Shown here: one piece after another, positions 1 to 64,000 of the stretch
Layout: the number at the start of each line of letters is the position of its first letter
Position numbering within the stretch: position 1 is the first letter of the stretch
IMG/VR virus record: IMGVR_UViG_3300005529_000001
Location: 248,001 to 312,000 of that record
Direction: 5' to 3' (one strand)
DNA length: 64,000 nucleotides
Program-made: the position numbers and the translations under genes
Notes under the pieces: generated by a model
What the model was told of the DNA's origin: nothing
Database searches by the model: none
The model's input: the letters and a program-made list of their open reading frames with translations, nothing else

Positions 1-3000
1 TGGGTCTGGATCAGTCCCAGTTGCAACACTGCCTGTGCAGTGAACTTGTTCTGGGTGTCGGGCGTGTTCTGCTCGAACTCCAGTTGCAGAGCGATGTTGC
101 TGATGATGCGCTTGACCTCCAGCAACAGACGCCTAACGTTGACCCGGTCAAGAGCCGAGGGCTTGGCTTGCAGTGTCTTCTGGCCGAAGATGACGAATCC
201 CTGTCGTGGGAACGTTGCGATCGGGTTGATGCGGCTAGAGTACAGCGTGTCCCGGTCGCTCGAGTTGAGACGCACGCCCACGTTGACAACGAAGTCGAGC
301 GCTGCGCGGTTGAAGCCCGCAGGAGCGAACCATGGGTAACCGATCTTGTCGTTGAAGCCCAGGGCTCCCAACGCTGCGATCGAAGCGGGCACCTTGACAC
401 GACGGTTGTTGACCACGTCCTGGATGAAGACATCCGGGAAGTAGGTTCCCATGTAGTTGTTGTCGATAGCACGGGTGTTGAGACCGACGCTGGTCTGACC
501 CACGTCTGCACGGACCGCGCTACCGTTTGCCCCGATGGTGGTCGAGTACAATCTGTTCTGTAGCTCGTCATAGTTTACCAGGTCCATGACGTAGAAGGCC
601 AAGCCGTAGTCACGGACATGGCTTCCCGCGTAATCCGTCAGGAAGGGCTCTCGGATGCCCGGCATCGCCAGGATGTTGTGGTTGACCTGCATCGGGTCAG
701 TCATGATGGTGAGGGCCGTGACGTACGAGGAGACGTTGGAGTTGCTCTGGCCCGTTCCGTTCATGTTGGCAGCAAACCCAGGCGGGATGAAGCCCGGGAA
801 CGCACCGCCAGTATCACCCAACAGGTTCGAATCGAACGACGTTGACTTGTCGTTCATGCGGCTAGCGTCAGGATCCAAGAAGTTGACACCGTCCCAGCCG
901 CCGGCCAAGAAGGTCGAGAACTTCAGGTAAGGAGCAAAGCGGTTGAACTGCTGTGCTGTTCCCTTGGCGAGCAAGGTTGCCAGGGTGACACGCCGGCTTG
1001 CCGTCTTCTGGTTGTTGAGCTCGACCGGATCGATGTAAACGTACGTCGCGCCATCCAGCACGCCGTTTCTGATGTAAGCTGCTTCACGCATGTGACCGTC
1101 GATCGACGCCGTCAAGCCGCTGAGGCTCGTCCCATCAAAGACGTCGGTGAAGTCGTTCGAAAGAGCAACCTTGGCCAGCGTGAACTTGTTGTCACAGAAC
1201 TGGTCTGCGCCTGCCCCGGTGACGAACGTGTCCAAGCCAGAGCAACCCAGGAACTGGGTGTAAGAGCTGATGCAGTTGTTTGCCACCGTCTCAACGTTCG
1301 GGTTGAGTGGGATGTCGAGACGCTCGAACTGGACGCCCCAGTACAACGGCGGGTAAGAGATCTCGGTGGGAGCGGGGTTGCCGAACCAGGACGTTGACGT
1401 CGGGCGGTTTCCCTTGGTCACCTTGGTGCGGAACGGAACTGGGGGCAAGACCGAACCAGTCAACGCGTTTGCGCTGCCCGAGGTCACGCCATACAGACGA
1501 GTGAAAGCTGCCTGGAGAGCGTTGCTTGCACCTGCCGACAGGACGCCGTTTGACGCACCATCAGTCAAGCTATCGTTGGTCTTCAACAGTGCCGCGCCGC
1601 GGAAACCGAAGGGCAAGCACTGCGGCGGCACTCGAGCCTGGTCAACTGCGTCAGTTGGGATGACGCGGATGTAAGCAGACTGGTTCTGGTACTTGCCACG
1701 TGACACGACACGTTGCTCGGTGCTGATCGTTGCATCAAAGTTGTAGTAGACCTTGCGATCGCCGATCACGTTAGCGATGTAGTTTGCAGCCGTCGGGTCA
1801 AGGCTCAGGTTGTTGAACTGCTCCAGGACGTTCGGGTTGATGTCGGTGTCATCCCAGCTGCGGACCTGCAACGCAAAGGTTCCGTACTTGTAGCTGTCAA
1901 CGGTCGATGCTTGCAGGTTGACGATGCTGATCTTGAAGAGGTTGTTGGCGTACTGGCCGTCATCGAGCGCTTCGACACGGAACAGGTCGTACTCCACCTT
2001 GCCAAAGGGCTGGCTGATGAACTTCGTCGTCGTTGGGGTCTGGTAACGGGCGTCAAACGCTCCGTACGAGGCCCGGTACGTCGTGTTGTCGTTATAGGGG
2101 GCACCCGTGAACGAGAGGTCCGCGTTGTTCTGGCTGCTGTTTGTCGAGCCGATCAGGACACCCGCGATGTTTGCCGTAGCGATCTGATCATCAACGGCGA
2201 AATCAGCGTAAAGAACGTGTTGCGATGCAACGAGGCTGTCCGGGTTGCTGTTCAGCAGCTTGGCAAAGTAGTTCTTGTCATCGGGATCGAAAGATGCAGT
2301 CAGGATCTTGCAACCCGGGTTGCCATCATCGTTTGCAAACGAAGTGCCCAACGTTGAGCTGATGATCAGCTTGAAGAAGCCGCTTGGGCTGGTTGGCGAT
2401 GTCCCCTGCATGACACCGAAGTCCTGCAGTGAGTCGATCTTGCCTTTGACCGAGAAGTCGTTGTTTCCGTCTGCGACGCACAGGCGAGCGCCCGAGGCCA
2501 TCAGGACCATGCCCCTGATCAGGTGCGCGGTGCCACCCGAGAAGCTGTCGTTGTCGGTGAAGATCGCGGGACCCAGGATCTCGTTGCCCTGGACCAGGTG
2601 TTGGGCGACCAAGAACTGCACTGCGCCCGTGAAACGGCTGCCTGAGACGTCAGAGATTGAGACTGCTGTCCCGTTCAGGTGGAACCCGGCGTTGACAGTG
2701 CGACCCGTTGCCGTGGTTCGTGAGATGTCAGTGCCCGTTGCATTGGCACCCGCGCCCAAGACCCTAAGGTAAGTCAGGGCTTGGCGGTTTGCCAAGAAGT
2801 AGTAGGCGGCGTAAGGGCCGAAGCGGTTGGGGTCCAGGGTGCCGAAGACGGCATTGAACTGGTCGAAGTTGCCGACAGTGACAGGCACGAAGGCCGGGCC
2901 ACGGTTCGACGTCCCGATCACACCGGCGGGGACTCCGACCGGCCCCTGTGGGGCGGGAGCGGAGAGATCGATCTCTCGCTGGTAGAAATTGGGGGACAGA

Positions 3001-3023
3001 AAAGTCTGCAGCTGCTGCGGCAT
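1..3023 (-). CDS. gp18: Tail sheath protein (gp18-like), partial, >1000 aa, runs off the left edge
   Basis: Absent from the ORF track because it is open at the edge. Manual translation from ATG 3023 (GGAG SD upstream) gives MPQQLQTFLSPNFYQREIDLS...GVIGTSNRGPAFVPVTV...FNAVFG...LTYLRVLG, the typical sheath N-terminus. It lies downstream of the neck genes. Confidence 0.9.
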   Translation of the reverse strand, partial: MPQQLQTFLSPNFYQREIDLSAPAPQGPVGVPAGVIGTSNRGPAFVPVTVGNFDQFNAVFGTLDPNRFGPYAAYYFLANRQALTYLRVLGAGANATGTDISRTTATGRTVNAGFHLNGTAVSISDVSGSRFTGAVQFLVAQHLVQGNEILGPAIFTDNDSFSGGTAHLIRGMVLMASGARLCVADGNNDFSVKGKIDSLQDFGVMQGTSPTSPSGFFKLIISSTLGTSFANDDGNPGCKILTASFDPDDKNYFAKLLNSNPDSLVASQHVLYADFAVDDQIATANIAGVLIGSTNSSQNNADLSFTGAPYNDNTTYRASYGAFDARYQTPTTTKFISQPFGKVEYDLFRVEALDDGQYANNLFKISIVNLQASTVDSYKYGTFALQVRSWDDTDINPNVLEQFNNLSLDPTAANYIANVIGDRKVYYNFDATISTEQRVVSRGKYQNQSAYIRVIPTDAVDQARVPPQCLPFGFRGAALLKTNDSLTDGASNGVLSAGASNALQAAFTRLYGVTSGSANALTGSVLPPVPFRTKVTKGNRPTSTSWFGNPAPTEISYPPLYWGVQFERLDIPLNPNVETVANNCISSYTQFLGCSGLDTFVTGAGADQFCDNKFTLAKVALSNDFTDVFDGTSLSGLTASIDGHMREAAYIRNGVLDGATYVYIDPVELNNQKTASRRVTLATLLAKGTAQQFNRFAPYLKFSTFLAGGWDGVNFLDPDASRMNDKSTSFDSNLLGDTGGAFPGFIPPGFAANMNGTGQSNSNVSSYVTALTIMTDPMQVNHNILAMPGIREPFLTDYAGSHVRDYGLAFYVMDLVNYDELQNRLYSTTIGANGSAVRADVGQTSVGLNTRAIDNNYMGTYFPDVFIQDVVNNRRVKVPASIAALGALGFNDKIGYPWFAPAGFNRAALDFVVNVGVRLNSSDRDTLYSSRINPIATFPRQGFVIFGQKTLQAKPSALDRVNVRRLLLEVKRIISNIALQLEFEQNTPDTQNKFTAQAVLQLGLIQT

Positions 3024-3095
3024 TACCGTGCTCCTATAGCGCGCTGTGAATCGCTATAGTAAGTACCACCCGCACGGGTGAAAGACCACTAACGG

Positions 3096-4526
3096 TCAGT
3101 CTTCAACGGTGACGATGGTCAAGCCGCCAAGCGTAGCATCTGCGGGCGATAGCACCGTTTCGCCAGTGAACTTGTTGATGCTCTTGACACGAAACAGCTT
3201 CGTCACCAGGTTCCCGTTCTTGTCATAACCCGTGACTTTCTTGAAACGTCCCGGACGGGTGCCTCGCGGCAGGACTCCGACTGCTGGATCGTCAGGGTTG
3301 ACAGAAACGTCTTCGTTTGGGTACAAACGGGTCCCGCGAGTGTTCCTCTGGTCACGCTGTCGGTTAGCCCAGTTTGGTTGCTGGTCAGAATCGCTTCCCA
3401 AGGGAAGTGTCGGGTCATCTGCACCCAAGAACGGGTTGATGGATGAGTCACCCTCGTCAAGCTCAGCCGTGTTCGTACCGATCGAAAACTCGATCGTTGG
3501 AGAAGACAGGTAGCGTTTCAACGGGACGGGAGCACCGGGAACGCCTGTCGCCAAGATGTACCCAGGCACCTTAACAACGAATTTGTACTTTATCAGCCGT
3601 TCGACTTGCGAGTAATCATCTGCGTTGTTATCAGCTGTATAAGTGTTGGCATCAACGTTGGCCAAGAACCAGTAACCCTTCGGGGTGTTCAGCTGCCATT
3701 GGTTTCCCTGTGGGAGGAACGATGCAATCAGCATCTCGATCAGCTGGTTCATGTGCTTGGTGTACTGCGTCCAAAACGTGACGTCGTATTGCGCGGTGAA
3801 AAACTGCGGTGCTGGCACCACGACTGTCTCCCAGACATTGTTCGCGCGGTTGGGGATCAGCAACCCTCCCTGTTGGATAGCGGGATCCTGTTCCAGATTG
3901 CCAACTGAACGTAACGTTGTCAGCTGTGGTGTGAAGTTCTGCACATCAGTCTCTTCACCGAATGGTGCGTCAGCTCCGAACAGGTCATCACCAAACTCAC
4001 CCGGTACGATGGTGCTAACGCTTGATGGGTACGCGTTCTGTGGGTTCACCGCCAGGTTCTGTTGGTTCGGAACGAGCAGACGGTTGACAAGCTGCTGGTA
4101 ATCACGGTCAGTGCGGTCAAGCTTACGACGGATGACGATCTCTCCCGTCTGTTGGTTGATGCCCCGACCCGTGATGTCTTCGTTCGGAGTCTGGAAGATA
4201 TTGGTCCTGATGATCGTGATTATGGGCAAGATCAGGGCGCCGTTCCTGTCTTTCAGGCCTCTCTGTCGTTTGTTGAGAGCCCACTTCTCACCAGCGGTCA
4301 TCAACACGGGCACTTTGCGAAGACCGTCTGGATCATCAGCGCCGCCCACGACAGTGAACGGAATCTCCTTGTCAAACAAGTTGAACAACGCTCGGTCCAC
4401 GTCGTCAATGCCAACGGGTGGGATGACCAAGTCACGTGACGTAGACTTCCCCTGGTATCCCGACTGTAGTGGCGGGATACCGAGGCGAACCTGAGAAGAG
4501 CTCTGCGAATTAAAGCGAGTGGGCAT
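3096..4526 (-). CDS. gp15: Tail terminator / sheath stabiliser (gp15-like)
   Basis: DDVDRALF...KVPVLMTAGEKW...KDRNGALILPIITIIRT motif; position between gp14-like gene and sheath. Confidence 0.65.
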   Translation of the reverse strand: MPTRFNSQSSSQVRLGIPPLQSGYQGKSTSRDLVIPPVGIDDVDRALFNLFDKEIPFTVVGGADDPDGLRKVPVLMTAGEKWALNKRQRGLKDRNGALILPIITIIRTNIFQTPNEDITGRGINQQTGEIVIRRKLDRTDRDYQQLVNRLLVPNQQNLAVNPQNAYPSSVSTIVPGEFGDDLFGADAPFGEETDVQNFTPQLTTLRSVGNLEQDPAIQQGGLLIPNRANNVWETVVVPAPQFFTAQYDVTFWTQYTKHMNQLIEMLIASFLPQGNQWQLNTPKGYWFLANVDANTYTADNNADDYSQVERLIKYKFVVKVPGYILATGVPGAPVPLKRYLSSPTIEFSIGTNTAELDEGDSSINPFLGADDPTLPLGSDSDQQPNWANRQRDQRNTRGTRLYPNEDVSVNPDDPAVGVLPRGTRPGRFKKVTGYDKNGNLVTKLFRVKSINKFTGETVLSPADATLGGLTIVTVED

Positions 4527-5209
4527 CAGCTATTCTCCGGGTCTTCATCATCATAGAATGCGCTGTCACCTGAAAACTCTCCGCCCTTCTTTGACACTTC
4601 CTTGGCACCCGTGATGGGCTTGTCAAGGACATCGGGCGTCTGCAAGTCTCGAACGTCACCAGTGACGCCTTCCTTGTTGTGAGCTTGCCCTCGTTGTTGG
4701 TAAAACTCTCTCTGTACCGCGTCTTTGTCAGGACGGCTGACGTCTGTCGGGCCGATCGTGAGAGCCTTGAATTGCGTTTCACGGGCCTTGGTTCCGATCA
4801 ACTTGACACCGTCCTTGTGTTCGGGCATGCCGTAGATGTTTCGCATGAACAGCTTCTCAGTGACTTCGTAAAAAACATCTGAGAAAGAAAAGAAGTCTCC
4901 GATGGATGGGCTGATCCCCTTGTCAACCAGGTCACGCCACTGGATGTATACCTCAACCTTGAACTGAGCGTCTACGCCAAAAGCGGTGATCTTGGTGTCA
5001 GCTTGGAAGTGAGTGTCTACCAAGCAATCCAACGCAATAGGAGCGTCAAAGACCTTTTGTACTGCTTCGTTGTAGACAGTGTCAGTCTTCGTCTTGTCTT
5101 CGTTGATGGCATAGTAGTAGACTTTCTGGCCCACCACGTCCTTGATGAGTTCCTTCGTGATGTCCGAGATGAAGTTGAACTCACGTTGTGTCAGGTACAA
5201 GCGTCCCAT
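4526..5209 (-). CDS. gp14: Neck / head-closure protein (gp14-like)
   Basis: ELIKDVVGQKVYYY...PSIGDFF...FYEV pattern; synteny gp13-gp14-gp15-gp18. Confidence 0.7.
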   Translation of the reverse strand: MGRLYLTQREFNFISDITKELIKDVVGQKVYYYAINEDKTKTDTVYNEAVQKVFDAPIALDCLVDTHFQADTKITAFGVDAQFKVEVYIQWRDLVDKGISPSIGDFFSFSDVFYEVTEKLFMRNIYGMPEHKDGVKLIGTKARETQFKALTIGPTDVSRPDKDAVQREFYQQRGQAHNKEGVTGDVRDLQTPDVLDKPITGAKEVSKKGGEFSGDSAFYDDEDPENS

Positions 5210-5217
5210 GTGTCACC

Positions 5218-6450
5218 TCATCCAAAGATGATCGCCTTGCCACCCGGGACAGCGGTGTACTTGAGCATCTTCTGCATCTGTTCACCGATGTTTGCTTGTG
5301 ACTCAAGGAGCTTCTCATACGTCAGCTTTTCAAGGAACTCTTTCAAGTTCGTCATCAGCTTCTCTTTGTCCTCACGGCCCTGGGTGATCAGCGCTTCACC
5401 GTTAAGCTGGAGGTCTGCGTTCGGGATCGGGATGACCTGGAACTTGCTGCGGTTGATGCCCAACAGCTCACGGCACAACGCCAGTGCATACTGCCGGATC
5501 CATTGCCTTCCAGGCGTGGTGATGGTGCTGTAGGGCAGGATGCTGAAGGGAACGTTCTCGGGACCGCTGACGCCGTATGCGCTAGCGTCCTCAAAGTCAG
5601 GTTGCATCACTGACTTGGGGGTGAAGACCCTGACATAGAGGTTGCCCATGCCAAACGGGCCCAACCCATCGCTACCAAAGGATTGGGGCTGTGGGAAGAT
5701 CCGGATCTTGGTGCCGATGACCTGGTAGCTGTAGTTGCTGCGCCTGACGCGGAACGCTTCCTTCAACATGCCACGACGGACGACGTCCTCAAAGACGGGC
5801 AACACGTAGAACACAGTGCTGTTGACATATGACTCGTAGTTGAAGTTCGTGGCAAGAAAGTTGGTGATGTTTGAAGCGTTCAGCAAGAAAGTCTGCGCTG
5901 CTAACGGTTCGAAATGGAAGACTTCCATCACGCGCAGCTTTCCCTTCAAGCCAGCAGGAAGGTTATCAACGACCAGTCCCATGTCAGGGCTTGTCATGCC
6001 GACAGTTGTCGGATCGTAGTTGATGGTCTGGTGCAGTTCCGTGTAGATGTCGTAGTCTTGCTTGCCGGGAATCAGGTTGAAGAATCCCAACGTGTAGTTG
6101 TAGTTTCCACCCACGTATGAAGCTTGCGCATAAGCATCAGCCAACCTGAACAAGAAGTCGAGGTTCTGCTGCAGGTACCTGTTGGTCAGGTCCGTTGACC
6201 CAGTGGGCTGACCGAGAACGTTCGCCAGTTGGCTAACGATCTTCAGTTCTTGGATCAGGCGGCCATACTCAAGGCACGATTGCTCGAGACACGACCAGAT
6301 TTCCTTCTTGGTCAGCTCGACGCTGAGGACATCATCTCCCAACATCCGCTTAGCAAACGTGACCATCGCATCAGCTTCAACCTGGAAAGCTGCATCTGTG
6401 TCAAAGAAGCCAAACGGGGTGGGGTTGACGGTCTGGTTAAAGTTCGGCAC
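5218..6450 (-). CDS. gp13: Neck protein / head-tail adaptor (gp13-like)
   Basis: LGDDVLSVELTKKEIWSCLE and WIRQYALALCRELLG..RSKF..IPIP...LNGEAL motifs typical of gp13. Confidence 0.85.
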   Translation of the reverse strand: MPNFNQTVNPTPFGFFDTDAAFQVEADAMVTFAKRMLGDDVLSVELTKKEIWSCLEQSCLEYGRLIQELKIVSQLANVLGQPTGSTDLTNRYLQQNLDFLFRLADAYAQASYVGGNYNYTLGFFNLIPGKQDYDIYTELHQTINYDPTTVGMTSPDMGLVVDNLPAGLKGKLRVMEVFHFEPLAAQTFLLNASNITNFLATNFNYESYVNSTVFYVLPVFEDVVRRGMLKEAFRVRRSNYSYQVIGTKIRIFPQPQSFGSDGLGPFGMGNLYVRVFTPKSVMQPDFEDASAYGVSGPENVPFSILPYSTITTPGRQWIRQYALALCRELLGINRSKFQVIPIPNADLQLNGEALITQGREDKEKLMTNLKEFLEKLTYEKLLESQANIGEQMQKMLKYTAVPGGKAIIFG

Positions 6451-6527
6451 GAGCTTAACTATGGCGCTGTGAGAGCCCCGATCTAGGCTCTAAGCTCCCC
6501 AGCGATCACCAGAACGGATAACCGAGA

Positions 6528-7070
6528 CTAGCCCACGAACCGGAACACGTCAAATGTCCCGTAGTTAAGCTGGAAGTTCGCGCCCGCGTTGTTGCATTTG
6601 ACCCTGAGATCATGGATAACAGGAACATCGCTGGGACCGTGAAAATCGAGATCGGAAATGGTCACTGAGTCAGGGAAGGGCTGACCGTTTGCGATCGTCG
6701 TTTGGAGCGTGTTTCCTTGTTGCCCGTTGAGAAACAACGCAAAAGTGTAAATTCCCGCCGACCCAGAAAAGCTCAGGGCAATGCTGTGAAAATACGTTCC
6801 CGGCAAGCTTGCGGTGATGCCGTTGTTGGCCGCAACACACCCTGGTGAGTTTAAAGAAGACGTCAACCACTGCGTCACTTGGGTCCAAGTGTTGGGAGCT
6901 CCCAAGTTCTGCCCGCTCTGGCCGTTGTTTTGAGTCGTCAGCTCGGCAAACGCGCCCACGGAAGAGGTGATCTGTCCGGCGGACGTCAACGTTCCCACGC
7001 TGACAGAACCTGCCACAGTAAGGTTTGAGCTTCCATCATCAACCAAACCCTGTGAGTTTATGTACGCCAT
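6528..7070 (-). CDS. Putative virion decoration protein with C1q/BclA-like beta-sandwich C-terminus
   Basis: N-terminus nearly identical to 19156..19617; GITASLPGTYFHSIALSF...YTFALFLNG resembles C1q/TNF-like strands; late-type motif upstream. Confidence 0.45.
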   Translation of the reverse strand: MAYINSQGLVDDGSSNLTVAGSVSVGTLTSAGQITSSVGAFAELTTQNNGQSGQNLGAPNTWTQVTQWLTSSLNSPGCVAANNGITASLPGTYFHSIALSFSGSAGIYTFALFLNGQQGNTLQTTIANGQPFPDSVTISDLDFHGPSDVPVIHDLRVKCNNAGANFQLNYGTFDVFRFVG

Positions 7071-7094
7071 GGCATTTCCGACATTAAATATGTC

Positions 7095-7610
7095 ATGGCC
7101 ACGTCGTTAGTCTTCACCACTTCATCTCACTGGCTATCACGAGTCATCAGGATGGTGACAGAGAGCGAAGTCTCACATGTGGCGATAGGAACAGAGATCT
7201 TTGGCGAACCAGTCCTGATCCATTCTGCACTCGACGGTGACACGGGACGCAGCGGCGTCCAGATCACGCCCAGGAACAAGTGGCTCAGAGACAACTACGT
7301 TGTTGCTGAGTACGACATCGTCCCAGACGTCTCAGAGAACATGGGTTCCCTGATCAAGCTCCTCTGTGAACGTTATGACAAAATGGGCCTTGTGGGTCAC
7401 TTGATCGTGATTGCTGCCAAGTACTTGGGCAAGAAGATCATGAACCCGTTGTCACGACCAAACTACTGGGTCTGTTCACGATACGTGCTGAAGCTCGACC
7501 CATCGGGCCAGACCATCCCAGAGTGGGCTGGGTTGGACCCAGAAAAAACCACTCCGCATGACCTGTTGATGCTGTGTCGGACAGGCGCTAGTTTTCGTGA
7601 ACTGACCTAG
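7095..7610 (+). CDS. Permuted papain-like amidase (YiiX/YaeF-type NlpC/P60)
   Basis: SHVAIG (His) precedes YD...WVCSRYV (Cys) and TPHDL, the circularly permuted order. Confidence 0.75.
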   Translation: MATSLVFTTSSHWLSRVIRMVTESEVSHVAIGTEIFGEPVLIHSALDGDTGRSGVQITPRNKWLRDNYVVAEYDIVPDVSENMGSLIKLLCERYDKMGLVGHLIVIAAKYLGKKIMNPLSRPNYWVCSRYVLKLDPSGQTIPEWAGLDPEKTTPHDLLMLCRTGASFRELT

Positions 7611-7617
7611 GATTGGG

Positions 7618-8319
7618 TCACGGAGCGCCAATTCCATACAGCGACAGGAAGTAAGCGCTCATCTGGGACACCTCGGCCGCGTTCAGGGGCCGGTTGAAGG
7701 CGCCCTGTTCAGCGATGTTGCCGTTGAAGAAGTTGCTGCTGTTGGTGTTGAGGCCGATGTTGACGCCAGCAGACGTTGCGACCTGGTTCGTGGTCGGGCT
7801 AGCCAGCGCCTGGGGTTGGCCGTTGACCCACAGCCTGGTCGTCGTCCCATCGTTGGTCGCGATCCACGCCTCCCAGTTGGTGGTGTTGGTGCCGTCAGTG
7901 TGGTCGATCACGCCGATGGCCGACACGTCGCGGCTGGTGCCGTTGTTGGCGAGGGCGATGCCGTTGGTCGCTGCACCGCCGAAGCTGATGACGGCTTGGT
8001 TTGTTATCGATGCGAACTGGTGGATTGAGAAGATCGTCCAGTTCGTCGACGTGATGACCTGCGCAGAGTTCGTGAGACACTGCGTGTTGGCTGCCAGCAG
8101 GGTGAGGCAGGGCTTCCTGAGGTTGGGGTCGGGGGCGACCCACACCGGCCGCTTGCTGGCCGTCGCCTGGCTGACGCCGTTGCCGTTGCCCGACAGGTCG
8201 CCCCACGACGTGACCAGGCCGCTGGCATCGAAGTTGAGGCCCTGGTCTGCCCTGAGCCACAGCACGCAACCCCCGAGCTGGGTTGGCTGGAACAGCATCT
8301 GTCTCCCGACGACTGGCAT
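7618..8319 (-). CDS. LamG/ConA-like lectin-domain virion protein
   Basis: CVLWLRADQG..VTSWGDLSGNGN..Q...KRP ... FNGNIAE...FNRPL; start moved to ATG 8319 (GGAG upstream). Confidence 0.75.
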   Translation of the reverse strand: MPVVGRQMLFQPTQLGGCVLWLRADQGLNFDASGLVTSWGDLSGNGNGVSQATASKRPVWVAPDPNLRKPCLTLLAANTQCLTNSAQVITSTNWTIFSIHQFASITNQAVISFGGAATNGIALANNGTSRDVSAIGVIDHTDGTNTTNWEAWIATNDGTTTRLWVNGQPQALASPTTNQVATSAGVNIGLNTNSSNFFNGNIAEQGAFNRPLNAAEVSQMSAYFLSLYGIGAP

Positions 8320-8321
8320 CT

Positions 8322-9071
8322 TCAGCTCCACGCTCCTGGGTTGTACTTCGATGACAGGTACTGGAAGACCCACGACACCTGTTGGGGCGTGTGTGCGCCC
8401 TGGTAGATGATCACCTCGGCGATCGACCCAGATGTGAAGTTGATCCCGGCAAAGCCGAACAGCTCGGCCTGGACAAGGGAATTGGCGCCAGCCGCAAAGG
8501 CTGACAGGCCCACGACGGCGGCTTGGCTGGTTCCCGGTTGGCTGGTCCCCAGGTAGACGTTCGAGTTGCTGCCGTTGAAGACGCCCGCTGCACAGAAGGG
8601 CTGCCCTACCGTCAGGACGTTGTTGGTCGAGTTCTTGACCGACCCAGCGAATGCCCCGATGCCCGTTGTCGGGCCCGACCCGATGACAGCGTACAGCGTC
8701 TGCCGGGTGCCCGGGCTGTCGAACAGCGTCAGGTTGATGTTGGGGTTGAACGTGCTGATGTAGCTGACCACGTACGCTGTGTTCGGCTGCGGGACGTTGA
8801 GCGAGGTGTTGGTCAGTATCTGGGCCGAGCTGCTGACGAAGGTGATGCTGGGTTGGCCGTTCAGCAGCGGGTCGGTCGCTATCAGGCTGGGCCTCGTGGT
8901 TACAGCTCCCGTCGAGGTGAAGTGGTTTCCTGCTCCCGAGGAGTCAGCCCACGTGACGACGTTGCTGCCCGACAGCTGGACGCCGCGGTCTGCAGACAGC
9001 CACAGCACGCAGCCATTCATCTGCGTCGGGACGAAGCCCACTCCCCTCAGTCCAAACGGCATCAGAAGCAC
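8322..9071 (-). CDS. LamG/ConA-like lectin-domain virion protein
   Basis: CVLWLSADRG..VVTWADSSGAGN ... GSIAEVIIY; paralog of the C-terminal domain of 9844..11286. Confidence 0.75.
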   Translation of the reverse strand: MLLMPFGLRGVGFVPTQMNGCVLWLSADRGVQLSGSNVVTWADSSGAGNHFTSTGAVTTRPSLIATDPLLNGQPSITFVSSSAQILTNTSLNVPQPNTAYVVSYISTFNPNINLTLFDSPGTRQTLYAVIGSGPTTGIGAFAGSVKNSTNNVLTVGQPFCAAGVFNGSNSNVYLGTSQPGTSQAAVVGLSAFAAGANSLVQAELFGFAGINFTSGSIAEVIIYQGAHTPQQVSWVFQYLSSKYNPGAWS

Positions 9072-9847
9072 CTGTAGCGGCTACGGACGTACTGCCTCAG
9101 CAGGTCCTGGTTGGTCTTTGAAGCAACGTTGAAGGCACCGATCTCGTAGATCTTGCCCGGGAAGGCGCGGTTGCTGACAGCGCCGATGAGGCCCACGTAG
9201 AGGGTGTTGGTCTGCGTTGCGCTGGTGTACGTGGAGATCGACTGCTGGAAGATGGTCTGTCCGTTCATCGATATCGTCAGCACCCCGCCGTCCCACACTG
9301 ACTCGATCATGTACGTCGAGTTGTTGACCATCGTCGCTGTGGGGATGTTCTGTGCCTGCAGCAGGCCCGGGTAGAGGAATGACCACGTCCCCTGGCCGCT
9401 GATGACGTTGATGCCCAGGCCGACGCCGTCGCCCGTGTTGGGACCCGTCCATGCGCTTGTCGAGTTCTTGTCGAAGATCGGACCGTGGATGGTGTGGGTG
9501 CCCGGCCACGTCGCTGGGGTGCCGATGACAGCCCACAGGTGGATGGGGCCCGTCCCAGTGTTCCAGCCCGCCGGGTTGGCAACGTTGAAGGCGCCGATGA
9601 TGGCATCGGTGGTGTCGCACAGCATCTGGTGACTGGGCTGCGGCGAGTCGCTGGGCAGCCACAGCGGGTTGGTGCTGCCACCGATGTTGAGGCCGAGGAG
9701 GTGGTTGCCATACGGAGACATGTCTGCCCACCGCACCACCGAGGTGTTGGAGTTGGCAGTGACGCCCATGTCGGCACGGCACCACAAGATGCAAGCGTTG
9801 CCTGGCACCGACGGGTTCCAGTTGGGGGCGCGGCCGATGACTGTCAC
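9062..9847 (-). CDS. LamG/ConA-like lectin-domain virion protein
   Basis: CILWCRADMG..VVRWADMSPYGN ... FPGKIYEI. Confidence 0.7.
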   Translation of the reverse strand: MTVIGRAPNWNPSVPGNACILWCRADMGVTANSNTSVVRWADMSPYGNHLLGLNIGGSTNPLWLPSDSPQPSHQMLCDTTDAIIGAFNVANPAGWNTGTGPIHLWAVIGTPATWPGTHTIHGPIFDKNSTSAWTGPNTGDGVGLGINVISGQGTWSFLYPGLLQAQNIPTATMVNNSTYMIESVWDGGVLTISMNGQTIFQQSISTYTSATQTNTLYVGLIGAVSNRAFPGKIYEIGAFNVASKTNQDLLRQYVRSRYRCF

Positions 9848-11286
9848 GACCAGTTCCCCGGGTTGTAGCGGCTCGCCAGGTACTGGAAGAGCCAGGAGAG
9901 CTCGACCTGCGACAGCGGCCTGTTGAAGAACATGATCTCAGCGATCTTTCCATTGAGGGTGATGGTGCCTGTTCCCGTGCCTCCCAGCGACTCGACGCCC
10001 GACGGGCTCGTTGCGCCCGCGGAACCCGCCCCGACTGAACCGCTGCTGTTGTTGATGTAGAGGGCTGAGCTGGCGACGTTGAAGACCGCTGCCATGCACA
10101 GGCTACGGCCGTTGGCGTTTGCGTAGGGTCCCAAGGCGCTGACGTTGCTGCCGGCGAACATCGCCCAAGTGGCGCCAGTCCAGTAGGGCCCAGTGACGTT
10201 GTTGACCGAGTCGCCAAAGAATTGCTGCTGTGTCGCTCCGCTGGTTGACTCACCGACGACAACGCAGGTCATCGGTTGCGACGGCATGATTTTCTGCAGC
10301 GCCAGCGATTGGGTGCTGGCTTTGGTGAACTGGACGGTGGGCTGGCCGTTGTAGCCCGGGTCGCTCGGGACCAGGACGGGCCTGTTGGCCAGGGTGCCCT
10401 GGCTGGCGTTGTTGCCGTTGCCGCTGATGTCCGACCACGATTGGACGTTGCCTGCGTTGTCGAGCGAGACACCTTGGTCAGCACGCCACCAGCCGACCAG
10501 CCCATTCATCTGCGTCGGTTGGAAGCCCACACCTCGTGATCCACCCCCCACATTGTAGCGGGTCATCAGGTAACGGGTGACCAGGGCAGCTTGGGCATCG
10601 CTGAGCACGTTGGTATAAGAAATGGCCTCGAACATGTCGCCTGCAAAGAACAACGAACCCCCGTTACGGCTGCCGATGACAGTGCCTCCGTTGCCGTTGT
10701 TGGGCGGGAAGTTATTGTAGGGAGCTTGGTGCTGTTGGCCGTTGACCAGCAGGTTCCATGTTCCACCTGGTGTTTCGGTGACTTGCCAGATCTCGGTATT
10801 GGTGCTGATGTCGTCGAAGATGGGAAAGCTGCTGACGCTGGCGATGTTGACATTGCGCTTGCCACCCGTGATCGGATTGAAACCGATCTCGAGGCCGCCT
10901 GACCCGCCCGATGGGTTGTCACGGGTCGACAGGAAGAAAGAGAAGTTTCCAGGCGTTAGCGTCGAGTACCTGATAGCGAAGAAGTAGGTGCAGTTGGTGG
11001 TCGTCAGGTTGACTGATGATGTTAGGTTTTGTGTAGATCCATTGAATGACAGTTTGGGGATGTTGGGTAACCCGTTGACGCCGCTTGAACCGGTGTACTG
11101 CGGTGGTGACAGGGCATTTGATGGGGTGAAGATCGATCCGTTGGGCGACTGGTCGACCCACTGGGAGACGAAGCTGCCGCTGAGGGTCACGCCCAGGTCA
11201 GAGCGCAACCACAGCTGGCAGCCCGCGATGCTAAGCGGGTTGAAAGCAGCGGCCGAGAACCTCAGACCTGTTCCGGGACCGGGCAC
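9844..11286 (-). CDS. Two-domain LamG/ConA-like lectin virion protein
   Basis: Two repeats of LWLRSD/WWRAD..V.QW.D.S.NG ... G.(M/I).E...(Y/F)N..LS. Confidence 0.75.
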   Translation of the reverse strand: MPGPGTGLRFSAAAFNPLSIAGCQLWLRSDLGVTLSGSFVSQWVDQSPNGSIFTPSNALSPPQYTGSSGVNGLPNIPKLSFNGSTQNLTSSVNLTTTNCTYFFAIRYSTLTPGNFSFFLSTRDNPSGGSGGLEIGFNPITGGKRNVNIASVSSFPIFDDISTNTEIWQVTETPGGTWNLLVNGQQHQAPYNNFPPNNGNGGTVIGSRNGGSLFFAGDMFEAISYTNVLSDAQAALVTRYLMTRYNVGGGSRGVGFQPTQMNGLVGWWRADQGVSLDNAGNVQSWSDISGNGNNASQGTLANRPVLVPSDPGYNGQPTVQFTKASTQSLALQKIMPSQPMTCVVVGESTSGATQQQFFGDSVNNVTGPYWTGATWAMFAGSNVSALGPYANANGRSLCMAAVFNVASSALYINNSSGSVGAGSAGATSPSGVESLGGTGTGTITLNGKIAEIMFFNRPLSQVELSWLFQYLASRYNPGNWS

Positions 11287-11295
11287 TGGGTCACC

Positions 11296-12291
11296 TCACT
11301 TCCACATGAACGCGGAGTCGAATGGAGCCGTCGCTGCGACGCCATAGTTGGCTGCCGCGGTGTAAGTGCCCGGGGTCGATGAGAAGCTGGCGGCAATGCC
11401 CGTCGAGAAGAACGCTCCCCAGGGAGCAAAGTCGACGATGGGTTCTGAAGCGCAGGTCTGAGTGCCCGATACGCTGGTCGGCACCACGATCCACGAGAAC
11501 AGCGGGACAGCGCCTGCTGCTGGTGTCGTCGTGCTGTTGAAGAGTTGCAGGTAGACGCTGCCGCTGCTGCGGTTGGTCGCCCAAACCCTGTACATGACGC
11601 CGGGAGAGCCCTTGATCACTGTCGGGGTGCCACCGCCCGGCATGATGTTGAGGCTGCCCGAGAACGTCGGCGTGTAGATCGATGCGGTGGTGGGCAGCAA
11701 CGCAGTTGCAAAGACACCGTTGAAGTTGTCCTCAGCAACGGGAGCAAACTGCTCTCTCATCGCCACGTTACCCTGGAAGTCTGACTTGAGGGGAGTGATC
11801 TGACCGTTAGAAGCCGAGAGAGAGCCGGTCAGAGACACCGACCAACCGATGGTGTCCTGGATGTTTGCGGGCGCCGTGAGCGGAGCCAGCGGGCTCGGGA
11901 GCCCGGTATAGAGGTTGGTGACACCCACAGAACCAGTGACGAACACCGGGATCGCTGCAGACGAAGAGACACCCACCGGGCCAGTCGAGAACACCGGGAG
12001 CTGGACAGACGCGCTCACTCCAACGTTGCCCTCAGACCAGATCTGGATCGGAACACCGCCCACGACACCCTGCACGGGAAGGGTCGCCGATGCGGTGACA
12101 CCCAAAGGATTGGACGTGGTGACCAGCATCGCGCCGCCGCTCGATGACAGGTACTCGACAAGGCCCGTGCGAGCGTTGTAAGCAGCTTGCAGCTGGCCGA
12201 TCGCCCCAGTGGGCAAAGCCATGCTGCCTGAAACGCCAACGACGTTTCCGTTGATGTCGAACAATATTGTCGTCGGGTTGTTGATGATCAT
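11296..12291 (-). CDS. Putative fibre/virion structural protein
   Basis: Ser/Gly/Thr-rich; short PV(F/Q)xxGxVGV beta-repeats; in the fibre operon. Confidence 0.5.
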   Translation of the reverse strand: MIINNPTTILFDINGNVVGVSGSMALPTGAIGQLQAAYNARTGLVEYLSSSGGAMLVTTSNPLGVTASATLPVQGVVGGVPIQIWSEGNVGVSASVQLPVFSTGPVGVSSSAAIPVFVTGSVGVTNLYTGLPSPLAPLTAPANIQDTIGWSVSLTGSLSASNGQITPLKSDFQGNVAMREQFAPVAEDNFNGVFATALLPTTASIYTPTFSGSLNIMPGGGTPTVIKGSPGVMYRVWATNRSSGSVYLQLFNSTTTPAAGAVPLFSWIVVPTSVSGTQTCASEPIVDFAPWGAFFSTGIAASFSSTPGTYTAAANYGVAATAPFDSAFMWK

Positions 12292-13139
12292 GGCGTCGTC
12301 CTTGTCCTCGACGTCTCAAAGACGCCGTTGTAGACAAAACTATCTGTGAATGAATCAGCCACGGTCACCCCGTCAGACTGGTAGACTGTCCAGCTGCTGG
12401 AGATTATAAGCTGCTTCGAATTCCGTGTGACTATGTTTGTTAGGAACTTCTTGGCCCGCGTGGAGTCTGTCCACCAGATGCTCGCCGTCGGGAAAGGCCA
12501 GGGTCCCGTGTCACGGACAGCGCCCGACGTCCAGAGCTGGCCCCTGGGCCCGTCCTCGTTGGCTAGGTGAACGAGCTGCAGCAACAGTTCATGTTGCGTG
12601 GGAGTCATCGATCCCGTTGGAACGCTGAGAGCGACGCTGATCGTGGTGCCCGGGCCGTTGTCGGTAACGGTGATGCCGTTGGTCCCCGACAGCACCCGGA
12701 AGTTCGGGTTTTCGGCGTCGGGTTGTGCGAGGACGTATGACGCAAACTTGTCGTCTCCCGCGCTGGAGCTGATGGTCACTTGGCCTGACGAGTTTGTCGA
12801 GACCAGGATGCCACCTATGCCTATGAACGCAGCGAGCGGGATCGACGAGCCCTTGGGAGTGAACTGTGTCAACGATCCCGAGAGGGCCGCGGCAGAGATC
12901 GTTCCCGAGGCTGTGATGAACGACATGTCATAGATGCCGTGGCCGCCCCAGTCGATGTCTGAAGTGATCGTGAGTGAACCGCTGCTCATGTTCAGCGGAG
13001 CGCCCTTGCCCGGGCTGTGATCGTGAGCATCGACAACCGCCAGGGCACCCGTCAGCAGCGGGCCCCAGGCCGAGCCGGCGTTACCGCCTGGGGTCACCCC
13101 CACGACGGGGAGCGACATCGACATAAAGGGGGTGGACAT
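12288..13139 (-). CDS. Putative tail fibre protein (anchor-type N-terminus)
   Basis: TP.M.M.LP....WG..L......DAHDH fibre-like N-terminus; GTNGITVT spiral-type repeats; first gene of the lectin operon. Confidence 0.5.
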   Translation of the reverse strand: MSTPFMSMSLPVVGVTPGGNAGSAWGPLLTGALAVVDAHDHSPGKGAPLNMSSGSLTITSDIDWGGHGIYDMSFITASGTISAAALSGSLTQFTPKGSSIPLAAFIGIGGILVSTNSSGQVTISSSAGDDKFASYVLAQPDAENPNFRVLSGTNGITVTDNGPGTTISVALSVPTGSMTPTQHELLLQLVHLANEDGPRGQLWTSGAVRDTGPWPFPTASIWWTDSTRAKKFLTNIVTRNSKQLIISSSWTVYQSDGVTVADSFTDSFVYNGVFETSRTRTTP

Positions 13140-13196
13140 CGTGTGGCTAAATAGGCGGCTGGAGATCGATGAACCACCCTCAGCGGTTCTCTCTCA

Positions 13197-13466
13197 TCAC
13201 CGCGCCAACAACGTGCCGATCAGCTTCTTCAGCTCACGAACGGACATTGACACCATGCGCTCGTCACGGCCATCATCAACGATGGGGCCCTTCAGTGTCG
13301 TCGGGTCATCGTCTGTGATGAGTTGCTGGCCCTGGCGATCGGGATCGTCATCTGACGCGCCTGCCACTTTCATCATCCCGCTCCTCGCAGCGGGCGGCTG
13401 GAATGCACCGCCAGAAAACCTATCAGCTTCCGCTGTCAGGGCTCTCTGGGTTTTTCTGGTGGCCAT
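13197..13466 (-). CDS. Hypothetical protein (possible head-internal protein)
   Basis: GGAGGT SD; C-terminal MSVRELKKLI amphipathic motif. Confidence 0.55.
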   Translation of the reverse strand: MATRKTQRALTAEADRFSGGAFQPPAARSGMMKVAGASDDDPDRQGQQLITDDDPTTLKGPIVDDGRDERMVSMSVRELKKLIGTLLAR

Positions 13467-13743
13467 CTAGCACCTCCGAGATGGGCTGGGGGACCCGCTC
13501 TCGGCAGTAACTAGGCACGTGGCCCTTGACGATGCTCAGGATGTCTCGAGAAGAGACGAGGGTGCACCGTCCGGTGATCTCGGCGATCCTTCGCTTTGGG
13601 ATGTCATAGTGAGGAAACGCTGACGAAGCGTGGAACCAGCAGCGCTTGATGCCCAGGTCACGAGCCATCTCGTGAAGGTTCTCTACCGAATACGGAAGAC
13701 AGACCAGGTGCCTGGCGTTGTCGCAGACGTACCTGAGGTCCAT
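13423..13743 (-). CDS. DUF4031-family protein
   Basis: HL....ENLHEMARDLGIKRCWFH....PHYDI motif. Confidence 0.7.
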   Translation of the reverse strand: MDLRYVCDNARHLVCLPYSVENLHEMARDLGIKRCWFHASSAFPHYDIPKRRIAEITGRCTLVSSRDILSIVKGHVPSYCRERVPQPISEVLDGHQKNPESPDSGS

Positions 13744-13762
13744 GTCATAATTCGTTGTTGTT

Positions 13763-14308
13763 TTACTCGGGCTTGTGTGTGGTAGGGAGCAGGTCCTTGC
13801 CCAACGAAGCCACGGCCTCAGCTAGCTCCCGGTTGGCAGCTTCGACATCGATGTAAGCCTTGATGACCCGTTGCAGCGGTGCGGGCATCGTGTCAAAAGA
13901 GATGAACTTCTCGTCGTACTTTAGCGGTTCACGCATCCGATTGATCATCTGCAAAACGATATCACGAGACTTGTCAAGGTCCTCGCGGAGCTCCGCGTTC
14001 TCTTTGGCACGGCGTTGGAGGTCTCGTTCGCGAGCCGCTTCTAACACTTCCGCAGTTGGATGTAACGGGTTCGTCGTCATCCTGACTGCTTCGTCGATCA
14101 AGCGTTGGGACACCATGATGCCAGGCACCATCTCAACCTGCTCATCAAGCAGCTTGCGTGAGGTCACTGGGATCGTCATGCCAGGACCTGGTTCCACCGC
14201 GTTAAGGTCATCAACTGTCGCGACGCCAGTCAAGATCTCGTTTAAAGCCTTTCGGTCATGGATGATCGGGTTTCCCTCAGGACCCGTCTCGATCTGGTCA
14301 TCGTTCAT
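13763..14308 (-). CDS. Hypothetical coiled-coil protein
   Basis: 181 aa ORF, ATGA overlap with the upstream gene. Confidence 0.6.
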   Translation of the reverse strand: MNDDQIETGPEGNPIIHDRKALNEILTGVATVDDLNAVEPGPGMTIPVTSRKLLDEQVEMVPGIMVSQRLIDEAVRMTTNPLHPTAEVLEAARERDLQRRAKENAELREDLDKSRDIVLQMINRMREPLKYDEKFISFDTMPAPLQRVIKAYIDVEAANRELAEAVASLGKDLLPTTHKPE

Positions 14309-14997
14309 GGAGTTGCCTCTTCATACTTGGGCGGGATCGTTGCCCACAACAACCGGAGCCATTTTACTGCACCCGCACGACCTGGGTGTACCCCGTCTTC
14401 CAACGGGATGCCAGCAGCTTCGGTGTCAAAATACAAGCACTGTTGGGTGACAGCATCGCGAAGCAGCTCGTTGACGTCCCAGCTCTTGCCTGACACCGAA
14501 GTGTTGCCGACCCAGACACAGTTCGTGTTTTTCAACAGGTCGGTCACGGCCTTGACATCAGACAACGTCAACTGTCCCGGTTTGGTCGCTTTCTTTGGGA
14601 TCTCTCTCACCCAGTAATGGTTGGTGCCCAGAAAGACCAGCACGTCATCGGGATTGGGATGACGAGATAAGGCCAGTTTGAGGTTGCCGCCTATTCCCCA
14701 GTATTGGACGGTCGTGGAACCCATGCAATCGACGTCAACGACGTCACGTGGTTGGCCGCTCTCGTCGTTAAGCTCTCGGACCGTCTCCTTGACGTAGTAG
14801 CCAACCCTGCATGCCTCGCTGTCACCGACGATCAGGACGTGCCTCGACAGCGGCCTCCGAGAGATGACCGGGACTGAGACCATGGTCTCCTCAGCATCAT
14901 CCTTCACGCCAGCATCAGCTCGGACAGAGCTCACGGTCAGGCTTGCATTGATGTTGCACGACAGCAAGCACGCGATGAAGGGAAGGGCGAATCGCAC
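14305..14997 (-). CDS. SGNH/GDSL hydrolase, predicted lipoprotein
   Basis: VLIVGDS (block I), LGTN (block III), DGVHP (block V); signal peptide ending in the lipobox-like LLSC. Confidence 0.8.
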   Translation of the reverse strand: MRFALPFIACLLSCNINASLTVSSVRADAGVKDDAEETMVSVPVISRRPLSRHVLIVGDSEACRVGYYVKETVRELNDESGQPRDVVDVDCMGSTTVQYWGIGGNLKLALSRHPNPDDVLVFLGTNHYWVREIPKKATKPGQLTLSDVKAVTDLLKNTNCVWVGNTSVSGKSWDVNELLRDAVTQQCLYFDTEAAGIPLEDGVHPGRAGAVKWLRLLWATIPPKYEEATP

Positions 14998-14998
14998 G

Positions 14999-15607
14999 TC
15001 AGCTCGTCTTGCGCATCAGCAGCACGGGCTCTCCCGTGATGGGTTGGGCCTTCTGCCACTCTGGGTGCTCAGCCAGCCATTCATCGATGGCAGGCTTGAC
15101 GCCGTGCTTGTCAGTGTCCACGGGCTTGGTCGCGTGAGCGTTGCCCTCGTAGCCCTCGCGTTGGGCATACCAGAGGTCACGGTCGCTCCACCTGCCATCA
15201 TAGTCGTCACAGATGACGATGCCATTGGGCTTGATCAGCTTGCCCACGAGCTCCATCTCTTGCTTGACGGTATGATAGTTGTGATCGCCATCGAGCAACA
15301 AGACATCGAACTGCAGGCCTTGTTCAACCATGACGGGCAACACTTCGAGAGAGTTCTTCTCAAGCAAGTAAGCGTTCTGGCTCGGCTGGCGGTCGATGTT
15401 CTGCAACATCAGTTGCACCTGTTCCTGGACCAGGATGTCAACGCCGATAGCGGTGAAAGCGGGGCGGGTACGGGCCAAGAAGACGACCAACGACAGGAAC
15501 GTCACGCCCCTGTCAACGCCGATCTCCAAGAGAGCGGGTGACACGCTGGGGGCGACCTGCTGGTGCAAGTACTGTTTGACGAGCGGGATGTAGCCATGGT
15601 ATGACAT
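14999..15607 (-). CDS. Class I SAM-dependent methyltransferase (Methyltransf_24-like)
   Basis: LLEIGVDRG, GVD, FDVLLLDGDHNY, PNGIVICDDY motifs. Confidence 0.85.
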   Translation of the reverse strand: MSYHGYIPLVKQYLHQQVAPSVSPALLEIGVDRGVTFLSLVVFLARTRPAFTAIGVDILVQEQVQLMLQNIDRQPSQNAYLLEKNSLEVLPVMVEQGLQFDVLLLDGDHNYHTVKQEMELVGKLIKPNGIVICDDYDGRWSDRDLWYAQREGYEGNAHATKPVDTDKHGVKPAIDEWLAEHPEWQKAQPITGEPVLLMRKTS

Positions 15608-15849
15608 CAGTCCCTCTTACCCCTGTTCAAGAGCAAATTGAGGAAACCCTTGACGTTGGCTGCCAACGAGGTCCCTGCCGTTGCCGTTGTGTCGAGCTTG
15701 CCCAGCGAAGCACCGCACAGCTCGATGGGCGCGACGGTCGAGATCGAGACCGTCCCATCAGCACGGATTGTTATCGTCCCGTCTTCGTTCGTCAACGTGA
15801 GGTCGCCGTTCGGGTCGGCGGCGAGCTGGACTGAGGTCCTGTGGTTCAT
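15607..15849 (-). CDS. Hypothetical small beta-rich protein
   Basis: Tightly packed in the operon; GTITIRADGTVSI repeats. Confidence 0.5.
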   Translation of the reverse strand: MNHRTSVQLAADPNGDLTLTNEDGTITIRADGTVSISTVAPIELCGASLGKLDTTATAGTSLAANVKGFLNLLLNRGKRD

Positions 15850-16082
15850 CCAGCAGTTATTAAGGCCTGGACTGCTAGTTCTACACGGCGACGGAGCTCG
15901 TCGGGGAGCGCGCTGAGCAACACGTATGTCTCAACCTTCATGTTGCCGACGGGCACGCCGTCAGCGATCGAGTTCTGGTTGACGACCCCGACTCGCATCG
16001 CGAGAGGCGCGGGGCCCCTGCTGGCGATCATCGGCTGGTACAGGTCAACTCTTTGGGCGGGGGTCGGTCGGGGGTTTTCCAC
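15846..16082 (-). CDS. Hypothetical protein
   Basis: Overlapping operon packing. Confidence 0.45.
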   Translation of the reverse strand: MENPRPTPAQRVDLYQPMIASRGPAPLAMRVGVVNQNSIADGVPVGNMKVETYVLLSALPDELRRRVELAVQALITAG

Positions 16083-16266
16083 GGTTTTTCTCCAGTTCCT
16101 CCCGCTTTCCGGGGGGTGCTATCTTTATCAGCTCGTCAAGCTCAGCTTGCAACGGCTTGGGGTCATTGCCGATCGCAGCGTGTGCCATCACCCGTTCTAG
16201 GAACTTGGCGAACACGATGTTCCATTCAGCATCGGACAACGTCTTAGGCTGCTGCTTTGCCATCAT
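16045..16266 (-). CDS. Hypothetical protein
   Basis: ATGA coupling with the upstream 59 aa ORF. Confidence 0.5.
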   Translation of the reverse strand: MMAKQQPKTLSDAEWNIVFAKFLERVMAHAAIGNDPKPLQAELDELIKIAPPGKREELEKNRGKPPTDPRPKS

Positions 16267-16442
16267 CCCTTGAGAATTTGCCTGCCCTCGGTCAGGGCTT
16301 CGTTGGCTTGCGTGAGCTCCTTGCGGCGAGCGACAAGCTGCTCGCGGAGCGTGACAACGTTGCGAGACCCAGACGGCTCAGAAGCGATCTTGGTCTCGAG
16401 CTCACTGATCTCGGTGAGCAGCTGTTCAGTACGTGCTGACAT
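16263..16442 (-). CDS. Hypothetical 59 aa coiled-coil protein (below the ORF-track cutoff)
   Basis: Manual translation MSARTEQLLTEISELETKIASEPSGSRNVVTLREQLVARRKELTQANEALTEGRQILKG*; TAGGAT 6 nt upstream; stop overlaps the next ATG. Confidence 0.6.
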   Translation of the reverse strand: MSARTEQLLTEISELETKIASEPSGSRNVVTLREQLVARRKELTQANEALTEGRQILKG

Positions 16443-16508
16443 GAGAGAATCCTACCTTATCGTGAGGTAGGTATCCACCCACGCACAAAAACATCACACG
16501 TGGGCCCC

Positions 16509-16832
16509 TCAGGGCAGGAAAACCACCACCGAGACTGAGTCGGTGAGGTTGTGCAGCTGGCTCATCAGCCTGTTGTGCTCCCAAGCGTGCGGCTCTTCGC
16601 TCATGCAACCAAAATAGAGGAGGTTCCTGGCGGGAGTGTCGTGCTTGTCGTTAAAGCTGTCAGCGAAGTTGGCCAACACCAAGCACGTCATGTCATCGTC
16701 GATGCCGAAGCGGACGACCATCCCAGGCTCGACCTCGCCCACTGGGATGCGAGGCTCGCCAACGCCGTTGGCCCCGACGACGTGGAACCTACTCGGCAGC
16801 CCAGCTCTTCCGGACAAAGCCGCTGACGACAT
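16509..16832 (-). CDS. Hypothetical protein (start uncertain)
   Basis: Codirectional ORF filling the gap. Confidence 0.4.
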   Translation of the reverse strand: MSSAALSGRAGLPSRFHVVGANGVGEPRIPVGEVEPGMVVRFGIDDDMTCLVLANFADSFNDKHDTPARNLLYFGCMSEEPHAWEHNRLMSQLHNLTDSVSVVVFLP

Positions 16833-17046
16833 CGACCATCACCTTGGGACCCGTGTTGAGCACCACGCCCGTCCTGGGAACCCCATCATGCTTGTTGACT
16901 TGCAACGAGAAACCCGCGGACTTTGTCACCACAAAGGCCTGCGCCAGCAACATCCCGTTCACTTCTTGTGCAACCCGCATCGCAAGCGCACGTCCGTCGA
17001 GGCGGCTGCCGTTTGGGCGCCTGCGCTCTGTCCTATCGTTCTTCAT
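16789..17046 (-). CDS. Hypothetical protein
   Basis: ATG 17046 with GGAG SD just downstream of the tmRNA. Confidence 0.5.
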   Translation of the reverse strand: MKNDRTERRRPNGSRLDGRALAMRVAQEVNGMLLAQAFVVTKSAGFSLQVNKHDGVPRTGVVLNTGPKVMVDVVSGFVRKSWAAE

Positions 17047-17087
17047 GTGTCCATCTCCGTGCGATGCATCTGATCGCAACTGGGATC

Positions 17088-17457
17088 GGTGGAAGCGCCG
17101 GGAATCGAACCCGGGTCCGCAACTGCTAACCGTCTACGTCTACATGCTTGTCCCTTCTGGGTGTTCATCCTCGGGCGGGACTATCCGGTGGAACTTTTAC
17201 GACCAACACCGTCACGGTCGGCACTACGTTTTACGCCCAGCGCTTTGGCGTTTTTGCATCCAGGTAGCTGGGTGCGCCCCCACGCATTCTGTTGCTAGGC
17301 CGCGTGGTGCCCCAGACGATCAGGCCGCGAGGCGGACGTCGTCAGCGAAGCCGTTGTCGTTGGCGTTCATTCGTCACTGAGGTTTTTAGACCGGACCTTG
17401 GTGCCACCGGTGCATGCAGCAAACAGTCTCACGATCACGTCGAAACCTGTCGCCCCC
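17088..17457 (-). ncRNA. ssrA: tmRNA (transfer-messenger RNA), tag peptide (A)ANDNGFADDVRLAA
   Basis: 5' GGGGGCGACAGGTTTCGAC; 3' T-arm CCGGG-TTCGATT-CCCGG then CGCTTCC-A-CC; acceptor stem with G3.U70; helix 2 pairing GACTGTTTGC/GTAGACGGTT and TGCATG/CATGTA; tag ORF at 17364..17320; 370 nt. Confidence 0.95.
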
Positions 17458-17551
17458 AAATCATTGGGTGTGCTTGCTAGTGCTGGGTTGTCAATGAACA
17501 ACGGTTGTTACAACCGTCAAGACTGTATCTACCCCACCCAGGGACCGTTTT

Positions 17552-17965
17552 TCACCGCTTGTTGCCGCGGAACTTCCGGCTTGATGGTGCCGGGCCCTTT
17601 CGGGGATAGTTGTCGGGCAACATGTCAGTGTCTTCGGCAGACATGATGACAGGAATCGTTTCACGGTTGTCTTCGACAACTTGATCACCCGGTCCCTTGA
17701 GCTTGGCCGAGGTCTCAACATCGTGTTGGCCAAGCTTGCGTCGCTGGCCCTCAAGCCAGGAGTCAAGCGGGTCAACCATCTTGTTTCCCAAGCTAGCGAC
17801 AACGATCGACTTGACCCGGTTGTAGATCTGGCGAAGCTGCTCGTCAGTCGTCGCCCGCGGGTCACCCTCTATGTACTCTTTCTCAAATGGATGCTGGATC
17901 TCATACCTCTCGTAGAGGACGTTGTAGAGAGCCAACAGCTCCTTGGCATTGATGTTCAGCTTCAT
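17552..17965 (-). CDS. Hypothetical protein
   Basis: Likely start MKLNINAKELL at 17965, ATGA-coupled to the upstream ORF. Confidence 0.55.
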   Translation of the reverse strand: MKLNINAKELLALYNVLYERYEIQHPFEKEYIEGDPRATTDEQLRQIYNRVKSIVVASLGNKMVDPLDSWLEGQRRKLGQHDVETSAKLKGPGDQVVEDNRETIPVIMSAEDTDMLPDNYPRKGPAPSSRKFRGNKR

Positions 17966-18147
17966 GTCTCTTCTGCTTCTTGTTTCGCCTTGATGGCAGC
18001 CTCGAGCTTGGCTTGTTTCTCCGCTGCGAGTGCAGCCGGGAGCCGACGACGCCAGGTCGCAGCCTTCTCCTTGGACCGTGCGTTGAACCGCGTACGTTTT
18101 GCCTGCAACCGTCGGCGCTGGACAGACGTTGTTGTGGGTTTTCTCAT
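17962..18147 (-). CDS. Small basic (Arg/Lys/Ala-rich) protein
   Basis: GGGAG SD; 61 aa, strongly basic helix. Confidence 0.55.
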   Translation of the reverse strand: MRKPTTTSVQRRRLQAKRTRFNARSKEKAATWRRRLPAALAAEKQAKLEAAIKAKQEAEET

Positions 18148-18166
18148 GTCGGCTCCCGGACACTCT

Positions 18167-18466
18167 TCAGAACGCAGGTGACAGCGAGGGCGTCTCGGTG
18201 TTCTGGAAGTGCCGGCTCAGGGCGATGAACAGCGTCCTGGCTTCACGCCCGCTGAGGCGCAGCGTCTCGCCCTTGCGGAACCCACGCTCGCGGCCGTCAC
18301 GGTCAAAGAAGACCTGCGTCTTCCCCGTGACAGGGTTCGTTGAGACTGCGATGTCAAACTCGCCATCGTCCCGGCGAGCCGTCTCGGTCCGGATCTTCCC
18401 GGTGCGGTCAACGCGGGTGATGATGTGAGCGTTCTTGTTGGTGTCAGGATTCCTCTTCTTGCCCAT
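18167..18466 (-). CDS. Hypothetical protein
   Basis: GGAG SD before ATG 18466; sigma70-like promoter upstream (TTGTAC...TGT-TAGATT, about 18517-18547). Confidence 0.6.
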   Translation of the reverse strand: MGKKRNPDTNKNAHIITRVDRTGKIRTETARRDDGEFDIAVSTNPVTGKTQVFFDRDGRERGFRKGETLRLSGREARTLFIALSRHFQNTETPSLSPAF

Positions 18467-18570
18467 GATCTGTGTCTCCAAGTCAGCGACGGCCGTCTCA
18501 GGCCGCCAACCAGCTCAATCTAACACAGATGCGCAGAATGTGTACAACCGTTCGGTCGCTTACCGTGGCA

Positions 18571-19125
18571 TCACTTAAACGAGCCGCGGATCGCGCCGAT
18601 GTCTTGCGTCACTCCCTCGAGAGATGACAGCCCATCCTGGACTTTGCGGAGGGCGTCCTGCAACGCTTTCTTCATCTCGGGGGTCCTTGCTGAGCGCAGG
18701 GCATTTGCAAAAGCATCGGGCAGCTTGAAAAGACCTGCGTCAACCACGTGAGCCCAGATGGTGACTGCGTTGACAGCGGGTTGAGTCTGGCCTTCGTTGA
18801 TCTTCCCCTCGCCCACCGCTCTGGGAAGGTTGGTCCGCATGCCCGTGGGTTCTTCTGGTTCTTCTGGGAGATCGTCGCTAATATCATCGCCAGCCATGTC
18901 AACGTGACCGCGGCGGTGGCGATAGAGAGCCTTGACTTTCTCGCCCGGATCGAAATCGGGAACCTGGCTGCGACGTAAGAAACGGCGTCCGCCCTTTTCG
19001 GGCTCGACCATCGGGTCATCTGGTAGCTGTCGCTTTCCCCAGTGACGAGCGTCGCCTTCTGAACCGGTGATCCCCAGCTTCGCTTCTCGGATCTCACGCT
19101 TGAGTTGCCCGATTGTCATCCGCAT
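18571..19125 (-). CDS. Hypothetical head-associated protein
   Basis: N-terminal MRMTIGQLKREIREA motif; INE candidate cleavage site; downstream of the capsid genes. Confidence 0.55.
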   Translation of the reverse strand: MRMTIGQLKREIREAKLGITGSEGDARHWGKRQLPDDPMVEPEKGGRRFLRRSQVPDFDPGEKVKALYRHRRGHVDMAGDDISDDLPEEPEEPTGMRTNLPRAVGEGKINEGQTQPAVNAVTIWAHVVDAGLFKLPDAFANALRSARTPEMKKALQDALRKVQDGLSSLEGVTQDIGAIRGSFK

Positions 19126-19155
19126 CTGATCACCCCCGATAAGGGTCGTTATCTG

Positions 19156-19617
19156 TCAGGGAGCCAGCGTCAACGTTCCGGACGCTGCGCAAACAAGCCA
19201 GCCCTTGCCGTTGGACCAGAGGCCAACGCTGCCGCCCTGGGCGACTGTCAGCTTGGTGCCGTTGACGGTCGTCATTGACGTGCTTGAGGGTGTCTGAGTG
19301 CCAGACATCATGGCCATCGAACCGGTCAGCAAGTAGGGGTAGATGCCCAGAGTGTCAACGACCATCAGATGGCTGCCTGGGAAAGATGCCGCTGCGGGCA
19401 ATGACCCAGTGAACTGTCCCTGGCCTGCTGAACCAGTGACGGGGACCTGGTAGTAGCCTGGCGAGCTAAGCGCCACCAAGCTGCCGCTTCCCGCAGCTGT
19501 CGCAACAGAAGCGACTTCATAAGCGCGAGTCGTCGGACCGACAACTGTCACCTGACCGGCGACGCTTAGGTTTCCGCTGCCATCGTCTACAAAACCGCGA
19601 GAGTCGATCGTTGCCAT
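19156..19617 (-). CDS. Putative capsid decoration protein
   Basis: Directly after the major capsid gene with its own TACTTA motif; N-terminus shared with 6528..7070. Confidence 0.5.
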   Translation of the reverse strand: MATIDSRGFVDDGSGNLSVAGQVTVVGPTTRAYEVASVATAAGSGSLVALSSPGYYQVPVTGSAGQGQFTGSLPAAASFPGSHLMVVDTLGIYPYLLTGSMAMMSGTQTPSSTSMTTVNGTKLTVAQGGSVGLWSNGKGWLVCAASGTLTLAP

Positions 19618-19680
19618 GTGTTATCCTTGTGATAAGTAGGTCAGCGATCTGCTTAAAACAGACAGCCCCAACAAATCCTT

Positions 19681-19711
19681 AAACGGCGAAGGCCCGCTAT
19701 TGCGGGCCCTC
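19681..19711 (-). terminator. Hairpin terminator after the major capsid gene
   Basis: GAGGGCCCGC-AATA-GCGGGCCTTC followed by GCCGTTT on the minus strand. Confidence 0.65.
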
Positions 19712-19736
19712 AAACCTTTATCTTGTTTCCCTCACA

Positions 19737-21659
19737 TCAGATGATGTTGAGGTCCATGACCGTGACGGTTCCGTAGAAGTCGCTACGAACGACCTTCTTG
19801 CCGTACCGGGTCATGACGCCCTTACGAGGTGTGAAATCCTCAGGGGCGAAGATCGTCGGAGTCACGATGAGGGGGACGTACGGTGAGTACACGTACCCAG
19901 TCTCGAGGTAGCTGCCGCCCTTGTACCCGACGAGGATGCGGTTCCTCGGGAAGTACGGGTCCTTGTAGACCGTGAAGCGGTTGCTCAGGGTGCCGATCGC
20001 CTCTGCACCGATGGTGAAGGGCGAACCGACCTGACCCTCGCCGTCGATCGAGAACTTCGGCTTGTAGAGGACCGAGGCCTCGAGGATGGTGGCGACATCC
20101 GGGCTGGTGACCATGAAGTTGGCCGAGCCGCGGAGCGTCTTGCGGTGGATGGTGTTGGCAACGTCGATGATGGTCTCGACCAGGGTCTCGTACCACTCAC
20201 GAACCGTACCAGTGAACTGCGGACCGATGCTGAGCGAGGTGTTCAGCGTGACCGGTTGGCCCGTCAGCTTGTTGACGAACTTGCCCGGAGCGCGGCTCCA
20301 GTACATGTTGGCGCCGTTGGCCTGGGTCACGAGGTCGTTCAGGATCTCGCGGTCAATCTCGAGAGCGATCTGCTCGCTCAGGATGCTGGTCAGCTCGACC
20401 TCTGCGTCCATCGAGTGGTACGCGTTGAGGTCCTGTGCCAGCTCAGGGCTCCACCGGGCGCGCAGCTTGCGCGTGGTGGCGGTGATTGCGATCGACTCGA
20501 TCTTGATGTCGATCTCTGGGATCGCCGGGGTCGGGTTGACGTTGAAGTCAGACTCGAACGATGGGATCGTCAGCGTTGCACCAGCGGTGCTGTCGACAGT
20601 CAGTGAGTCAGCGATTGCCATCGATGCAACGATCTGGCCGGAACCCGAGAGGACCAGCTGAGGACCAGCACCGTTGACAGCGACTGCGAAGACCAGCTGG
20701 ACCTGTGTGCCGTTGAGCGGAGCAGGCGTGAAGGTCGTGCCGTTGAAGTTACCGCGCTTGTTCAGGCGGCGCAGGTTGAGGACGCCGTTACCTGACTGGT
20801 AAGACTGGCCCCAAGCGAACGTGCCACCGAGACCGGCGCCCGTTGACTGGAAGTTGAAGACCGCGAGCTGCTCGATGGCGAGGAAGTCACCGTTCGGGAT
20901 CGCCGTCGTGATCGCCGAGACGTCAAGGTGACCGAACTGGATCCACTCGGAACCGTTCTGGAGATCAACCTCGAGCTGGGGATCGAAGTTCAGGAAGCGA
21001 GCGTTGGTGCCCGAGAAGTCCGTCGAGGACTTGACGAAGTTACCAACAACGAAGGCTCCGTTGGTGCCGTTGAAGGCTCCGAAGTTCAGCATCGAACCTG
21101 AGACAGAACCGGAGGCGTGCACCTTGGTGTAGCCCACGTTGACCAGGTCGTAGAAACCGCCCGTTGCGAGCGATCCCGACTGGATGCCCTTGCCGGTTGG
21201 GTTGTTGTAGATCGACTGGCCGGAACCGTAGGTCGCTGCGCTTGCACCGCCTGGCTGGTTCAGCTGCAGACCTGACTGGCCACCGACGTTGCTGCCGTAG
21301 GTGTAGTCAAGGTAGAAGATCAGGCCCGAGGGGAGCGACATCGGCTGGATCGAGACGAGCTCGTTGGCGACGAGGCCACCGAAGACACGACGGACGATCG
21401 GGAAGGCGATGTTGGTGAAGCCCTGGATCTGACCCGAGGAAGCAACGTTCGCGCCGCCCGTGGACAGCGAGTTGCCGACTTCCTTCAGGACCTGAGCTGC
21501 CTGGTTCTCCAGGAGCTGGGCCATCGTCTCGCGCTTGTGACCGTCAAGGCCGCGGAGCAAGCCAGTGCGGCTCCACTTCTCGACCAGGCGGGCACGCTCG
21601 GCGCCGACGTGCCGCTCGCGGATGCCAGCGGCTAGTTGTTCCATTGTAAAGAACTTCAT
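19737..21659 (-). CDS. gp23: Major capsid protein (T4 gp23 family)
   Basis: LVEKW..GLL, LLENQ, PIVRRVF..LVANELVSIQPMSLPSGLIFYL, TRKLRARWSPELAQDLNAYH, EIDREI, YSPYVPL, FTPRKGVMTRYG. Confidence 0.97.
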   Translation of the reverse strand: MKFFTMEQLAAGIRERHVGAERARLVEKWSRTGLLRGLDGHKRETMAQLLENQAAQVLKEVGNSLSTGGANVASSGQIQGFTNIAFPIVRRVFGGLVANELVSIQPMSLPSGLIFYLDYTYGSNVGGQSGLQLNQPGGASAATYGSGQSIYNNPTGKGIQSGSLATGGFYDLVNVGYTKVHASGSVSGSMLNFGAFNGTNGAFVVGNFVKSSTDFSGTNARFLNFDPQLEVDLQNGSEWIQFGHLDVSAITTAIPNGDFLAIEQLAVFNFQSTGAGLGGTFAWGQSYQSGNGVLNLRRLNKRGNFNGTTFTPAPLNGTQVQLVFAVAVNGAGPQLVLSGSGQIVASMAIADSLTVDSTAGATLTIPSFESDFNVNPTPAIPEIDIKIESIAITATTRKLRARWSPELAQDLNAYHSMDAEVELTSILSEQIALEIDREILNDLVTQANGANMYWSRAPGKFVNKLTGQPVTLNTSLSIGPQFTGTVREWYETLVETIIDVANTIHRKTLRGSANFMVTSPDVATILEASVLYKPKFSIDGEGQVGSPFTIGAEAIGTLSNRFTVYKDPYFPRNRILVGYKGGSYLETGYVYSPYVPLIVTPTIFAPEDFTPRKGVMTRYGKKVVRSDFYGTVTVMDLNII

Positions 21660-21677
21660 GAATTCTCTCCGTTTACG

Positions 21678-21683
21678 TAAGTA
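21678..21683 (-). promoter_or_regulatory. Putative late promoter TACTTA (representative of about 15 copies)
   Basis: Recurs 5-41 nt upstream of start codons, always on the coding strand. Confidence 0.65.
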
Positions 21684-21709
21684 GTTGGTTCAATCTGCGT
21701 TGTTTAGCA

Positions 21710-23830
21710 TCACCGCTTGGAGATGCCCGCGAGCTGTGCCCAGCGCTCCACGTCAGCACCCTCGTTGAGGGACTGCGTAGAAGCAGGACGCGTTGCCCGA
21801 GAAGCGGAGCCGAGGATCCTGCGATCCGCGCCTTCCTTCAGGGACTGTGTCGGTGCTGCCAGGGTCCTGACCAGGCTCTGGTAGACCAGCTTCGCTTCCC
21901 GCACCGTCTGAGCCTCATCCAGCTGCTTGATGACCTGCGCCTTTTGCTTGGCAGTCAGGCCCTCAGTCTGGAGGAGCTTGTTGGTGAAGAGCAGCTTCGC
22001 GTTGAGCAGATTCGTTTCTGCCAACTTCTTGCGGACATCATCGCCGGCCTTGTCCGCGGACCGTTCGGCAACGCTATTCGAGCGTGCCTCTTGCAGCTTC
22101 TTGGCGGCAACCGCCTTGATCTGCTCAAGCTTCTGGGTGCGGGCGAGCGACTCGTTGAAGCGCTTTGCCACCACCGCGTACTCCTTCTTGACCTCAGCCA
22201 AGCGCTTGCCGTTCTTGGCAGCGCGGGCCTTTGCCGCTTCCTTCTTCAGGGTTGCAGCACGAGCCTTGGCGCGCTCCTGGAGCGTCTTCTCAAAGCCCAG
22301 GCGCTTGACTGCCTCGCCGTGGCGAGCAGCCGGGTTGCTCTTGTCCTTTGACGGGACTGACGTTGCTGAAGCGCCAAAGTCATCACGGGTACGCTCGTCG
22401 CCGACCTGGTCGAGTGCAGCTTCCTGCATCGCCATGTCCTTCGTCTTCAGGCCAGCGGCAGTGCCCTGGTCCATCTGGTCCTGGGACTCGTCCATCTGGT
22501 CATCGTCGGCTTCGTCCATCTGGTCGTAACCTTGATCCATCTGGTCCTGAGCCTCTTCGAGGTCCTCATCAGCCTCACCGAGCGGGCGGGCTGCCTTGGC
22601 AGGAGAGAGGTCAGTGATCTCTTGGTCATGAGGGTCACCCTCACCCTTGCCGCCACCAAAGTCGTCAAGGATGTTCGCGCCGCCAGGGCCATCGCCCCAA
22701 GCAGCCGGCTTGGTCTCCTCACGAAGCGAGCGCATCCGAGCAATCTCGCGACGGAGCATCTTCTCATCGATCTCGACGATCGTGTCGTCGCTTAGCTCGC
22801 GGCTTTCCATCTGTGACTCCTGGTCTTGTCCACCCATGCCCATGCCGCCCTGACCTGCCTGATCGCCGTCAAAGTCGCCATCTGCATCCATCTCTAGGCC
22901 CTCGCCACCCTCTTCGTCTTCCTCACCCGTGATGAGGTCCACGCCGACGGCGTCGAGGTTATCCTCAACATCATCCGGCAAACCGGTCAGCTTCAGCGTA
23001 AGATCCGCTTCGTTCATCTGACCCTTGTTCGTCTTCTGTGACATTGTCGTTGACTCCTGGAGCTTGTTGAGTACCTTGAAGGTGTTCTCGAGCGTGATCT
23101 CGTATGAGCTCTTCAACGCAGGCTCGGCAACCGATTCCTGCACGTAGTCATACATATCCTCCACACGAGAAATCATCAGAGCGATGTGCTCTCCGTAGGA
23201 GGAAGTGGCCTTGACTGCTTCTCCTGCATCACGAAACAGCTTAGCTTGCTTCACTACCTCGCCCAACATGGCCTTAAAGCTCTTGGTTGGGATGGGCTTA
23301 GCGTTCTTCTTGGCAGCGCTCAGGATCGGCTTGAGAGAGTCAAGAGACTCCATGCTGATCTCATACTCAACCTCTTCGGGCCGGGGCTGCGGCTTGCCAA
23401 ACATCGGCGGGGGAACAGCGGGACCAGGAGCGTTTGTGGGCATCGCCTCGTGTGCTGCGGGGGTCCCGCTACACAGCGCGTCCAGGTCGATCGTAATCTT
23501 GCCCTCGGCATCGGGCGGGGTAATCCCACTAGCTGGCATGTCACCAACTGGACCAGCTGCGCTCATGCTTCCTGCAGGGGCTGAAACGGGCTCTACGTCA
23601 GTCAACAGCTCGCCTTCGGGCGCAGGTGCTCCAGGCTCAGCAGGGGCTGCGTCGTCTGAAGCCATGTTGCCTTCAGCTTCCTCGTCAACCTCTTGCAGGA
23701 TCGCCCTGTCAATGAAATCACGGATGCGTGGCGTCACAGCTTCGGTCAGCGCACGAAGAGCGTTCTCCTCAGCGACCTTCTTGATCTGCTTGACGTCCGC
23801 TAGCGCTTCTTCGAACAGCTGCTTGGGCAT
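21710..23830 (-). CDS. Prohead core scaffold protein (gp22 position), acidic coiled-coil
   Basis: LFEEALAD.K..K..AEENA..AL.EAVTPRI N-terminus; ETNLLNAKLLFTNKL; RWAQLAGI end; immediately upstream of the capsid gene. Confidence 0.8.
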   Translation of the reverse strand: MPKQLFEEALADVKQIKKVAEENALRALTEAVTPRIRDFIDRAILQEVDEEAEGNMASDDAAPAEPGAPAPEGELLTDVEPVSAPAGSMSAAGPVGDMPASGITPPDAEGKITIDLDALCSGTPAAHEAMPTNAPGPAVPPPMFGKPQPRPEEVEYEISMESLDSLKPILSAAKKNAKPIPTKSFKAMLGEVVKQAKLFRDAGEAVKATSSYGEHIALMISRVEDMYDYVQESVAEPALKSSYEITLENTFKVLNKLQESTTMSQKTNKGQMNEADLTLKLTGLPDDVEDNLDAVGVDLITGEEDEEGGEGLEMDADGDFDGDQAGQGGMGMGGQDQESQMESRELSDDTIVEIDEKMLRREIARMRSLREETKPAAWGDGPGGANILDDFGGGKGEGDPHDQEITDLSPAKAARPLGEADEDLEEAQDQMDQGYDQMDEADDDQMDESQDQMDQGTAAGLKTKDMAMQEAALDQVGDERTRDDFGASATSVPSKDKSNPAARHGEAVKRLGFEKTLQERAKARAATLKKEAAKARAAKNGKRLAEVKKEYAVVAKRFNESLARTQKLEQIKAVAAKKLQEARSNSVAERSADKAGDDVRKKLAETNLLNAKLLFTNKLLQTEGLTAKQKAQVIKQLDEAQTVREAKLVYQSLVRTLAAPTQSLKEGADRRILGSASRATRPASTQSLNEGADVERWAQLAGISKR

Positions 23831-23888
23831 GTCGTCTCCGGAAATCCTAAGTTAAGTATCCAGCCCCCACCTAAGGTGAGGAAGGGCC

Positions 23889-24431
23889 TCACTCAGGAGC
23901 GCCAGAATTGCCCTTGATCTGTGGCTGCCCGATGGTGCTGCTCTTGTAGATGGCAGGACCGTTCTTTGAAGGATCGGCCAAGCCCTGTTCAGACGGGTCT
24001 TCGGTCGTTGCTTCAACTTGAATCTGTGGGATCGTTCCCGTTGGATCACCCGTCTTGTCAGTTCCCTGGGTGTGACCCGGACCTGCGGTGGGAGAAGTGA
24101 CGTCAGGGATGTAACCGTTGGCTGGATCGCCTGGCTTTGCCCACTTGACCTTACTGACATCGGGAGCGCCACCATACGTCAAGTCAACGCCCGATGGGAA
24201 CATGCCCAAATCACCTGCCTGGATGCCACCCTTAGGTTGCAGGCCGCCACCATTAGGATCCGGTCCCGGATCGGAAGTAGCGATGCCCTGGATCAGAGCT
24301 TGCGCCTTCTTTTCGTCGCCGTTAGACAGCATCGAAGCAAAGGGGCTGTTGGGGTACAGGGTAGCGAGCAACGCATGCGTCGGGCTAGCACCTCCACCAA
24401 CATAAGTTGTGTACCTACCAAGCTGTCCCAT
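23889..24431 (-). CDS. Hypothetical Gly/Pro-rich virion protein
   Basis: GGGAG SD; in the head operon. Confidence 0.6.
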   Translation of the reverse strand: MGQLGRYTTYVGGGASPTHALLATLYPNSPFASMLSNGDEKKAQALIQGIATSDPGPDPNGGGLQPKGGIQAGDLGMFPSGVDLTYGGAPDVSKVKWAKPGDPANGYIPDVTSPTAGPGHTQGTDKTGDPTGTIPQIQVEATTEDPSEQGLADPSKNGPAIYKSSTIGQPQIKGNSGAPE

Positions 24432-24447
24432 AGCGCTCCCTCAGCCT

Positions 24448-24729
24448 TCAGATCTTCTCGGCAAGGTACCGAGCTGCGTTCTTCTTTGACTCCTGGACAC
24501 GAGCGAGACGAGCCTTCAGGCGCTTCTCCTCGACCTTCAGCGCTTTCATGTAGTCGATGTGCTTGTCCAGGTTGTCGTCTTTTCCGAACTCATCGGCATC
24601 GACTTCCTTGGTATCATCTGCACGCTTCTCGACATCCTCTACGTCGCCGAAACCCTTCTTGACTTCGGCCTCAATGAGGTTGCGAAGCATCTTGGGGGTC
24701 AGCTGAAGTGGCTTCTTGTCAGTCTTCAT
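24448..24729 (-). CDS. Small prohead-core-like protein
   Basis: LTPKMLRNLIEAEV motif, coiled coil, TATTTA upstream. Confidence 0.6.
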   Translation of the reverse strand: MKTDKKPLQLTPKMLRNLIEAEVKKGFGDVEDVEKRADDTKEVDADEFGKDDNLDKHIDYMKALKVEEKRLKARLARVQESKKNAARYLAEKI

Positions 24730-24781
24730 CGGTGCACCCTCTCCGTGGTATGCTACCGACTAAATATGCAGACTGCAGAGA

Positions 24782-25276
24782 TTACGCCGTTTTCTTCGTG
24801 GCCATGAATGCCAGGTCTGCCCACCTGGATGCGGTTTCTTCCCCAAACACCTGTTCAGGTGTACCGTTAATCTGTTCGACTTGTGGGATACCCCTCGCTT
24901 GGCCTGCCCCGCCAGCGAGCTCAACAGCCGTTTGTCCTAGGCTACGATCACTGACGAGTTTGGGCAAGGTTGTTACTGCGGTGTCGGCCAAGATCGATTC
25001 CATGATCGGGTTACCACCCGCGTTCGCTTTGATCCTGTCTTTTAGTTCTGCGGTCGCTTGGCGACCACCGGGCAAAGGAGTATCTAGTCGGGGATCAAAA
25101 CCAGGCTGTCGTCGCCCGCCATTGGTCCTGGTCCTGTTTTCCCGCACTGAGCCTTGGGCCTGTGCGTGAGGGACCAGCCTAGAAGCGCTTGCTTGCACGT
25201 TTCCAAGTCCTTCGCTAAGAACCTCGACGATCAGTTCTTTAACTAATGCTTTTAGCTCGCCCCGCGTCAACGGCAT
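24782..25276 (-). CDS. Hypothetical head-module protein
   Basis: LTRGELKALVKELIVEVLSEG motif. Confidence 0.6.
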   Translation of the reverse strand: MPLTRGELKALVKELIVEVLSEGLGNVQASASRLVPHAQAQGSVRENRTRTNGGRRQPGFDPRLDTPLPGGRQATAELKDRIKANAGGNPIMESILADTAVTTLPKLVSDRSLGQTAVELAGGAGQARGIPQVEQINGTPEQVFGEETASRWADLAFMATKKTA

Positions 25277-25279
25277 CTT

Positions 25280-25774
25280 TCACCTGTTCTTACGTAGGTC
25301 TCTCAGAGCTAGTTGCCGTTGTAACGGCCCAACCCTGTCCAACATCAAGATACCGTTAAGATGATCGATCTCGTGTTGTACAATCCGTGCAGCCCAATCG
25401 ACAAAAGCTTCTTTGTGAGGTTTGCCCTCAACATCAAGGTACTCCACAACGACCCAAGCATGCCTGGGAACAGCTAATTTGACCCCAGGTAACGACAAAC
25501 AACCTTCATCATCTGTCGTCTTGTCGTGTGATGTATCAATGATTATCGGGTTGATTATTGCACGAAGTTCGTTTCCTTGTGCACCTGCGGTCGGATCCAT
25601 CACCAAGATCTGGATTGTTGAGTTCACTTGGGGTGCCGCGAGTCCCACGCCATCACCAGCGTACATTGCCAGCGTCATCTCCTCAACGAGCTTCGCCAAC
25701 GTAGCATCAAAACGCTCAACGGGAGCGCAGCTCCACTTGAGATCTGAGCTGGGATACTCAACGATGTTTAGCAT
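25280..25774 (-). CDS. def: Peptide deformylase
   Basis: GVGLAAPQV, EGCLS and QHEIDHLNG motifs all present. Confidence 0.95.
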   Translation of the reverse strand: MLNIVEYPSSDLKWSCAPVERFDATLAKLVEEMTLAMYAGDGVGLAAPQVNSTIQILVMDPTAGAQGNELRAIINPIIIDTSHDKTTDDEGCLSLPGVKLAVPRHAWVVVEYLDVEGKPHKEAFVDWAARIVQHEIDHLNGILMLDRVGPLQRQLALRDLRKNR

Positions 25775-26535
25775 CAGCCTGGTCTCTTCTTCCGAGCAGC
25801 CAATCGTTCCTTAACATCAGGCTGCTGCATCGCTGCGCGAGTCCGCTCTTTGATCAGTTGCTTTCGCTCATCTGTCATGTTCGCACGAGCGGTTTGAGAC
25901 TGCTTCTGACGGTACGCTGGATTGGTGTGGGCTGCTTTGATGTTGGCTCGTCCTTCTACGGACTGCAATCCCGCTAGTTGCTTCTCATGGACTTCAGGAC
26001 GTTGCATTGCTTCCATGGTTCGTTCAGAGACCATCTTCCGACGTTCGTCAGATGACATCTGCTCGACAAATTTGGCGTAACGCTCGGACTCGTACATTGC
26101 TTCAGACGTTCGTTTGGAGATCGTCTCGCGTACTTCGGGGCGTGACATTGCTTCACGTTGACGCTGCTTCCATGATGGATCAGCGAGGACCATGCCCTCA
26201 CGGGTGCGCTGAGAGATGAGTTGACGGGTTGCTTCAGACTTAGGACCTGATCCGTTGCCACCCTTCGTCATGTTGTAGCCGTTTGGCTTCTGCGTGTTGA
26301 GTTCCTTGATGTAGTAACGTTCGAAAGACTTAGCCTCCTTGAGTGTTTCAATACCGTCAAGGATCACTTCATGTGTGAACGCGTCAGGACCGTGTTCACG
26401 AATTGCTTTCATGAAGTCTTGCTCACCACCCTTGAAAGCACACGAAACATGTCCATCCCAACGACGTGTCATCGTCTGTTTGGTATAGCCGATATAACGC
26501 ATGTTTTCACGGGTGTGACAGTAGATCAGGTACAT
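25774..26535 (-). CDS. Free-standing GIY-YIG homing endonuclease with helical repeat tail
   Basis: LIY...YIGYT...RW..H, E..YI......PNGYNMTKGG; C-terminal basic helical repeats. Confidence 0.85.
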   Translation of the reverse strand: MYLIYCHTRENMRYIGYTKQTMTRRWDGHVSCAFKGGEQDFMKAIREHGPDAFTHEVILDGIETLKEAKSFERYYIKELNTQKPNGYNMTKGGNGSGPKSEATRQLISQRTREGMVLADPSWKQRQREAMSRPEVRETISKRTSEAMYESERYAKFVEQMSSDERRKMVSERTMEAMQRPEVHEKQLAGLQSVEGRANIKAAHTNPAYRQKQSQTARANMTDERKQLIKERTRAAMQQPDVKERLAARKKRPG

Positions 26536-26572
26536 GTAATGATCTTACGTCATCTCAACACAAGTGTAACGA

Positions 26573-26989
26573 CTATCCTACGCCCGGCCAGTTGGTACCA
26601 TCGGGCGCCGAGCCCGTGATGTTGAAGAAGTTCTGGAGCGGGATCGTTGTCAAGCCTGCCGCAACAGAAAATGAGCACGGGCCCGAGGAGCTCTGCAAGA
26701 ACAGCTGGGTGATCCTCCACTCAAGAGTCAATGTCTGACCCGGCAAGATCGTGGTGTAGTTGGTTGAGTGTGCAAGCCCGTTGTACGTCACCCCAACCTG
26801 AAGGTTGGGACCCTGGGCAATGGTGCCCGTCGAGAGGTTGGTGACACTGACGAACCGGGTCACCATCCCAAACTTGAGCGTCATCGGGGTGGGCGTTGCG
26901 GGCGCGATGGATGATGTCATCCATGGCAAAGCCGAAGACTGGAACTCTGCGGCGTACCCTGCTCCGCCGTATGGATTACCGAGGGGCAT
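26573..26989 (-). CDS. Hypothetical virion protein
   Basis: 138 aa beta-rich ORF directly after the protease gene; AGGTGA SD. Confidence 0.55.
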   Translation of the reverse strand: MPLGNPYGGAGYAAEFQSSALPWMTSSIAPATPTPMTLKFGMVTRFVSVTNLSTGTIAQGPNLQVGVTYNGLAHSTNYTTILPGQTLTLEWRITQLFLQSSSGPCSFSVAAGLTTIPLQNFFNITGSAPDGTNWPGVG

Positions 26990-26992
26990 CTG

Positions 26993-27652
26993 TCACCTCA
27001 CCTTGCACGAAAGAATCTCATTGAGCACCCGGTCAATTCGATCACTACGCTTGAAGACTTCTCGCAGCTCTTCTTCGTCAATGACCTTGCCTTCTGGGAT
27101 CATGAAGGCACCGGGAGTTGAAGGCTCGGACACCATGTCCCAGCAGATCAGTTGGAAATCGTCTTGCACAACGTAGTACTCGCCCTGCTTCCGCGTAGAC
27201 CCAACACCGCGAGAGCTGATGCCCAGCTTGATGCCAGACTCCACCAGTCCCTTCAGGATGGCACCAGAAGGCGTCTTGTCAAGCACTTCAATGGTTCCCA
27301 CTACTGCACCATTGGCTTCCATGTACGCTTCCGTGACGACGTGTGACACGTTTTTCAGGTTCACCACGCTCGAGTCAGGATGGTCCAGCTCGCCGACAGC
27401 ACGGTGCTCGATGATAAACTTTTGGTAGTTTCTGACCTCACGATCAAGGACAGCTTTCGGATAGATGCGACCGTTCTGGTTCAACGTATCAGCTTTTTGC
27501 AGGATACCCTTCATCAAGATCTTGGGGGCTTGTGGGACCTCAACTGTCCTCCCATCAGCTTCTTTGATCAGCTTTGGGGGTTGTTCGACCCTCTCGATCT
27601 TGAAATCAAAGACATCATAGTTCTCTAGACGCCTTAGCTTAATGTCGCTCAT
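26993..27652 (-). CDS. gp21: Prohead core protein protease (T4 gp21 family)
   Basis: GILQKADTLNQNGRIYP, GELDHP, VSH, LGISSRGVGS, DMVSEPSTPGA. Confidence 0.95.
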   Translation of the reverse strand: MSDIKLRRLENYDVFDFKIERVEQPPKLIKEADGRTVEVPQAPKILMKGILQKADTLNQNGRIYPKAVLDREVRNYQKFIIEHRAVGELDHPDSSVVNLKNVSHVVTEAYMEANGAVVGTIEVLDKTPSGAILKGLVESGIKLGISSRGVGSTRKQGEYYVVQDDFQLICWDMVSEPSTPGAFMIPEGKVIDEEELREVFKRSDRIDRVLNEILSCKVR

Positions 27653-28512
27653 GTTTCCTCCGATGTCAGTTCTGAACTGAGCTTAGTGTACAACATGAAC
27701 CGAGTCACCGTTGCATCGTCTACGCTCTCAAGCGTCTCGCTCATGATGAGCTGTCGAGCTTCCATCAGCTTCTTGCTGACATATTCTGTGTCATTGCTCT
27801 GACGAGCATAGTTGTCGATCTTGACCAACAAGTTGTCACGGATCTCTTCAAGCTTCAAATGAATTGACTTTGGATCGTCATTGGCAGTTGAGAACGAATA
27901 AGCTCGCAGGAGTTGCTTCTGCTCAGAAGAGAGAACGCCAGCGTACTTCTCATTCAGCTTCTTCATCATCAGTTTCATCAACAGACGCCCTGAGCCTGGC
28001 GTTTCGGCTTCCGTCAACTCCGCATCGGTGGGCTGAACCTTTTCGGACACAAGCCACTTGACAACCGCGTCTTCGTACTGAGCTAGCCGGCTTAAGTCAG
28101 CGCCGGGCGTGCGCCAATCGTTGATCAATGTCTGGATAGTTGCGATTATCTTGTACTCGTTGACGTGCGCATCATAGAAGTTCTCGTCATTGAGACCCTT
28201 GTTGATGGCGCCGATCAACAAAGACTTTTCTTTGTCAAGCAGCTTGACATCATGTGCACGAGCTGCGGACTTTGCTTCTTGTAGGATCGATGCAGCAACT
28301 GCCTCGCTCTTGACGGTCGTTTTCACCAATGAATTGATCAGACGATACTCTTTAAAGAGCTCAGAACCGGGCTTGAAGTGCCTGCGGATCAACCTCAAAG
28401 CCGCGTTAGAACGCCTGGAGTCATTACGAACCACCGCTTGTGAGATGCTGAGAACCAGAAACTCATAGAGGAGACCCGTGTTGCGCTTTTTGTTGTGACC
28501 CCTGCCGCTCAT
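27649..28512 (-). CDS. Hypothetical protein between portal and protease
   Basis: HNKKRNTGLLYEFL N-terminus; ATGA-coupled on both sides. Confidence 0.7.
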   Translation of the reverse strand: MSGRGHNKKRNTGLLYEFLVLSISQAVVRNDSRRSNAALRLIRRHFKPGSELFKEYRLINSLVKTTVKSEAVAASILQEAKSAARAHDVKLLDKEKSLLIGAINKGLNDENFYDAHVNEYKIIATIQTLINDWRTPGADLSRLAQYEDAVVKWLVSEKVQPTDAELTEAETPGSGRLLMKLMMKKLNEKYAGVLSSEQKQLLRAYSFSTANDDPKSIHLKLEEIRDNLLVKIDNYARQSNDTEYVSKKLMEARQLIMSETLESVDDATVTRFMLYTKLSSELTSEET

Positions 28513-30650
28513 TCGTCTTCCCCGTCGTCGATGATAAATACATCGCTTTCATGAAGCTGGTGACCGCTCAACGATCCACTCTCAACAAGCTCTACATCAA
28601 CTGATCCGTTATTGCCATCGATCTCATCCTGGACATCGCGACCCTCGGACAGGACCTGGTTTGTGTTGTTCCGGGCTGCTTCCCACGTCTTGGTCATCTT
28701 GCCCAGGATGCTAGCAACATCTGGGGGCAACCCCATCCTGTTACCGGCGCTAATGAACTGAGGCGTTTCGTTCAACGTCTGTTCAATCTGATCTTTGGCC
28801 TCAGCAAACGGGTTTGAGATAACGCTCTTCATCCAATCAGCGTCTGTTGGATCTTCCATGGCATGGTTGTCAATACCCGTCATCTTGACGAAGTCTGGCA
28901 AGTGAGTCTTGCTGGCACCATGAGTCCTACGCCGTGAGCGGTTGTAAAGAGCACGTTGCAGCTGAGACTGTGGCTTGACGGGAGGATCTTTGCTGTTTCC
29001 CGCTACCTTCAATGCAAATGACTCGTTGTCATCACGGTCATCGCCACCCGTCAGGAGCTGATGGCTGGGGTTCTCTTCTTCTTCGGCTTCTTCCCCAGCG
29101 TTTTCTTCAGGCGGCGTTTCTCCGCCGGCTTCTTCTCCACCTGCTTCGCCTCCCTCAGGAGCAGCTCCGCCTCCACCACCTCCCCCAAAGATGTCGTCAG
29201 TGCCTCCGCCAGTGTCTTCACCACCCGCTCCGCCAGCGACTCCCTCGATCGTGTCATCGATTTGTTTCTCCGCCATCCGCTCTTCATCAAGCGCCTCGAC
29301 CTGCTCATCGTTAAGGCCCATGATTTCTTTGCGGATGAATTTCTTGCTGACAACGCCCTCAGGGGCTGAGCCGCCGATCTCGAACTTAGCACGCCACAGC
29401 TCGAGCTTCTGCTGTTGAGCGACCGTTGACGGGTTGCTTAGCCGCAACGTAAAGTTCTGCAAATCCTCGCTGTCATAACCGTGCGCATACAGGTGGATGA
29501 TCGCTAGCTTGTTCAGCTCAGCCATCATTGTCTTTTGGACAACGTTGATTGTCCGGCTGAAGCGGATGTCTTCCTGAGCAAGCGTTGCCTTGCTAGAGAG
29601 CATCTCATCGTATCCCAAGTAGGCTCTGGGGATCTTAAGAGCCGCAAAGAGCTTTTTCTGGATGTACGCTACGTCCTCGACGGCGGCGGTGTTCTGCCCG
29701 CCGGCTAACGTGTCGATCTTGGTTCCCGACTCTCCACCACGGACTGGGATGAAGAAGTCCTCCTCGACCGACATTGGATTGTAACGTAGGTCAACTCGTC
29801 CCGTGTTCCGATCAACGACCGGGGTCGTCCTCATCTGTTGGCGTTGTTGCTCGATGTAGGTGTTGACTTCGTTGGCGGGGATGTTTGCGACATCAATGTA
29901 AAAGACGCGGCGCTCGGGAGCACGAACGACACGGTAAACCAACATCGCGTCCTCGATCAAGATCAACTGGCGCCAGATGCGGCGCGCTGGCTCGATGATC
30001 GAAGAACCATAGGGCAGGAACATGTCGTTGCCCAACAACCGGAAGTGAGTGACTTCCCAGTTTTCAAGCGTTCGGTTACCGAGAGTCACCCACCGGTAAC
30101 GGACAGCGAACGGATCGTCCCTATCATAGTTCTCTTCACGCTCAATCTCGTTGACCGGGATCGGGAAAGCATTGATGACACCGTATTCAGGAGAAACGTC
30201 GTTGTAGAGGAAGAAATCACCATACTTGCAGAGGTTTCGAGCCCACGAACGGAGGTTGAACTCGACGTTCAGGACGTTGTAAAACAAGTCCTCAAGCAGC
30301 TCTTTGATCTTCTCGTTGTCCGAGTAGATGTGAAGGACACGGCCCTTCTCGTCTTGGGCACACGTCTCATCAGCATAGATGTCCATCGCTGCCGCGATCT
30401 CAGGAGTGTACTCCATCTCCTGGAAGTCTTGGTAGCGCATCAAGCGCTCGCTCAGGTTGTACGCATTGGACGTGATCGTCGCGTACGTTGGTGAGAGTGA
30501 CTTCTGGAAGAGGAGGGTACCTGATGACTTTGTCTTGTCAGCGACGGCGATCGTCGTGTCAAGGGCGCGGATCTTTCGCTTGACGACAGGTCCTGAACGG
30601 AACAGCCGGGTCAGCCTGCGAAATAAGCTCTTTGGTTCTCTCCTTGCCAT
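28509..30650 (-). CDS. gp20: Portal protein (T4 gp20 family) with long acidic/Gly-rich C-tail
   Basis: PEIAAAMDIYADE, LIEDAMLVYRVVRAPERRVFYIDV, EEDFFIP.RGG..GTKIDTL.GG, YIQKKLFAALKIP. Confidence 0.95.
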   Translation of the reverse strand: MARREPKSLFRRLTRLFRSGPVVKRKIRALDTTIAVADKTKSSGTLLFQKSLSPTYATITSNAYNLSERLMRYQDFQEMEYTPEIAAAMDIYADETCAQDEKGRVLHIYSDNEKIKELLEDLFYNVLNVEFNLRSWARNLCKYGDFFLYNDVSPEYGVINAFPIPVNEIEREENYDRDDPFAVRYRWVTLGNRTLENWEVTHFRLLGNDMFLPYGSSIIEPARRIWRQLILIEDAMLVYRVVRAPERRVFYIDVANIPANEVNTYIEQQRQQMRTTPVVDRNTGRVDLRYNPMSVEEDFFIPVRGGESGTKIDTLAGGQNTAAVEDVAYIQKKLFAALKIPRAYLGYDEMLSSKATLAQEDIRFSRTINVVQKTMMAELNKLAIIHLYAHGYDSEDLQNFTLRLSNPSTVAQQQKLELWRAKFEIGGSAPEGVVSKKFIRKEIMGLNDEQVEALDEERMAEKQIDDTIEGVAGGAGGEDTGGGTDDIFGGGGGGGAAPEGGEAGGEEAGGETPPEENAGEEAEEEENPSHQLLTGGDDRDDNESFALKVAGNSKDPPVKPQSQLQRALYNRSRRRTHGASKTHLPDFVKMTGIDNHAMEDPTDADWMKSVISNPFAEAKDQIEQTLNETPQFISAGNRMGLPPDVASILGKMTKTWEAARNNTNQVLSEGRDVQDEIDGNNGSVDVELVESGSLSGHQLHESDVFIIDDGEDE

Positions 30651-30705
30651 CTCGTTCACCCCTCCATTCTGTCGGGGCCTCTCTTACCGTATATCACCGG
30701 GAGTA

Positions 30706-31023
30706 TCAGGCGGCCTTTTTCTCACCCTTGGAACTGAGAGAAACCACCTTGGGTTCCTTCTTGACACGCGGAACGTAAGAAGCGGGGGTGCTCAGCATGT
30801 TCTCAAGAACCTTCTCAAGCTCACCGAGGTGAGGAGTACAGGCATTGATCGCTGCTGGAGGGGCTTTTTCCTTGAATGATTCGACGGCCGCCAGGAGCTT
30901 GCTAGCAACGCCGACGATGCTGTTGATCGTCTTGTGATCAACCTGCTCGTTCACCGTTCGAACCTCTTCGGCGATGATCTCCTTGAGCCTCTCGAGCGTC
31001 ACCTTGGGGGTTTTAGTCGTCAT
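30706..31023 (-). CDS. Hypothetical head-associated protein
   Basis: VTLERLKEIIAEEV motif; TACTTA upstream; ends KKAA. Confidence 0.6.
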   Translation of the reverse strand: MTTKTPKVTLERLKEIIAEEVRTVNEQVDHKTINSIVGVASKLLAAVESFKEKAPPAAINACTPHLGELEKVLENMLSTPASYVPRVKKEPKVVSLSSKGEKKAA

Positions 31024-31062
31024 CGTGTCATCCTTCTGTGGTTGTAAGTATCCACTCTCGGA

Positions 31063-32709
31063 TCACTTCCTGAGCCAGTCGAAGTCCGAGACAAAACGAC
31101 CGTAGGGACTACGTTGCAATTCTTGTGGGTTTCGTGGCCGCATGACGCTGTACGCGTTGACGCCGGCGATGTTCGGGTCGACAAGCGGTTGGGCTTCGTT
31201 GATGTTCCCGGGCATCTTGTTGATGTCTTTCCTGTCCACGTGGGTGGCAGCTAACATTGCGTATGCCATCTCGCGCGCTTGTTCGCTGACCTGACCACCA
31301 CCTTCGATGAGCCATGTTCCGATCGCCAAGCTCAGGACCAGGTCATCCCACGAGTCCTTTCCCGCAAGAGCTTTGTTCCCTTCCCAGATGAACGACTGGA
31401 GCTGGTCAAACAGGCGTCGCGAATATGACCTCAGTTGCTTGTTCCTGATCAACTCTTCTAGCTTAGCCAAGATCTGTGTTCGGGTCTTCTGGTTTGTGTT
31501 TGGAAACCCAGGTAGCTCGTCCTTAGGATCGATGGGCATGTAGTTGAACGGGTCACCCGTGTGCTTGGGATAGTAGAGCTTTTTGTAGTTGATCTGGTCA
31601 CGTAGTTTCACACAGACCAGGTATCCGAAGGTGTTTTGTTCTGGGATTATGAGGGCATCGCAGTACTTTTTGCCCCACTCCGCTAGCAAGTCTGCCAAGT
31701 GCTCTGGCGGGATCTTACCCATGTACTCAGCACACACCTCATTGTCAACGGTGTCAATGACATGGAACGCTGAGTAGTCATGCGCATCACCACGGCTGAC
31801 GTCCGCGCTCAACACATAACGGTGACCCGCGACAGGCGGGCTCCAAACCCAGACACCGCCCGCAGGCCCCTCTTTCGAGATGGGTGGCATGATCATTTCA
31901 CGCAGGTAATCGAGCTCTTCGGGCTGGAGGAATGTGTCACCTGATGCAATGAAGTCACACATGAACTCTTGCGCAATCTGACGCTTGTTCATGCCCTTTG
32001 ATTCGTTCTTGAACCATGCTTCATCGTGTTCAGGATGGACGGTCCAGTGAAGCCGGATGGGGTTGAAGCCGTTGAGTCCCGCTTCGGCTTCCGTCCACAA
32101 ACGGTAATACTGCCCGCCGACGCCCTTGGGAGTCGATAGCACGATCGCCTTGCCACCCGTCGAGATCGTTGGTTTCAGACCCGTCCAGATCTCTTCAAAA
32201 TCACGAATGATAGCAGCTTCATCAACTATCAGAAGCGACAATGCTTCTGATCGGCCCGCATCTTCAGATGTTGGGATGGCAACAACCTGCGAGCCGTTGT
32301 CAAAAGTAATGGCTTGCTTGGTGGGCTCAAACTTGGGCAGCAACAACCACTTGGGCAAATTGTCAAGGATGACCTTGCACTTTTTGATCATGTTCATCGC
32401 GGTGGGAAGCTTGGTCGCGATGATGAGGATGTTCTGGTCCTTGTAAAAGATGGCGAGCCACGTTGCGTACGCTGCACATAACGTAGACAGACCCAGCTGT
32501 CTTGACTTCAAGATGATGTTAAGACGGTGTTCTATGAACTGCCTGACGCAGTCATCCTGAAACGGGTACGTTTCAAATGGGAGCAAGCCTCGAGCGGGGT
32601 GCTGGATCTTGCAATACTTCTTCATGAAGTAGACAGGATCCTTGCCACACTTGATTATCTCCTCGATCTGCTCCTGCTTTGACAGGGGTTTTGGAGCAGC
32701 TTTCGTCAT
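31063..32709 (-). CDS. gp17: Terminase large subunit (T4 gp17 family)
   Basis: KC.KDPVYF, LKSRQLGLST (Walker A), LLIVDEAA (Walker B), STPKG, QEF.C.F, ADVSRG..DYS, DDLV. Confidence 0.95.
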   Translation of the reverse strand: MTKAAPKPLSKQEQIEEIIKCGKDPVYFMKKYCKIQHPARGLLPFETYPFQDDCVRQFIEHRLNIILKSRQLGLSTLCAAYATWLAIFYKDQNILIIATKLPTAMNMIKKCKVILDNLPKWLLLPKFEPTKQAITFDNGSQVVAIPTSEDAGRSEALSLLIVDEAAIIRDFEEIWTGLKPTISTGGKAIVLSTPKGVGGQYYRLWTEAEAGLNGFNPIRLHWTVHPEHDEAWFKNESKGMNKRQIAQEFMCDFIASGDTFLQPEELDYLREMIMPPISKEGPAGGVWVWSPPVAGHRYVLSADVSRGDAHDYSAFHVIDTVDNEVCAEYMGKIPPEHLADLLAEWGKKYCDALIIPEQNTFGYLVCVKLRDQINYKKLYYPKHTGDPFNYMPIDPKDELPGFPNTNQKTRTQILAKLEELIRNKQLRSYSRRLFDQLQSFIWEGNKALAGKDSWDDLVLSLAIGTWLIEGGGQVSEQAREMAYAMLAATHVDRKDINKMPGNINEAQPLVDPNIAGVNAYSVMRPRNPQELQRSPYGRFVSDFDWLRK

Positions 32710-33089
32710 CAGCTGATCTCGAAGACAACCCTCCGGCGGTAGTAAGCAGTCCGCAGCGGGTTATGGACGTTCATGTTGATGATCTCCAAGTTGTCTACGC
32801 TTGAAAGCTCGGAGACCTTGAGTGTCAACCCAGAGAGATCCTTGTAGCGTGATTTGATGCTTGCCACTTCAGCGTCCAAAACCGACTCTGACTCTTGGAC
32901 ATGATCTCTTTTCGTCTGGATCATCTCTTTCTCAGTGACAAACTTTACGATGACAGCGTAAGAAGCCATCATCCGGTCGGGACCCAACATGCTCCACTTG
33001 ACAGAATACGCACAAGTTTTCGGAGTCGAAGACCGTCCCCAAGTCGTGTCTGTCGCCTGTCCGAGGGCGTTGTAATCGATGTCAGCCAT
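32709..33089 (-). CDS. Hypothetical protein upstream of terminase
   Basis: TACTTA motif plus GGAG SD; coupled to the terminase gene. Confidence 0.6.
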   Translation of the reverse strand: MADIDYNALGQATDTTWGRSSTPKTCAYSVKWSMLGPDRMMASYAVIVKFVTEKEMIQTKRDHVQESESVLDAEVASIKSRYKDLSGLTLKVSELSSVDNLEIINMNVHNPLRTAYYRRRVVFEIS

Positions 33090-33122
33090 GTGGCGGTGCT
33101 CCCGCAGATAAGTATAACCTGC

Positions 33123-33425
33123 TCAGTCTACGTCAAAGGTGATTGCCAGAGGGGGTCTCTGGGCCTCCAGCTGGTTGACTTGCTCGGCGGTTGGTCTCCA
33201 GCCCTCTTTCCACTGCACGGACCTGGGCTGTGCCCAGAACAGAGCGCAACGTTCACAACAGCCCACAGCACGCCAGGAAGCCTCATCGTCACGCGTCCGC
33301 ATCAAGCACTTGCAGACTGGACACGCTAGAGGAACGGGCGGCTCAGCGTCCGTTGGGACAATGACGACAAACCCCTCAGGTTGGTCTTCGATCAGACGGT
33401 CTCGGAGGTACGGTCTCCAGGCCAT
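33123..33425 (-). CDS. Small CxxC-CxxC zinc-finger protein
   Basis: CPVC...CERC. Confidence 0.55.
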   Translation of the reverse strand: MAWRPYLRDRLIEDQPEGFVVIVPTDAEPPVPLACPVCKCLMRTRDDEASWRAVGCCERCALFWAQPRSVQWKEGWRPTAEQVNQLEAQRPPLAITFDVD

Positions 33426-36016
33426 GCTTCACTGTACACCACCCGTGCATCCTTCTCGACCTTGTTCACCTCGATGATGTGGTCAGCAACGTCCTTGACA
33501 CCCTCGACATGAGTGATAACGATGATGGTCTTGAAGTACCTCTTCAGCGACATCAACAGCCGGTTGCACTGTTCGATCGAGGCTGGGTCCATCGGGCCAA
33601 ACGCTTCGTCAATGATGAACATGTCTGTCTTGGGCAACGATGAGAGATTGATCAGGGCGACACGGAGGGCAATGGAGGCCACTGTCTTCTCCATGCCCGA
33701 GCCTAGCTCGATCGGGCGGCGGCTGTCACCGTAGTTGATGTAAACTTCCATCGCATCGCTATCGTTGTCAACCTCAAGCTCGATGTTGAAATTGACAATG
33801 CCCGTGAGGATCTTGCTGATCTCCGCATTGATGACAGGTAACTGGCTGGTGATGATTAGGTTTGGTATTCCCTTCCGTGAGAAGGCTTGAGCGATCAACT
33901 CATGCGCTTTCATCAAGCCAAGCATCTTTTCACGTTGCTCGCGGTCCTGTTCCAGCTTATCATAGTTAGACTGTTCACGACCCTTCTTTGAAGCCAAGTC
34001 AAGTCTCTCACTGTCAACCTGACGGAGACGGCGGAGTAGGTCATCTTTCCGGTGACGAAGCGCAACTGCTTCAGCGTTCTCCTCGTTCTTAAGCGCTTCC
34101 TCGAGCTCAATGAGCTTCTGGTTCGCTTCTTTCACCCGAGGATAGAGGACGCTGTTGAGCTCGAGCATCTTCTTGTCATAATCACGTTGTTCGTCTGCTA
34201 ACTTGGTCAACAGGTCACCACGCATGTTACGCAGCTGGAGCAGCTTCGTTACCCGGTTGGACAGGTCCTCGTGGCGTAGCTCCACGAGCGCGTCATCTGC
34301 TTTGTTCAGCTTCTCCAACGCTTTTTCGACACGTTCCTTCTGCGGTTCGACCTTGTCTTTGACTTTATGCGCGTCCTTAATGAATCGGCAACCTGGGAAC
34401 TGATCACCACAGGGCACATCATCCAAGATTTTAAGCGACCGTTGTTGTTGCTTCAACAGGGCAGCTTCCTTTTCATGAACAACACGTAGCTGATCGACAG
34501 CGGCCTCAAGCGTCTTATAAGCCTCAAGCCTCTTCTTCAGTTCATCAACGTCATTGTCGCGGAGCAAAGCGTCAATGGTGCTGACCTTCTGTGACTTCTG
34601 GCTCATCGAGGTCACCAGGTCACTGATCTGTTCATTGACCTTGGCACCCTGGTCACGCAGTGACTGAAGATATGACCGTTGTTTCTCGACCTCCGTCGGG
34701 GTAACCATCACTACGTCCTTAAAGGACGATTCTTCTCGGGCAACATCGGTGAGCTGGACTTGGATGTCGTGCTTCTCGTGATCCTTGATCCCGATCTGGG
34801 CATCGAGGCTCTCGAGCGTTTCTTCAAACTTCCGTTGCGCCTCGGGCCAATCACGATCGGGCAATGACTTCAAGGCGGTTTTGTTAACGTTGACGTCATC
34901 CTTGGCTAGGTCATACATCTTGTCAAAGATGTCGAGATCCAAGAATCGTGCCACGGTCTGGCGCCGTTTGGTCGAGCCTTGGTTGATGTACTGTTTGATG
35001 TCGTCCTGTGCAGCGATGCTCGTCAGCAAGGCATCCTCGCCGCTGCCAATCAGCTTCCTGATGACACGGTCAGTGTCCTTACGTTCTTCACCACCCAAGT
35101 CTTCCAGTTCACCCCCATCGACAATTTTGAAGACATTAAGGTGAGTGTTAGCGTGCTGGCGGCCCCACTTGTCTTCGTGCTTAACGGTCTGGCGTTCGAT
35201 GATGTAGTCGCTGCCGCCCGAGTTGATGATGGCTCGGGCGTAAGCGTAGTCGTGCCGCACGTTGACAACATGGAGGTTCTTGATGCTACCGCGGTCCGAC
35301 GTGTTGAACAGGACGTACAGGATGGTACCCACCACTGACGACTTGCCCTGACGGTTGGGACCGAAGATGCCGACGATGCCATTCAGAGCATCGAAGTTGA
35401 TGATGTTCCCCTCACCGTACGCGAAACAGTTGTCCCACTTCAGGTTACGAAGTGTCCACTTGGTGTTCCGAGCCACCTCGTCGTTGCCCAGGACCTTGCC
35501 CAGGTAATGGATGATCTGATCACGAACAGCTTGCCATTCTGTCTCAGTAACGTGAGAAGACGTGTGATAGTCCTTCAGCAACCGTAACAGGACGTCCGGG
35601 TTGCGCAAGTCGTCCTTTGCAAGCGTCGCGGTACCAGCGCTGATCAGCTCCCTATCGAGTTGGTGATCTGTCTTGAAAGTCACCTCACTAGCTTTCAGCT
35701 GCTCTTGCAGCTGTGACATCAGCTTGGTCACTTCTTTTTGGGCCAGGATCTCTGTCTTGCTCCTGATGCGATACCGCGTACCAGGCGGGTAGTTAGCTAC
35801 CTTCTTCAGGGTCTTCTCAACGTCACCCGCCCAATCAACAGTCACAAACGGTTTCGGATTGGGCAGTTCTTCGAACTTGACATCAAACTTGTCCCTGTTC
35901 TCGATGTCCCACAACAGGTAACCGTGAACCAATGACTCGCCATAGTTTTGCTGGACCGGACTGCCGGGGTACGCGACCCACGGCCGCTTGACGCGGATCT
36001 TGATACGCTTGCTCAA
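33392..36016 (-). CDS. sbcC: SbcC/Rad50/gp46-like ATPase carrying the C-terminal part of SbcD at its N-terminus
   Basis: N-terminal YPGS..QQNYGE..HGYLLWD (SbcD C-half); Walker A GPNRQGKSS; coiled coil; GSGME signature; FIIDE Walker B; VITH; TTG start with GAGGTG SD. Confidence 0.9.
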   Translation of the reverse strand: MSKRIKIRVKRPWVAYPGSPVQQNYGESLVHGYLLWDIENRDKFDVKFEELPNPKPFVTVDWAGDVEKTLKKVANYPPGTRYRIRSKTEILAQKEVTKLMSQLQEQLKASEVTFKTDHQLDRELISAGTATLAKDDLRNPDVLLRLLKDYHTSSHVTETEWQAVRDQIIHYLGKVLGNDEVARNTKWTLRNLKWDNCFAYGEGNIINFDALNGIVGIFGPNRQGKSSVVGTILYVLFNTSDRGSIKNLHVVNVRHDYAYARAIINSGGSDYIIERQTVKHEDKWGRQHANTHLNVFKIVDGGELEDLGGEERKDTDRVIRKLIGSGEDALLTSIAAQDDIKQYINQGSTKRRQTVARFLDLDIFDKMYDLAKDDVNVNKTALKSLPDRDWPEAQRKFEETLESLDAQIGIKDHEKHDIQVQLTDVAREESSFKDVVMVTPTEVEKQRSYLQSLRDQGAKVNEQISDLVTSMSQKSQKVSTIDALLRDNDVDELKKRLEAYKTLEAAVDQLRVVHEKEAALLKQQQRSLKILDDVPCGDQFPGCRFIKDAHKVKDKVEPQKERVEKALEKLNKADDALVELRHEDLSNRVTKLLQLRNMRGDLLTKLADEQRDYDKKMLELNSVLYPRVKEANQKLIELEEALKNEENAEAVALRHRKDDLLRRLRQVDSERLDLASKKGREQSNYDKLEQDREQREKMLGLMKAHELIAQAFSRKGIPNLIITSQLPVINAEISKILTGIVNFNIELEVDNDSDAMEVYINYGDSRRPIELGSGMEKTVASIALRVALINLSSLPKTDMFIIDEAFGPMDPASIEQCNRLLMSLKRYFKTIIVITHVEGVKDVADHIIEVNKVEKDARVVYSEAWPGDRTSETV

Positions 36017-36660
36017 GCAATCACCTCAGCTTCTGGGTATTTTGCGAGTTCGCTCTCGTCAATCTCGAGCTCAACGTCTCGACCCGCTAGGAACTGCATC
36101 TTGTGAATGTCTCCAAGCAAGACAAAGTCCCAACCACGGAAGAACTCAACCGTGATGCCCTCTTCAACCAACCAGTCACTCTCGGTTGTTGCTCCCCACA
36201 CGGGACCGTGATAACACGCGATGTTGATCTTGCCGGGTACGGGCTTTACGTTGTCCCAGTTCGGTTCATCGAACAAGCTGAAGATGCCCCAGATATATCC
36301 GGGCGAAAACTCATACGTACCACTTTCCTTGTAGACGTGAATACGTGGGTTCTTCAACGCTTTGACGATGGGCGTCACCGCATCCAAACGTGACAGGTTG
36401 ACAAGGTTACCGTCGTGGTTTCCGAGAGTAAGATGCAGTTCAGCTGTCTCTGACAACGTTTCAAGCCACCAAACCATCTGTTCGATATACTCAGGCGACA
36501 AGCCTGAGGTCTTGGTGTGAAAGATGTCGCCTCCTACAAAGACGTGGTCAACCTTCTGTTCTTTGACCTGACGTGCAAAAGCAGAAAACACCTCTCGGTA
36601 TTCGTCGTGCCTCGATAGTCCTCGCCAGTGAACGTCGGCAGTGTGAGCGATCCTCAACAT
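36013..36660 (-). CDS. sbcD: SbcD/Mre11/gp47-like metallophosphoesterase nuclease, N-terminal part
   Basis: ADVH, GGDIFH, GNHD, YHG and GDIH motifs; ends before YPGS. Confidence 0.9.
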   Translation of the reverse strand: MLRIAHTADVHWRGLSRHDEYREVFSAFARQVKEQKVDHVFVGGDIFHTKTSGLSPEYIEQMVWWLETLSETAELHLTLGNHDGNLVNLSRLDAVTPIVKALKNPRIHVYKESGTYEFSPGYIWGIFSLFDEPNWDNVKPVPGKINIACYHGPVWGATTESDWLVEEGITVEFFRGWDFVLLGDIHKMQFLAGRDVELEIDESELAKYPEAEVIA

Positions 36661-36729
36661 CTGATCTACATCTGATCAGTACCGTGCCACCGAAAGGCTG
36701 TACAAGATCAAACTCTAGCACGCAAGCGT

Positions 36730-37734
36730 TCAACGTGAAAGAACGGTTCTTGACACAAAATCGAGCTTATCTCGAAACGATTCAAACCAAGAAAACGAAG
36801 GAGCGGAAGCAATCAGTTGCTTCATCTGTGCCTTCGTTAGGCTACCTGGATCGGCATCTTTGGGCAACCGAACAATTCTGACGGGTACATCGTAATCTAC
36901 TAGCTTCCTCGCAAGGACGGGTACCTTGGTGTACCTCATGTCATCATCCAGAGCTATCACGATGGGCGTGTTATGCGCAACGATAGCGTTAAACAACGTG
37001 CTCTCTTCGTTAAGATCGCTGCCTAACAGTGGAACAGAATTGTCTGGACACTTCACCAGATCGAAAGGACCCTCACACAAGACAAGCTCACGTGTCCAAT
37101 CGATATTCAGTTCATTGAAGATGATGGGTAGCTTGTCTTCATCTGGGTTGTCATACCGCTGTTTGAACTTGTCGATCGCTCTCCCCACGAAATAGTTCAA
37201 CTCCCCCTCGCCGTTGAAAGAGGGCATGATGACCCGTCGTTTCCACCTGGGATCATCGCTATATCCCAGCTTGAAATACCAGAGATCGCGTTCCGTCAAG
37301 CCACGACCCCTTGGCATCGGTTCCATCAAATACCGTCGCATCGCAAGGACATCAGGATCACGTAATGACGCAGTCGCCAGCAACTTGAAGTCCTTGGGTA
37401 AAGCCAGCTTTGGCTTCTCTTCCATGACGTCAATGATGAGACATCTCCGCCGGGGTCCCTCTTGGGCCGGCATGAACTTCTCAACGTACTCAAGCAGTTT
37501 GTCTCTGGTCGAGTATTTCTTCAGCAACGGTGCCAGGGTGTGAGCCTTGTACCCACACGACCAACAATGGCACCTGTCATCCTCGATCAGGATCGCTAGC
37601 TTCTTCTTGCTGTGATCTTTCGGAGCGCAGATGGGACAACGAACGTCAAAATTCTTGCCGTTCCTCGCTAGCTTTCCGCTGCCAAAACAGCTCTCGATGA
37701 ACCGAACTTTGTCTGAGATTGTGATCAGACCCAC
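36730..37734 (-). CDS. DNA primase-like protein (Zn finger + TOPRIM)
   Basis: CPIC..CWSC, LGY...RVIMP....YFVGR, LCEGPFD, ALDDD, DPG. Confidence 0.85.
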   Translation of the reverse strand: MGLITISDKVRFIESCFGSGKLARNGKNFDVRCPICAPKDHSKKKLAILIEDDRCHCWSCGYKAHTLAPLLKKYSTRDKLLEYVEKFMPAQEGPRRRCLIIDVMEEKPKLALPKDFKLLATASLRDPDVLAMRRYLMEPMPRGRGLTERDLWYFKLGYSDDPRWKRRVIMPSFNGEGELNYFVGRAIDKFKQRYDNPDEDKLPIIFNELNIDWTRELVLCEGPFDLVKCPDNSVPLLGSDLNEESTLFNAIVAHNTPIVIALDDDMRYTKVPVLARKLVDYDVPVRIVRLPKDADPGSLTKAQMKQLIASAPSFSWFESFRDKLDFVSRTVLSR

Positions 37735-37749
37735 GCGTCAATCGTAACC

Positions 37750-38352
37750 CTAGTCGTCCTTCTTGGACTTCTTGGGCTTTTTGACTTGGATAATGGGACC
37801 ATCGATCGCGGCCGCTCGAGCGATCACGTACGCATCCGTTGCATCACGTGACCAATCAACGATGAGACCGCTCTTCTTCAGAGGCCACTTAACTTCCTTG
37901 AGATCATGTTCCTGCATGTGCTTGAAGACCTGTTCCTTTTGCGACATGCCTGCCACAGAAGTTCGTTGGAGCTTGATCCCCACGGCCTTGCGGGCATGGT
38001 TAGCACTGATGTATTCAGGAGTAACGTTGTAGATCTTCCGTGCCAAGTTGCTGACAATGCCGTTGAACCGAAGCAACATTGAGATCGTCTGCGCACTTGA
38101 CATCCCGGGCCTAAAACCCATCAACGGCTCTTCCAAGACGACGCGGTCAATAACAACGTGATACTGCGCGTTCAGGGTTCCCTCGATCGCTTTAAGCGCG
38201 TGTTCAACCAGATCACACTTGTCCCAGAACGTTTTGCATTTCTTGAACTCGATCCTGTCTAACAGGTAGTGATCACCTGCAGGCCAATCGCTGTTAAGAA
38301 CGCAGTACCCCGTACACGAGGTGCTGACGTCAAGGCCCAAGATGACTGCCAT
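37750..38352 (-). CDS. RuvC-like Holliday junction resolvase
   Basis: ILGLDVSTSCTGY, VVLEEP, L.RFNG, KEQV, DATDAYVIA. Confidence 0.8.
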   Translation of the reverse strand: MAVILGLDVSTSCTGYCVLNSDWPAGDHYLLDRIEFKKCKTFWDKCDLVEHALKAIEGTLNAQYHVVIDRVVLEEPLMGFRPGMSSAQTISMLLRFNGIVSNLARKIYNVTPEYISANHARKAVGIKLQRTSVAGMSQKEQVFKHMQEHDLKEVKWPLKKSGLIVDWSRDATDAYVIARAAAIDGPIIQVKKPKKSKKDD

Positions 38353-38388
38353 GCACAGATCGTGGCCCACAAACACTCACAGTAAACT

Positions 38389-38787
38389 TTACTTCAACAA
38401 GCCAAGGAGCTTCAGCTCCTTCTCGGTCATTATCACCAAAGTGACACCGTGGGCTTGACACCACCCTGCAGCCGCCTTCAGCTTCTTCTGGACCCGAGCT
38501 TGGTCCAACTTCCGTTGGGGCTTGATCTCGACCAAAAGTTGTTGGCCATCTCGTAGTTGGACAAGGAAGTCAGGCCAGTATTGTCTGACTTTTCCCGTCT
38601 TTTTGTTCGAGATGTACTTGATCGACACATCTTCATACCGGTACCCCACGACGCTGTCATCAGCGTCTAGGTGTTGCATGTACGCAAACTCCCATCCCGA
38701 TCGGTAATGACACTCCTGGCCTGTCTTTGGAGACACATGGATGCCCGTGTGGTAACGCTTCTTCCGTTTTCGCTTTTTAGCTACCAT
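38389..38787 (-). CDS. gp4-like head completion nuclease (TnsA-like PD-(D/E)XK)
   Basis: YRSGWE...LD, YWPDFLV, VEIKP, K..AA. Confidence 0.8.
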   Translation of the reverse strand: MVAKKRKRKKRYHTGIHVSPKTGQECHYRSGWEFAYMQHLDADDSVVGYRYEDVSIKYISNKKTGKVRQYWPDFLVQLRDGQQLLVEIKPQRKLDQARVQKKLKAAAGWCQAHGVTLVIMTEKELKLLGLLK

Positions 38788-38794
38788 GATGTCA

Positions 38795-41653
38795 TCAAAA
38801 ATCGTGCTTAATCTTGAACATCACACGATCACCCGTCCGTTTTTGGATCGGCTGCGCTAGTGTCGTCTTCATCACCACGTTCATATCGCTGTCGTGGAAG
38901 TTGATGTTGGTAACATAAGAAAAAGTGTTTTCAGGATCGTTTGGGTAACCTGTCGGTGGTACAGCCTTGAAGGCTGGGTTGCTCGATGAGTTCAGCTGGT
39001 TGTTGGGTGCGATGGCGTCAATCTTCATCACGTGGATGTGTTGCTCACCCCGCAAGTACATGCTGTACTGGTTGGCACCATAGAAATAGAGGTGCGGGCT
39101 CTTGATGACGACCTCCCCCTCATCGTAATAGACATTACCCACGCTGTTCCACGTTGACTGGCTTGTCACGCAATCAGCGCGATAGATGTTGCCACGACCA
39201 TCATCAGCCAGGGTGATGCTGATGGGTCCTACAAAGCTGGCGGTGTTTGACAGAGCGCTAGCACCGTACAGGCTTGAAAACAACAGATCAGGGTCGGTAA
39301 ATGTCAATGTCGTGGGATTGATCCGAAACCCGTAAAACAAGTTGCTAACATCAAAGACAACAACTTCGTTTGATGATGGGTCTTGTGTCCGTTGGTAGAC
39401 CGTCAGCGGAGCACCTGCCTCGACGTCCGAACCCGAGGGCACTGTGTTGATGAAGTTGAACATGGCTGGACCCGCCTTTTGGAAGGGGGTCTCAGGTGTA
39501 GCACCGATCTGTGTGTTAGCAAAAGCGTTAACCTGAACAGAGGGTTGCGTCCCATCATCAAATGCACCTGCTCCAAAGAGCAACGTGCTAGACATCACCA
39601 TGTTATCAAGGTTGATGAAGCTAAGTTCATTAACACCCAAATCATCGACGGCGGTAACCAAGCTCTCCGATACCAACAACTGGAAACTGGGAACGAACAG
39701 CCCATCATCGCAGGGAAGGATTGTCAAGTTTCGTTTGATGACAAATGGCTGTGAATACAGGAAATCGTTACACGTTTCCGCGTTGGTTGATGTCTTGATC
39801 GCTACGCCAGTCAAATGATGAAGCAATGGGAAGTTTTCGCTAGCTAGGTCTTTGACAAAGTTCTCTAGGTTGATGTAATGACCCGCTACTCCAAATGACA
39901 ACGCAACGCTAAAGGGTTGGGTAGTTGAACCGTTGACCTCTTGGAAAGGTGTGACCAAGATACCACCGTGATCGATGACAAACTGACGGTAGGGTGCCTG
40001 GTTTGCAAAGAAGGGTGGAACATAAAGGGCATACGTGTTGTCTAGGAATGTCGGACCCACGCTGGTGCTGGTTGCGATGTCAAGGTCTGACATGTAACAC
40101 CGACGGATCGCAACGTCATGGAGCTCAGCATTCAACGGGTGATCAAATGCATAAGTTGCAGGTGTTTCAATGCCCGCAATGGGCCACATGTTGTTGAGGC
40201 CATCACGAAGGGCTGGCTGGTTTGCAAAGAACGCAGCCTGCGGGTTACTGCTGTTGTTTGGACCGTTGTAGTAGTTTCCCAAGACCAGCGTTGCAGGTTG
40301 GTCTTGGGTCACTCCCGGGATCTTTCCGTAAGAGTGTGAACCAAAGGTGACGATGTCCTGAAGAGATGGCGTGATCTGGTTTAGTGGCACCGTGAAAGTG
40401 CCAACATCTACGCCATCGACATTAAACGTTCCGACGCCGTTATTGGTGTATGTGGTCCCCCACCTGACGACAACGTGATGCCAGTGGTTTTGCCACAAGA
40501 CGTTGTCGTTAGATTGGAAAACCAAGTATGCTGATGGGTGAGCGCTAGCTGACTGGTTTCCAAACGTTCCAGACGCAATGTACCAGTCGCCTGACGATGG
40601 TTCTTGGTATAAGCTGCTGGGCGGTATGTCAGCAGATGATGATAGCTGCAATTGCAAGCGGAAACCAACAGGACGACCATTGGTGTCCTTGCTTGATCCA
40701 GTCACCAACGACAGACAGAACGTCGATGACAGGTGAAGGATGGTTCCTGCCTTGAACGTTCCGTTTGGGTTATCGGTGCTGTACCTGGGATTGATGTGGA
40801 AATCAAAACTGAACGAGCCCGACGGAGTGTAAGTGCCGCTACAGAAGCCATCGTGCCTGACCAGCAAGCCCTTTCCTCCATCGATGTTGGGATACAAAAT
40901 TGCGCTGTCGGATGGCACCACAGATGCTGTGAAGAAATTCAATGAGTTGTAGTTTGTGTAAGCCCAATGTGCGGTTGGGTAGACGCTGCGGTAGAAAGTG
41001 TTGAGTTGGTCTTTGATGACTAGCTTCCGCAGAGTGTTGCTGTTGAAATCGGGCGGGGGACTGAAGCGTTGTGGATCAAGAACTTCTTTCAATCGTGCAG
41101 CTTGCGGTTGAGCTGCGCAAGCGTTCATGTATTGTTGCATGATCGCTGGAAAGCTAGCGACCAACTGAGCGTTAGAGATCGTTCCATGGATCAACGAGAG
41201 GTATGTCCCATCTCCTGGAAGCAACGTGCTTCCCGATTTCATGTAGATGGTCCCACTCACCGTCACAGAAGTTGGGTTTGAGAGAACGAAACTCGATGGC
41301 GTCAATGCAGGATCACCCGCGGAAGGAAACTGGATCCCAACGAGCTTTCCGTTCGCAAAGGTGCAATAAAAGTTGCCATTGAACGGAACCGAGACGGAGA
41401 AATACGGGTTCCGCAGGCTCTTTGCAACAAAGGTGACCTGGCGTAACAGCGATGATAAGTCAGCATCGTCATGAGCCGACTCAACAAACGAGGAATCAGG
41501 CTGGACGTCTTTCTGGATCAGCGAGTGTCTCGGAAAGAGGTAAACGGAACCCGTTGACCCGTGGAGCGATGAGGACGTGTATGACCTGATCGGGTTAGTA
41601 ACGACGGTGAATGTTTCAACGTCTGATGGGTCTACGGCGTAGATCGATGGCAT
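38795..41653 (-). CDS. Large virion (baseplate/tail) protein with LamG-like domain
   Basis: WHHVVVRW LamG strand; VGNVYY..G; C-terminal YVTNINFHD....V.KTTLAQPIQK....FKIKHDF shared with 42529..43773. Confidence 0.6.
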   Translation of the reverse strand: MPSIYAVDPSDVETFTVVTNPIRSYTSSSLHGSTGSVYLFPRHSLIQKDVQPDSSFVESAHDDADLSSLLRQVTFVAKSLRNPYFSVSVPFNGNFYCTFANGKLVGIQFPSAGDPALTPSSFVLSNPTSVTVSGTIYMKSGSTLLPGDGTYLSLIHGTISNAQLVASFPAIMQQYMNACAAQPQAARLKEVLDPQRFSPPPDFNSNTLRKLVIKDQLNTFYRSVYPTAHWAYTNYNSLNFFTASVVPSDSAILYPNIDGGKGLLVRHDGFCSGTYTPSGSFSFDFHINPRYSTDNPNGTFKAGTILHLSSTFCLSLVTGSSKDTNGRPVGFRLQLQLSSSADIPPSSLYQEPSSGDWYIASGTFGNQSASAHPSAYLVFQSNDNVLWQNHWHHVVVRWGTTYTNNGVGTFNVDGVDVGTFTVPLNQITPSLQDIVTFGSHSYGKIPGVTQDQPATLVLGNYYNGPNNSSNPQAAFFANQPALRDGLNNMWPIAGIETPATYAFDHPLNAELHDVAIRRCYMSDLDIATSTSVGPTFLDNTYALYVPPFFANQAPYRQFVIDHGGILVTPFQEVNGSTTQPFSVALSFGVAGHYINLENFVKDLASENFPLLHHLTGVAIKTSTNAETCNDFLYSQPFVIKRNLTILPCDDGLFVPSFQLLVSESLVTAVDDLGVNELSFINLDNMVMSSTLLFGAGAFDDGTQPSVQVNAFANTQIGATPETPFQKAGPAMFNFINTVPSGSDVEAGAPLTVYQRTQDPSSNEVVVFDVSNLFYGFRINPTTLTFTDPDLLFSSLYGASALSNTASFVGPISITLADDGRGNIYRADCVTSQSTWNSVGNVYYDEGEVVIKSPHLYFYGANQYSMYLRGEQHIHVMKIDAIAPNNQLNSSSNPAFKAVPPTGYPNDPENTFSYVTNINFHDSDMNVVMKTTLAQPIQKRTGDRVMFKIKHDF

Positions 41654-41671
41654 GATTCCTGTCTAACTACC

Positions 41672-42493
41672 CTACACCACGATCCCAAGGTCCCTCATGA
41701 CCTGTCGGGTGATGTGGCGGTAATCGTTGAACCCGTTGGCCCGACTGTACTCTCGACCCGCCGCAGCGGTGTTCATCACCCGCTCCGTCAGCAGGAACTC
41801 TTCTGGTTTGACCTCCCAGATCTCCTTTGAACCATCGGTAAAGTAGACGATGAAGTCGGGCACGTGCCATCGCTTGTTGTTGTTATAGTAGTATGGGATC
41901 TTCAGGCTCTCGTATTCCCAGCCCTCGACCGTCGGGCTGGCGTCAAGGAACTTCATCGCCGCTTCCTCCCAGCTCGACTTGAAGAAGTGTTCCTTGGTAT
42001 TCTTCACCGACACGTAGGTTCCCTTCTTGTTCTGGGTGCCGTAGGACCGGAACCTGCCCTCAGTGATCGCCTGTGCCTTCTTCTCTGACATCTTGGCGCG
42101 CGTCTCTTCCGAGTGCTTGCGGCCGTACATGCCGTTGTTGGTGCCAGACCGCTTCTCACCCTTCGAGACCTCGCTCAGGTGGCGTTTCGTCTCCTCGGTG
42201 TGGCTCTTCCCCAGCCAGGGTCGCCATTCTCCTCGGGCTGCCTTTTCTTGGATCGTGGCTTTCGCTTTGGCGTGTGACGCAGGCGAGTTCAGTGCCTGGA
42301 TCGACTTCTGCCACGTCTCCGGGTGATCGTGCTTGTACTTGCCACGACACTTGTTGTCGCAGAAGTGCATCACTCCGCGATCCCTGGTCTTTGACCCTTC
42401 GATGATCGCTTCACAGGCATCACACTTGAAGCGATGGACAATGCTCTTGCGGTTGGTGACGAGAGATCGCCGCTCGATAATCTCCAGGAGCAT
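41672..42493 (-). CDS. Putative homing endonuclease: Zn motif + NUMOD3 + TnsA/gp4-like nuclease domain
   Basis: CDAC..FCDNKC; GKSHTEETK and MYGRKHSEETRAKMS (NUMOD3); KSSWE..HVPDF..EVKP; start moved to ATG 42493. Confidence 0.75.
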   Translation of the reverse strand: MLLEIIERRSLVTNRKSIVHRFKCDACEAIIEGSKTRDRGVMHFCDNKCRGKYKHDHPETWQKSIQALNSPASHAKAKATIQEKAARGEWRPWLGKSHTEETKRHLSEVSKGEKRSGTNNGMYGRKHSEETRAKMSEKKAQAITEGRFRSYGTQNKKGTYVSVKNTKEHFFKSSWEEAAMKFLDASPTVEGWEYESLKIPYYYNNNKRWHVPDFIVYFTDGSKEIWEVKPEEFLLTERVMNTAAAGREYSRANGFNDYRHITRQVMRDLGIVV

Positions 42494-42528
42494 GGCAATA
42501 AGTACCACGCACACTGGCGTTAGCAACG

Positions 42529-43773
42529 TCAAAAATCGAGGCGAACCCTAAAGGTCAGATCCCTCTCAGGCGACTTCTGGACGGGCCTGGACAACTTGGC
42601 GACCGCCAACAGGTTGTCGTTTGCGTCATACATGCCGACACTGGTGACGTACGTGAACGTCTGCTCGGTGTCTTCCTGACCCACATCGATGACAACGATG
42701 CGGTTTGTCGTGTCGGTGAACGTTGGGTTCGATGTGTAGTTGAACTCATCAGCTTCACACCTGCAGAAGATCAACGTTGAGTTGATGTTAGTGATGTTCT
42801 GAAACGTCAATGCTGTCTGTGATCCAGACCCCATGCGACAGGAAGCGATGTGATCAACGATGTTATCGATCGAGGCGCTGACCATAAAGTCAGGGATGAA
42901 CGCTGACTTGAACTGCGTCTGGGTACCCGAAGCTCCAAGGACTGTCGTTCCTGGCGGGGCCATCGCATCAATGGTTCCAGAAACGAATTGCGATCCTGAC
43001 GTGATCTTTGACATGTCAAGGACCAGGACCCCGCGATCATAGAACATCAAGCCCACGTTACGGGCGGTGTTTGCGCTGTCAACGACGTTGCCGACCTGCC
43101 CACCAAACGTCGACAGTTTGTTGGTCGCTGCTCCGATGTCAGTGTAGATAGCAGACCCTGACGTTGACGTGATAAATAGGTTGGGAACGCAGAGGTTGTT
43201 GGTCTCAGCTGGGTGAGTGCCGTCTCCAGTGCCAGCTGCTGATTCGTTGATCGACGCCGTCTGGAAGAAACGCATTGCGAACGTTTCACGCTTGATGCTG
43301 TCACGTGCAAACAGACGCTTGAACGCAACGAACAACGTGACATCCATCTGATCAGCGGGGTTGCTCGAATCGATCGGTGACGTGAACTTGCTTGTGGGTG
43401 AACCCAACAACGCGGTGGCAAACTGCCGGTAGACATCCATCTTCTCACGAACCATCAGCGATGAAGATGGGAACAGCTCCTTGCCAGCTGAGTCAACGCC
43501 AGTCTGGCTGGTCAGCTCAGTTGCTCCGCCCGGTTGCAAACCAACCGTCATGTCAAAGATGGAGTTGGCAGTTTGAAGGGTAAAATCCTGATCGTAAACA
43601 GTCTGGAACAGAGAGCTAGTGACTCCGGGACCGACGCCTCCCGTCACAAACACCTGGTACTTGCGACGAGAGACTGAACCGCTGATGTCCTGTTGAAGAA
43701 CATCGATCAACTGGTTCAAGAACGATCTAGCGGTCTTGATATCGCTGGGAAGAATCTCTTTGAACGTTGCCAT
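42529..43773 (-). CDS. Virion (baseplate-type) structural protein
   Basis: VGLMFYDRG, EFNYTSNPT, YVTSVGMYD..NLLAVAKLSRPVQK...RVRLDF. Confidence 0.65.
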   Translation of the reverse strand: MATFKEILPSDIKTARSFLNQLIDVLQQDISGSVSRRKYQVFVTGGVGPGVTSSLFQTVYDQDFTLQTANSIFDMTVGLQPGGATELTSQTGVDSAGKELFPSSSLMVREKMDVYRQFATALLGSPTSKFTSPIDSSNPADQMDVTLFVAFKRLFARDSIKRETFAMRFFQTASINESAAGTGDGTHPAETNNLCVPNLFITSTSGSAIYTDIGAATNKLSTFGGQVGNVVDSANTARNVGLMFYDRGVLVLDMSKITSGSQFVSGTIDAMAPPGTTVLGASGTQTQFKSAFIPDFMVSASIDNIVDHIASCRMGSGSQTALTFQNITNINSTLIFCRCEADEFNYTSNPTFTDTTNRIVVIDVGQEDTEQTFTYVTSVGMYDANDNLLAVAKLSRPVQKSPERDLTFRVRLDF

Positions 43774-43790
43774 GTATCAGGTCGCTCCGA

Positions 43791-44507
43791 TCACAGTTTC
43801 TGGTTGATGATGACAGCAATGTCTTGCACCGCGCCTGACTGGACGCCTGTCACCTTCATGTATGTCTTGATGAGCGTCTTATCAGCGGTTGTCCCATAGA
43901 CCTGAAACACTGCGTTAGACAGTGACTTGACGCTGATTGTGAACTGGACGCTGGATCCACCGAATGAGTTCTCAGCGGGTGACCGGGTCAGGATGTACGT
44001 GGCACGCTGGTTACCGTCCACGTTCTCAGGAGTATTCTGCAAGATCTGAACGAACAGGTTGGGAACGTCGAGAATGAACGTCTGATCCCGAAGCTCAACA
44101 TCGATCGTCGACTCATTCTGGATTGTCTGTTGGACGGTTACTGCAGCTGTCTTTTGGGTGTTGAGACCCAGGGTGATTGTCTCGTTGAGACCACTGACGT
44201 TGGCGTCGCCCGACAATGACAGCGCGGGCATGTATAGGAGGTTTGGGTTGCTGACACTGATCAACTTGTATTTTTGCGCGATAGCCTGGTTCGTCAGAGC
44301 TTCAAAGATCGAGGTGTTCTTTTCGATCTTTTCTGCACCGACAGTGCGGCCGTACTTGGTGACGATGCCGTAGTTTACCTCGTCATCGCCGAGAGCAAAC
44401 TTGTGAATCGAGAATGACCCGTCATTACGAGCCAAAAACTGTCGCCCGACGTCTGTCAGGACAGCGTCCAGAATGATGTTGTTGCTGCTGTTGTCGAGGA
44501 AGCCCAT
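43791..44507 (-). CDS. Virion structural protein
   Basis: MGFLDNS..ILDAVLT..GRQ.LA......I.KFALGDDEVNY N-terminus. Confidence 0.6.
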   Translation of the reverse strand: MGFLDNSSNNIILDAVLTDVGRQFLARNDGSFSIHKFALGDDEVNYGIVTKYGRTVGAEKIEKNTSIFEALTNQAIAQKYKLISVSNPNLLYMPALSLSGDANVSGLNETITLGLNTQKTAAVTVQQTIQNESTIDVELRDQTFILDVPNLFVQILQNTPENVDGNQRATYILTRSPAENSFGGSSVQFTISVKSLSNAVFQVYGTTADKTLIKTYMKVTGVQSGAVQDIAVIINQKL

Positions 44508-44518
44508 TTGCCTAGCCC

Positions 44519-45007
44519 TTACGTATTCCCCTCGTGAGCATCAACCGCCACATTCGGGGATGTCAAAAGCCTGACCTTCAAGTACTTGCGGTTTGGTGAA
44601 CCATCGTGTAGTTCCACACTCTCGGGCACGATGGGCCAATACATGAACGTCGTCCGGACCCCGGGTTGATCGATGTGTCCCAGGAGCAATTCAACCGCTA
44701 GTTCGACTCGATCTTCGAATTTTCCTTCTGGTATGACGAGACGATACGTGTTGACCATCCCAGTCAGTCGGTTCCTGATCTTCCTGGGCCCATCATCATC
44801 TATGACTTCGTCCTCAACTTCATAAGCAAACGTAGGTGCAGATAGAGCTCGAACCTGGACGTGCTCGGGAACTCGTTTTTCAAGCTGTGCAAAGACAGCT
44901 TGGTTCAGCTCGTTGATCCATGGCATCTGGTCAACAAAGTCTTGCGAGATGTAAGGTCGTTCAGCCCAGTTTTTCCAGAGCTGCTGGAACAGGTTCATGC
45001 CATCCAT
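44519..45007 (-). CDS. Hypothetical protein
   Basis: 162 aa ORF filling the gap; start may be 44998. Confidence 0.5.
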   Translation of the reverse strand: MDGMNLFQQLWKNWAERPYISQDFVDQMPWINELNQAVFAQLEKRVPEHVQVRALSAPTFAYEVEDEVIDDDGPRKIRNRLTGMVNTYRLVIPEGKFEDRVELAVELLLGHIDQPGVRTTFMYWPIVPESVELHDGSPNRKYLKVRLLTSPNVAVDAHEGNT

Positions 45008-45059
45008 CCTACTCCCCCGACACGATCTTGAAACTTGAGCTTGCTACGTTGTGCTGTCT

Positions 45060-47036
45060 TTACCTGGGCTTCAACTCGAGCGCGGTGTTTGTCCGCCGCT
45101 GTCCAAAGAAGAATTGCGGGCTTGACAACGTTTTTGTCAAGCCCATCTTTAGCTGATCATCGATTGTGATGTCGATGTCTTGGCTCTTCCCGTTGTCAAG
45201 GTTGATGAACTGCAACTTGTAGGAGCCACCCTTTTGTTTGGTGGCGATCACGTGTTCCATGCGGTTTTGATCATCATACAAGTAGTAGTACTCGGGATTG
45301 AAATAGAGCTTGCACGTCGTTGACTGTTGGCCTTGCACTTTGATCGTGTTGGTAAACACATCCCCGTCAAGATACAAGTTCGGGTAAGGTTTGGGAGCTC
45401 CCAAGTGAGAGACATGTTCTTTTTGCAACACGTTTTTGAATGGGTCCCACCACACCCGGTACTGGGCGCCTAGTGCTGATGTCTGTCCGTGAGCATCAAT
45501 GCACGCTACGGTGTAGATGAAACCCTTTTCTTTGGTAATCTGTGTTTGCCAGTTGAAATCATCATCTGTGTAAAACTGACAGGGTGATGTCAGGTATTCA
45601 ATCAGGTGTGGGTCAGGGTTTTCGTTGTCTGGGAATTTGACATCGCTATCATCGAAATTGTACTGCTTTTGCAACTGGAACGGGTGATTTACCGTGTTTC
45701 GCCTGAAGACCTGGAACTGTTTGACATCGCGTTGAGACCAGACCGGGAACGCCCACACGACAGTCAACTTGTTCGTTTCGTAGTTCCAGATGAAATCTAC
45801 GTCGGGTGGAGGAGGAGGGGGATCAAGAACTGTCGTGCTAACATAGACCTTGTTGGATGGCTTGCTTGACACAAGAACCTTGACAGTTGCGATATCACCG
45901 CTAACATCATCCACTGCGGGTAACGTTAGCTGAGCAATAGTGCGGATCTGGTAGCTGTAACGAGTGTGAAACTTGACCTTGAAGTCAGCTGACGTGCTAA
46001 CGTGAGAAGACTCGATGATGATCGGATCACACTTGACTGATGTTCCATCTGCTTTGATCTCAACCTTGTCTATGATGAAACCCACAAGCTCAGCTGAGTA
46101 TTTCTCATGATGTGCTGCCGTTGAACGGCGCTTGACTTCAATGAAAGGAACGAACGTCTTGTAGTCTTGTTCAGACACCGCTGGGTTAAACCGTTGGTTC
46201 ACAGCGTGTTTTACTTGCTTGGCATATGTGTGCATGTTTGACACATCAGCAGCTGACGTTGAAGTGGGATCGCTGATTGTCTTTTGCACCAGATCTTGCA
46301 TCAGCTTGCTGTTGATCTGAGCGTTTATGCCCACTCTCTTCAAACGCTCAAAGTAGTTGTTGATGACTCGTGATTGAACCTTGGGTCGAGCTAACGGCGC
46401 CGCAGCACGAGAAGTTGCTTGTTTTGACGTCTTGGGCGGCGTGTAAAACGTCGCACCGTATGCCTGATTTGGTTGTGCCAGCGCCCTTGATATGAAATGA
46501 GGTTGGATCGTCTTGGGTAACGTTACCGTCATCTGTTGCGCAGCTTTGTAATGACTGGTGTTCTGTGCTGACTCGTTTTCTAGAGTCGCTGTCGCAAGAG
46601 TTCCTGACACGAGATAGTGAACCTTGTTGTCGATCTCACCATCATGGAAGCTAACTGCAACGAACCCATCAATTGAGAAGTAATCTTCATCAACGATCTT
46701 GTTGATGTTGTCTTGGATCAACGTCCCATATTGAGCACCTGTGGTTCGATTCTTGTTGTTTCGTTGTTCTAGGTCACTAACCGCGTTTCCAACCGTGGCC
46801 AGTTTTGGGAGAGAGAACGCGAAGTTGACCTCACGAGGCACACGAGTCAATGACCACTGGATGAACTGGGCATCAATCGTAGCCGCTGGACGAGCAAGCG
46901 CCTCGGAAGGGACTCCTCCGCTGTCATTGACGCACTCATCCGTGGTGAAGAAGTTGTACTTGTAATCAGCCGTCAGGTTTTTGACCCGAGGTACCTCTAC
47001 AACGTAGACAAGTTTAGAAGGTTGACTTATGCTCAT
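45060..47036 (-). CDS. Large virion protein with FN3-like beta domains
   Basis: YSYQIRT, PPPPP.V....LTVVW....KQFQVFRR, YTVACIDAHG. Confidence 0.55.
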   Translation of the reverse strand: MSISQPSKLVYVVEVPRVKNLTADYKYNFFTTDECVNDSGGVPSEALARPAATIDAQFIQWSLTRVPREVNFAFSLPKLATVGNAVSDLEQRNNKNRTTGAQYGTLIQDNINKIVDEDYFSIDGFVAVSFHDGEIDNKVHYLVSGTLATATLENESAQNTSHYKAAQQMTVTLPKTIQPHFISRALAQPNQAYGATFYTPPKTSKQATSRAAAPLARPKVQSRVINNYFERLKRVGINAQINSKLMQDLVQKTISDPTSTSAADVSNMHTYAKQVKHAVNQRFNPAVSEQDYKTFVPFIEVKRRSTAAHHEKYSAELVGFIIDKVEIKADGTSVKCDPIIIESSHVSTSADFKVKFHTRYSYQIRTIAQLTLPAVDDVSGDIATVKVLVSSKPSNKVYVSTTVLDPPPPPPDVDFIWNYETNKLTVVWAFPVWSQRDVKQFQVFRRNTVNHPFQLQKQYNFDDSDVKFPDNENPDPHLIEYLTSPCQFYTDDDFNWQTQITKEKGFIYTVACIDAHGQTSALGAQYRVWWDPFKNVLQKEHVSHLGAPKPYPNLYLDGDVFTNTIKVQGQQSTTCKLYFNPEYYYLYDDQNRMEHVIATKQKGGSYKLQFINLDNGKSQDIDITIDDQLKMGLTKTLSSPQFFFGQRRTNTALELKPR

Positions 47037-50000
47037 GTCCCCTCATCAAATGTTTCGATCGTGATAAAGTACTTGTCAGCGATCAGATCGCCCTCTGAAA
47101 TATCACGATCTCGGTAACGGAACCTGTTGACGTTGGATGCTGCGCGGCCTTGGGTAAAGGGACGAGAACCCGGGGTTATGGTGCGATCAGCGATGGGATT
47201 AGCGTTGAACGCTGCGTCATCATTTTCAGTCATTGAAATGATCTCTCCGTTCCCAACCATCAGGCTCAACGCTTCACGTCCATATGGTGTCTGGGTTGTT
47301 TGCTCAACATCCACTTCAAAATCAGCTGGATCTACGATCAAATTGAAGACCCTATCAAACTGTTTCGGAACGACAACTTTTTGATTCAAAGCACTTGGAT
47401 CAGATGCTGACGTCAATGTATATGAGAGCCCGCTGATCGTTCGCATGTTTTCTAGAACGAGCGGCACGTTTCGAGGAGTAATGGTTGCTAAGTTTGTCTC
47501 TAGGTTACCAACAACTGCTGATTGTGCAAGCGTTTTGATTGTGGTGGTTGCCGGTTGTATTGATCTGACTTGTGATGACAAGCTACTAAAGCCTGCAACG
47601 CCAGCCGGGTTACTTAGTTTTGGTTGTGAAATAGCCAGGGGTGCAACGCTGCCCTTTGGGGCGACAGACGAAGCAAGAGCAGTCGTAGAAAACAAGAGAC
47701 CACCCACGGGAGCCGTTGGGTGCGTTGAGTTGGTCGCGGGAACGACTGCTTTAGCTTGCACCATGTCCGCGATGTGCGCAACAACGTGTTCCGTCAGGGT
47801 CTTGACAAAGCTCGCGTCCAGAGGACGTGGGATGTTTGCCATGTCAAAATTGTACTCGGCGACGTTGATTCCCGTCATCAGCTTGATGTAAGCCTCAAGG
47901 ATCTGGCTCACAACATGGTTCTGAAGCAACTCTGCTTTCTGTTGTGTCGTCATGAATGAATATGAGTCATCGTTCAGAGCAACGCTGACATTCTTCAAAC
48001 CATCATTTTGTGCAACAACTGCCGATGCATACTCAACGCCCTTGACAATTGATTGGGAGGTACTGGTATTGGCGTTCTGACTGAAATCCATCGTAGGAAT
48101 TGAGTTGACAATGTCATGCAATGAGGGCCTGTCAGGCAAGGGCAACCAGTTGCCAGTCGCTGACCTAACAGAAAACCTTGACATCTCAAACAGAAAACGT
48201 TGCGGCTTGTAGATGATGTCGCCATTCACCATGTCTACCTTATAGACACAGACTTGTACGATGTCATTCCGCCTGTTCGTAAATGATGCTCGGTTTTGTT
48301 GTTGGATGTTTACTTTCTGCTTGATTCTTTGGGTGAAGCCTTGCGGGATACCGACGGTCAATATCCGTTTGTTTTGACCCCTCGCTGAGGAAAACTCAGC
48401 CGTTCCAAGGTATCCGTAAATGGCGCTGCGCATGGCTGGTGGCACATCAGACTCATCCAAGATCTTTAGCTCATGTGTGCTATCCACGTCAGCCTGTGCA
48501 ATTCTTTGCAGGGGTGGAATGTCTTGTGTTGCAGCCCGAATCAGGTTTGTCGTGGTCGCAGCCAACATCATGATCTGCTGCTCGCTAAGGAGCATGCTCA
48601 ACAACTGTTTACGATCGCCCAAAATACCTGCTACTTGTTGCAATGTTTGGGTTGCAACCGGCGTCTTCAAGTAGTTGCTGATTCCCTTTAGGCTTCCGCT
48701 AAGCGTCTGCATGATGTTAAGAATGCACATTACCAGACGTTGAATCCGAACGTTCTCCTGCGATGCTCGACTCATCAATTCATTGACTGAATCTAGGTGA
48801 TCGATCGACGTTTGTGAAACAACATAGCTTGTTGAATCCTGAAAGAAAAGATTGAATCCCGAATATGTGACACCAGTCAAGCTAAGGTTGCCGTAACGAG
48901 CAATGGCAGAAATGACAAGATCAAAAGCAACCATCGCAACGACCGTGTCGAGGTAACCCCCGTACACAGAAACCCCACCGTTAAATGCTTGCGTTGATCT
49001 AAACCTGTCAATGATCTCACCCATGATTGTGATGACGTAATTTGTCAAGGGTGTTCCAGCCTTAAGAGCCGTGGCTATGCCCGATGGGTTAAGAGCGCTG
49101 GAGTTGTTTACACGAAACGGATCAAACCCAGGTTCGCTAAGAGACTGGACGTTGGTACGACTCCTAGGCAATGCGTTCTGAAGTGCAATATTGATCTGTA
49201 TGACTAGTGCATCGACCAAGGGTGTATTATCTGCGGTCACTGGTGAGCTAAAGAACGGCACCAGCATGTTATAGGACCGCGAGATCTTTGATATGACATA
49301 CAAGAACAGCGCTGATTTTACGTTGTTGTCTTGTCGAGCAAGTGAAAAGACAGACGCCAGTCTATCGTCTTGGAGCATTTTTGACGTCTGCCCACTTGCA
49401 TCAACCAGGGGTGACTTGATTGAGTTCAATAGATCGACGGTTGTGTTGAGAATACTGCCCTCGACAAGCTTTGCAGCGTCAGCTGAAACGACATCTACAT
49501 AGGGCTTTTGCAACAGATTCATTGCATCGCTAACGATATTAAAGGAACTGAATGCGTTATCAAGAACACCGACCAGCTGATCAATGTTGCCCGTGTTAAA
49601 AGCCTGTCCATCAGTCTGCAGCAACTGATCAAAGTAGAAATCACCGCCAGGTGTCAACGTTCCCGTATCACCTTCCACATACTTGGACTCAAACGTCAAG
49701 ACTCCAGTTGAACCTGCTACCTGTTGAGCGACAGACGTCAGAGCCGAATTGGCTTGTGACGGGAAATCAGTGATGTTGTTTCCAAACTGTCCCAAGACGC
49801 TATCAAACAACGTCGTGTTTGCTTGACCAGAAGTCACAGTGTAGTTGTAAACGCCCTGAAGCATCCTCTTCAAGGGAAGCCCCGTCAACCCAAAAGAGTA
49901 CCTAAACTCCATTGACAACAGGTTGGCTAGAGCGGCGATCCGGGCTTCCTCATCCTTGAACAGGACATTCTGGTAGATGGACGTAAAGGCTGGATTTATG

Positions 50001-51199
50001 GCATTGATCGTTTGCGCAATCAGGCTAGGTTGCAAGGCAACCAGCTCCGACAATGGTGGAAGATTGGGAAGGTTCGTTGACAGAGCAAACCTAGTCACGT
50101 TAGGGTTGAGAATCGTTGTCGGGTTGGTATCATTTCTTTGGTATGATGGATCGATGTCAAGAAATGGCAATGTATGAAACTTCAAAGCATACGAAAGCTC
50201 CAGAACCAACTGCATCCAAATTTTAGAAGAAGAGTAGATGTTCCGCAAGTTTTCAGCTTTGTAACCTAACTCAGACAACGAATCAACCGCGTTGAATTGC
50301 AATGGATGAAAGTTGGATAGGTGAAGTGGAATCACCTTCTTCATCTTAGATGTGGTCGGTTTGGCTGACACTGTTGCTTGTGTGTAGTTCGCTTGCAACA
50401 AGCTGCCGACCTGGCTGGGATCGACCGTATAGATGTCATGTCGAAGATCGAGTTGTGATTTTTGGGCCTCGATTATCCTAACAAGGTTCAACAAAAACGA
50501 GGAGTTCTCTGATAGGCTGTTCAGCGCATTTTGAAGCGTGTTTGTACGACTGGAAAACTCTTGTTCGATCTTAGCGTAACGACTCTTGAGCGTTTTTACC
50601 AGAGCTTGGCTGTTGTGTGATCGCAGATTACGCATCTGCATCTGAGCGTCAAGGAACCTGCCCGCGTCAGTCATGTAGGGATCGAGCCCAGCAGCATCAA
50701 ATGCTGTGATGTAATGCGGGGCGGTGTGAATGACATCGCGGTTAAACAGAGGTTCAAAATTGGTCATCATGATGACCTCTGGTCGTTCTTGCGCAATGCC
50801 AGTCAGCTGTTCATACGGCTGGAATTTAGCGGTGGTAGTCGTAAACCCACTGTTGAGTCTAGGATCATACGCTTTCCCAGCGTCCAGTTGCAACTGGTAT
50901 GTTGGTAGAACGGTGTTGAAACGAGTCAACAACGGAAGAACGATCGGATTCCCACTGATCAGGTGTTGGCCTATTTCCAACAAACTTGGCGTTGAAAACC
51001 GTTCGATGTTGTTCAGGCTGGGCAACAGGATCGGGTGTAACAGGCTGACTTCGTGCGTTGGCAGAACGCCTAGTGAAGACGGGTGGGTCGTCGTTGTTTG
51101 GTTTGTTGCTTGGGTTACAACAGATTGCACTAGGGGTTGAACGTGAACGCTTCCCAGGTTTGCAAATGAACTGTTGTTGACACGTAAGGTCGCAATCAT
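47033..51199 (-). CDS. Very large hypothetical protein (1388 aa), probably virion
   Basis: Long ORF, ATGA-coupled within the structural operon. Confidence 0.65.
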   Translation of the reverse strand: MIATLRVNNSSFANLGSVHVQPLVQSVVTQATNQTTTTHPSSLGVLPTHEVSLLHPILLPSLNNIERFSTPSLLEIGQHLISGNPIVLPLLTRFNTVLPTYQLQLDAGKAYDPRLNSGFTTTTAKFQPYEQLTGIAQERPEVIMMTNFEPLFNRDVIHTAPHYITAFDAAGLDPYMTDAGRFLDAQMQMRNLRSHNSQALVKTLKSRYAKIEQEFSSRTNTLQNALNSLSENSSFLLNLVRIIEAQKSQLDLRHDIYTVDPSQVGSLLQANYTQATVSAKPTTSKMKKVIPLHLSNFHPLQFNAVDSLSELGYKAENLRNIYSSSKIWMQLVLELSYALKFHTLPFLDIDPSYQRNDTNPTTILNPNVTRFALSTNLPNLPPLSELVALQPSLIAQTINAINPAFTSIYQNVLFKDEEARIAALANLLSMEFRYSFGLTGLPLKRMLQGVYNYTVTSGQANTTLFDSVLGQFGNNITDFPSQANSALTSVAQQVAGSTGVLTFESKYVEGDTGTLTPGGDFYFDQLLQTDGQAFNTGNIDQLVGVLDNAFSSFNIVSDAMNLLQKPYVDVVSADAAKLVEGSILNTTVDLLNSIKSPLVDASGQTSKMLQDDRLASVFSLARQDNNVKSALFLYVISKISRSYNMLVPFFSSPVTADNTPLVDALVIQINIALQNALPRSRTNVQSLSEPGFDPFRVNNSSALNPSGIATALKAGTPLTNYVITIMGEIIDRFRSTQAFNGGVSVYGGYLDTVVAMVAFDLVISAIARYGNLSLTGVTYSGFNLFFQDSTSYVVSQTSIDHLDSVNELMSRASQENVRIQRLVMCILNIMQTLSGSLKGISNYLKTPVATQTLQQVAGILGDRKQLLSMLLSEQQIMMLAATTTNLIRAATQDIPPLQRIAQADVDSTHELKILDESDVPPAMRSAIYGYLGTAEFSSARGQNKRILTVGIPQGFTQRIKQKVNIQQQNRASFTNRRNDIVQVCVYKVDMVNGDIIYKPQRFLFEMSRFSVRSATGNWLPLPDRPSLHDIVNSIPTMDFSQNANTSTSQSIVKGVEYASAVVAQNDGLKNVSVALNDDSYSFMTTQQKAELLQNHVVSQILEAYIKLMTGINVAEYNFDMANIPRPLDASFVKTLTEHVVAHIADMVQAKAVVPATNSTHPTAPVGGLLFSTTALASSVAPKGSVAPLAISQPKLSNPAGVAGFSSLSSQVRSIQPATTTIKTLAQSAVVGNLETNLATITPRNVPLVLENMRTISGLSYTLTSASDPSALNQKVVVPKQFDRVFNLIVDPADFEVDVEQTTQTPYGREALSLMVGNGEIISMTENDDAAFNANPIADRTITPGSRPFTQGRAASNVNRFRYRDRDISEGDLIADKYFITIETFDEGT

Positions 51200-53676
51200 G
51201 GTGCATCTACAATTACGGTGTTGGTCGTCACCGCGGTACCTACTTTGTAGTCATTCATCACAGGAATGATGACATAACTAATGGGACCATTGTCCAGGTG
51301 TGAGATGGTGTGGAAAAACTGACATGCACCATACGGAAAATCAGAGTGCGCTTTGCCCAAAACGGAGCGCACTCCATTCACGATCTTCAAGATGATGAAA
51401 TGATCAACTTGAGTGATGTCACCCTGGACTTGCCAGGTCAATATGTTAAGAGCTCGATTGAATGGCGTAGCGGTTTGCTTTACGATTTTTGCAGCATCAT
51501 TGTCGAATGACACATCAACCGTTGTTACCGCGCCCACGATCCCGAATGACATCGGGTCTTTTGCATAACGTTTTGCTGCGCCAGTGGATGAAACGATCAC
51601 TCCACGCGTTAGAGTCAATGGGTGCAGGAACTTTGCTGGACTCCATGCATATGATTTTCTCGTGATTGGATCGGTTGAGATTTTGGTGAAGTTATCAAAC
51701 AACGTTTCAGCCGCTCTCAGAAGCGGATAGATTTCATATCTGTAGACGTGACCGTATTGTAACGCTGACACAGCTTGCGCTTTCCTGAGAAGGCTATCAC
51801 TAAAATTGGGTGTTGTCACAGTACCAAAGCTCTCACGGATGCCTGTCGTTAGATCAACACGTTGGATTTGGTATGCTATCAGATTGGATAACTGGTCACG
51901 TTGGTTGGCGATATCTCCGCTGAAGAACTGAGATAGGTCCTGGTTCGATAACATCTGTTTGATGTTATCCATGTTTGTGTTTACCGTCGATGTGTTGATG
52001 ACGAAGGACACGTCGGGTGTGGTGTCATGCTGAACCAGCAGGTCAGTTACCGACGTATCAACTTGCCCCGGAGCGGGTTTGATGAACTCAATTGTCACAT
52101 CACCAAAATCCTCAATGTCACCGTCCAGATAGATCAAACGAGCAACGTATCGGTAAACGTTTCTCTCCTTGACATCAGTGTCCAACGTTATCACGAGGTT
52201 TGCTTGCCTTGCTGCATCATCAACAAACCCGACATCACCATTGACAATGTCATACTGTCCGGCTGGTTGGTGGGTGGTCAGGTTCCACTTGAGAAATTGA
52301 ATCGCAATGCAACGAGTTGGAATGCTTCGAGCCTCGAGTTGGATACCCTTGTCAACCTGAAGACCTGTTAGAGCAACGCTTCGGAGCGGAGTATAGCGCG
52401 GTGGACGGAGAACGACGTTAGAATAATCGAAACCCTGAGCATTCTGTGCACCAACAGAAATTGCACGATAAATTGCTGCTGACGAGAGCGGTACGTCAAC
52501 TTTGACCTGAAGGGCTTTTTGCTTTGATGTTAGAGAATACGTTCCGATCAACGAATAGTTGTCAACGTCTTGTGCCGCAGCAAAGATAGTCTTCTTGTAG
52601 ATCTGAACTGACGTTGCCCCCGGATCAGTCTGGTTTATCTGGAGCGTACCGTATGTTGAGTTGGGTGCAAGAGACGCCTTCAAGATGGGTGGCGTTTTGG
52701 GAGTGTTGTAAATTTGCAACTCTCTTGAGATGTTTAGTGTTTTTACGACTGAGTTCACTGGTTCATTGCTATCAGCATTGATCAGGTCAAACTGAACAAA
52801 TGCATTGGTTAGATCAGCATTTTCTAGCCTGAGCAACGCCGCTGGGACGACAATGTATTCAGTGATTTCTTGGATCGTTTGGGTGACGTTTTGGATCACC
52901 CGAACTAAGTCTTGATCAGCAAGATCATCAGTCGTTGTGGGAGGTATGTTTGTCGTCGGCGGGAACAAGTAAAAATTCAGCAGCTGAGAAACAGGATCGG
53001 TGATTGACTCAAGAGCACGTTGGGTGTTAGAGAAGCCCTGTCTTGTTGCAGTCGAAGACTGGCTCCTCGGTGTCAAGTCCATGATGTACGAAGGATCAAT
53101 TCCCTGTCTGACAACCATGTCCTGCATCACTTGTTGCGGGCTCAGAGCGGCGCTGCCCGACAGCGCGACCGACACATCAGGAACAAGTAATGAGTTAGCG
53201 ACCCGTTGTAGGATTGGCTGTGGGTTCGCGCTTTGCTTGACATCACTAGCTAACACAGTCTGGAGTTGTGGACCATTCAGTTGTGGGATTGTGGTCGGAT
53301 CAACCTGAGCTAGCAACTGTTGGATCACTTCGTTGTTTACGTACGATAGGATGTTGCTGTTGGTCTGAGCGACAACATATCCCAAACGTTGTTGAGCTGC
53401 TTGTTTAGCGTTCAACAACAAACCGCGGATGTTATCAACCAGAGCTTGGGTGTCAACAATTCCACGTTGGGTCAACCCTAACAATGGCAATCGTGGGATG
53501 AATCTGCTGATGACCTGAATGTTCACGACTCGGGCGTGATTGTTCATCGCCTGGCTTGGGTTTACAGAATACGTGAAAGCAAACTCGAGATCGCCGTTCG
53601 CATGGACGTTCACAAGCTGAGCATAATCATCAGCTACAGTCACCAGATTTGCTGTCTGTTGGTACCTGAAGAACAT
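51196..53676 (-). CDS. Large virion protein with FN3/Ig-like repeats
   Basis: Repeated YRY strands (AIYRAIS, VYRYVA, VYRYEI, ISYVIIP). Confidence 0.55.
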   Translation of the reverse strand: MFFRYQQTANLVTVADDYAQLVNVHANGDLEFAFTYSVNPSQAMNNHARVVNIQVISRFIPRLPLLGLTQRGIVDTQALVDNIRGLLLNAKQAAQQRLGYVVAQTNSNILSYVNNEVIQQLLAQVDPTTIPQLNGPQLQTVLASDVKQSANPQPILQRVANSLLVPDVSVALSGSAALSPQQVMQDMVVRQGIDPSYIMDLTPRSQSSTATRQGFSNTQRALESITDPVSQLLNFYLFPPTTNIPPTTTDDLADQDLVRVIQNVTQTIQEITEYIVVPAALLRLENADLTNAFVQFDLINADSNEPVNSVVKTLNISRELQIYNTPKTPPILKASLAPNSTYGTLQINQTDPGATSVQIYKKTIFAAAQDVDNYSLIGTYSLTSKQKALQVKVDVPLSSAAIYRAISVGAQNAQGFDYSNVVLRPPRYTPLRSVALTGLQVDKGIQLEARSIPTRCIAIQFLKWNLTTHQPAGQYDIVNGDVGFVDDAARQANLVITLDTDVKERNVYRYVARLIYLDGDIEDFGDVTIEFIKPAPGQVDTSVTDLLVQHDTTPDVSFVINTSTVNTNMDNIKQMLSNQDLSQFFSGDIANQRDQLSNLIAYQIQRVDLTTGIRESFGTVTTPNFSDSLLRKAQAVSALQYGHVYRYEIYPLLRAAETLFDNFTKISTDPITRKSYAWSPAKFLHPLTLTRGVIVSSTGAAKRYAKDPMSFGIVGAVTTVDVSFDNDAAKIVKQTATPFNRALNILTWQVQGDITQVDHFIILKIVNGVRSVLGKAHSDFPYGACQFFHTISHLDNGPISYVIIPVMNDYKVGTAVTTNTVIVDAP

Positions 53677-53685
53677 CTGATTACC

Positions 53686-54708
53686 TCACTGAAAGACCAA
53701 AGTGAACAGGTGAATGAACGTGTCAGTTCCTTTTTCATCAACAGTCACTTTGCCAACGAAATAGATGTGTGCAGTTGAGTGTTCGGGATCTCCTGTCCGG
53801 TGCCTACCGTAGTCAACGATGTCGAGCTTTTTGAGAGTGTCATAGTTCTGTTCAAAGAACTGTCCGACTAGGTTGTTTGTTGTTGACGTGGGGTCAAAAT
53901 TGATCTGCTTCATGTAACCCCAAGCTTCGTAACACCGAAGCTCAAAAGCGATTTGCTCATATCGCAATGCAGAAAACCAGAACCAAGTGTAGATGCCCCA
54001 GGGAACATACGATCCCAAAAAGCTAACCTTGTTGACGTCCTGGATGCCCCAATCACCCAATGATGATTCGTCAATAACCTTGTTGATTGGTGGCAAGTAC
54101 TTGAAGTTGGGCAAGTGACTGAACCGAGGATCGCTAAAAATGCTGTCTAACGTGTTGACATGCGTTGTGTATTGAGCTGGGTTCCTGATGGGTCTTTGAT
54201 CGTTGATTTGGAACGTGATCGATGATGGACCTGCCAAAAACTGATCGTCTTCAAAGAATGAATCGACAGTCGACAAGACACGCAACTTAGAGAAGTTGTC
54301 TGCTGAAGCTCCCAACAAGTCATTGGCCGCGGCGATGAAGGCTGTACCTTTGACCGCAGACGTTCCCTCACCGACCCCACCAATGAGCGAGCTCGTTACG
54401 CCCGTGTACGTGTAATCGATGATCTTTCCAAAACCCGTGTTGACCCCTGATGAATTCCTAAATGGCAAGACATTGCCCGAGTCATCAGCCTGGAACGTGA
54501 TGTCATCCTGGGGCAGTTGACAAGACTCGAGGTAGATCCTTTGGGTCGCGTCCTGGCTACCGCTCGCAACATCAGCTGCGTAGTGCGTCAAGCCATCGGA
54601 AAATGACACGTACGAGATGTCAACACCGCCTCGTGACAGCTGTCGCCTGCCCTCGATCGTCAGGATGGTGTCAAGGACACGTGTCTTGTTGTCTAGGATT
54701 CCCGACAT
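53686..54708 (-). CDS. Virion structural protein, N-terminal paralog of 43791..44507
   Basis: MSGILDNKTRVLDTILTIEGRRQLSRG..ISYVSFSD. Confidence 0.55.
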   Translation of the reverse strand: MSGILDNKTRVLDTILTIEGRRQLSRGGVDISYVSFSDGLTHYAADVASGSQDATQRIYLESCQLPQDDITFQADDSGNVLPFRNSSGVNTGFGKIIDYTYTGVTSSLIGGVGEGTSAVKGTAFIAAANDLLGASADNFSKLRVLSTVDSFFEDDQFLAGPSSITFQINDQRPIRNPAQYTTHVNTLDSIFSDPRFSHLPNFKYLPPINKVIDESSLGDWGIQDVNKVSFLGSYVPWGIYTWFWFSALRYEQIAFELRCYEAWGYMKQINFDPTSTTNNLVGQFFEQNYDTLKKLDIVDYGRHRTGDPEHSTAHIYFVGKVTVDEKGTDTFIHLFTLVFQ

Positions 54709-54797
54709 CTTTCTCTACGACAAATATACCCCGAGCCCCATCCAGGGGCCGACTCGAGGCTTCACGAGATCAGATGTTGAGCATCATTTGGTTGCCG

Positions 54798-56174
54798 TCA
54801 GAGGATCTTAGACGCAAGAGTGGCAAGCTCCGATCTCTCGCCCTTGATGAGGGTGACATGGCCGGCGATAGGGTAATCTTTGAACCGCTCGACGGCGTAA
54901 GTCAACCCGTTAGTGAAAACATCCACATGAACGTTGTCAATCTGCTCAATATCACCCGTCAAGATGATTTTGGTGCCATCTCCCACACGAGTAATGATCG
55001 TCTTCAGCTCGTGCATCGACAGGTTCTGGGCTTCGTCGATGACAATGAAGGCGTTCGGGATCGACCTTCCCCTGATGAAAGTGATCGCTTCAATCTCAAT
55101 GAGACCACGCTCCTGCATCAGGTTCAGGTACATGTTATCGTCAAACGCTTGCTTTTCGTTGCCTGCACGCCGCTGTCTCTTGGGACGGTTCCTCTTGGTG
55201 TCCATCAGGAAGTTGAGGTTGTCACGGACGGGAGCGATCCACGGTTCCATCTTCTCCTCAAGGGTCCCTGGCAAAAAGCCAATGTCCTTACCAACGGGCT
55301 GGACTGGACGGGTGACGATCAGCTTGTCATACCGTGCAACAGCTGGGTTTCCTAACGTCTTCAGTTGCTCGAGACCTGCCGCAAGCGCGAGCAGCGTCTT
55401 GCCCGTGCCAGACGGGCCCACCAGCGTCAACAGCTTGATCTTTTCATCAAACAACAAATCAAGCGAGAACTGCTGTTCTTTGTTCCTGGGAGTCAAGCCA
55501 AACGCTTGTTCGATTTTCTCGACGGGAACAAGTGGCTTCTTGGGATCAATGCACTTCGCCAGGGCTGACTTGGTAGGTCGGCCATCGTCAAAAGCGTGCT
55601 TGATGACAACGATCTGGTTTGGGTACAGCTGATGATTACTTGTCAGGTCAAGCTCACCATGCTTGTAGAAGTGATCAATTCGTTCTTCTTCGAGCTCAAT
55701 CACTTCAACGCCACGGTAAAATTTCTGCGGGCTGTCAACAGCCACACGCATCTTTTTGTAGTCTTCACACTTGACACCGATGCTGTCACACTTGATCCTG
55801 ACGTTGATGTCCTTTGACACCAAGATAGAACCATCGACGTGTTTGGCATAAGCGATGATCATGTTGTCAGGCTTGCCCAGTTCTAGCCCAGGCAACTGGA
55901 CGTCTTTGATGGCGTCCATTCGCCCTACCTTTAGGGTCCCACCCTCGTGCAGCTGGACACCTGCGTAGAGACCGCCTCGTTCTCGAAGAGTGTCGAGCGA
56001 TCGGGTCACTTGACGCGCATTACGTCCGACTTCATCGGGTCGGCTCTTGTGACGATCTAGCTCTTCTAAGACAATCATCGGGATGATGACGTCATTTTCT
56101 TCAAATGAAAAGATCGAGTTCGGATCGCTTAGAAGGACGTTGGTATCAAGGACGTACGTCTTCTTCTGGCTCAT
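54798..56174 (-). CDS. phoH: PIN-domain PhoH-family ATPase
   Basis: VLDTNVLL, ELD, D..I, SKDINVR (PIN); GPSGTGKT, IGFLPG..EKMEPW, RGRSI, DEAQN, TRVG...LTGD..QID (PhoH). Confidence 0.92.
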   Translation of the reverse strand: MSQKKTYVLDTNVLLSDPNSIFSFEENDVIIPMIVLEELDRHKSRPDEVGRNARQVTRSLDTLRERGGLYAGVQLHEGGTLKVGRMDAIKDVQLPGLELGKPDNMIIAYAKHVDGSILVSKDINVRIKCDSIGVKCEDYKKMRVAVDSPQKFYRGVEVIELEEERIDHFYKHGELDLTSNHQLYPNQIVVIKHAFDDGRPTKSALAKCIDPKKPLVPVEKIEQAFGLTPRNKEQQFSLDLLFDEKIKLLTLVGPSGTGKTLLALAAGLEQLKTLGNPAVARYDKLIVTRPVQPVGKDIGFLPGTLEEKMEPWIAPVRDNLNFLMDTKRNRPKRQRRAGNEKQAFDDNMYLNLMQERGLIEIEAITFIRGRSIPNAFIVIDEAQNLSMHELKTIITRVGDGTKIILTGDIEQIDNVHVDVFTNGLTYAVERFKDYPIAGHVTLIKGERSELATLASKIL

Positions 56175-56286
56175 GAGATTTATTGTTCTTTCTGTTGGTG
56201 CGTTGTGCACTGTTGGTTCTTTCCCTTTGGTTTCTTGAACATAGAAAGGGCCAACCATTACATTCTAATCATCTGGTGGGTTATCC

Positions 56287-56574
56287 ATGCAAGAAGGCAA
56301 GAAACGTCTGAAGATCATTCAGCCCAACGTTACGGGCAACCGCGTCGTTGATGGGACAACGTGTTTTGCAGTACAAGCCAAGGCCGGGATAGACTGCCAG
56401 CGAAAACGATGTCCGCATTGGATCCAGTTCAAGGAGGGTCACAATTGCGTTCACATCGCTTCTCAAAACGGCCCACACACTCTTCAACGAATCGGACAGA
56501 TCTATGGGCTAACTCGCATGCGTATCTGTCAGATCGAGAAGGCCATTTTTGAAAAGATCCGCCGCGTCAGCTGA
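56287..56574 (+). CDS. Sigma-70 region 4 HTH protein with Cys/His-rich N-terminus
   Basis: HTLQRIGQIYGLTRMRICQIEKAIFEKIR matches the region 4.2 pattern (TL.EIG..F.VTRERIRQIE..AL.KLR); C..C...C..C.H upstream. Confidence 0.75.
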   Translation: MQEGKKRLKIIQPNVTGNRVVDGTTCFAVQAKAGIDCQRKRCPHWIQFKEGHNCVHIASQNGPHTLQRIGQIYGLTRMRICQIEKAIFEKIRRVS

Positions 56575-57034
56575 CGGGCTCTTCTTTTTCACCAGGCTTC
56601 TCTTCGACTTTCGGCTCGTTCTTGGCCGCTTCGACAACGGGTGCCAGTTTTACTTCGTCAGTTGGTTTCTCAACTGGCTTGGAAGCTTCGACTGTTGGAA
56701 CAGGCTTCGCTTCAAGCTTGACAACATCAACGGACTTAGCGGTTTCTTTGTTGCTCTCAGAGACGACAGGAGCCGGCTTAGAAATTACGACTTTCTTGGG
56801 TAGCTCGACCTTCTTTGTGGGCATCGAAACAACTGGAGCTACCGTTGTTGGGGTCTCGACAGCCTCCAGAGAGGCCGCCTGATGGAAACCCATGTGATAT
56901 TGGTTACCTGCCGGCTTGGCTCCCGCCTTGGGATTTGGGGTGATGCGCCCAGCCTTGTCGGTGATGGACCAAGCTTTGGTTGGGTCAAGGTTGAGATCGT
57001 GAATGTCGGCTAGGACTGCGCGAGGTGCGGGCAT
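56567..57034 (-). CDS. Hypothetical Pro/Lys/Glu-rich protein
   Basis: Start ATG 57034 with GGAG SD and TATTTA motif. Confidence 0.55.
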   Translation of the reverse strand: MPAPRAVLADIHDLNLDPTKAWSITDKAGRITPNPKAGAKPAGNQYHMGFHQAASLEAVETPTTVAPVVSMPTKKVELPKKVVISKPAPVVSESNKETAKSVDVVKLEAKPVPTVEASKPVEKPTDEVKLAPVVEAAKNEPKVEEKPGEKEEPVS

Positions 57035-57067
57035 CTGTTGTCTCCGCCTGTAAATAGGCTTCAGAGA

Positions 57068-57099
57068 CGACGAAGCCCCAGCGATCACCGCCAGGGCCA
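57068..57099 (-). terminator. Hairpin after the histone-like gene
   Basis: GGCCCTGGCG-GTGAT-CGCTGGGGCT followed by TCGTCGT, similar tail to the capsid-gene hairpin. Confidence 0.5.
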
Positions 57100-57132
57100 A
57101 GCCACAGTAGGTATCCGAGAGATCGAAGCTGT

Positions 57133-57363
57133 TTAAGCAGCCTTCTTGTCCTTCTTCGGTTTCGAAGCCTTCGAAGCCTTGTCTGTCTCGACCGTCATCT
57201 TGACAAGCGAAGCCGCAAGGCTCTTCAGCTCACGCAGGCCCTTACGAGCACGGACGCCTGCAGCAGCTGTGCCCCGAGCGTTCTTGACCACGTCAAGCTC
57301 AAGCTCTTCAACGAGCTTCTTCAGTTCAGTCCACTTCTCGAGAACGAGATTGGTGCCTTCCAT
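57133..57363 (-). CDS. Histone H1-like (Hc1-type) DNA-binding protein
   Basis: D..K...G..AAGVRARKGL.ELK motif; GGAGG SD. Confidence 0.75.
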   Translation of the reverse strand: MEGTNLVLEKWTELKKLVEELELDVVKNARGTAAAGVRARKGLRELKSLAASLVKMTVETDKASKASKPKKDKKAA

Positions 57364-57443
57364 TGGTAGTGTCCTCCAGCCATAAGTATACAGCCTGACG
57401 ACTAGCCGTAAAACAAATGGCGGCTTCAGCGCGCGCGAGAGCC

Positions 57444-59129
57444 CTACTGAAGCGCTGAGGAAAACTCCGCCGGAAACATCTTAGCGTTGGTCCGGAAGAA
57501 CCGCTCCCAATCACTGTCAAGGATGTATGACGTGGCATGGTCGGTGTCATTGCGGATCGATCTCCCAAAGGCTTGGATGACTGCTCGGGCCGTCATCATC
57601 GCGTACCAGTTGGAGTTCTTGGCTTTTCGCAACTGGATGACTCGGTCACCCAAGTATGGGAACGGAACCTTGCAGAGGATCTGGAACCTGCTTGCGTCAT
57701 CGGCGAGGTCAACGCCCTCAGTCATCGACGGGCTGATGAGGACAGTGGGCTCATCGCTAGCCATGTGTCGTTCAATGGTTTCATCGCGGTTCTCGCTGTT
57801 GTGTAACAACAACCGTTTGTTCTTCAGTTTCTCGACCAGGTACTGAGCGATCCGGTAGTTGACACAGTGGATGATGCCTTTTTCCTTGGCATGGAGGTCG
57901 AGCAAGTCCTTCACAGTCGACGCCAATACGGGCAATGTCGCATCGATCTGGTTCATCGACATGCTACCAACACCAAGGTAGTGGATGGGACGGTTCTCTT
58001 TCGGGAACGGTGAGGGTAGTTGTAAGTACGCCGCGTCGTTTGGGTCAATGCCCACCGACTTGCAGAAAGTGTCCTTGTCAACAACGGTCGCTGACATCAG
58101 GAGAGTTCGAGTCCCATAGTGATACAGGTGACTCTCACCGAAAGCGGCGACGTCGACAGGCTTGAATTCAAACTTGCGGCCGCCACGAGTCCCCTCAGGG
58201 GCCTTCACGAAATTCATGACCCAACTGTCTGGGGAATACGACTCAATGAAGCGATTGACTTTACAGATGTGCTTGTCAAGCATCTCGTACCGCTTGCTCA
58301 TCTCGCCAAGGCCTGACGTGACGTTACCGCTAAAGTGTTTGGAGAGCTCTTTCTCGAGCCCCTTCATCTGCCTTGCGACGGTGTTCTTGTATGGTCCTTT
58401 CACCCACTCGAAGACCCGTTCAGGCGAGTCGAGCCTGGGGACTTTGCAACCCAGGGCCTTGGCGAACTTCTCAGAAAAGGTGACCTCGACGAACTTACCA
58501 AGCTCGCTTTCGATATTGTGACACTCGTCAATGACCAGCAATGCACGTGGTTGGAGCTGCTTGGCATACATCGTCTCAGCCAAAAAGTACGAGTTGTTGG
58601 TGATTCCGATCGGGTGCTCAAGGAACTCTGACTTGTCGATCATGTATGGGCACGAACCCCGGCAACACTTGTGGAAGTCGGTCCCCTCCAGCTGCTTACC
58701 CAGCTGCTTGAGCAGGCGTCGGCTCTCGGCACACGATTGGTCGCTGTAGAATCTGCACTCGTAGTTAGAAGCCGACTTCAGAGACCGCATTAGGTTCCGG
58801 CCGCTGCTCGGGCCAAAGTCCTTCATGTATTGCTCTTGCAAAATCTTCTGGGTCGTCAGGACGTATGCACCCGACGTCTCAACATCGTCCCCATCTTCAA
58901 AACCCGGGAGAGGAGGCGCGAATGTGCGTTCGCCCTGTGCTTCAAGAACACGAGCTAACGTGATGCCGATGGCACTCTTTCCGCAGCCGGTACCCAGCTC
59001 TAAAATAACAAACCGCTTCTTCTGGTTCAAGAAGGCATCCAGGGCGAACTCGATCGCTTGGTGTTGCTCTTGCCTTACCGATGAGAAGGGAAAGTATGGG
59101 CGGTAATCGGGCACTGGCATGTCAGCCAC
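57444..59129 (-). CDS. DinG/XPD-like Fe-S ATP-dependent DNA helicase
   Basis: GTGCGKS, LQEQY, Cys cluster, IDECH, MSAT, PSPF, EGVDL, KVPFP, QAFGRSIR..D. Confidence 0.9.
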   Translation of the reverse strand: MADMPVPDYRPYFPFSSVRQEQHQAIEFALDAFLNQKKRFVILELGTGCGKSAIGITLARVLEAQGERTFAPPLPGFEDGDDVETSGAYVLTTQKILQEQYMKDFGPSSGRNLMRSLKSASNYECRFYSDQSCAESRRLLKQLGKQLEGTDFHKCCRGSCPYMIDKSEFLEHPIGITNNSYFLAETMYAKQLQPRALLVIDECHNIESELGKFVEVTFSEKFAKALGCKVPRLDSPERVFEWVKGPYKNTVARQMKGLEKELSKHFSGNVTSGLGEMSKRYEMLDKHICKVNRFIESYSPDSWVMNFVKAPEGTRGGRKFEFKPVDVAAFGESHLYHYGTRTLLMSATVVDKDTFCKSVGIDPNDAAYLQLPSPFPKENRPIHYLGVGSMSMNQIDATLPVLASTVKDLLDLHAKEKGIIHCVNYRIAQYLVEKLKNKRLLLHNSENRDETIERHMASDEPTVLISPSMTEGVDLADDASRFQILCKVPFPYLGDRVIQLRKAKNSNWYAMMTARAVIQAFGRSIRNDTDHATSYILDSDWERFFRTNAKMFPAEFSSALQ

Positions 59130-59160
59130 ACCATACCCAACGCTGTGTGGTTTCTACAAC

Positions 59161-59766
59161 TCAGGCACCGATGATCTTGTCAACAATGCCTAGCTTGATC
59201 GCGTCTTCGGGTGTCAAAAAGTAGTCAAGCATCGGGCGCATAAAGTCCTTCTCTACTTTCTCCTTTGACATCTTTGTCTCTTTCACGAGAGCGCTGACCA
59301 TCAGCTCCTGGAGCCGGCGCGCTTCTTTTGTCTCGTTTTCCATCTCAAAGATGTTTCCCATGACGCCTCCTGAGATCGGGTGGATCATGATGCGTGCAGA
59401 TGCACCGATCAACCGCTTGCCCTTGACTCCAGATGCCAGCAAGAGCACGCCTGCCGACATCACCTTTCCCAAACCCACCGTGTGAACGGGACACGGCAAA
59501 AACTTGAGGATGTCATAGAGAGAAAACATCTCGTCAACGCTGCCACCGTAGGTTGACACAACAAGATAGATCGGGTTCCGATTCAGGTTAGCGAGGTGTA
59601 GTAATTGCGCGATAACATTCGCAATCGAGTGTTCGCTGACCTCGCTATGCAAGTACACGATCCGAGTGTTGTCTACTTGCGACGCTAGAGCACGAGTGAG
59701 ATGCTCGATCTGATCTTCTTCTTCCGCAGTGACACGGTTCCGGTTTTCAAGCGTCGCTCGACCCAT
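59161..59766 (-). CDS. clpP: ClpP-like protease proteolytic subunit
   Basis: RIVYL, STYGGSV, VHTVGLG.VMSAG (Ser), IMIH (His), D.FLTPEDAIKLGIVDKI (Asp). Confidence 0.9.
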   Translation of the reverse strand: MGRATLENRNRVTAEEEDQIEHLTRALASQVDNTRIVYLHSEVSEHSIANVIAQLLHLANLNRNPIYLVVSTYGGSVDEMFSLYDILKFLPCPVHTVGLGKVMSAGVLLLASGVKGKRLIGASARIMIHPISGGVMGNIFEMENETKEARRLQELMVSALVKETKMSKEKVEKDFMRPMLDYFLTPEDAIKLGIVDKIIGA

Positions 59767-60001
59767 CTGGACCTCCCATTACAAACAGATCTTCGCCACC
59801 CAACTCACGAACGAGCTTGGTGATCGCCTTCATCTGTTCAACATTCTCGAGTTCTGAGCTCAACAGGTAGACAAGAAACAACGTCTGACGTTGTGTCAAG
59901 CCTCCTTGCAAGTTGATTTCACGCACAATCTGGCGACAGTGCTCGTTTTCTTCGGCACGTTTTTCAGATTGCATCTGCCCATAGCGCACCGCGTCAGTCA
60001 C
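59747..60001 (-). CDS. Hypothetical protein
   Basis: Operon packing upstream of clpP. Confidence 0.55.
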   Translation of the reverse strand: MTDAVRYGQMQSEKRAEENEHCRQIVREINLQGGLTQRQTLFLVYLLSSELENVEQMKAITKLVRELGGEDLFVMGGPDGSSDA

Positions 60002-60468
60002 TTGACGACCTCTTCTTCACGTTCAAACCCGGCAACATCAAACATGTTTTCACCCAAGATACGAACGTACTTACCGGAACGGGTTCCAGCATCAGTGTCA
60101 GATGCCAAAACCACGAACTCTCCCCACTTCTTGTTGTCATAGATGTGTTTAGCCATCTCCCACGTTGGAAGGTCACAATCACTGCCCTCCAAGATGTCAG
60201 CCAACCTGGGTGCAAGCGATGCTTTGATATCAGCGATCGTCACAATTGAGTTCATCGATTCCTTGCCGCTGATGATCTCTGAACGGTTGATCTCCACCAC
60301 ACGGTGGACGATGCCACAGTTATTGCACTGAGCATACTTTGGGATCACAGTATCATCGTCAGCAACGACAGAAAACACGGTGAACTGGTGCAAGGGTGGC
60401 GAGGCTGCCCGTTTGAACTGCGGCAACGTGCAACGACACGTCACCAGGTGCTTCAAGCCCATTGACAT
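59998..60468 (-). CDS. Hypothetical Cys-containing (Zn-binding) protein
   Basis: CRC...H...CNNC..H.. Confidence 0.6.
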   Translation of the reverse strand: MSMGLKHLVTCRCTLPQFKRAASPPLHQFTVFSVVADDDTVIPKYAQCNNCGIVHRVVEINRSEIISGKESMNSIVTIADIKASLAPRLADILEGSDCDLPTWEMAKHIYDNKKWGEFVVLASDTDAGTRSGKYVRILGENMFDVAGFEREEEVVK

Positions 60469-60513
60469 CAGTTCACCCTCTCAGGGCGTGCCATGCTGCC
60501 GCCAGCCTGGTTT

Positions 60514-60804
60514 TCAGGGGCGGCCTGCGTTTTTTTTCGCTGTTGACTGTTCACGAGCAAGGGCGGCGGGAGCCGCAACGACGGCCTGGTCAACAACCTT
60601 GCAGTATGACCGGAACCCACGATGGTAGCCTTCCTCAAGGGAGGCGTTGATGATCGCCATCAACTTTGTGACTTCCTCGGGCTTGATGTCAAGCTGCGAA
60701 GCTCGCAATGCTTGCGTCACGTTCGTTGACACGGCGTCTTTCATGCCCTCCATCAACGTCCAAGAGGCTTTGCTCAGCATGTCGCGCGGGTTCTTCTCTC
60801 CCAT
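60514..60804 (-). CDS. Hypothetical protein
   Basis: TAGAAT and GGAAGG SD upstream. Confidence 0.55.
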   Translation of the reverse strand: MGEKNPRDMLSKASWTLMEGMKDAVSTNVTQALRASQLDIKPEEVTKLMAIINASLEEGYHRGFRSYCKVVDQAVVAAPAALAREQSTAKKNAGRP

Positions 60805-60866
60805 GGTGCACCTTCCAACATTCTAGCTGCCTACTTAGAGCCAGTAAACCAGCAGAGGGGATCTCG

Positions 60867-62297
60867 ATGGCACCATCGCTCAAAGAACGGTACGACCAAC
60901 GCCAGCTGCAACTGCTCCAGGAACACACCAGAGCAGCTGACGCGCAACTGTTGCAAGAACAACAAACCGCTGAGTTGTTGCTCGAAGCGATGGATCCTGA
61001 AGACTTGCAAAAAGTCACCGCGATCGTTCAGAAACTAGACACGATCAAATCTCCAGAGCTTCCTCACCTGTCACAAGCGATCGAACAAGCCCAGGCTGAA
61101 CTAAACAAGTACACGGGTGGTGGGCCCATTGCTGCGGCTTGGTCCAAGCTAAAGACCAAGGTCGGTATCGATAACCCGGTCGTCAAGGTCACCACGTTTG
61201 CCGACGCTCTCGAGCGTGGGTTTTCACAGATCCCAACGATCTTGAAAAACAATGGGGTTGACCTCGCAAAAACGGATCTCAACAAGAGCTTGTCGACCAC
61301 GTTACAAACACAACAGCCCACTGGTGCTGGTGATGGTGAAGGCGGGACCAAGTCAAACGTTACAGGCAAAGCGAATGACAAGGAAGACCTTGAATACAAG
61401 CCCACGCCCAAGAAGATCGGGGCCAAGAGCGATGAAGAGCTGGGCAAAGCTCGCTTTGGTGACAACAGGAAGAACGACGAGACCCACTACGACATTCCAG
61501 GTCCATCTGGGACCCAACCCGGGACCAAGCCAGGAACTGCCCCTGCAACGGCAAAGAAACCGCCGCCAGCACAGCGCACAGGAGGCCAGGACCAGCCACC
61601 AAAACCCGCTCCTGGGGTGAAAAAACCGCTAGCAGCTAGCAGGAAGATCTCATCGGCTGACGAGGGACACAACCTTGATGAGGCAGGGCCGAGCGCGAGC
61701 GTTTCGGGTGATCAAAAGCTGAAGAACATTGTCGCTCAAATACGCAAAGCCCTAGCGCCGGGAGGCTTGTTTGGGGCATTCAAACGAATCCCATACATCG
61801 ATAGCGCTGCGCTTGCTCAAGAGCTTGTCCAAGCGCCAATCAAGGTCTTTTCGAACGTTGCAAAACGCATCCAAGCAGGAGCAAAAGCATCTGAGATCGC
61901 GCCTGACATGCGTAACCAGATCCAGGGCCAGGGTGACCAACAGACAAAGCACGCGAACACAGCGACTCCCACCAAACAAGCTGGGCAATCGCAACCCGGA
62001 CAGCCAGCCAAGCCGACCACGGCTACGACTGACACGACGAGCACCGGACAGCAGCCTCCCAAGGGTCCGGGTGAAAAACGTGGTGGTGGAGCCGAAGCGA
62101 AAAGCCCGAGCGAAGCGGGCGGAACATCTCCCTCTCAAAAAGCCCAGCAGTTTCGTTCGGGTCTTGACAAGATCTACAAGGGAGCCGGCGTTGATGCCAA
62201 CATGGGCCAGAAGCTCTTGAAGTACCTCATCAACAACAAACTCCTGGACCGCGGTGCCGTTGAAACACACGGTGCTGGTGAACCAAAAGCAGCCTAG
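60867..62297 (+). CDS. Hypothetical late protein with low-complexity linkers (possible head-internal protein)
   Basis: Start ATG 60867 with GAGGGG SD and TACTTA on the plus strand; LQE/LLE/LDE motifs; ends PKAA. Confidence 0.65.
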   Translation: MAPSLKERYDQRQLQLLQEHTRAADAQLLQEQQTAELLLEAMDPEDLQKVTAIVQKLDTIKSPELPHLSQAIEQAQAELNKYTGGGPIAAAWSKLKTKVGIDNPVVKVTTFADALERGFSQIPTILKNNGVDLAKTDLNKSLSTTLQTQQPTGAGDGEGGTKSNVTGKANDKEDLEYKPTPKKIGAKSDEELGKARFGDNRKNDETHYDIPGPSGTQPGTKPGTAPATAKKPPPAQRTGGQDQPPKPAPGVKKPLAASRKISSADEGHNLDEAGPSASVSGDQKLKNIVAQIRKALAPGGLFGAFKRIPYIDSAALAQELVQAPIKVFSNVAKRIQAGAKASEIAPDMRNQIQGQGDQQTKHANTATPTKQAGQSQPGQPAKPTTATTDTTSTGQQPPKGPGEKRGGGAEAKSPSEAGGTSPSQKAQQFRSGLDKIYKGAGVDANMGQKLLKYLINNKLLDRGAVETHGAGEPKAA

Positions 62298-63490
62298 GAC
62301 AGGTAAGCACCGAGCTGAGACAGGGTCTTGATGCACCTGTCGGCATGCACGCGCGCTGACATCTCAGTCGCCACAAGCTCACCTGTTTCAGTCACGCCAA
62401 AATCTACGGCAGACTTGATGGCACGAAGCGCGTTGTCGATGGCTTGCGAACAGACAACATAGTCTCTGTCATCAGGCAACCTGATGATGACATGGTTTGG
62501 GCTCAATGACTTGATCCGCTTGTCAAGGAGCTTTCCCTTGTCATCGACTTGTTCGTCTTCACGGCGCTTACGTAAGTTAGCGACATGTACAGCGACCTGG
62601 GCATGGGTGGAGGTGTTTGCAACGATCGTCCGGCCCTTGAAAACAGTGACCTGTTCAACGTAAGGTGCATCATGAAACTTGATCGAACTGATCAGATCAC
62701 CCTTGAGGCTTGACACTAGGTCAGCCCCACAAACAACCGAGAGATCGACCAAAGAGTTCATCCCGTCAAGATCAAACGGGGCGCTGATGGGCAACATCCT
62801 CAAGCTACCACGGTCATAGTTGACCTTCAAGGTGTGCTTGACATCATTGCTCATCCCACGAAGGAAAACAACGACGGGTTCTTTTGCTGTAGCAGCAGCT
62901 TCAAGCAAGTGATGGATCTCGGACACTTCTTCAACATACCCGTCGATGCAAACCACTCGCGGATGGACAAAGCTGGCGTCGATGGGCAAGATCGGGACCA
63001 AATCAAACGTGTAACCCCTCACAAGCTCAACGGAAGGAGTGAGGGAGTGTGTCTTCTCGATGATGATGCGGCCGCCGTAACCAGCTAGCTCGAGAGCACG
63101 TTCTAACATCTTTGTGGTACGAACTCCCGCTCGAGAAGCATGGGCGTTGACGAGGCTTCTCACGTCAGCGGCAGTGGCTGACCTGGGTTCCAATTGGGTG
63201 GGACGCGGGGGTACTTCAAGTGCACCCAATTTTTCAAGAACGAGGTCAACGGTGCGGTCAAAGCCCCCGGGACCCAATTTTTCTGCATGGAGGGCGTGGG
63301 TCATGATAGTTTCATGGACCGACCTGTCAAACTCAGAAGACATCTTCGAGTTGAAAACGACCTGCATGTGAGAGTGGACCAGCAAGCGGTCTTTCTCACG
63401 GACCAACGCCGCCCTGACATCCTTCATGGCAACAAGCCGAGCACGCACTCTCCTGAGCGTTGCTGCTGAATCAATGTTGACGTCTCCCAC
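62294..63490 (-). CDS. Divergent, truncated GroEL/cpn60-like chaperonin
   Basis: G.IIIE......ELVRGYTF, HHLLE.A....EPVVVF, TLKVN..RG, L.DL.VVCGA, LLDKRIKSL....IR, IDNALRA.KSAV..G match the GroEL intermediate/apical domains. Confidence 0.75.
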   Translation of the reverse strand: MGDVNIDSAATLRRVRARLVAMKDVRAALVREKDRLLVHSHMQVVFNSKMSSEFDRSVHETIMTHALHAEKLGPGGFDRTVDLVLEKLGALEVPPRPTQLEPRSATAADVRSLVNAHASRAGVRTTKMLERALELAGYGGRIIIEKTHSLTPSVELVRGYTFDLVPILPIDASFVHPRVVCIDGYVEEVSEIHHLLEAAATAKEPVVVFLRGMSNDVKHTLKVNYDRGSLRMLPISAPFDLDGMNSLVDLSVVCGADLVSSLKGDLISSIKFHDAPYVEQVTVFKGRTIVANTSTHAQVAVHVANLRKRREDEQVDDKGKLLDKRIKSLSPNHVIIRLPDDRDYVVCSQAIDNALRAIKSAVDFGVTETGELVATEMSARVHADRCIKTLSQLGAYLS

Positions 63491-63507
63491 CTGGAGACTC
63501 TACACCC

Positions 63508-63939
63508 TTACTGTGTGTAGTGGATAAGAAGGTGACCGGTGAGGATATCAAAAACGAGCTTCCCAGCTCCCGTAAGAGCAGCCGTTCCCGCGAGACCCAA
63601 GAGCCCCTTGATGACCCAGTTTGCGGTGTTGATCCAGTTCAACGCACCCTTGACCTTCTGGTAAAGGCCCTCGTCCTTGTCATAGATCGCTTTGTGAACC
63701 TCATCCAGCTTTTTCACCTGGGTGTCCTGGCCCATCTTGACGTCTTTGAGATCGGTCTCAATCGTGTCGATCTTGCTGATTTTTTCCATGAGGTGATCGA
63801 AACCACCGTTCAGGACATGGGCGTCTTCGAGCTTCCTGTCAAGCTTGGCCAGGACATCATCCTGTGCCGCAAGACGCTCAACGATCTCCGACGTTGTTGG
63901 CTTTCTACCCGGGACTAGTGCAGCTTTCTTGGTGGCCAT
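63508..63939 (-). CDS. Coiled-coil protein with C-terminal transmembrane helix (holin-like, unconfirmed)
   Basis: Heptad region followed by hydrophobic WVIKGLLGLAGTAALTGAG. Confidence 0.5.
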   Translation of the reverse strand: MATKKAALVPGRKPTTSEIVERLAAQDDVLAKLDRKLEDAHVLNGGFDHLMEKISKIDTIETDLKDVKMGQDTQVKKLDEVHKAIYDKDEGLYQKVKGALNWINTANWVIKGLLGLAGTAALTGAGKLVFDILTGHLLIHYTQ

Positions 63940-64000
63940 GCTCTCTCGCGACGCGCGTTAAAGACCCTGATCCCTAGAGATCTTTACCACTCTGACCACT

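What the first reader, a model, noticed from the sequence alone, without database searches (positions are those of the whole stretch)
30706..62297. Several phage proteins end in ssrA-like -K-A-A degrons in a genome encoding tmRNA and ClpP
Seen: 30706..31023 ends EKKAA, the histone-like 57133..57363 ends DKKAA, 60867..62297 ends EPKAA, and 24782..25276 ends TKKTA. The tmRNA tag ends RLAA. The three -KAA genes each have the TACTTA motif upstream. Known: ClpX recognises a free C-terminal Ala-Ala. Inference: hard-coded degrons could time the turnover of late proteins, or act as decoys saturating host ClpXP, working with the phage ClpP as a phage-run proteolysis circuit.
Basis: partly seen in the sequence, partly recalled or inferred. 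Interest (0 to 1): 0.6.

Follow-up and report, generated by a model that had tools for sequence, protein, structure and literature searches.

The report
Alanine-alanine protein tails in a huge phage
Three proteins of this 369-kb phage do end in -Lys-Ala-Ala, but two of these tails are chance ends of lysine/alanine-rich tails; only the one on an orphan late protein is kept by selection, and it does not track the phage's own ClpP.

Summary
The three ORFs end EKKAA, DKKAA and EPKAA and a fourth ends TKKTA. A tmRNA (tag ...VRLAA) and a ClpP with an intact catalytic triad are present. TACTTA precedes all three -KAA genes.

The proposed multi-protein degron circuit is not supported:
- In my own 499-gene call, -AA ends number 8 against about 4 expected (P 0.04-0.09, uncorrected).
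- A related 340-kb phage has 6 against 3.4.
- No ortholog pair keeps an -AA end in both genomes.
- Relatives of the 105-aa protein (4/94 end -AA) and of the Hc1 histone-like protein (6/121) do not keep it. Their nearest kin end -KE, -DE or -AS.
- The phage has no ClpX, ClpA or SmpB.
- ClpP sits beside the third gene in relatives whatever that protein's end, and is missing from one -AA phage.

One part survives. The 476-aa orphan protein (60867-62297) belongs to a subclade of 13 sequences, 51-84% identical. The last residue is Ala in 13/13 and the penultimate in 12/13. The preceding 13 positions are only 5-22% identical, and all four Ala codons are used. That terminal Ala-Ala is under selection. 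An ssrA-like (ClpX C-motif-1) signal is plausible but untested.

TACTTA is a real, conserved, late-promoter-like motif.

The parts
60867..62297 (+). Orphan late protein ('fam3', 476 aa). It has a helical N-terminal domain, disordered linkers, a C-terminal three-helix bundle and a floppy tail ending ...EPKAA. This is the only -AA end that is conserved.
   Evidence: Translation. 101 homologues plus the window's own entry. In the 13-sequence subclade, position -1 is Ala in 13/13 and -2 in 12/13, while -3 to -15 are 5-22% identical. The penultimate Ala uses GCA, GCC, GCG and GCT. In the AlphaFold2 model the last 3 residues have pLDDT below 50. No Pfam, PHROG or fold match.
60832..60837 (+). TACTTA promoter-like motif, 35 nt before the fam3 start codon.
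   Evidence: The motif occurs within 80 nt upstream of the gene in 14 of 15 relatives from IMG/VR, and at -33 to -35 in all five loci where its position was measured.
57133..57363 (-). Hc1-type histone H1-like protein (76 aa) with a Lys/Ala/Pro-rich tail ending DKKAA.
   Evidence: PF07432, E 1e-9. Of 121 family members 6 end -AA and 37 end -KA. The nearest relatives (86-95% identical) end -AAS, -PAA, -AEV and -VTV.
57383..57388 (-). TACTTA motif, 25 nt before the Hc1 start codon.
   Evidence: It sits at the same position in 3 of 4 relatives.
30706..31023 (-). 105-aa protein of unknown function between the large terminase and the portal, with a basic tail ending EKKAA.
   Evidence: Neighbours: TerL at 31063-32709 and T4-type portal at 28509-30659. 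Of 94 family members 4 end -AA. The nearest relatives (78-88% identical) end -KE, -DE or -SE.
31045..31050 (-). TACTTA motif, 27 nt before the start codon of the 105-aa gene.
24782..25276 (-). 164-aa head-module protein ending WADLAFMATKKTA. It has no -AA end.
   Evidence: In 45 distinct relatives the conserved part is WADLAFM, then 2-4 residues, then KK plus 0-2 residues (KK x10, KKTA x5, KKF x5, AA x1).
17088..17457 (-). Phage-encoded one-piece tmRNA, tag ANDNGFADDVRLAA.
   Evidence: ARAGORN. Rfam RF00023, 87 bits, full length. No SmpB in the genome.
59161..59766 (-). Cellular-type ClpP (201 aa) with Ser-His-Asp in place. It lies in an operon with three small ORFs and a helicase, and has no TACTTA upstream.
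   Evidence: PF00574, 145 bits. It scores 138 bits against NCBIfam ClpP models but only 48 bits against the head-maturation ClpP-related model. Alignment to PDB 3q7h. Upstream sequence.
26993..27652 (-). T4 gp21-type prohead protease (Peptidase_S77). This is the actual head-maturation protease, so ClpP is not it.
   Evidence: PF03420, E 1.7e-24; phrog_207, E 1.3e-43.

Best explanation
The window lies in a complete 369-kb T4-like huge phage. The phage carries its own tmRNA, about 55 tRNAs and a cellular-type ClpP.

Two of the three -KAA ends are accidental. They belong to the 105-aa protein next to the terminase and to the Hc1 histone-like protein. Both have short, basic, Lys/Ala-rich tails whose last residues drift freely among relatives.

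The third -AA end, on the 476-aa orphan late protein, is different. Selection keeps a terminal Ala-Ala at the tip of an otherwise fast-changing, disordered tail, within one subclade of these phages (shown). The most likely role of that dipeptide is a C-terminal recognition signal of the ssrA / ClpX C-motif-1 kind. It would be read by a host unfoldase such as ClpX or ClpA and would limit the amount or lifetime of this late protein (inferred, not shown).

This signal is not tied to the phage ClpP. ClpP is a clade-wide core gene, present whatever the tail is. There is no genome-wide system of hard-coded degrons.

TACTTA is a clade-conserved promoter element of about 21 mostly structural genes. 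This explains why the three genes share it.
For: Chance and composition:
- -AA ends are 8/499 against 3.8-4.6 expected (P 0.04-0.09). KK, TP and DE ends are more enriched.
- The related phage G001 has 6/417 against 3.4 (P 0.13).
- 0 of 8 ortholog pairs keep -AA in both genomes, against a baseline of 30/210 pairs with the same last two residues.
- Relatives of the 105-aa protein end -AA in 4/94 cases, and relatives of Hc1 in 6/121.

Selection on the 476-aa protein:
- 12 of 13 subclade members end -AA and one ends -SA. Overall identity in the subclade is 51-84%.
- Tail positions -3 to -15 are 5-22% identical and the tails differ in length.
- The penultimate Ala uses all four synonymous codons.
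- In the same close phages the other two tails changed although those proteins are 78-95% identical.
- The tail tip is disordered in the model.

Degron plausibility:
- A terminal Ala-Ala is necessary for ssrA-like ClpXP degrons (PMC10862746).
- E. coli C-motif-1 substrates include NAA, PAA and EAA ends (PMC9775585, table 2).

Independence from the phage ClpP:
- ClpP is next to the gene in 5/6 -AA lineages and in 10/13 others (Fisher P 1.0).
- G001 has both tmRNA and ClpP, yet its homologue ends -VKK.

Promoter motif:
- 24 of 44 TACTTA sites fall in the 13.6% of the genome that is intergenic.
- 20-21 genes have it 5-46 nt before the start codon, among them the gp23-like capsid gene.
- It is conserved in relatives.
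Against: - Pooling both genomes gives 14 -AA ends against 7.3 expected (P 0.018). A small real excess of -AA ends is therefore not excluded.
- -KAA is 3 against 0.2 expected, and 3 of 21 TACTTA genes end -AA (Fisher P 0.003). Both tests were chosen after seeing the data.
- The degron reading of the 476-aa protein rests on motif resemblance only.
- Five of the 13 subclade tails have Pro, Asn or Ser at position -3. Pro and short polar residues were disfavoured there in an E. coli screen, and none has the favoured Leu (PMC10862746).
- Other subclades of the family also have conserved ends (-KL, -PE, -LK, -SH). The C-terminus may matter for binding rather than for turnover.
- Host, host ClpX and expression timing are unknown.
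- The gene set is my own simple caller, not a curated annotation.
Confidence: 0.65

Rival explanations
1. One reading: several late proteins carry hard-coded ssrA-like degrons. Together with the phage tmRNA and the phage ClpP they form a phage-run proteolysis circuit, either timing late-protein turnover or acting as decoys that saturate host ClpXP.
For: All components exist in one genome. The three genes share a late-promoter-like motif. -KAA is nominally over-represented. KKAA-type tails resemble both ClpX C-motif-1 (xAA) and C-motif-2 (KKAx) (PMC9775585, table 2). Phage G also combines tmRNA, ClpP and ClpX (PMC12484599).
Against: Two of the three tails are not conserved even in relatives 78-95% identical. 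No -AA end is shared between orthologs of two related genomes. Enrichment is marginal. There is no ClpX, ClpA or SmpB in the complete genome. ClpP lacks the TACTTA motif, lies in a different operon, and is present or absent independently of the tail.
Confidence: 0.07
2. The conserved Ala-Ala of the 476-aa protein is a docking or structural motif and has nothing to do with proteolysis. A small C-terminal carboxylate peg could bind a partner such as a capsid or assembly protein, or the product of the convergent neighbouring gene.
For: Every subclade of the family has its own conserved C-terminal ending (-DxxKL, -ALKxPE, -GYLK, -KLxSH). This suggests the C-terminus is an interaction surface in general. 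The residues at -3 are not those of strong E. coli degrons (PMC10862746). The gene has a structural-gene-type promoter.
Against: In the other subclades the conserved end is part of the predicted helix. Here the AA sits at the tip of a variable, disordered extension, which is more typical of a terminal tag. No partner is known. Nothing was tested.
Confidence: 0.22
3. All -AA ends, including that of the 476-aa protein, are neutral. The subclade simply inherited AA from a recent ancestor.
For: 11 of the 12 -AA enders fall in one clade, and the 12th (P0237) is placed elsewhere only with weak support. A single origin is therefore not excluded. Alanine is a common residue in this 56% GC genome (8% of residues).
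Against: Across the same sequences the adjacent tail positions are 5-22% identical and differ by insertions and deletions, while -1 and -2 are 100% and 92% Ala. The penultimate codon has been through all four synonymous states.
Confidence: 0.06

Closest known systems
ssrA tag and other ClpX C-motif-1 degrons (E. coli ssrA ...YALAA; natural substrates ending LAA, NAA, PAA, EAA)
   Same: A free C-terminal Ala-Ala sits at the end of an unstructured tail. The 476-aa protein's subclade shows -KAA, -PAA, -NAA, -SAA, -AAA and -VAA. The phage's own tmRNA tag ends -RLAA.
   Different: No degradation was shown. The tails lack the antepenultimate Leu that makes the tag strong, and the upstream residues are polar or charged (PMC10862746). 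The tails are encoded in the gene rather than added by trans-translation.
[quoted passage not shown]
   Same: The tails ...TKKTA (24782-25276)...EKKAA and ...DKKAA share the Lys-Lys, small residue, small or hydrophobic end (PMC9775585, table 2). Relatives of the 164-aa protein keep KK near the end.
   Different: In that family only the KK is conserved. The last 0-2 residues vary or are absent. Basic tails are also ordinary nucleic-acid- or capsid-binding elements. Not tested.
Bacillus megaphage G, which has tmRNA, ClpP and ClpX (PMC12484599)
   Same: A very large phage encoding a tmRNA and a cellular-type ClpP in addition to a separate head-maturation protease.
   Different: Phage G also encodes ClpX. 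This phage has none, only one unrelated classical AAA ATPase.
Chlamydial Hc1 / histone H1-like proteins (Pfam PF07432)
   Same: 57133-57363 matches the Hc1 domain and has the typical Lys/Ala/Pro-rich tail.
   Different: It is very short (76 aa) and phage-encoded. Its tail end is simply low-complexity sequence.

Membership tests
ssrA-like ClpX C-motif-1 degron | Free C-terminal Ala-Ala | tested here: met
   Three ORFs end -KAA. This is a necessary feature only (PMC10862746).
ssrA-like ClpX C-motif-1 degron | Favourable upstream residues (Leu at -3; hydrophobic, Ala or Arg at -4 and -5), which make the tag strong in E. coli | tested here: not met
   The tails are E-K-K-A-A, D-K-K-A-A and E-P-K-A-A. 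Subclade residues at -3 are K, A, P, N, S and V. The consensus is [LFYW][LAR]LAA (PMC10862746). Weaker natural substrates with NAA, PAA or EAA ends do exist (PMC9775585).
ssrA-like ClpX C-motif-1 degron | Conservation of the terminal AA among homologues | tested here: inconclusive
   Met for the 476-aa protein's subclade (12/13). Not met for the 105-aa protein (4/94) or Hc1 (6/121). Not met between orthologs of two genomes (0/8).
ssrA-like ClpX C-motif-1 degron | ClpX- or ClpA-dependent degradation that is abolished by an AA-to-DD change | not testable with these tools
   Needs a stability assay in vivo or in vitro.
ClpP (peptidase S14, cellular type) | CLP_protease domain over its full length, with the Ser-His-Asp triad | tested here: met
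   PF00574, 145 bits, profile positions 9-179 of 182. In the alignment to PDB 3q7h, Ser (GKVMSAG), His (MIHP) and Asp (LDYF) are in place. The score is below the NCBIfam equivalog cut-offs (138 against 228 bits), so it is a divergent member.
ClpP (peptidase S14, cellular type) | A partner Clp unfoldase (ClpX, ClpA or ClpC) encoded alongside | tested here: not met
   No AAA_2 (PF07724) or TIGR00382 match in the complete genome. The only classical AAA protein resembles Cdc48 and FtsH. A host partner would be needed.
ClpP-related phage head-maturation protease | Sits in the head module and serves as the only prohead protease | tested here: not met
   A T4 gp21-type S77 protease lies in the head module at 26993-27652. 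ClpP lies between a helicase and small ORFs, 30 kb away. It scores 48 bits against the head-maturation model, cut-off 120.
tmRNA (Rfam RF00023) | Full-length match above the gathering score, with a tag reading frame | tested here: met
   87 bits against a gathering score of 47, model positions 1-374. The tag is ANDNGFADDVRLAA.
Hc1 histone H1-like (PF07432) | Hc1 domain above the gathering score | tested here: met
   38.6 bits against 23.5. All 120 listed homologues carry PF07432.

The most novel reading that the evidence does not exclude
In one subclade of uncultured T4-like huge phages, a clade-specific late protein of unknown fold carries a gene-encoded, selection-maintained ssrA-like Ala-Ala tag. 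The phage would use this tag to have the protein destroyed on schedule by a hybrid machine made of host ClpX or ClpA and the phage's own ClpP. That would make it a disposable assembly or takeover factor with a built-in timer. The same phages reprogram ribosome rescue with their own tmRNA, whose tag (...RLAA) feeds the same protease.
Probability: 0.12. Interest if true: 0.7.

Novelty: new member of a known kind. Interest (0 to 1): 0.3.

Why it matters
A phage that timed its late proteins with hard-coded ssrA-like tags and its own ClpP would be a new layer of viral control over host proteostasis. The evidence here says that such a system does not exist as a genome-wide feature. Short Lys/Ala-rich tails produce -KAA ends by chance, and they are lost as easily as they arise.

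What remains worth a bench test is narrow: one orphan late protein whose last two alanines are held by selection. The phage clade also keeps a cellular-type ClpP and a tmRNA as core genes but has no unfoldase of its own. This raises the separate, testable question of whether a viral ClpP can pair with a host ClpX or ClpA.

Tried and rejected
- ClpP as the prohead protease: rejected. A gp21-type S77 protease sits in the head module.
- Window as a prophage at a host ssrA gene: rejected. The record is a complete 369-kb phage with terminal repeats.
- TAG recoding altering the C-terminus. A tRNA with anticodon CTA exists. Rejected for these genes: TGA, TAG and TAA stops number 409, 46 and 44 with long intact ORFs, and relatives of the 476-aa protein stop with TAA at the same place.
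- The overlap with the convergent gene forcing Ala-Ala: rejected. Only the third base of the last codon lies in the 4-nt CTAG overlap.
- Function of the 476-aa protein: no answer. There was no hit in Pfam, PHROGs or NCBIfam, none in the ESM Atlas, none by Foldseek against PDB or BFVD, and only Z up to 5.6 on single helices with VIA-align. There was no tblastn hit in 50,697 GenBank phage records.
- The search for related loci with the single protein found nothing. The alignment query found 15 loci.
- An adaptor (ClpS- or SspB-like) among the small ORFs next to ClpP: no Pfam hit.
- Searches in relatives for the other -AA proteins: three of the five handles were not held, and one protein gave no match.
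- Complex prediction, read laying and the large representative search were not used. No binding claim is made, and relatives were already plentiful.


Full report
**What the window is.** The 64-kb window is bases 248,001-312,000 of a single 369,475-bp contig. Its ends repeat each other, and the collection rates it a complete virus with direct terminal repeats. It encodes about 55 tRNAs and one tmRNA. It has a T4-type large terminase at 31063-32709, a T4 gp20-type portal at 28509-30659, a gp21-type prohead protease at 26993-27652 and a gp23-type major capsid protein at 19737-21659. It is therefore an uncultured T4-like huge phage, not a prophage at a host ssrA gene. The nearest capsid genes in GenBank phages are only 34-50% identical.

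**The observation.** Every sequence fact in the finding is correct.
- The four ORFs end EKKAA, DKKAA, EPKAA and TKKTA.
- The 76-aa protein is an Hc1-type histone H1-like protein.
- The tmRNA at 17088-17457 is a full-length RF00023 match with tag ANDNGFADDVRLAA.
- ClpP at 59161-59766 is a strong CLP_protease match with Ser, His and Asp in place.
- TACTTA precedes the three -KAA genes by 27, 25 and 35 nt.

**Is it more than chance?** I called genes with a simple codon-bias caller. It gave 499 genes, 86% coding, with 409 TGA, 46 TAG and 44 TAA stops.
- Eight proteins end -AA. The expectation is 3.9 from internal dipeptide frequency, 4.6 from tail dipeptide frequency and 3.8 from position-specific frequencies (P 0.045, 0.090 and 0.039).
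- AA is not among the twelve most over-represented C-terminal dipeptides. KK leads that list.
- As a replicate I fetched a related 340-kb phage, G001. It has 6 of 417 against 3.4 expected (P 0.13).
- Pooled, the two genomes give 14 against 7.3 (P 0.018). This is a consistent excess of just under twofold and is weak.
- The -KAA count (3 against 0.2) and the share of -AA ends among TACTTA genes (3/21 against 5/478, Fisher P 0.003) look stronger. Both were chosen after the pattern had been seen.

- Relatives of the 105-aa protein: 4 of 94 end -AA. The nearest ones (78-88% identical) end -KE, -DE or -SE, which are acidic ends.
- Relatives of Hc1: 6 of 121 end -AA and 37 end -KA. The nearest (86-95% identical) end -AAS, -PAA, -AEV and -VTV. 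The tail is ordinary Lys/Ala/Pro low-complexity sequence.
- Between this genome and G001 there are 210 reciprocal-best pairs, median 53% identical. Eight pairs have an -AA end on one side and none has it on both. The same last two residues occur in 30 of 210 pairs overall.
- Of the other -AA proteins, one (genome 994-1869) has a relative that also ends ...NGDIAA within a generally conserved stretch. Another (genome 84120-85250) has a relative ending -AVE.

**The exception.** The 476-aa protein at 60867-62297 has 101 homologues in the search besides its own database entry, all from metagenomes and none named.
- The subclade comprises P0218 itself, its eleven nearest full-length relatives (52-65% identical to it) and a more distant one, P0237. 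Twelve of these 13 end -AA and one ends -SA.
- In a tree, 11 of the 12 -AA enders fall in one clade. Other clades end -KL, -PE, -LK or -SH.
- Right-justified, position -1 is Ala in 13/13 and -2 in 12/13. Positions -3 to -15 have a pairwise identity of 0.05-0.22, and the tails differ in length.
- In the four members ending -AA for which DNA could be read, the penultimate Ala is GCA, GCC, GCG and GCT.
- In these same close phages the other two proteins, although far more similar overall, have already changed their ends.
- The last Ala codon's third base lies in a conserved 4-nt CTAG/CTAA overlap with the stop codon of the convergent gene. That constrains one base, not the amino acids.
- Relatives that stop with TAA at the same place show that the C-terminus is real despite the phage's CTA-anticodon tRNA.

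I conclude that the terminal Ala-Ala of this protein is under purifying selection in its subclade.

**What that protein is.** An AlphaFold2 model built from 93 relatives (mean pLDDT 70) shows the following:
- a 40-residue N-terminal helix;
- helical segments at 43-150 and 281-360;
- two long disordered linkers;
- a confident three-helix bundle at 422-470;
- a tail whose last three residues have pLDDT below 50.

No family or fold match was found, and there was no hit in 50,697 GenBank phage records. The gene carries the TACTTA element, as the capsid gene does. A late assembly or structural role is my inference only.

**The link to ClpP.** ClpP is not the head protease. A gp21-type S77 protease sits in the head module, and ClpP scores far better against cellular ClpP models than against the head-maturation model.

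The complete genome has no ClpX or ClpA (AAA_2, TIGR00382) and no SmpB. It has one classical AAA ATPase, nearest to Cdc48 and FtsH, at genome 136348-137904.

The gene order is conserved across relatives: PhoH, a sigma-70 region-4 ORF, one small ORF, Hc1, helicase, ClpP, three small ORFs, then the divergently transcribed 476-aa gene.
- ClpP lies there in 5 of 6 lineages with an -AA end. The phage carrying P0227 lacks it.
- ClpP lies there in 10 of 13 lineages with other ends (Fisher P 1.0).
- G001 has both ClpP and a tmRNA (tag ...LRLAA), while its homologue ends -VKK.
- ClpP has no TACTTA upstream.

So ClpP and the tmRNA are clade-wide core genes. They do not covary with the tail.

**Comparison with known degrons.** In an E. 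coli screen a terminal Ala-Ala was necessary but not sufficient. The strong consensus was [LFYW][LAR]LAA, and Pro, His, Gly and short polar residues were disfavoured at -3 (PMC10862746).
- The phage tmRNA tag (...VRLAA) fits that consensus. The gene-encoded tails do not.
- Even so, ClpXP-trapped E. coli proteins of the C-motif-1 class include ends NAA, PAA and EAA. The C-motif-2 class is RRKKAI, RAKKVA and HIKKAS (PMC9775585, table 2; PMC12723719).
- Tails of the KKAA and KKTA kind therefore resemble known weak signals.
- For the 164-aa head-module protein (24782-25276), 45 distinct relatives keep WADLAFM followed by KK. The last 0-2 residues vary. The conserved element is thus the basic pair, which could equally be a binding motif.
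- Phage G shows that the combination of tmRNA, ClpP and ClpX in a very large phage is already on record (PMC12484599).

**TACTTA.** The hexamer is rare overall: 44 sites on both strands against about 113 expected. Yet 24 sites lie in the 13.6% of the genome that is intergenic. Twenty to twenty-one genes have it 5-46 nt before the start codon, usually followed by a Shine-Dalgarno sequence. They include the capsid gene and several genes of about 1000 codons. It is kept upstream of the 476-aa gene in 14 of 15 relatives, at the same position in all five loci where that was measured, and before Hc1 in 3 of 4. It is most simply a late-promoter element. That explains the shared motif without invoking a proteolysis regulon.

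**Verdict.** The multi-protein degron and ClpP circuit is not supported. One conserved C-terminal Ala-Ala on an orphan late protein is real and deserves a stability assay. Interest is modest.

Noticed in passing
window 19633-19638, 21678-21683, 23853-23858, 31045-31050, 33109-33114, 57383-57388 (all -) and 60832-60837 (+); about 21 genes genome-wide: (A)TACTTA is a promoter-like element. It is depleted overall but concentrated 5-46 nt before start codons, among them the gp23-like capsid gene. It is conserved in related phages. It is probably this clade's late promoter.
   Followed up: partly
window 56287-56574 (+): A 95-aa ORF matches only sigma-70 region 4 (PF04545, E 1e-8). It is present at the same syntenic place in all relatives examined. 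It could be a small phage transcription factor or sigma appropriator.
   Followed up: partly
genome 36781-36856 and 336639-336792 (outside the window): A tRNA with anticodon CTA (amber-suppressor type) and two adjacent tRNA-like genes that ARAGORN reads with a four-base 'ttca' anticodon. TAG nevertheless behaves as an ordinary stop codon (46 of 499 genes).
   Followed up: partly
window 25280-25774 (-) and 25774-26535 (-): A peptide deformylase (PF01327, E 5e-47) and a GIY-YIG homing endonuclease sit inside the T4-like head module, between the prohead protease and the capsid gene.
   Followed up: no
window 24782-25276 (-); loci L049-L103: The 164-aa head-module protein belongs to a family with a conserved C-terminal WADLAFM, then 2-4 residues, then KK and 0-2 further residues. 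This resembles ClpX C-motif-2 ends such as YbaQ RAKKVA, but it may simply be a basic binding tail.
   Followed up: partly
genome 136348-137904 (-), locus L002: A 518-aa protein with one classical AAA domain (PF00004), nearest to Cdc48/VCP and FtsH ATPase domains. It is the only candidate unfoldase in a genome that has ClpP but no ClpX or ClpA.
   Followed up: partly
window 62294-62297: The 476-aa gene and the convergent 398-aa gene (62294-63490, with a weak PHROG hit to a GroEL-like family) overlap by four bases, CTAG, so the two stop codons share bases. A 4-nt overlap is seen in most relatives examined; two overlap by more (17 and 24 nt).
   Followed up: partly
window 17088-17457 (-); G001 309392-309751: The phage tmRNA has no phage SmpB partner. 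The tag ends ...RLAA in both related phages (ANDNGFADDVRLAA and ANDNGALPLRLAA), which fits the strong ClpXP consensus.
   Followed up: partly
locus L004 17623-17859 and the same place in other relatives: Downstream of the syntenic block, relatives carry a glycosyltransferase and methyltransferase cluster that includes a 78-aa ORF with the Pfam Acb5 domain (PF26761). The corresponding region of this genome starts beyond the window's end.
   Followed up: no

What the first reader, a model, noticed from the sequence alone, without database searches (positions are those of the whole stretch)
35900..36130. SbcD nuclease split inside its catalytic domain, with charge-complementary tails at the break
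Seen: the 215 aa ORF has all five phosphoesterase motifs (DVH, GD, GNHD, H, GDIH), then ends in an acidic, alternating strand (RDVELEIDESELAKYPEAEVIA*). The next ORF starts at TTG, overlapping the TGA and 5 nt after a GAGGTG SD. It opens with a basic alternating strand (SKRIKIRVKRPW), then YPGS and the rest of SbcD, fused to SbcC. The second frame has a TGA four codons upstream of TTG and no slippery heptamer, so re-initiation fits better than frameshifting. Known: GDIH and YPGS normally lie only about 10 residues apart in one chain, and T4 gp47/gp46 split between the nuclease and the ATPase instead. Inference: a natural split enzyme that re-assembles through an acidic/basic beta-strand zipper (V-E-L-E-I-D with R-I-K-I-R-V), intein-like in logic but without splicing. 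It could be a compact heterodimerisation tag or a way to control nuclease loading.
Basis: partly seen in the sequence, partly recalled or inferred. Interest (0 to 1): 0.8.

Follow-up and report, generated by a model that had tools for sequence, protein, structure and literature searches.

The report
Fractured phage SbcD nuclease gene
A giant soil phage really does encode its Mre11/SbcD-type DNA-end nuclease in two overlapping genes, with oppositely charged ends predicted to zip into one beta-hairpin; this is the endonuclease-free form of a "fractured gene" first noted in 2009, so it is a well-supported example of a known kind.

Summary
On the minus strand a 215-aa ORF (36013-36660) carries all the phosphoesterase motifs and an acidic tail. 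An 874-aa ORF (33392-36016) starts at a TTG overlapping the TGA, opens with a basic head, and continues as the rest of SbcD fused to SbcC.

It is not an assembly error. More than 100 protein clusters of each half keep the same lengths, tail and head, and an independent assembly of the source sample is identical across the junction.

It is not a frameshift. Relatives use ATG, GTG or TTG starts at offsets from -8 to +27, in all three frames.

Most relatives are single chains of about 1045 aa with a short hairpin at this position. Four natural single chains carry the same insertion, and AlphaFold models it with high confidence as a long two-strand hairpin with a helix and a short strand at its tip. 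The split falls in a loop near that tip.

A Vsr-like (EDxHD) homing endonuclease gene sits exactly at this break in several relatives. Dassa et al. (2009) described an SbcD-like gene fractured this way, with 25- and 9-residue inserted ends. Charged tails on a split enzyme are known from phage Aeh1 NrdA.

Verdict: real, conserved, and a new member of a known kind.

The parts
36013..36660 (-). ORF1, 215 aa: the N-terminal piece of the SbcD/Mre11 nuclease, holding all metal-binding phosphoesterase motifs (DVH, GDIFH, GNHD, CYHG, GDIH).
   Evidence: Metallophos E 5.4e-12, profile 1-190 of 191; phrog_100 SbcD-like; more than 120 clusters of the same length.
36016..36078 (-). Acidic C-terminal tail of ORF1 (residues 195-215, DVELEIDESELAKYPEAEVIA). 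By homology it forms the first strand extension, a short helix and a short third strand of the hairpin insertion.
   Evidence: conserved, mean net charge -4.7. (models of single-chain relatives). (residues 178-203, 205, 208 and 210-215 are in the predicted interface).
36022..36027 (-). GAGGTG Shine-Dalgarno-like site for ORF2. It is embedded in the E-V codons of the ORF1 tail, 5 nt upstream of the TTG.
   Evidence: An SD-like GGAG/GAGG/AGGA/GGTG motif lies upstream of the ORF2 start in 14 of 20 split relatives.
36013..36016 (-). TTGA overlap: the ORF2 start TTG (36016-36014) overlaps the ORF1 stop TGA (36015-36013). This is a translational-coupling junction and the homing-endonuclease-free site.
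   Evidence: NTGA overlaps with ATG, GTG or TTG are the commonest junction in relatives, but offsets range from -8 to +27.
36026..36028 (-). TGA in the ORF2 reading frame, four codons upstream of the TTG. It closes that frame upstream.
33392..36016 (-). ORF2, 874 aa: basic head, last nuclease strand, capping domain, then the SbcC/Rad50 ATPase with its coiled coil.
   Evidence: AAA_23 above its cut-off; SMC_N and SbcC_Walker_B below; phrog_77 SbcC-like, 2.3e-50; homologues of 854-878 aa.
35984..36016 (-). Basic N-terminal head of ORF2 (residues 1-11, start codon then SKRIKIRVKR): the returning strand of the hairpin insertion.
   Evidence: conserved, mean net charge +4.9. (residues 2-21 in the predicted interface)..
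35462..35983 (-). ORF2 residues 12-185: PWVAYPGS strand, QQNYGE, and the capping domain with its linker helices (the remainder of SbcD). The C-terminal boundary is approximate.
   Evidence: The model of relative L102 matches Mre11/SbcD structures (3qg5_D E 9.5e-14, 7yzo, 7dog, 4m0v). Alignment A2.
33395..35461 (-). ORF2 residues about 186-874: SbcC/Rad50-type ABC ATPase (P-loop GPNRQGKS), a long coiled coil with an invariant P-C-G-x3-P-x-C motif near its middle, and the signature and Walker B region.
   Evidence: invariant columns G224 K225 S226, P535 C536 G537 P541 C543, D803 E804.

Best explanation
The locus is a genuine two-gene ("fractured") form of a phage Mre11/SbcD-Rad50/SbcC fusion protein.

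Ancestral state (shown). The ancestral and still commonest form in this phage family is one chain of about 1045 aa. In it, motif V (GDIH) and the YPGS strand are joined by a short beta-hairpin.

The window's lineage (shown, and modelled in relatives). The hairpin carries an insertion of about 30 residues: two lengthened strands, with a short helix and a short third strand at the tip. The gene is cut in a loop near that tip.

Expression (inferred from the junction). ORF1 is the nuclease core with an acidic strand. ORF2 is a basic strand, the last nuclease strand, the cap and the whole ATPase. They are translated as separate, coupled cistrons: the stop and start overlap, and the Shine-Dalgarno site lies inside the tail codons.

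Assembly (inferred). The two chains reassemble non-covalently into a normal nuclease domain. The acidic and basic strands pair antiparallel. Acid-base pairs would lie on one face (D195-K10, E197-R8, E199-K6, D201-R4, E202-K3) and hydrophobic pairs on the other (V196-V9, L198-I7, I200-I5).

Link to a mobile element (shown in relatives). The break is the insertion site of a free-standing Vsr-like/EDxHD homing endonuclease gene. That gene is present at exactly this point in some relatives and absent here, so the window holds the endonuclease-free allele.

Open point. I cannot resolve whether the endonuclease made the break or later colonised an existing junction.
For: Real and conserved:
- ORF1 clusters have constant length and tail. 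ORF2 clusters have constant length and head.
- An independent assembly of the source sample is identical.

Separate initiation:
- Starts are ATG, GTG or TTG at -8, -5, -1, +2, +4, +8, +19 and +27, in frames 0, 1 and 2.

Single-chain relatives:
- About 120 loci encode one chain with 14-24 residues from GDIH to YPGS.
- L079, L138, L141 and L102 are continuous and carry the insertion. Their tails match the split-clade tail profile better than all 1000 shuffles.

Structure:
- L102 model, pLDDT 91: strands 188-200 and 220-232, helix 201-206, strand 211-215. The split maps to loop 216-219.
- L138 shows the same architecture.
- The fold matches Mre11/SbcD.

Assembly:
- Complex score 0.89, 0.91 and 0.89 in three runs against a best control of 0.00. 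That mark was reached by 58 of 80 solved complexes and 2 of 110 mismatched pairs. The tail and head lie in the interface.
- Charges average -4.7 and +4.9.
- In the proposed register, 54 tail-head pairs give acid-base in 48/54 and 40/54, and hydrophobic-hydrophobic in 51/54 and 54/54. Where the tail has K, the head is never basic (7 of 7).

Homing endonuclease at the break:
- L128 and L166.
- L087, which has a main-clade long tail.
- The P0248 contigs, arranged 218 aa / endonuclease / 863 aa, and the P0246 contigs.

Prior description: PMC2677866.
Against: - No experiment shows that the two chains bind or that the tails matter. In the Aeh1 NrdA precedent the tails were not needed for heterodimer formation, only for higher assembly and activity (PMC3045599).
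- A high complex score is expected for two halves of one known domain. It may reflect likeness to solved Mre11 structures rather than real binding.
- The strand register is my inference. No coordinates or residue pairs were available. The strongest covarying pair (tail +5, head -6) is not in that register.
- The window has no homing endonuclease, and its insertion has ordinary GC content (52.6% against a gene mean of 52.6%). So the link to the endonuclease rests on relatives.
- The order of events is open. The 12 main split rows can form one clade (p-AU 0.94). Joining them with all insertion-bearing continuous forms is weakly rejected (p 0.015, a post-hoc test).
Confidence: 0.8

Rival explanations
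1. Assembly or sequencing error, or a recent pseudogene. A one-base indel near 36015 falsely splits one continuous SbcD-SbcC gene.
For: Most relatives are one continuous chain. A frame change of a single base at the junction would be the simplest artefact.
Against: More than 100 clusters of each half, down to 67% and 54% identity, end and start at the same place with conserved tail and head. Junctions differ in offset and frame. An independent assembly at depth 37 is identical. A stop four codons upstream closes the ORF2 frame.
Confidence: 0.01
2. Programmed -1 frameshifting or ribosomal bypassing joins ORF1 and ORF2 into one polypeptide. The split would then be only apparent.
For: ORF2 is in the -1 frame and overlaps ORF1. 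Phages do use recoding, for example T4 gene 60.
Against: There is no slippery heptamer in the 13-nt window between the two stops. In relatives, ORF2 lies in frames 0, +1 or -1 and up to 27 nt downstream, each with its own start codon and often an SD-like site. In some relatives a whole endonuclease gene lies between the halves.
Confidence: 0.03
3. The tails are the two halves of a very small split intein that ligates the chains by trans-splicing.
For: Fractured genes with a free-standing endonuclease usually carry split inteins (PMC2677866). Charge-complementary strands are also how split-intein halves find each other.
Against: Together the tail and head are only about 33 residues. There is no Cys, Ser or Thr nucleophile at the tail start and no His-Asn before the first residue after the head. 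Pfam finds no Hint domain. Natural single-chain relatives keep the insertion as a well-packed hairpin. [quoted passage not shown]
Confidence: 0.02
4. The split is real, but the charged tails are not the assembly device. The halves are held together by the large core interface of the nuclease and cap domains. The insertion would be conserved for another reason: a contact with DNA, with SbcC or with a second protomer, or partly for the Shine-Dalgarno site it encodes.
For: - The predicted interface includes many core residues besides the tail (chain 1 residues 1-11, 17-43, 145-161; chain 2 residues 23-55).
- The insertion exists in unsplit proteins, where no zipper is needed, and there its strands are only weakly charged (L079, L138, L141).
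- Aeh1 tails were dispensable for heterodimer formation.
- GAGGTG lies in the A-E-V codons.
Against: Strand charges are far stronger in split forms (-4.7 and +4.9) than in the continuous trio, as expected if separation selected for a stronger clasp. A-E-V is also conserved in variants with longer tails, where the start lies further downstream. The independent L128/L166 split also has an acidic end (EYEE) facing a basic start (MKKL).
Confidence: 0.25
5. Rival on origin. The hairpin insertion arose first in a continuous gene. The gene then split by ordinary mutation in its tip loop. The homing endonuclease only later adopted the junction between the two cistrons as a harmless landing site. The endonuclease did not make the break.
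For: - Continuous insertion-bearing forms exist (L079, L138, L141, L102).
- L102 may lie just outside a monophyletic split clade (p-AU 0.94 for that clade).
- Most split members have no endonuclease.
- The insertion has ordinary GC content.
- Free-standing phage endonucleases commonly sit between genes (my own knowledge).
Against: - The same endonuclease family sits at the same hairpin in a second lineage with almost no insertion (L128, L166). A close relative there, L139, is split without an endonuclease.
- L112 has a homologous tail and a split on a distant backbone (p-AU 1.7e-8 against a common clade). That fits transfer of the cassette by co-conversion during homing.
- Every endonuclease homologue I checked lies at this site.
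Confidence: 0.4

Closest known systems
SbcD-like fractured gene with a Vsr-like homing endonuclease (GOS Lake Gatun locus; Dassa et al. 2009, Nucleic Acids Res 37:2560, PMC2677866)
   Same: Two ORFs correspond to consecutive parts of an SbcD-like nuclease. There is no split intein. An inserted region lies on each side of the fracture (25 C-terminal and 9 N-terminal residues), flanked by consecutive conserved motifs. Here the tail is about 21-23 residues and the head 9-10. Relatives of the window carry a Vsr-like endonuclease gene at the break (L087, L128, L166, and the P0248 and P0246 contigs).
   Different: The window has no endonuclease gene; its two ORFs overlap by 4 nt. I could not compare sequences, because the paper's Supplementary Figure S2 is not held. 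Identity of site and family is therefore inferred from the description. The 2009 paper described one locus and gave no structure, no distribution, and no note that the downstream piece is fused to SbcC.
Aeromonas phage Aeh1 NrdA-a / NrdA-b, split by the mobE homing endonuclease (Crona et al. 2011, PMC3045599)
   Same: An essential enzyme is cut between two adjacent beta-strands near the active site by a free-standing endonuclease. Each piece has a unique tail at the break, and the two tails carry opposite charge (pI 10.4 and 3.8). There is no RNA or protein splicing, and the tails are needed for activity.
   Different: The enzyme is different. The polarity is reversed (basic C-tail, acidic N-tail). 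Aeh1 tails are AT-rich and have no homologues, whereas here the insertion has ordinary GC content, is conserved in hundreds of clusters, and occurs in unsplit proteins. In Aeh1 the tails were needed for the dimer of heterodimers, not for the heterodimer itself. Function here is untested.
Mre11/Rad50 (SbcD/SbcC) fusion proteins of Mimivirus R555 and aquatic viruses (Yoshida, Claverie and Ogata 2011, PMC3175470)
   Same: An N-terminal Mre11-like nuclease is fused to a C-terminal Rad50-like ATPase in one chain of about 1000 aa, abundant in aquatic viral metagenomes. The roughly 120 continuous relatives found here have this architecture.
   Different: In the window the fusion has been cut again, but inside the nuclease part rather than at the old Mre11|Rad50 boundary. 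I did not test whether the two sets of fusions are one family.
T4 gp47/gp46 and E. coli SbcD/SbcC (canonical two-subunit Mre11-Rad50 complexes)
   Same: The same enzymatic machinery: a Mn-dependent phosphoesterase nuclease plus an ABC ATPase with a coiled coil. The fold match to SbcD and Mre11 structures is strong. The genomic setting is among replication and recombination genes (primase, RuvC-like resolvase).
   Different: In the canonical complexes the subunit boundary lies after the capping domain and Rad50-binding helices. Here it lies between motif V and the YPGS strand, and the cap is covalently joined to the ATPase.
Naturally split inteins in fractured genes (for example gp41, NrdA and DnaE loci; PMC2677866)
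   Same: The genomic arrangement of half, endonuclease, half is the same. The halves associate through charge-complementary antiparallel strands.
   Different: There is no intein domain, no splicing residues and no ligation. The ends appear to stay as a permanent non-covalent clasp.

Membership tests
Mre11/SbcD nuclease (calcineurin-like phosphoesterase) | The five phosphoesterase motifs (DxH, GDxxH, GNHD, H, GxxH) are present in order. | tested here: met
   DVH, GDIFH, GNHD, CYHG and GDIH all lie in ORF1. Pfam Metallophos scores 47 bits against a cut-off of 21.5, covering profile positions 1-190 of 191. Motif V reads GDIH, where the Mre11/SbcD sequences I recall have GHxH; this comparison is from my own knowledge and was not tested here. 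D183 and H185 are invariant in the family.
Mre11/SbcD nuclease (calcineurin-like phosphoesterase) | Mre11-type fold: a nuclease sandwich followed by a capping domain. | tested here: met
   Tested on the natural single-chain relative L102, not on the window's own two chains. AlphaFold pLDDT is 91. Foldseek finds 3qg5_D at E 9.5e-14, plus 7yzo, 7dog and 4m0v, all at probability 1.00.
Mre11/SbcD nuclease (calcineurin-like phosphoesterase) | Mn-dependent exo- and endonuclease activity in complex with the ATPase. | not testable with these tools
   This needs expression and biochemistry.
Rad50/SbcC ABC ATPase | Walker A, signature and Walker B/D-loop motifs, separated by a long coiled coil. | tested here: met
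   GPNRQGKS and DE (D803, E804) are invariant. AAA_23 scores 33.4 bits against a cut-off of 27. SMC_N and SbcC_Walker_B match below their cut-offs. phrog_77 (SbcC-like) scores 2.3e-50.
Rad50/SbcC ABC ATPase | CxxC zinc hook at the apex of the coiled coil. | tested here: inconclusive
   There is no CxxC. Instead an invariant P-C-G-x3-P-x-C motif (C536, C543) sits near the middle of the coiled coil. It could be a variant hook. No structure was modelled.
Fractured gene / genes-in-pieces made by a free-standing homing endonuclease | Two adjacent ORFs on the same strand match consecutive parts of one protein that is continuous in relatives. | tested here: met
Fractured gene / genes-in-pieces made by a free-standing homing endonuclease | A homing endonuclease gene lies between the two halves. 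| tested here: not met
   In the window the halves overlap by 4 nt. The feature is met in relatives: L128 and L166, L087, the P0248 contigs and the P0246 contigs. I therefore file the window as the endonuclease-free allele of such a site.
Fractured gene / genes-in-pieces made by a free-standing homing endonuclease | Unique inserted tails on both sides of the fracture, absent from continuous homologues. | tested here: met
   The tail of about 21-23 aa and the head of about 10 aa are absent from about 120 continuous relatives. One caveat: four continuous relatives do carry the insertion.
Split intein (protein trans-splicing) | Hint-domain blocks, an N-terminal Cys/Ser nucleophile, and a C-terminal His-Asn followed by Cys/Ser/Thr. 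| tested here: not met
   There is no Hint match. The ends total 33 residues and lack the required residues.
Programmed ribosomal frameshift | A slippery site, and a fixed frame relation conserved among relatives. | tested here: not met
   No heptamer is present. Frames 0, 1 and 2 and offsets from -8 to +27 occur among relatives.

The most novel reading that the evidence does not exclude
The tail-stop/start-head cassette may be a portable substitute for splicing. The Vsr-like homing endonuclease would travel together with the two short, charge-complementary strand extensions. When it homes into an uninterrupted SbcD-SbcC gene, co-conversion would install the break and also the non-covalent clasp that makes the break harmless.

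This would explain three things:
- why a homologous tail and a split occur on a phylogenetically distant backbone (L112);
- why a second lineage with the same endonuclease family has a miniature acidic/basic pair (EYEE / MKKL);
- why the clasp persists after the endonuclease is lost.

If true, the roughly 33-residue hairpin would also be a natural, minimal, transferable heterodimerisation module.
Probability: 0.3. Interest if true: 0.65.

Novelty: new member of a known kind. Interest (0 to 1): 0.4.

Why it matters
This locus shows that a nuclease core can be cut one strand after its last catalytic motif and stay in use across a large, old clade of big phages. That is useful for people who engineer split enzymes.

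It extends a single-locus note from 2009 in four ways:
- hundreds of endonuclease-free and several endonuclease-bearing alleles;
- natural unsplit forms that carry the insertion;
- at least three separate splits at the same hairpin;
- a confident structural model of the ends as one extended hairpin.

Together these make a good natural test case for a general proposal: that charged tails neutralise gene fracture by homing endonucleases. So far that proposal has been tested only on Aeh1 NrdA. It is also a candidate compact heterodimerisation tag.

It does not reveal a new kind of system.

Tried and rejected
- Megablast of the two genes against 50,697 phage records found nothing. The nearest named phage protein is the continuous 1066-aa protein of Microcystis phage Mel-JY01 at 40% identity, which has a short loop.
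- An alignment mixing whole chains with separate halves (A3) misplaced the tails: MAFFT put KYPGAEV on AYPGS. I did not use it for folding.
- Mutual information between tail and head columns was not decisive. The best pair is outside the proposed register and relatedness is uncontrolled.
- GC content of the insertion shows no sign of foreign origin.
- Pattern scans of IMG/VR with the endonuclease returned only the L128 and L166 contigs again.
- Tree topologies disagreed. FastTree placed the continuous insertion-bearing trio at the root beside the long outgroup branch, while the IQ-TREE quick tree placed it deeper. The quick search also missed a better tree with the split rows together. I therefore make no claim that L102 or L030 are re-fusions.
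- I considered the idea that the tail's YPGAEV is a vestigial duplicate of the core YPGSxV. I leave it open: the similarity is about five residues, and the two segments have different secondary structure in the models.
- L020, a continuous form ending at 380 aa, proved to be a copy broken into many frames, not another clean split.

Full report
**What is there.** The finding lies on the minus strand.
- ORF1 (36013-36660, 215 aa) contains DVH, GDIFH, GNHD, CYHG and GDIH, and ends GRDVELEIDESELAKYPEAEVIA.
- ORF2 (33392-36016, 874 aa) starts at a TTG that overlaps the TGA as TTGA. GAGGTG lies 5 nt upstream. A TGA four codons upstream closes the ORF2 frame.
- ORF2 opens SKRIKIRVKRPWVAYPGS.
- Pfam places the whole Metallophos profile (positions 1-190 of 191) in ORF1. 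AAA_23 (above its cut-off), SMC_N and SbcC_Walker_B (both below) fall in ORF2.
- PHROGs names the two ORFs SbcD-like and SbcC-like.

The window is part of IMG/VR contig 3300005529_000001 (369 kb), from a soil metagenome. The neighbouring genes are a large terminase, portal, major head protein, primase and a RuvC-like resolvase. It is therefore a tailed jumbo phage. No close relative exists among 50,697 deposited phage genomes.

**Is it an artefact?** No.
- 347 proteins match ORF1. The best 120 clusters (67-90% identity) are 201-233 aa and all end in the same tail: R-D-V-E-L-x-I-D-E-x-D-L-x-K-Y-P-G-A-E-V.
- 492 proteins match the first 260 residues of ORF2. Of the best 120, 116 are 854-878 aa and begin M-S-K-K-I-K-I-R-x-K-K-P-W-I-A-Y-P-G-S.
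- Mean net charge is -4.7 for tails and +4.9 for heads.
- A Logan contig assembled independently from the source sample (247 kb, depth 37) crosses the junction with no difference.

**Frameshift or two cistrons?** I fetched 160 related loci from IMG/VR and metagenomes. About 25 are split. Their junctions use ATG, GTG or TTG at offsets -8, -5, -1 (the commonest, an NTGA overlap), +2, +4, +8, +19 and +27. ORF2 therefore lies in any of the three frames relative to ORF1. Fourteen of 20 have an SD-like motif upstream of the start. It excludes a conserved frameshift.

**What relatives look like.**
- About 120 loci encode one continuous SbcD-SbcC chain of 1037-1068 aa, with only 14-24 residues from GDIH to YPGS, for example GDIHKRQMLAYREGKPWIGFPG. 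Such Mre11/Rad50 fusions are known from Mimivirus and aquatic viruses (PMC3175470).
- Three continuous proteins (L079, L138, L141), and L102 whose contig ends after 521 aa, carry an insertion at the same place. Their tail parts match the split-clade tail profile better than all 1000 shuffles.
- In the trio the two strands are only weakly charged, with the polarity if anything reversed (RQVRLLI... / ...GMLEIDT).
- L102 has the acidic and basic strands in one chain.

**Structure.**
- AlphaFold models L102 at pLDDT 91, and 94-97 across the insertion. It shows two 13-residue strands (188-200 and 220-232), a helix (201-206) and a short strand (211-215). The window's break maps to loop 216-219.
- L138 gives the same architecture.
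- The L102 model matches Mre11/SbcD structures (3qg5_D at 9.5e-14, 7yzo, 7dog, 4m0v).
- The complex prediction for ORF1 plus ORF2 residues 1-185 scores 0.89, 0.91 and 0.89, against 0.00 for the best of three controls. That mark was reached by 58 of 80 solved complexes and 2 of 110 mismatched pairs. The interface includes ORF1 residues 178-203, 205, 208 and 210-215, and ORF2 residues 2-21.
- This score is expected for two halves of one known domain, so it shows compatibility, not binding.
- I extended the two-residue turn of the short-loop relatives to infer a register: D195-K10, V196-V9, E197-R8, L198-I7, E199-K6, I200-I5, D201-R4, E202-K3.
- Across 54 tail-head pairs, this register gives acid-base in 48/54 and 40/54 cases and hydrophobic-hydrophobic in 51/54 and 54/54. 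Where the tail has Lys at +8, the facing head residue is never basic (7 of 7).
- The strongest covarying pair is outside the register, and no coordinates were available. The register therefore remains an inference.

**The mobile-element link.**
- In L128, ORF1 ends YREYEE. A gap of about 1 kb holds a 298-aa ORF, and ORF2 then starts MKKLVPWIGFAGS.
- That ORF matches phage homing-endonuclease PHROGs and, weakly, Vsr.
- L166 has a 68% identical copy at the same place. The endonuclease stop overlaps the ORF2 start.
- L139, a relative, is split at the same point with an ATGA overlap and no endonuclease.
- L087 belongs to the window's own clade and has the long tail (...YPDAEILNTIEE). An ORF homologous to the L128 endonuclease starts 38 nt downstream (36% identity, E 6e-15).
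- A 283-aa homologue (P0248) lies between a 218-aa Metallophos ORF and an 863-aa SMC_N ORF, downstream of a primase, in eight contigs.
- P0246 lies between 199-aa and 848-aa ORFs.
- Every homologue of this endonuclease that I checked sits in this break.

Dassa et al. 2009 (PMC2677866) reported one Lake Gatun locus with exactly this arrangement. They noted that 25 C-terminal and 9 N-terminal residues next to the fracture are absent from other SbcD-like proteins. The Vsr-like family was later named EDxHD (I-Bth0305I, PMC3239194). Crona et al. 2011 (PMC3045599) showed that oppositely charged tails of the mobE-split Aeh1 NrdA are essential for activity, and predicted that such tails would be found elsewhere.

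**History.**
- With the insertion columns left out, an IQ-TREE quick tree places the split clade beside a clade of short-loop continuous forms.
- The 12 main split rows can be one clade (p-AU 0.94).
- Joining them with all continuous insertion-bearing forms is weakly rejected (p 0.015).
- Joining them with L112 is strongly rejected (p 1.7e-8). L112 is a split copy with a homologous tail, nested among marine short-loop forms next to L124.
- These groups were named after I had seen a tree, so the p-values are indicative only.

There are thus at least three separate splits at one hairpin: the main clade, L128/L166/L139, and L112. The L112 case suggests lateral movement of the cassette. I cannot decide whether the endonuclease made the break or colonised it. 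The insertion has ordinary GC content.

**Verdict.** The re-initiation reading is right, and the zipper idea is supported by models and residue patterns but remains untested. The break lies at the edge of the nuclease core, not through it. The phenomenon belongs to a described class, and the same kind of SbcD-like case is already in the literature. What is new here is the breadth of the distribution, the endonuclease-free state, the natural unsplit intermediates, the recurrence at one hairpin, and the structural model.

Noticed in passing
L128:4285-5181 and L166:2507-3388 (relatives); also L087:973-1245: A Vsr-like/EDxHD homing endonuclease gene, with two N-terminal C-x2-C...Y-C-x-[RK]-x-C repeats, is inserted exactly at the SbcD hairpin. 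In L166 it overlaps the start of the downstream half. All seven database homologues I found are close relatives, and those I checked sit at this same site.
   Followed up: yes
window 36016-36040 (-) compared with 35960-35980 (-): The tail motif L-x-K-Y-P-G-A-E-V resembles the core motif W-I-A-Y-P-G-S-x-V about 25 residues downstream. MAFFT aligned the two spontaneously. This could be a vestige of a local duplication or just chance. The two segments have different secondary structure in the models.
   Followed up: partly
L112 (metagenome contig JACKQG010009756.1), junction near locus position 4130: L112 is an independent split with a homologous but diverged tail (…KEIEESELEKYKASGWEIVSENNI) and head (MSKIKIRKKLGHIKYPGS). 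Its backbone is otherwise 60-90% identical to the continuous short-loop L124. It is a candidate for lateral transfer of the split cassette.
   Followed up: partly
window 34390-34420 (-), ORF2 residues about 533-543: An invariant P-C-G-x3-P-x-C motif sits in the middle of the SbcC coiled coil, where Rad50 has its CxxC zinc hook. It may be a variant hook.
   Followed up: no
window 38389-38787 (-): A 132-aa stand-alone TnsA-like endonuclease N-terminal domain protein (PF08722, E 2.8e-18) lies next to the RuvC-like resolvase. PHROGs labels its family 'head closure'. It is conserved at the same position in related contigs.
   Followed up: partly
window 38795-41653 (-): A 952-aa ORF has no Pfam or PHROG match. 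In a related contig, the gene at the corresponding position carries a Laminin_G_3 domain.
   Followed up: no
proteins P0194, P0202, P0210 (ORF2 homologues of 962-963 aa): Some ORF2 homologues carry about 100 extra residues beyond the end of the SMC_N match. This is an unexplained C-terminal extension.
   Followed up: partly
window 33123-33425 (-) and L105:6741-7082: A small Cys-rich ORF (about 100-113 aa, ...C-x2-C...W-x-E-G-W-R-P...) lies directly downstream of ORF2 and is conserved at that position in a 53%-identity relative. It has no family match.
   Followed up: no
L020:3445-6678: A relative whose continuous SbcD-SbcC gene stops at 380 aa, with the remainder scattered over several frames. 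It is either a decayed copy or a poor assembly.
   Followed up: partly
L030:5001-6200: A continuous relative with an intermediate loop (RESIDESGVTRKKPW). It looks like the insertion with its tip deleted, and it groups with the split L099 in one tree (SH-aLRT 88).
   Followed up: partly
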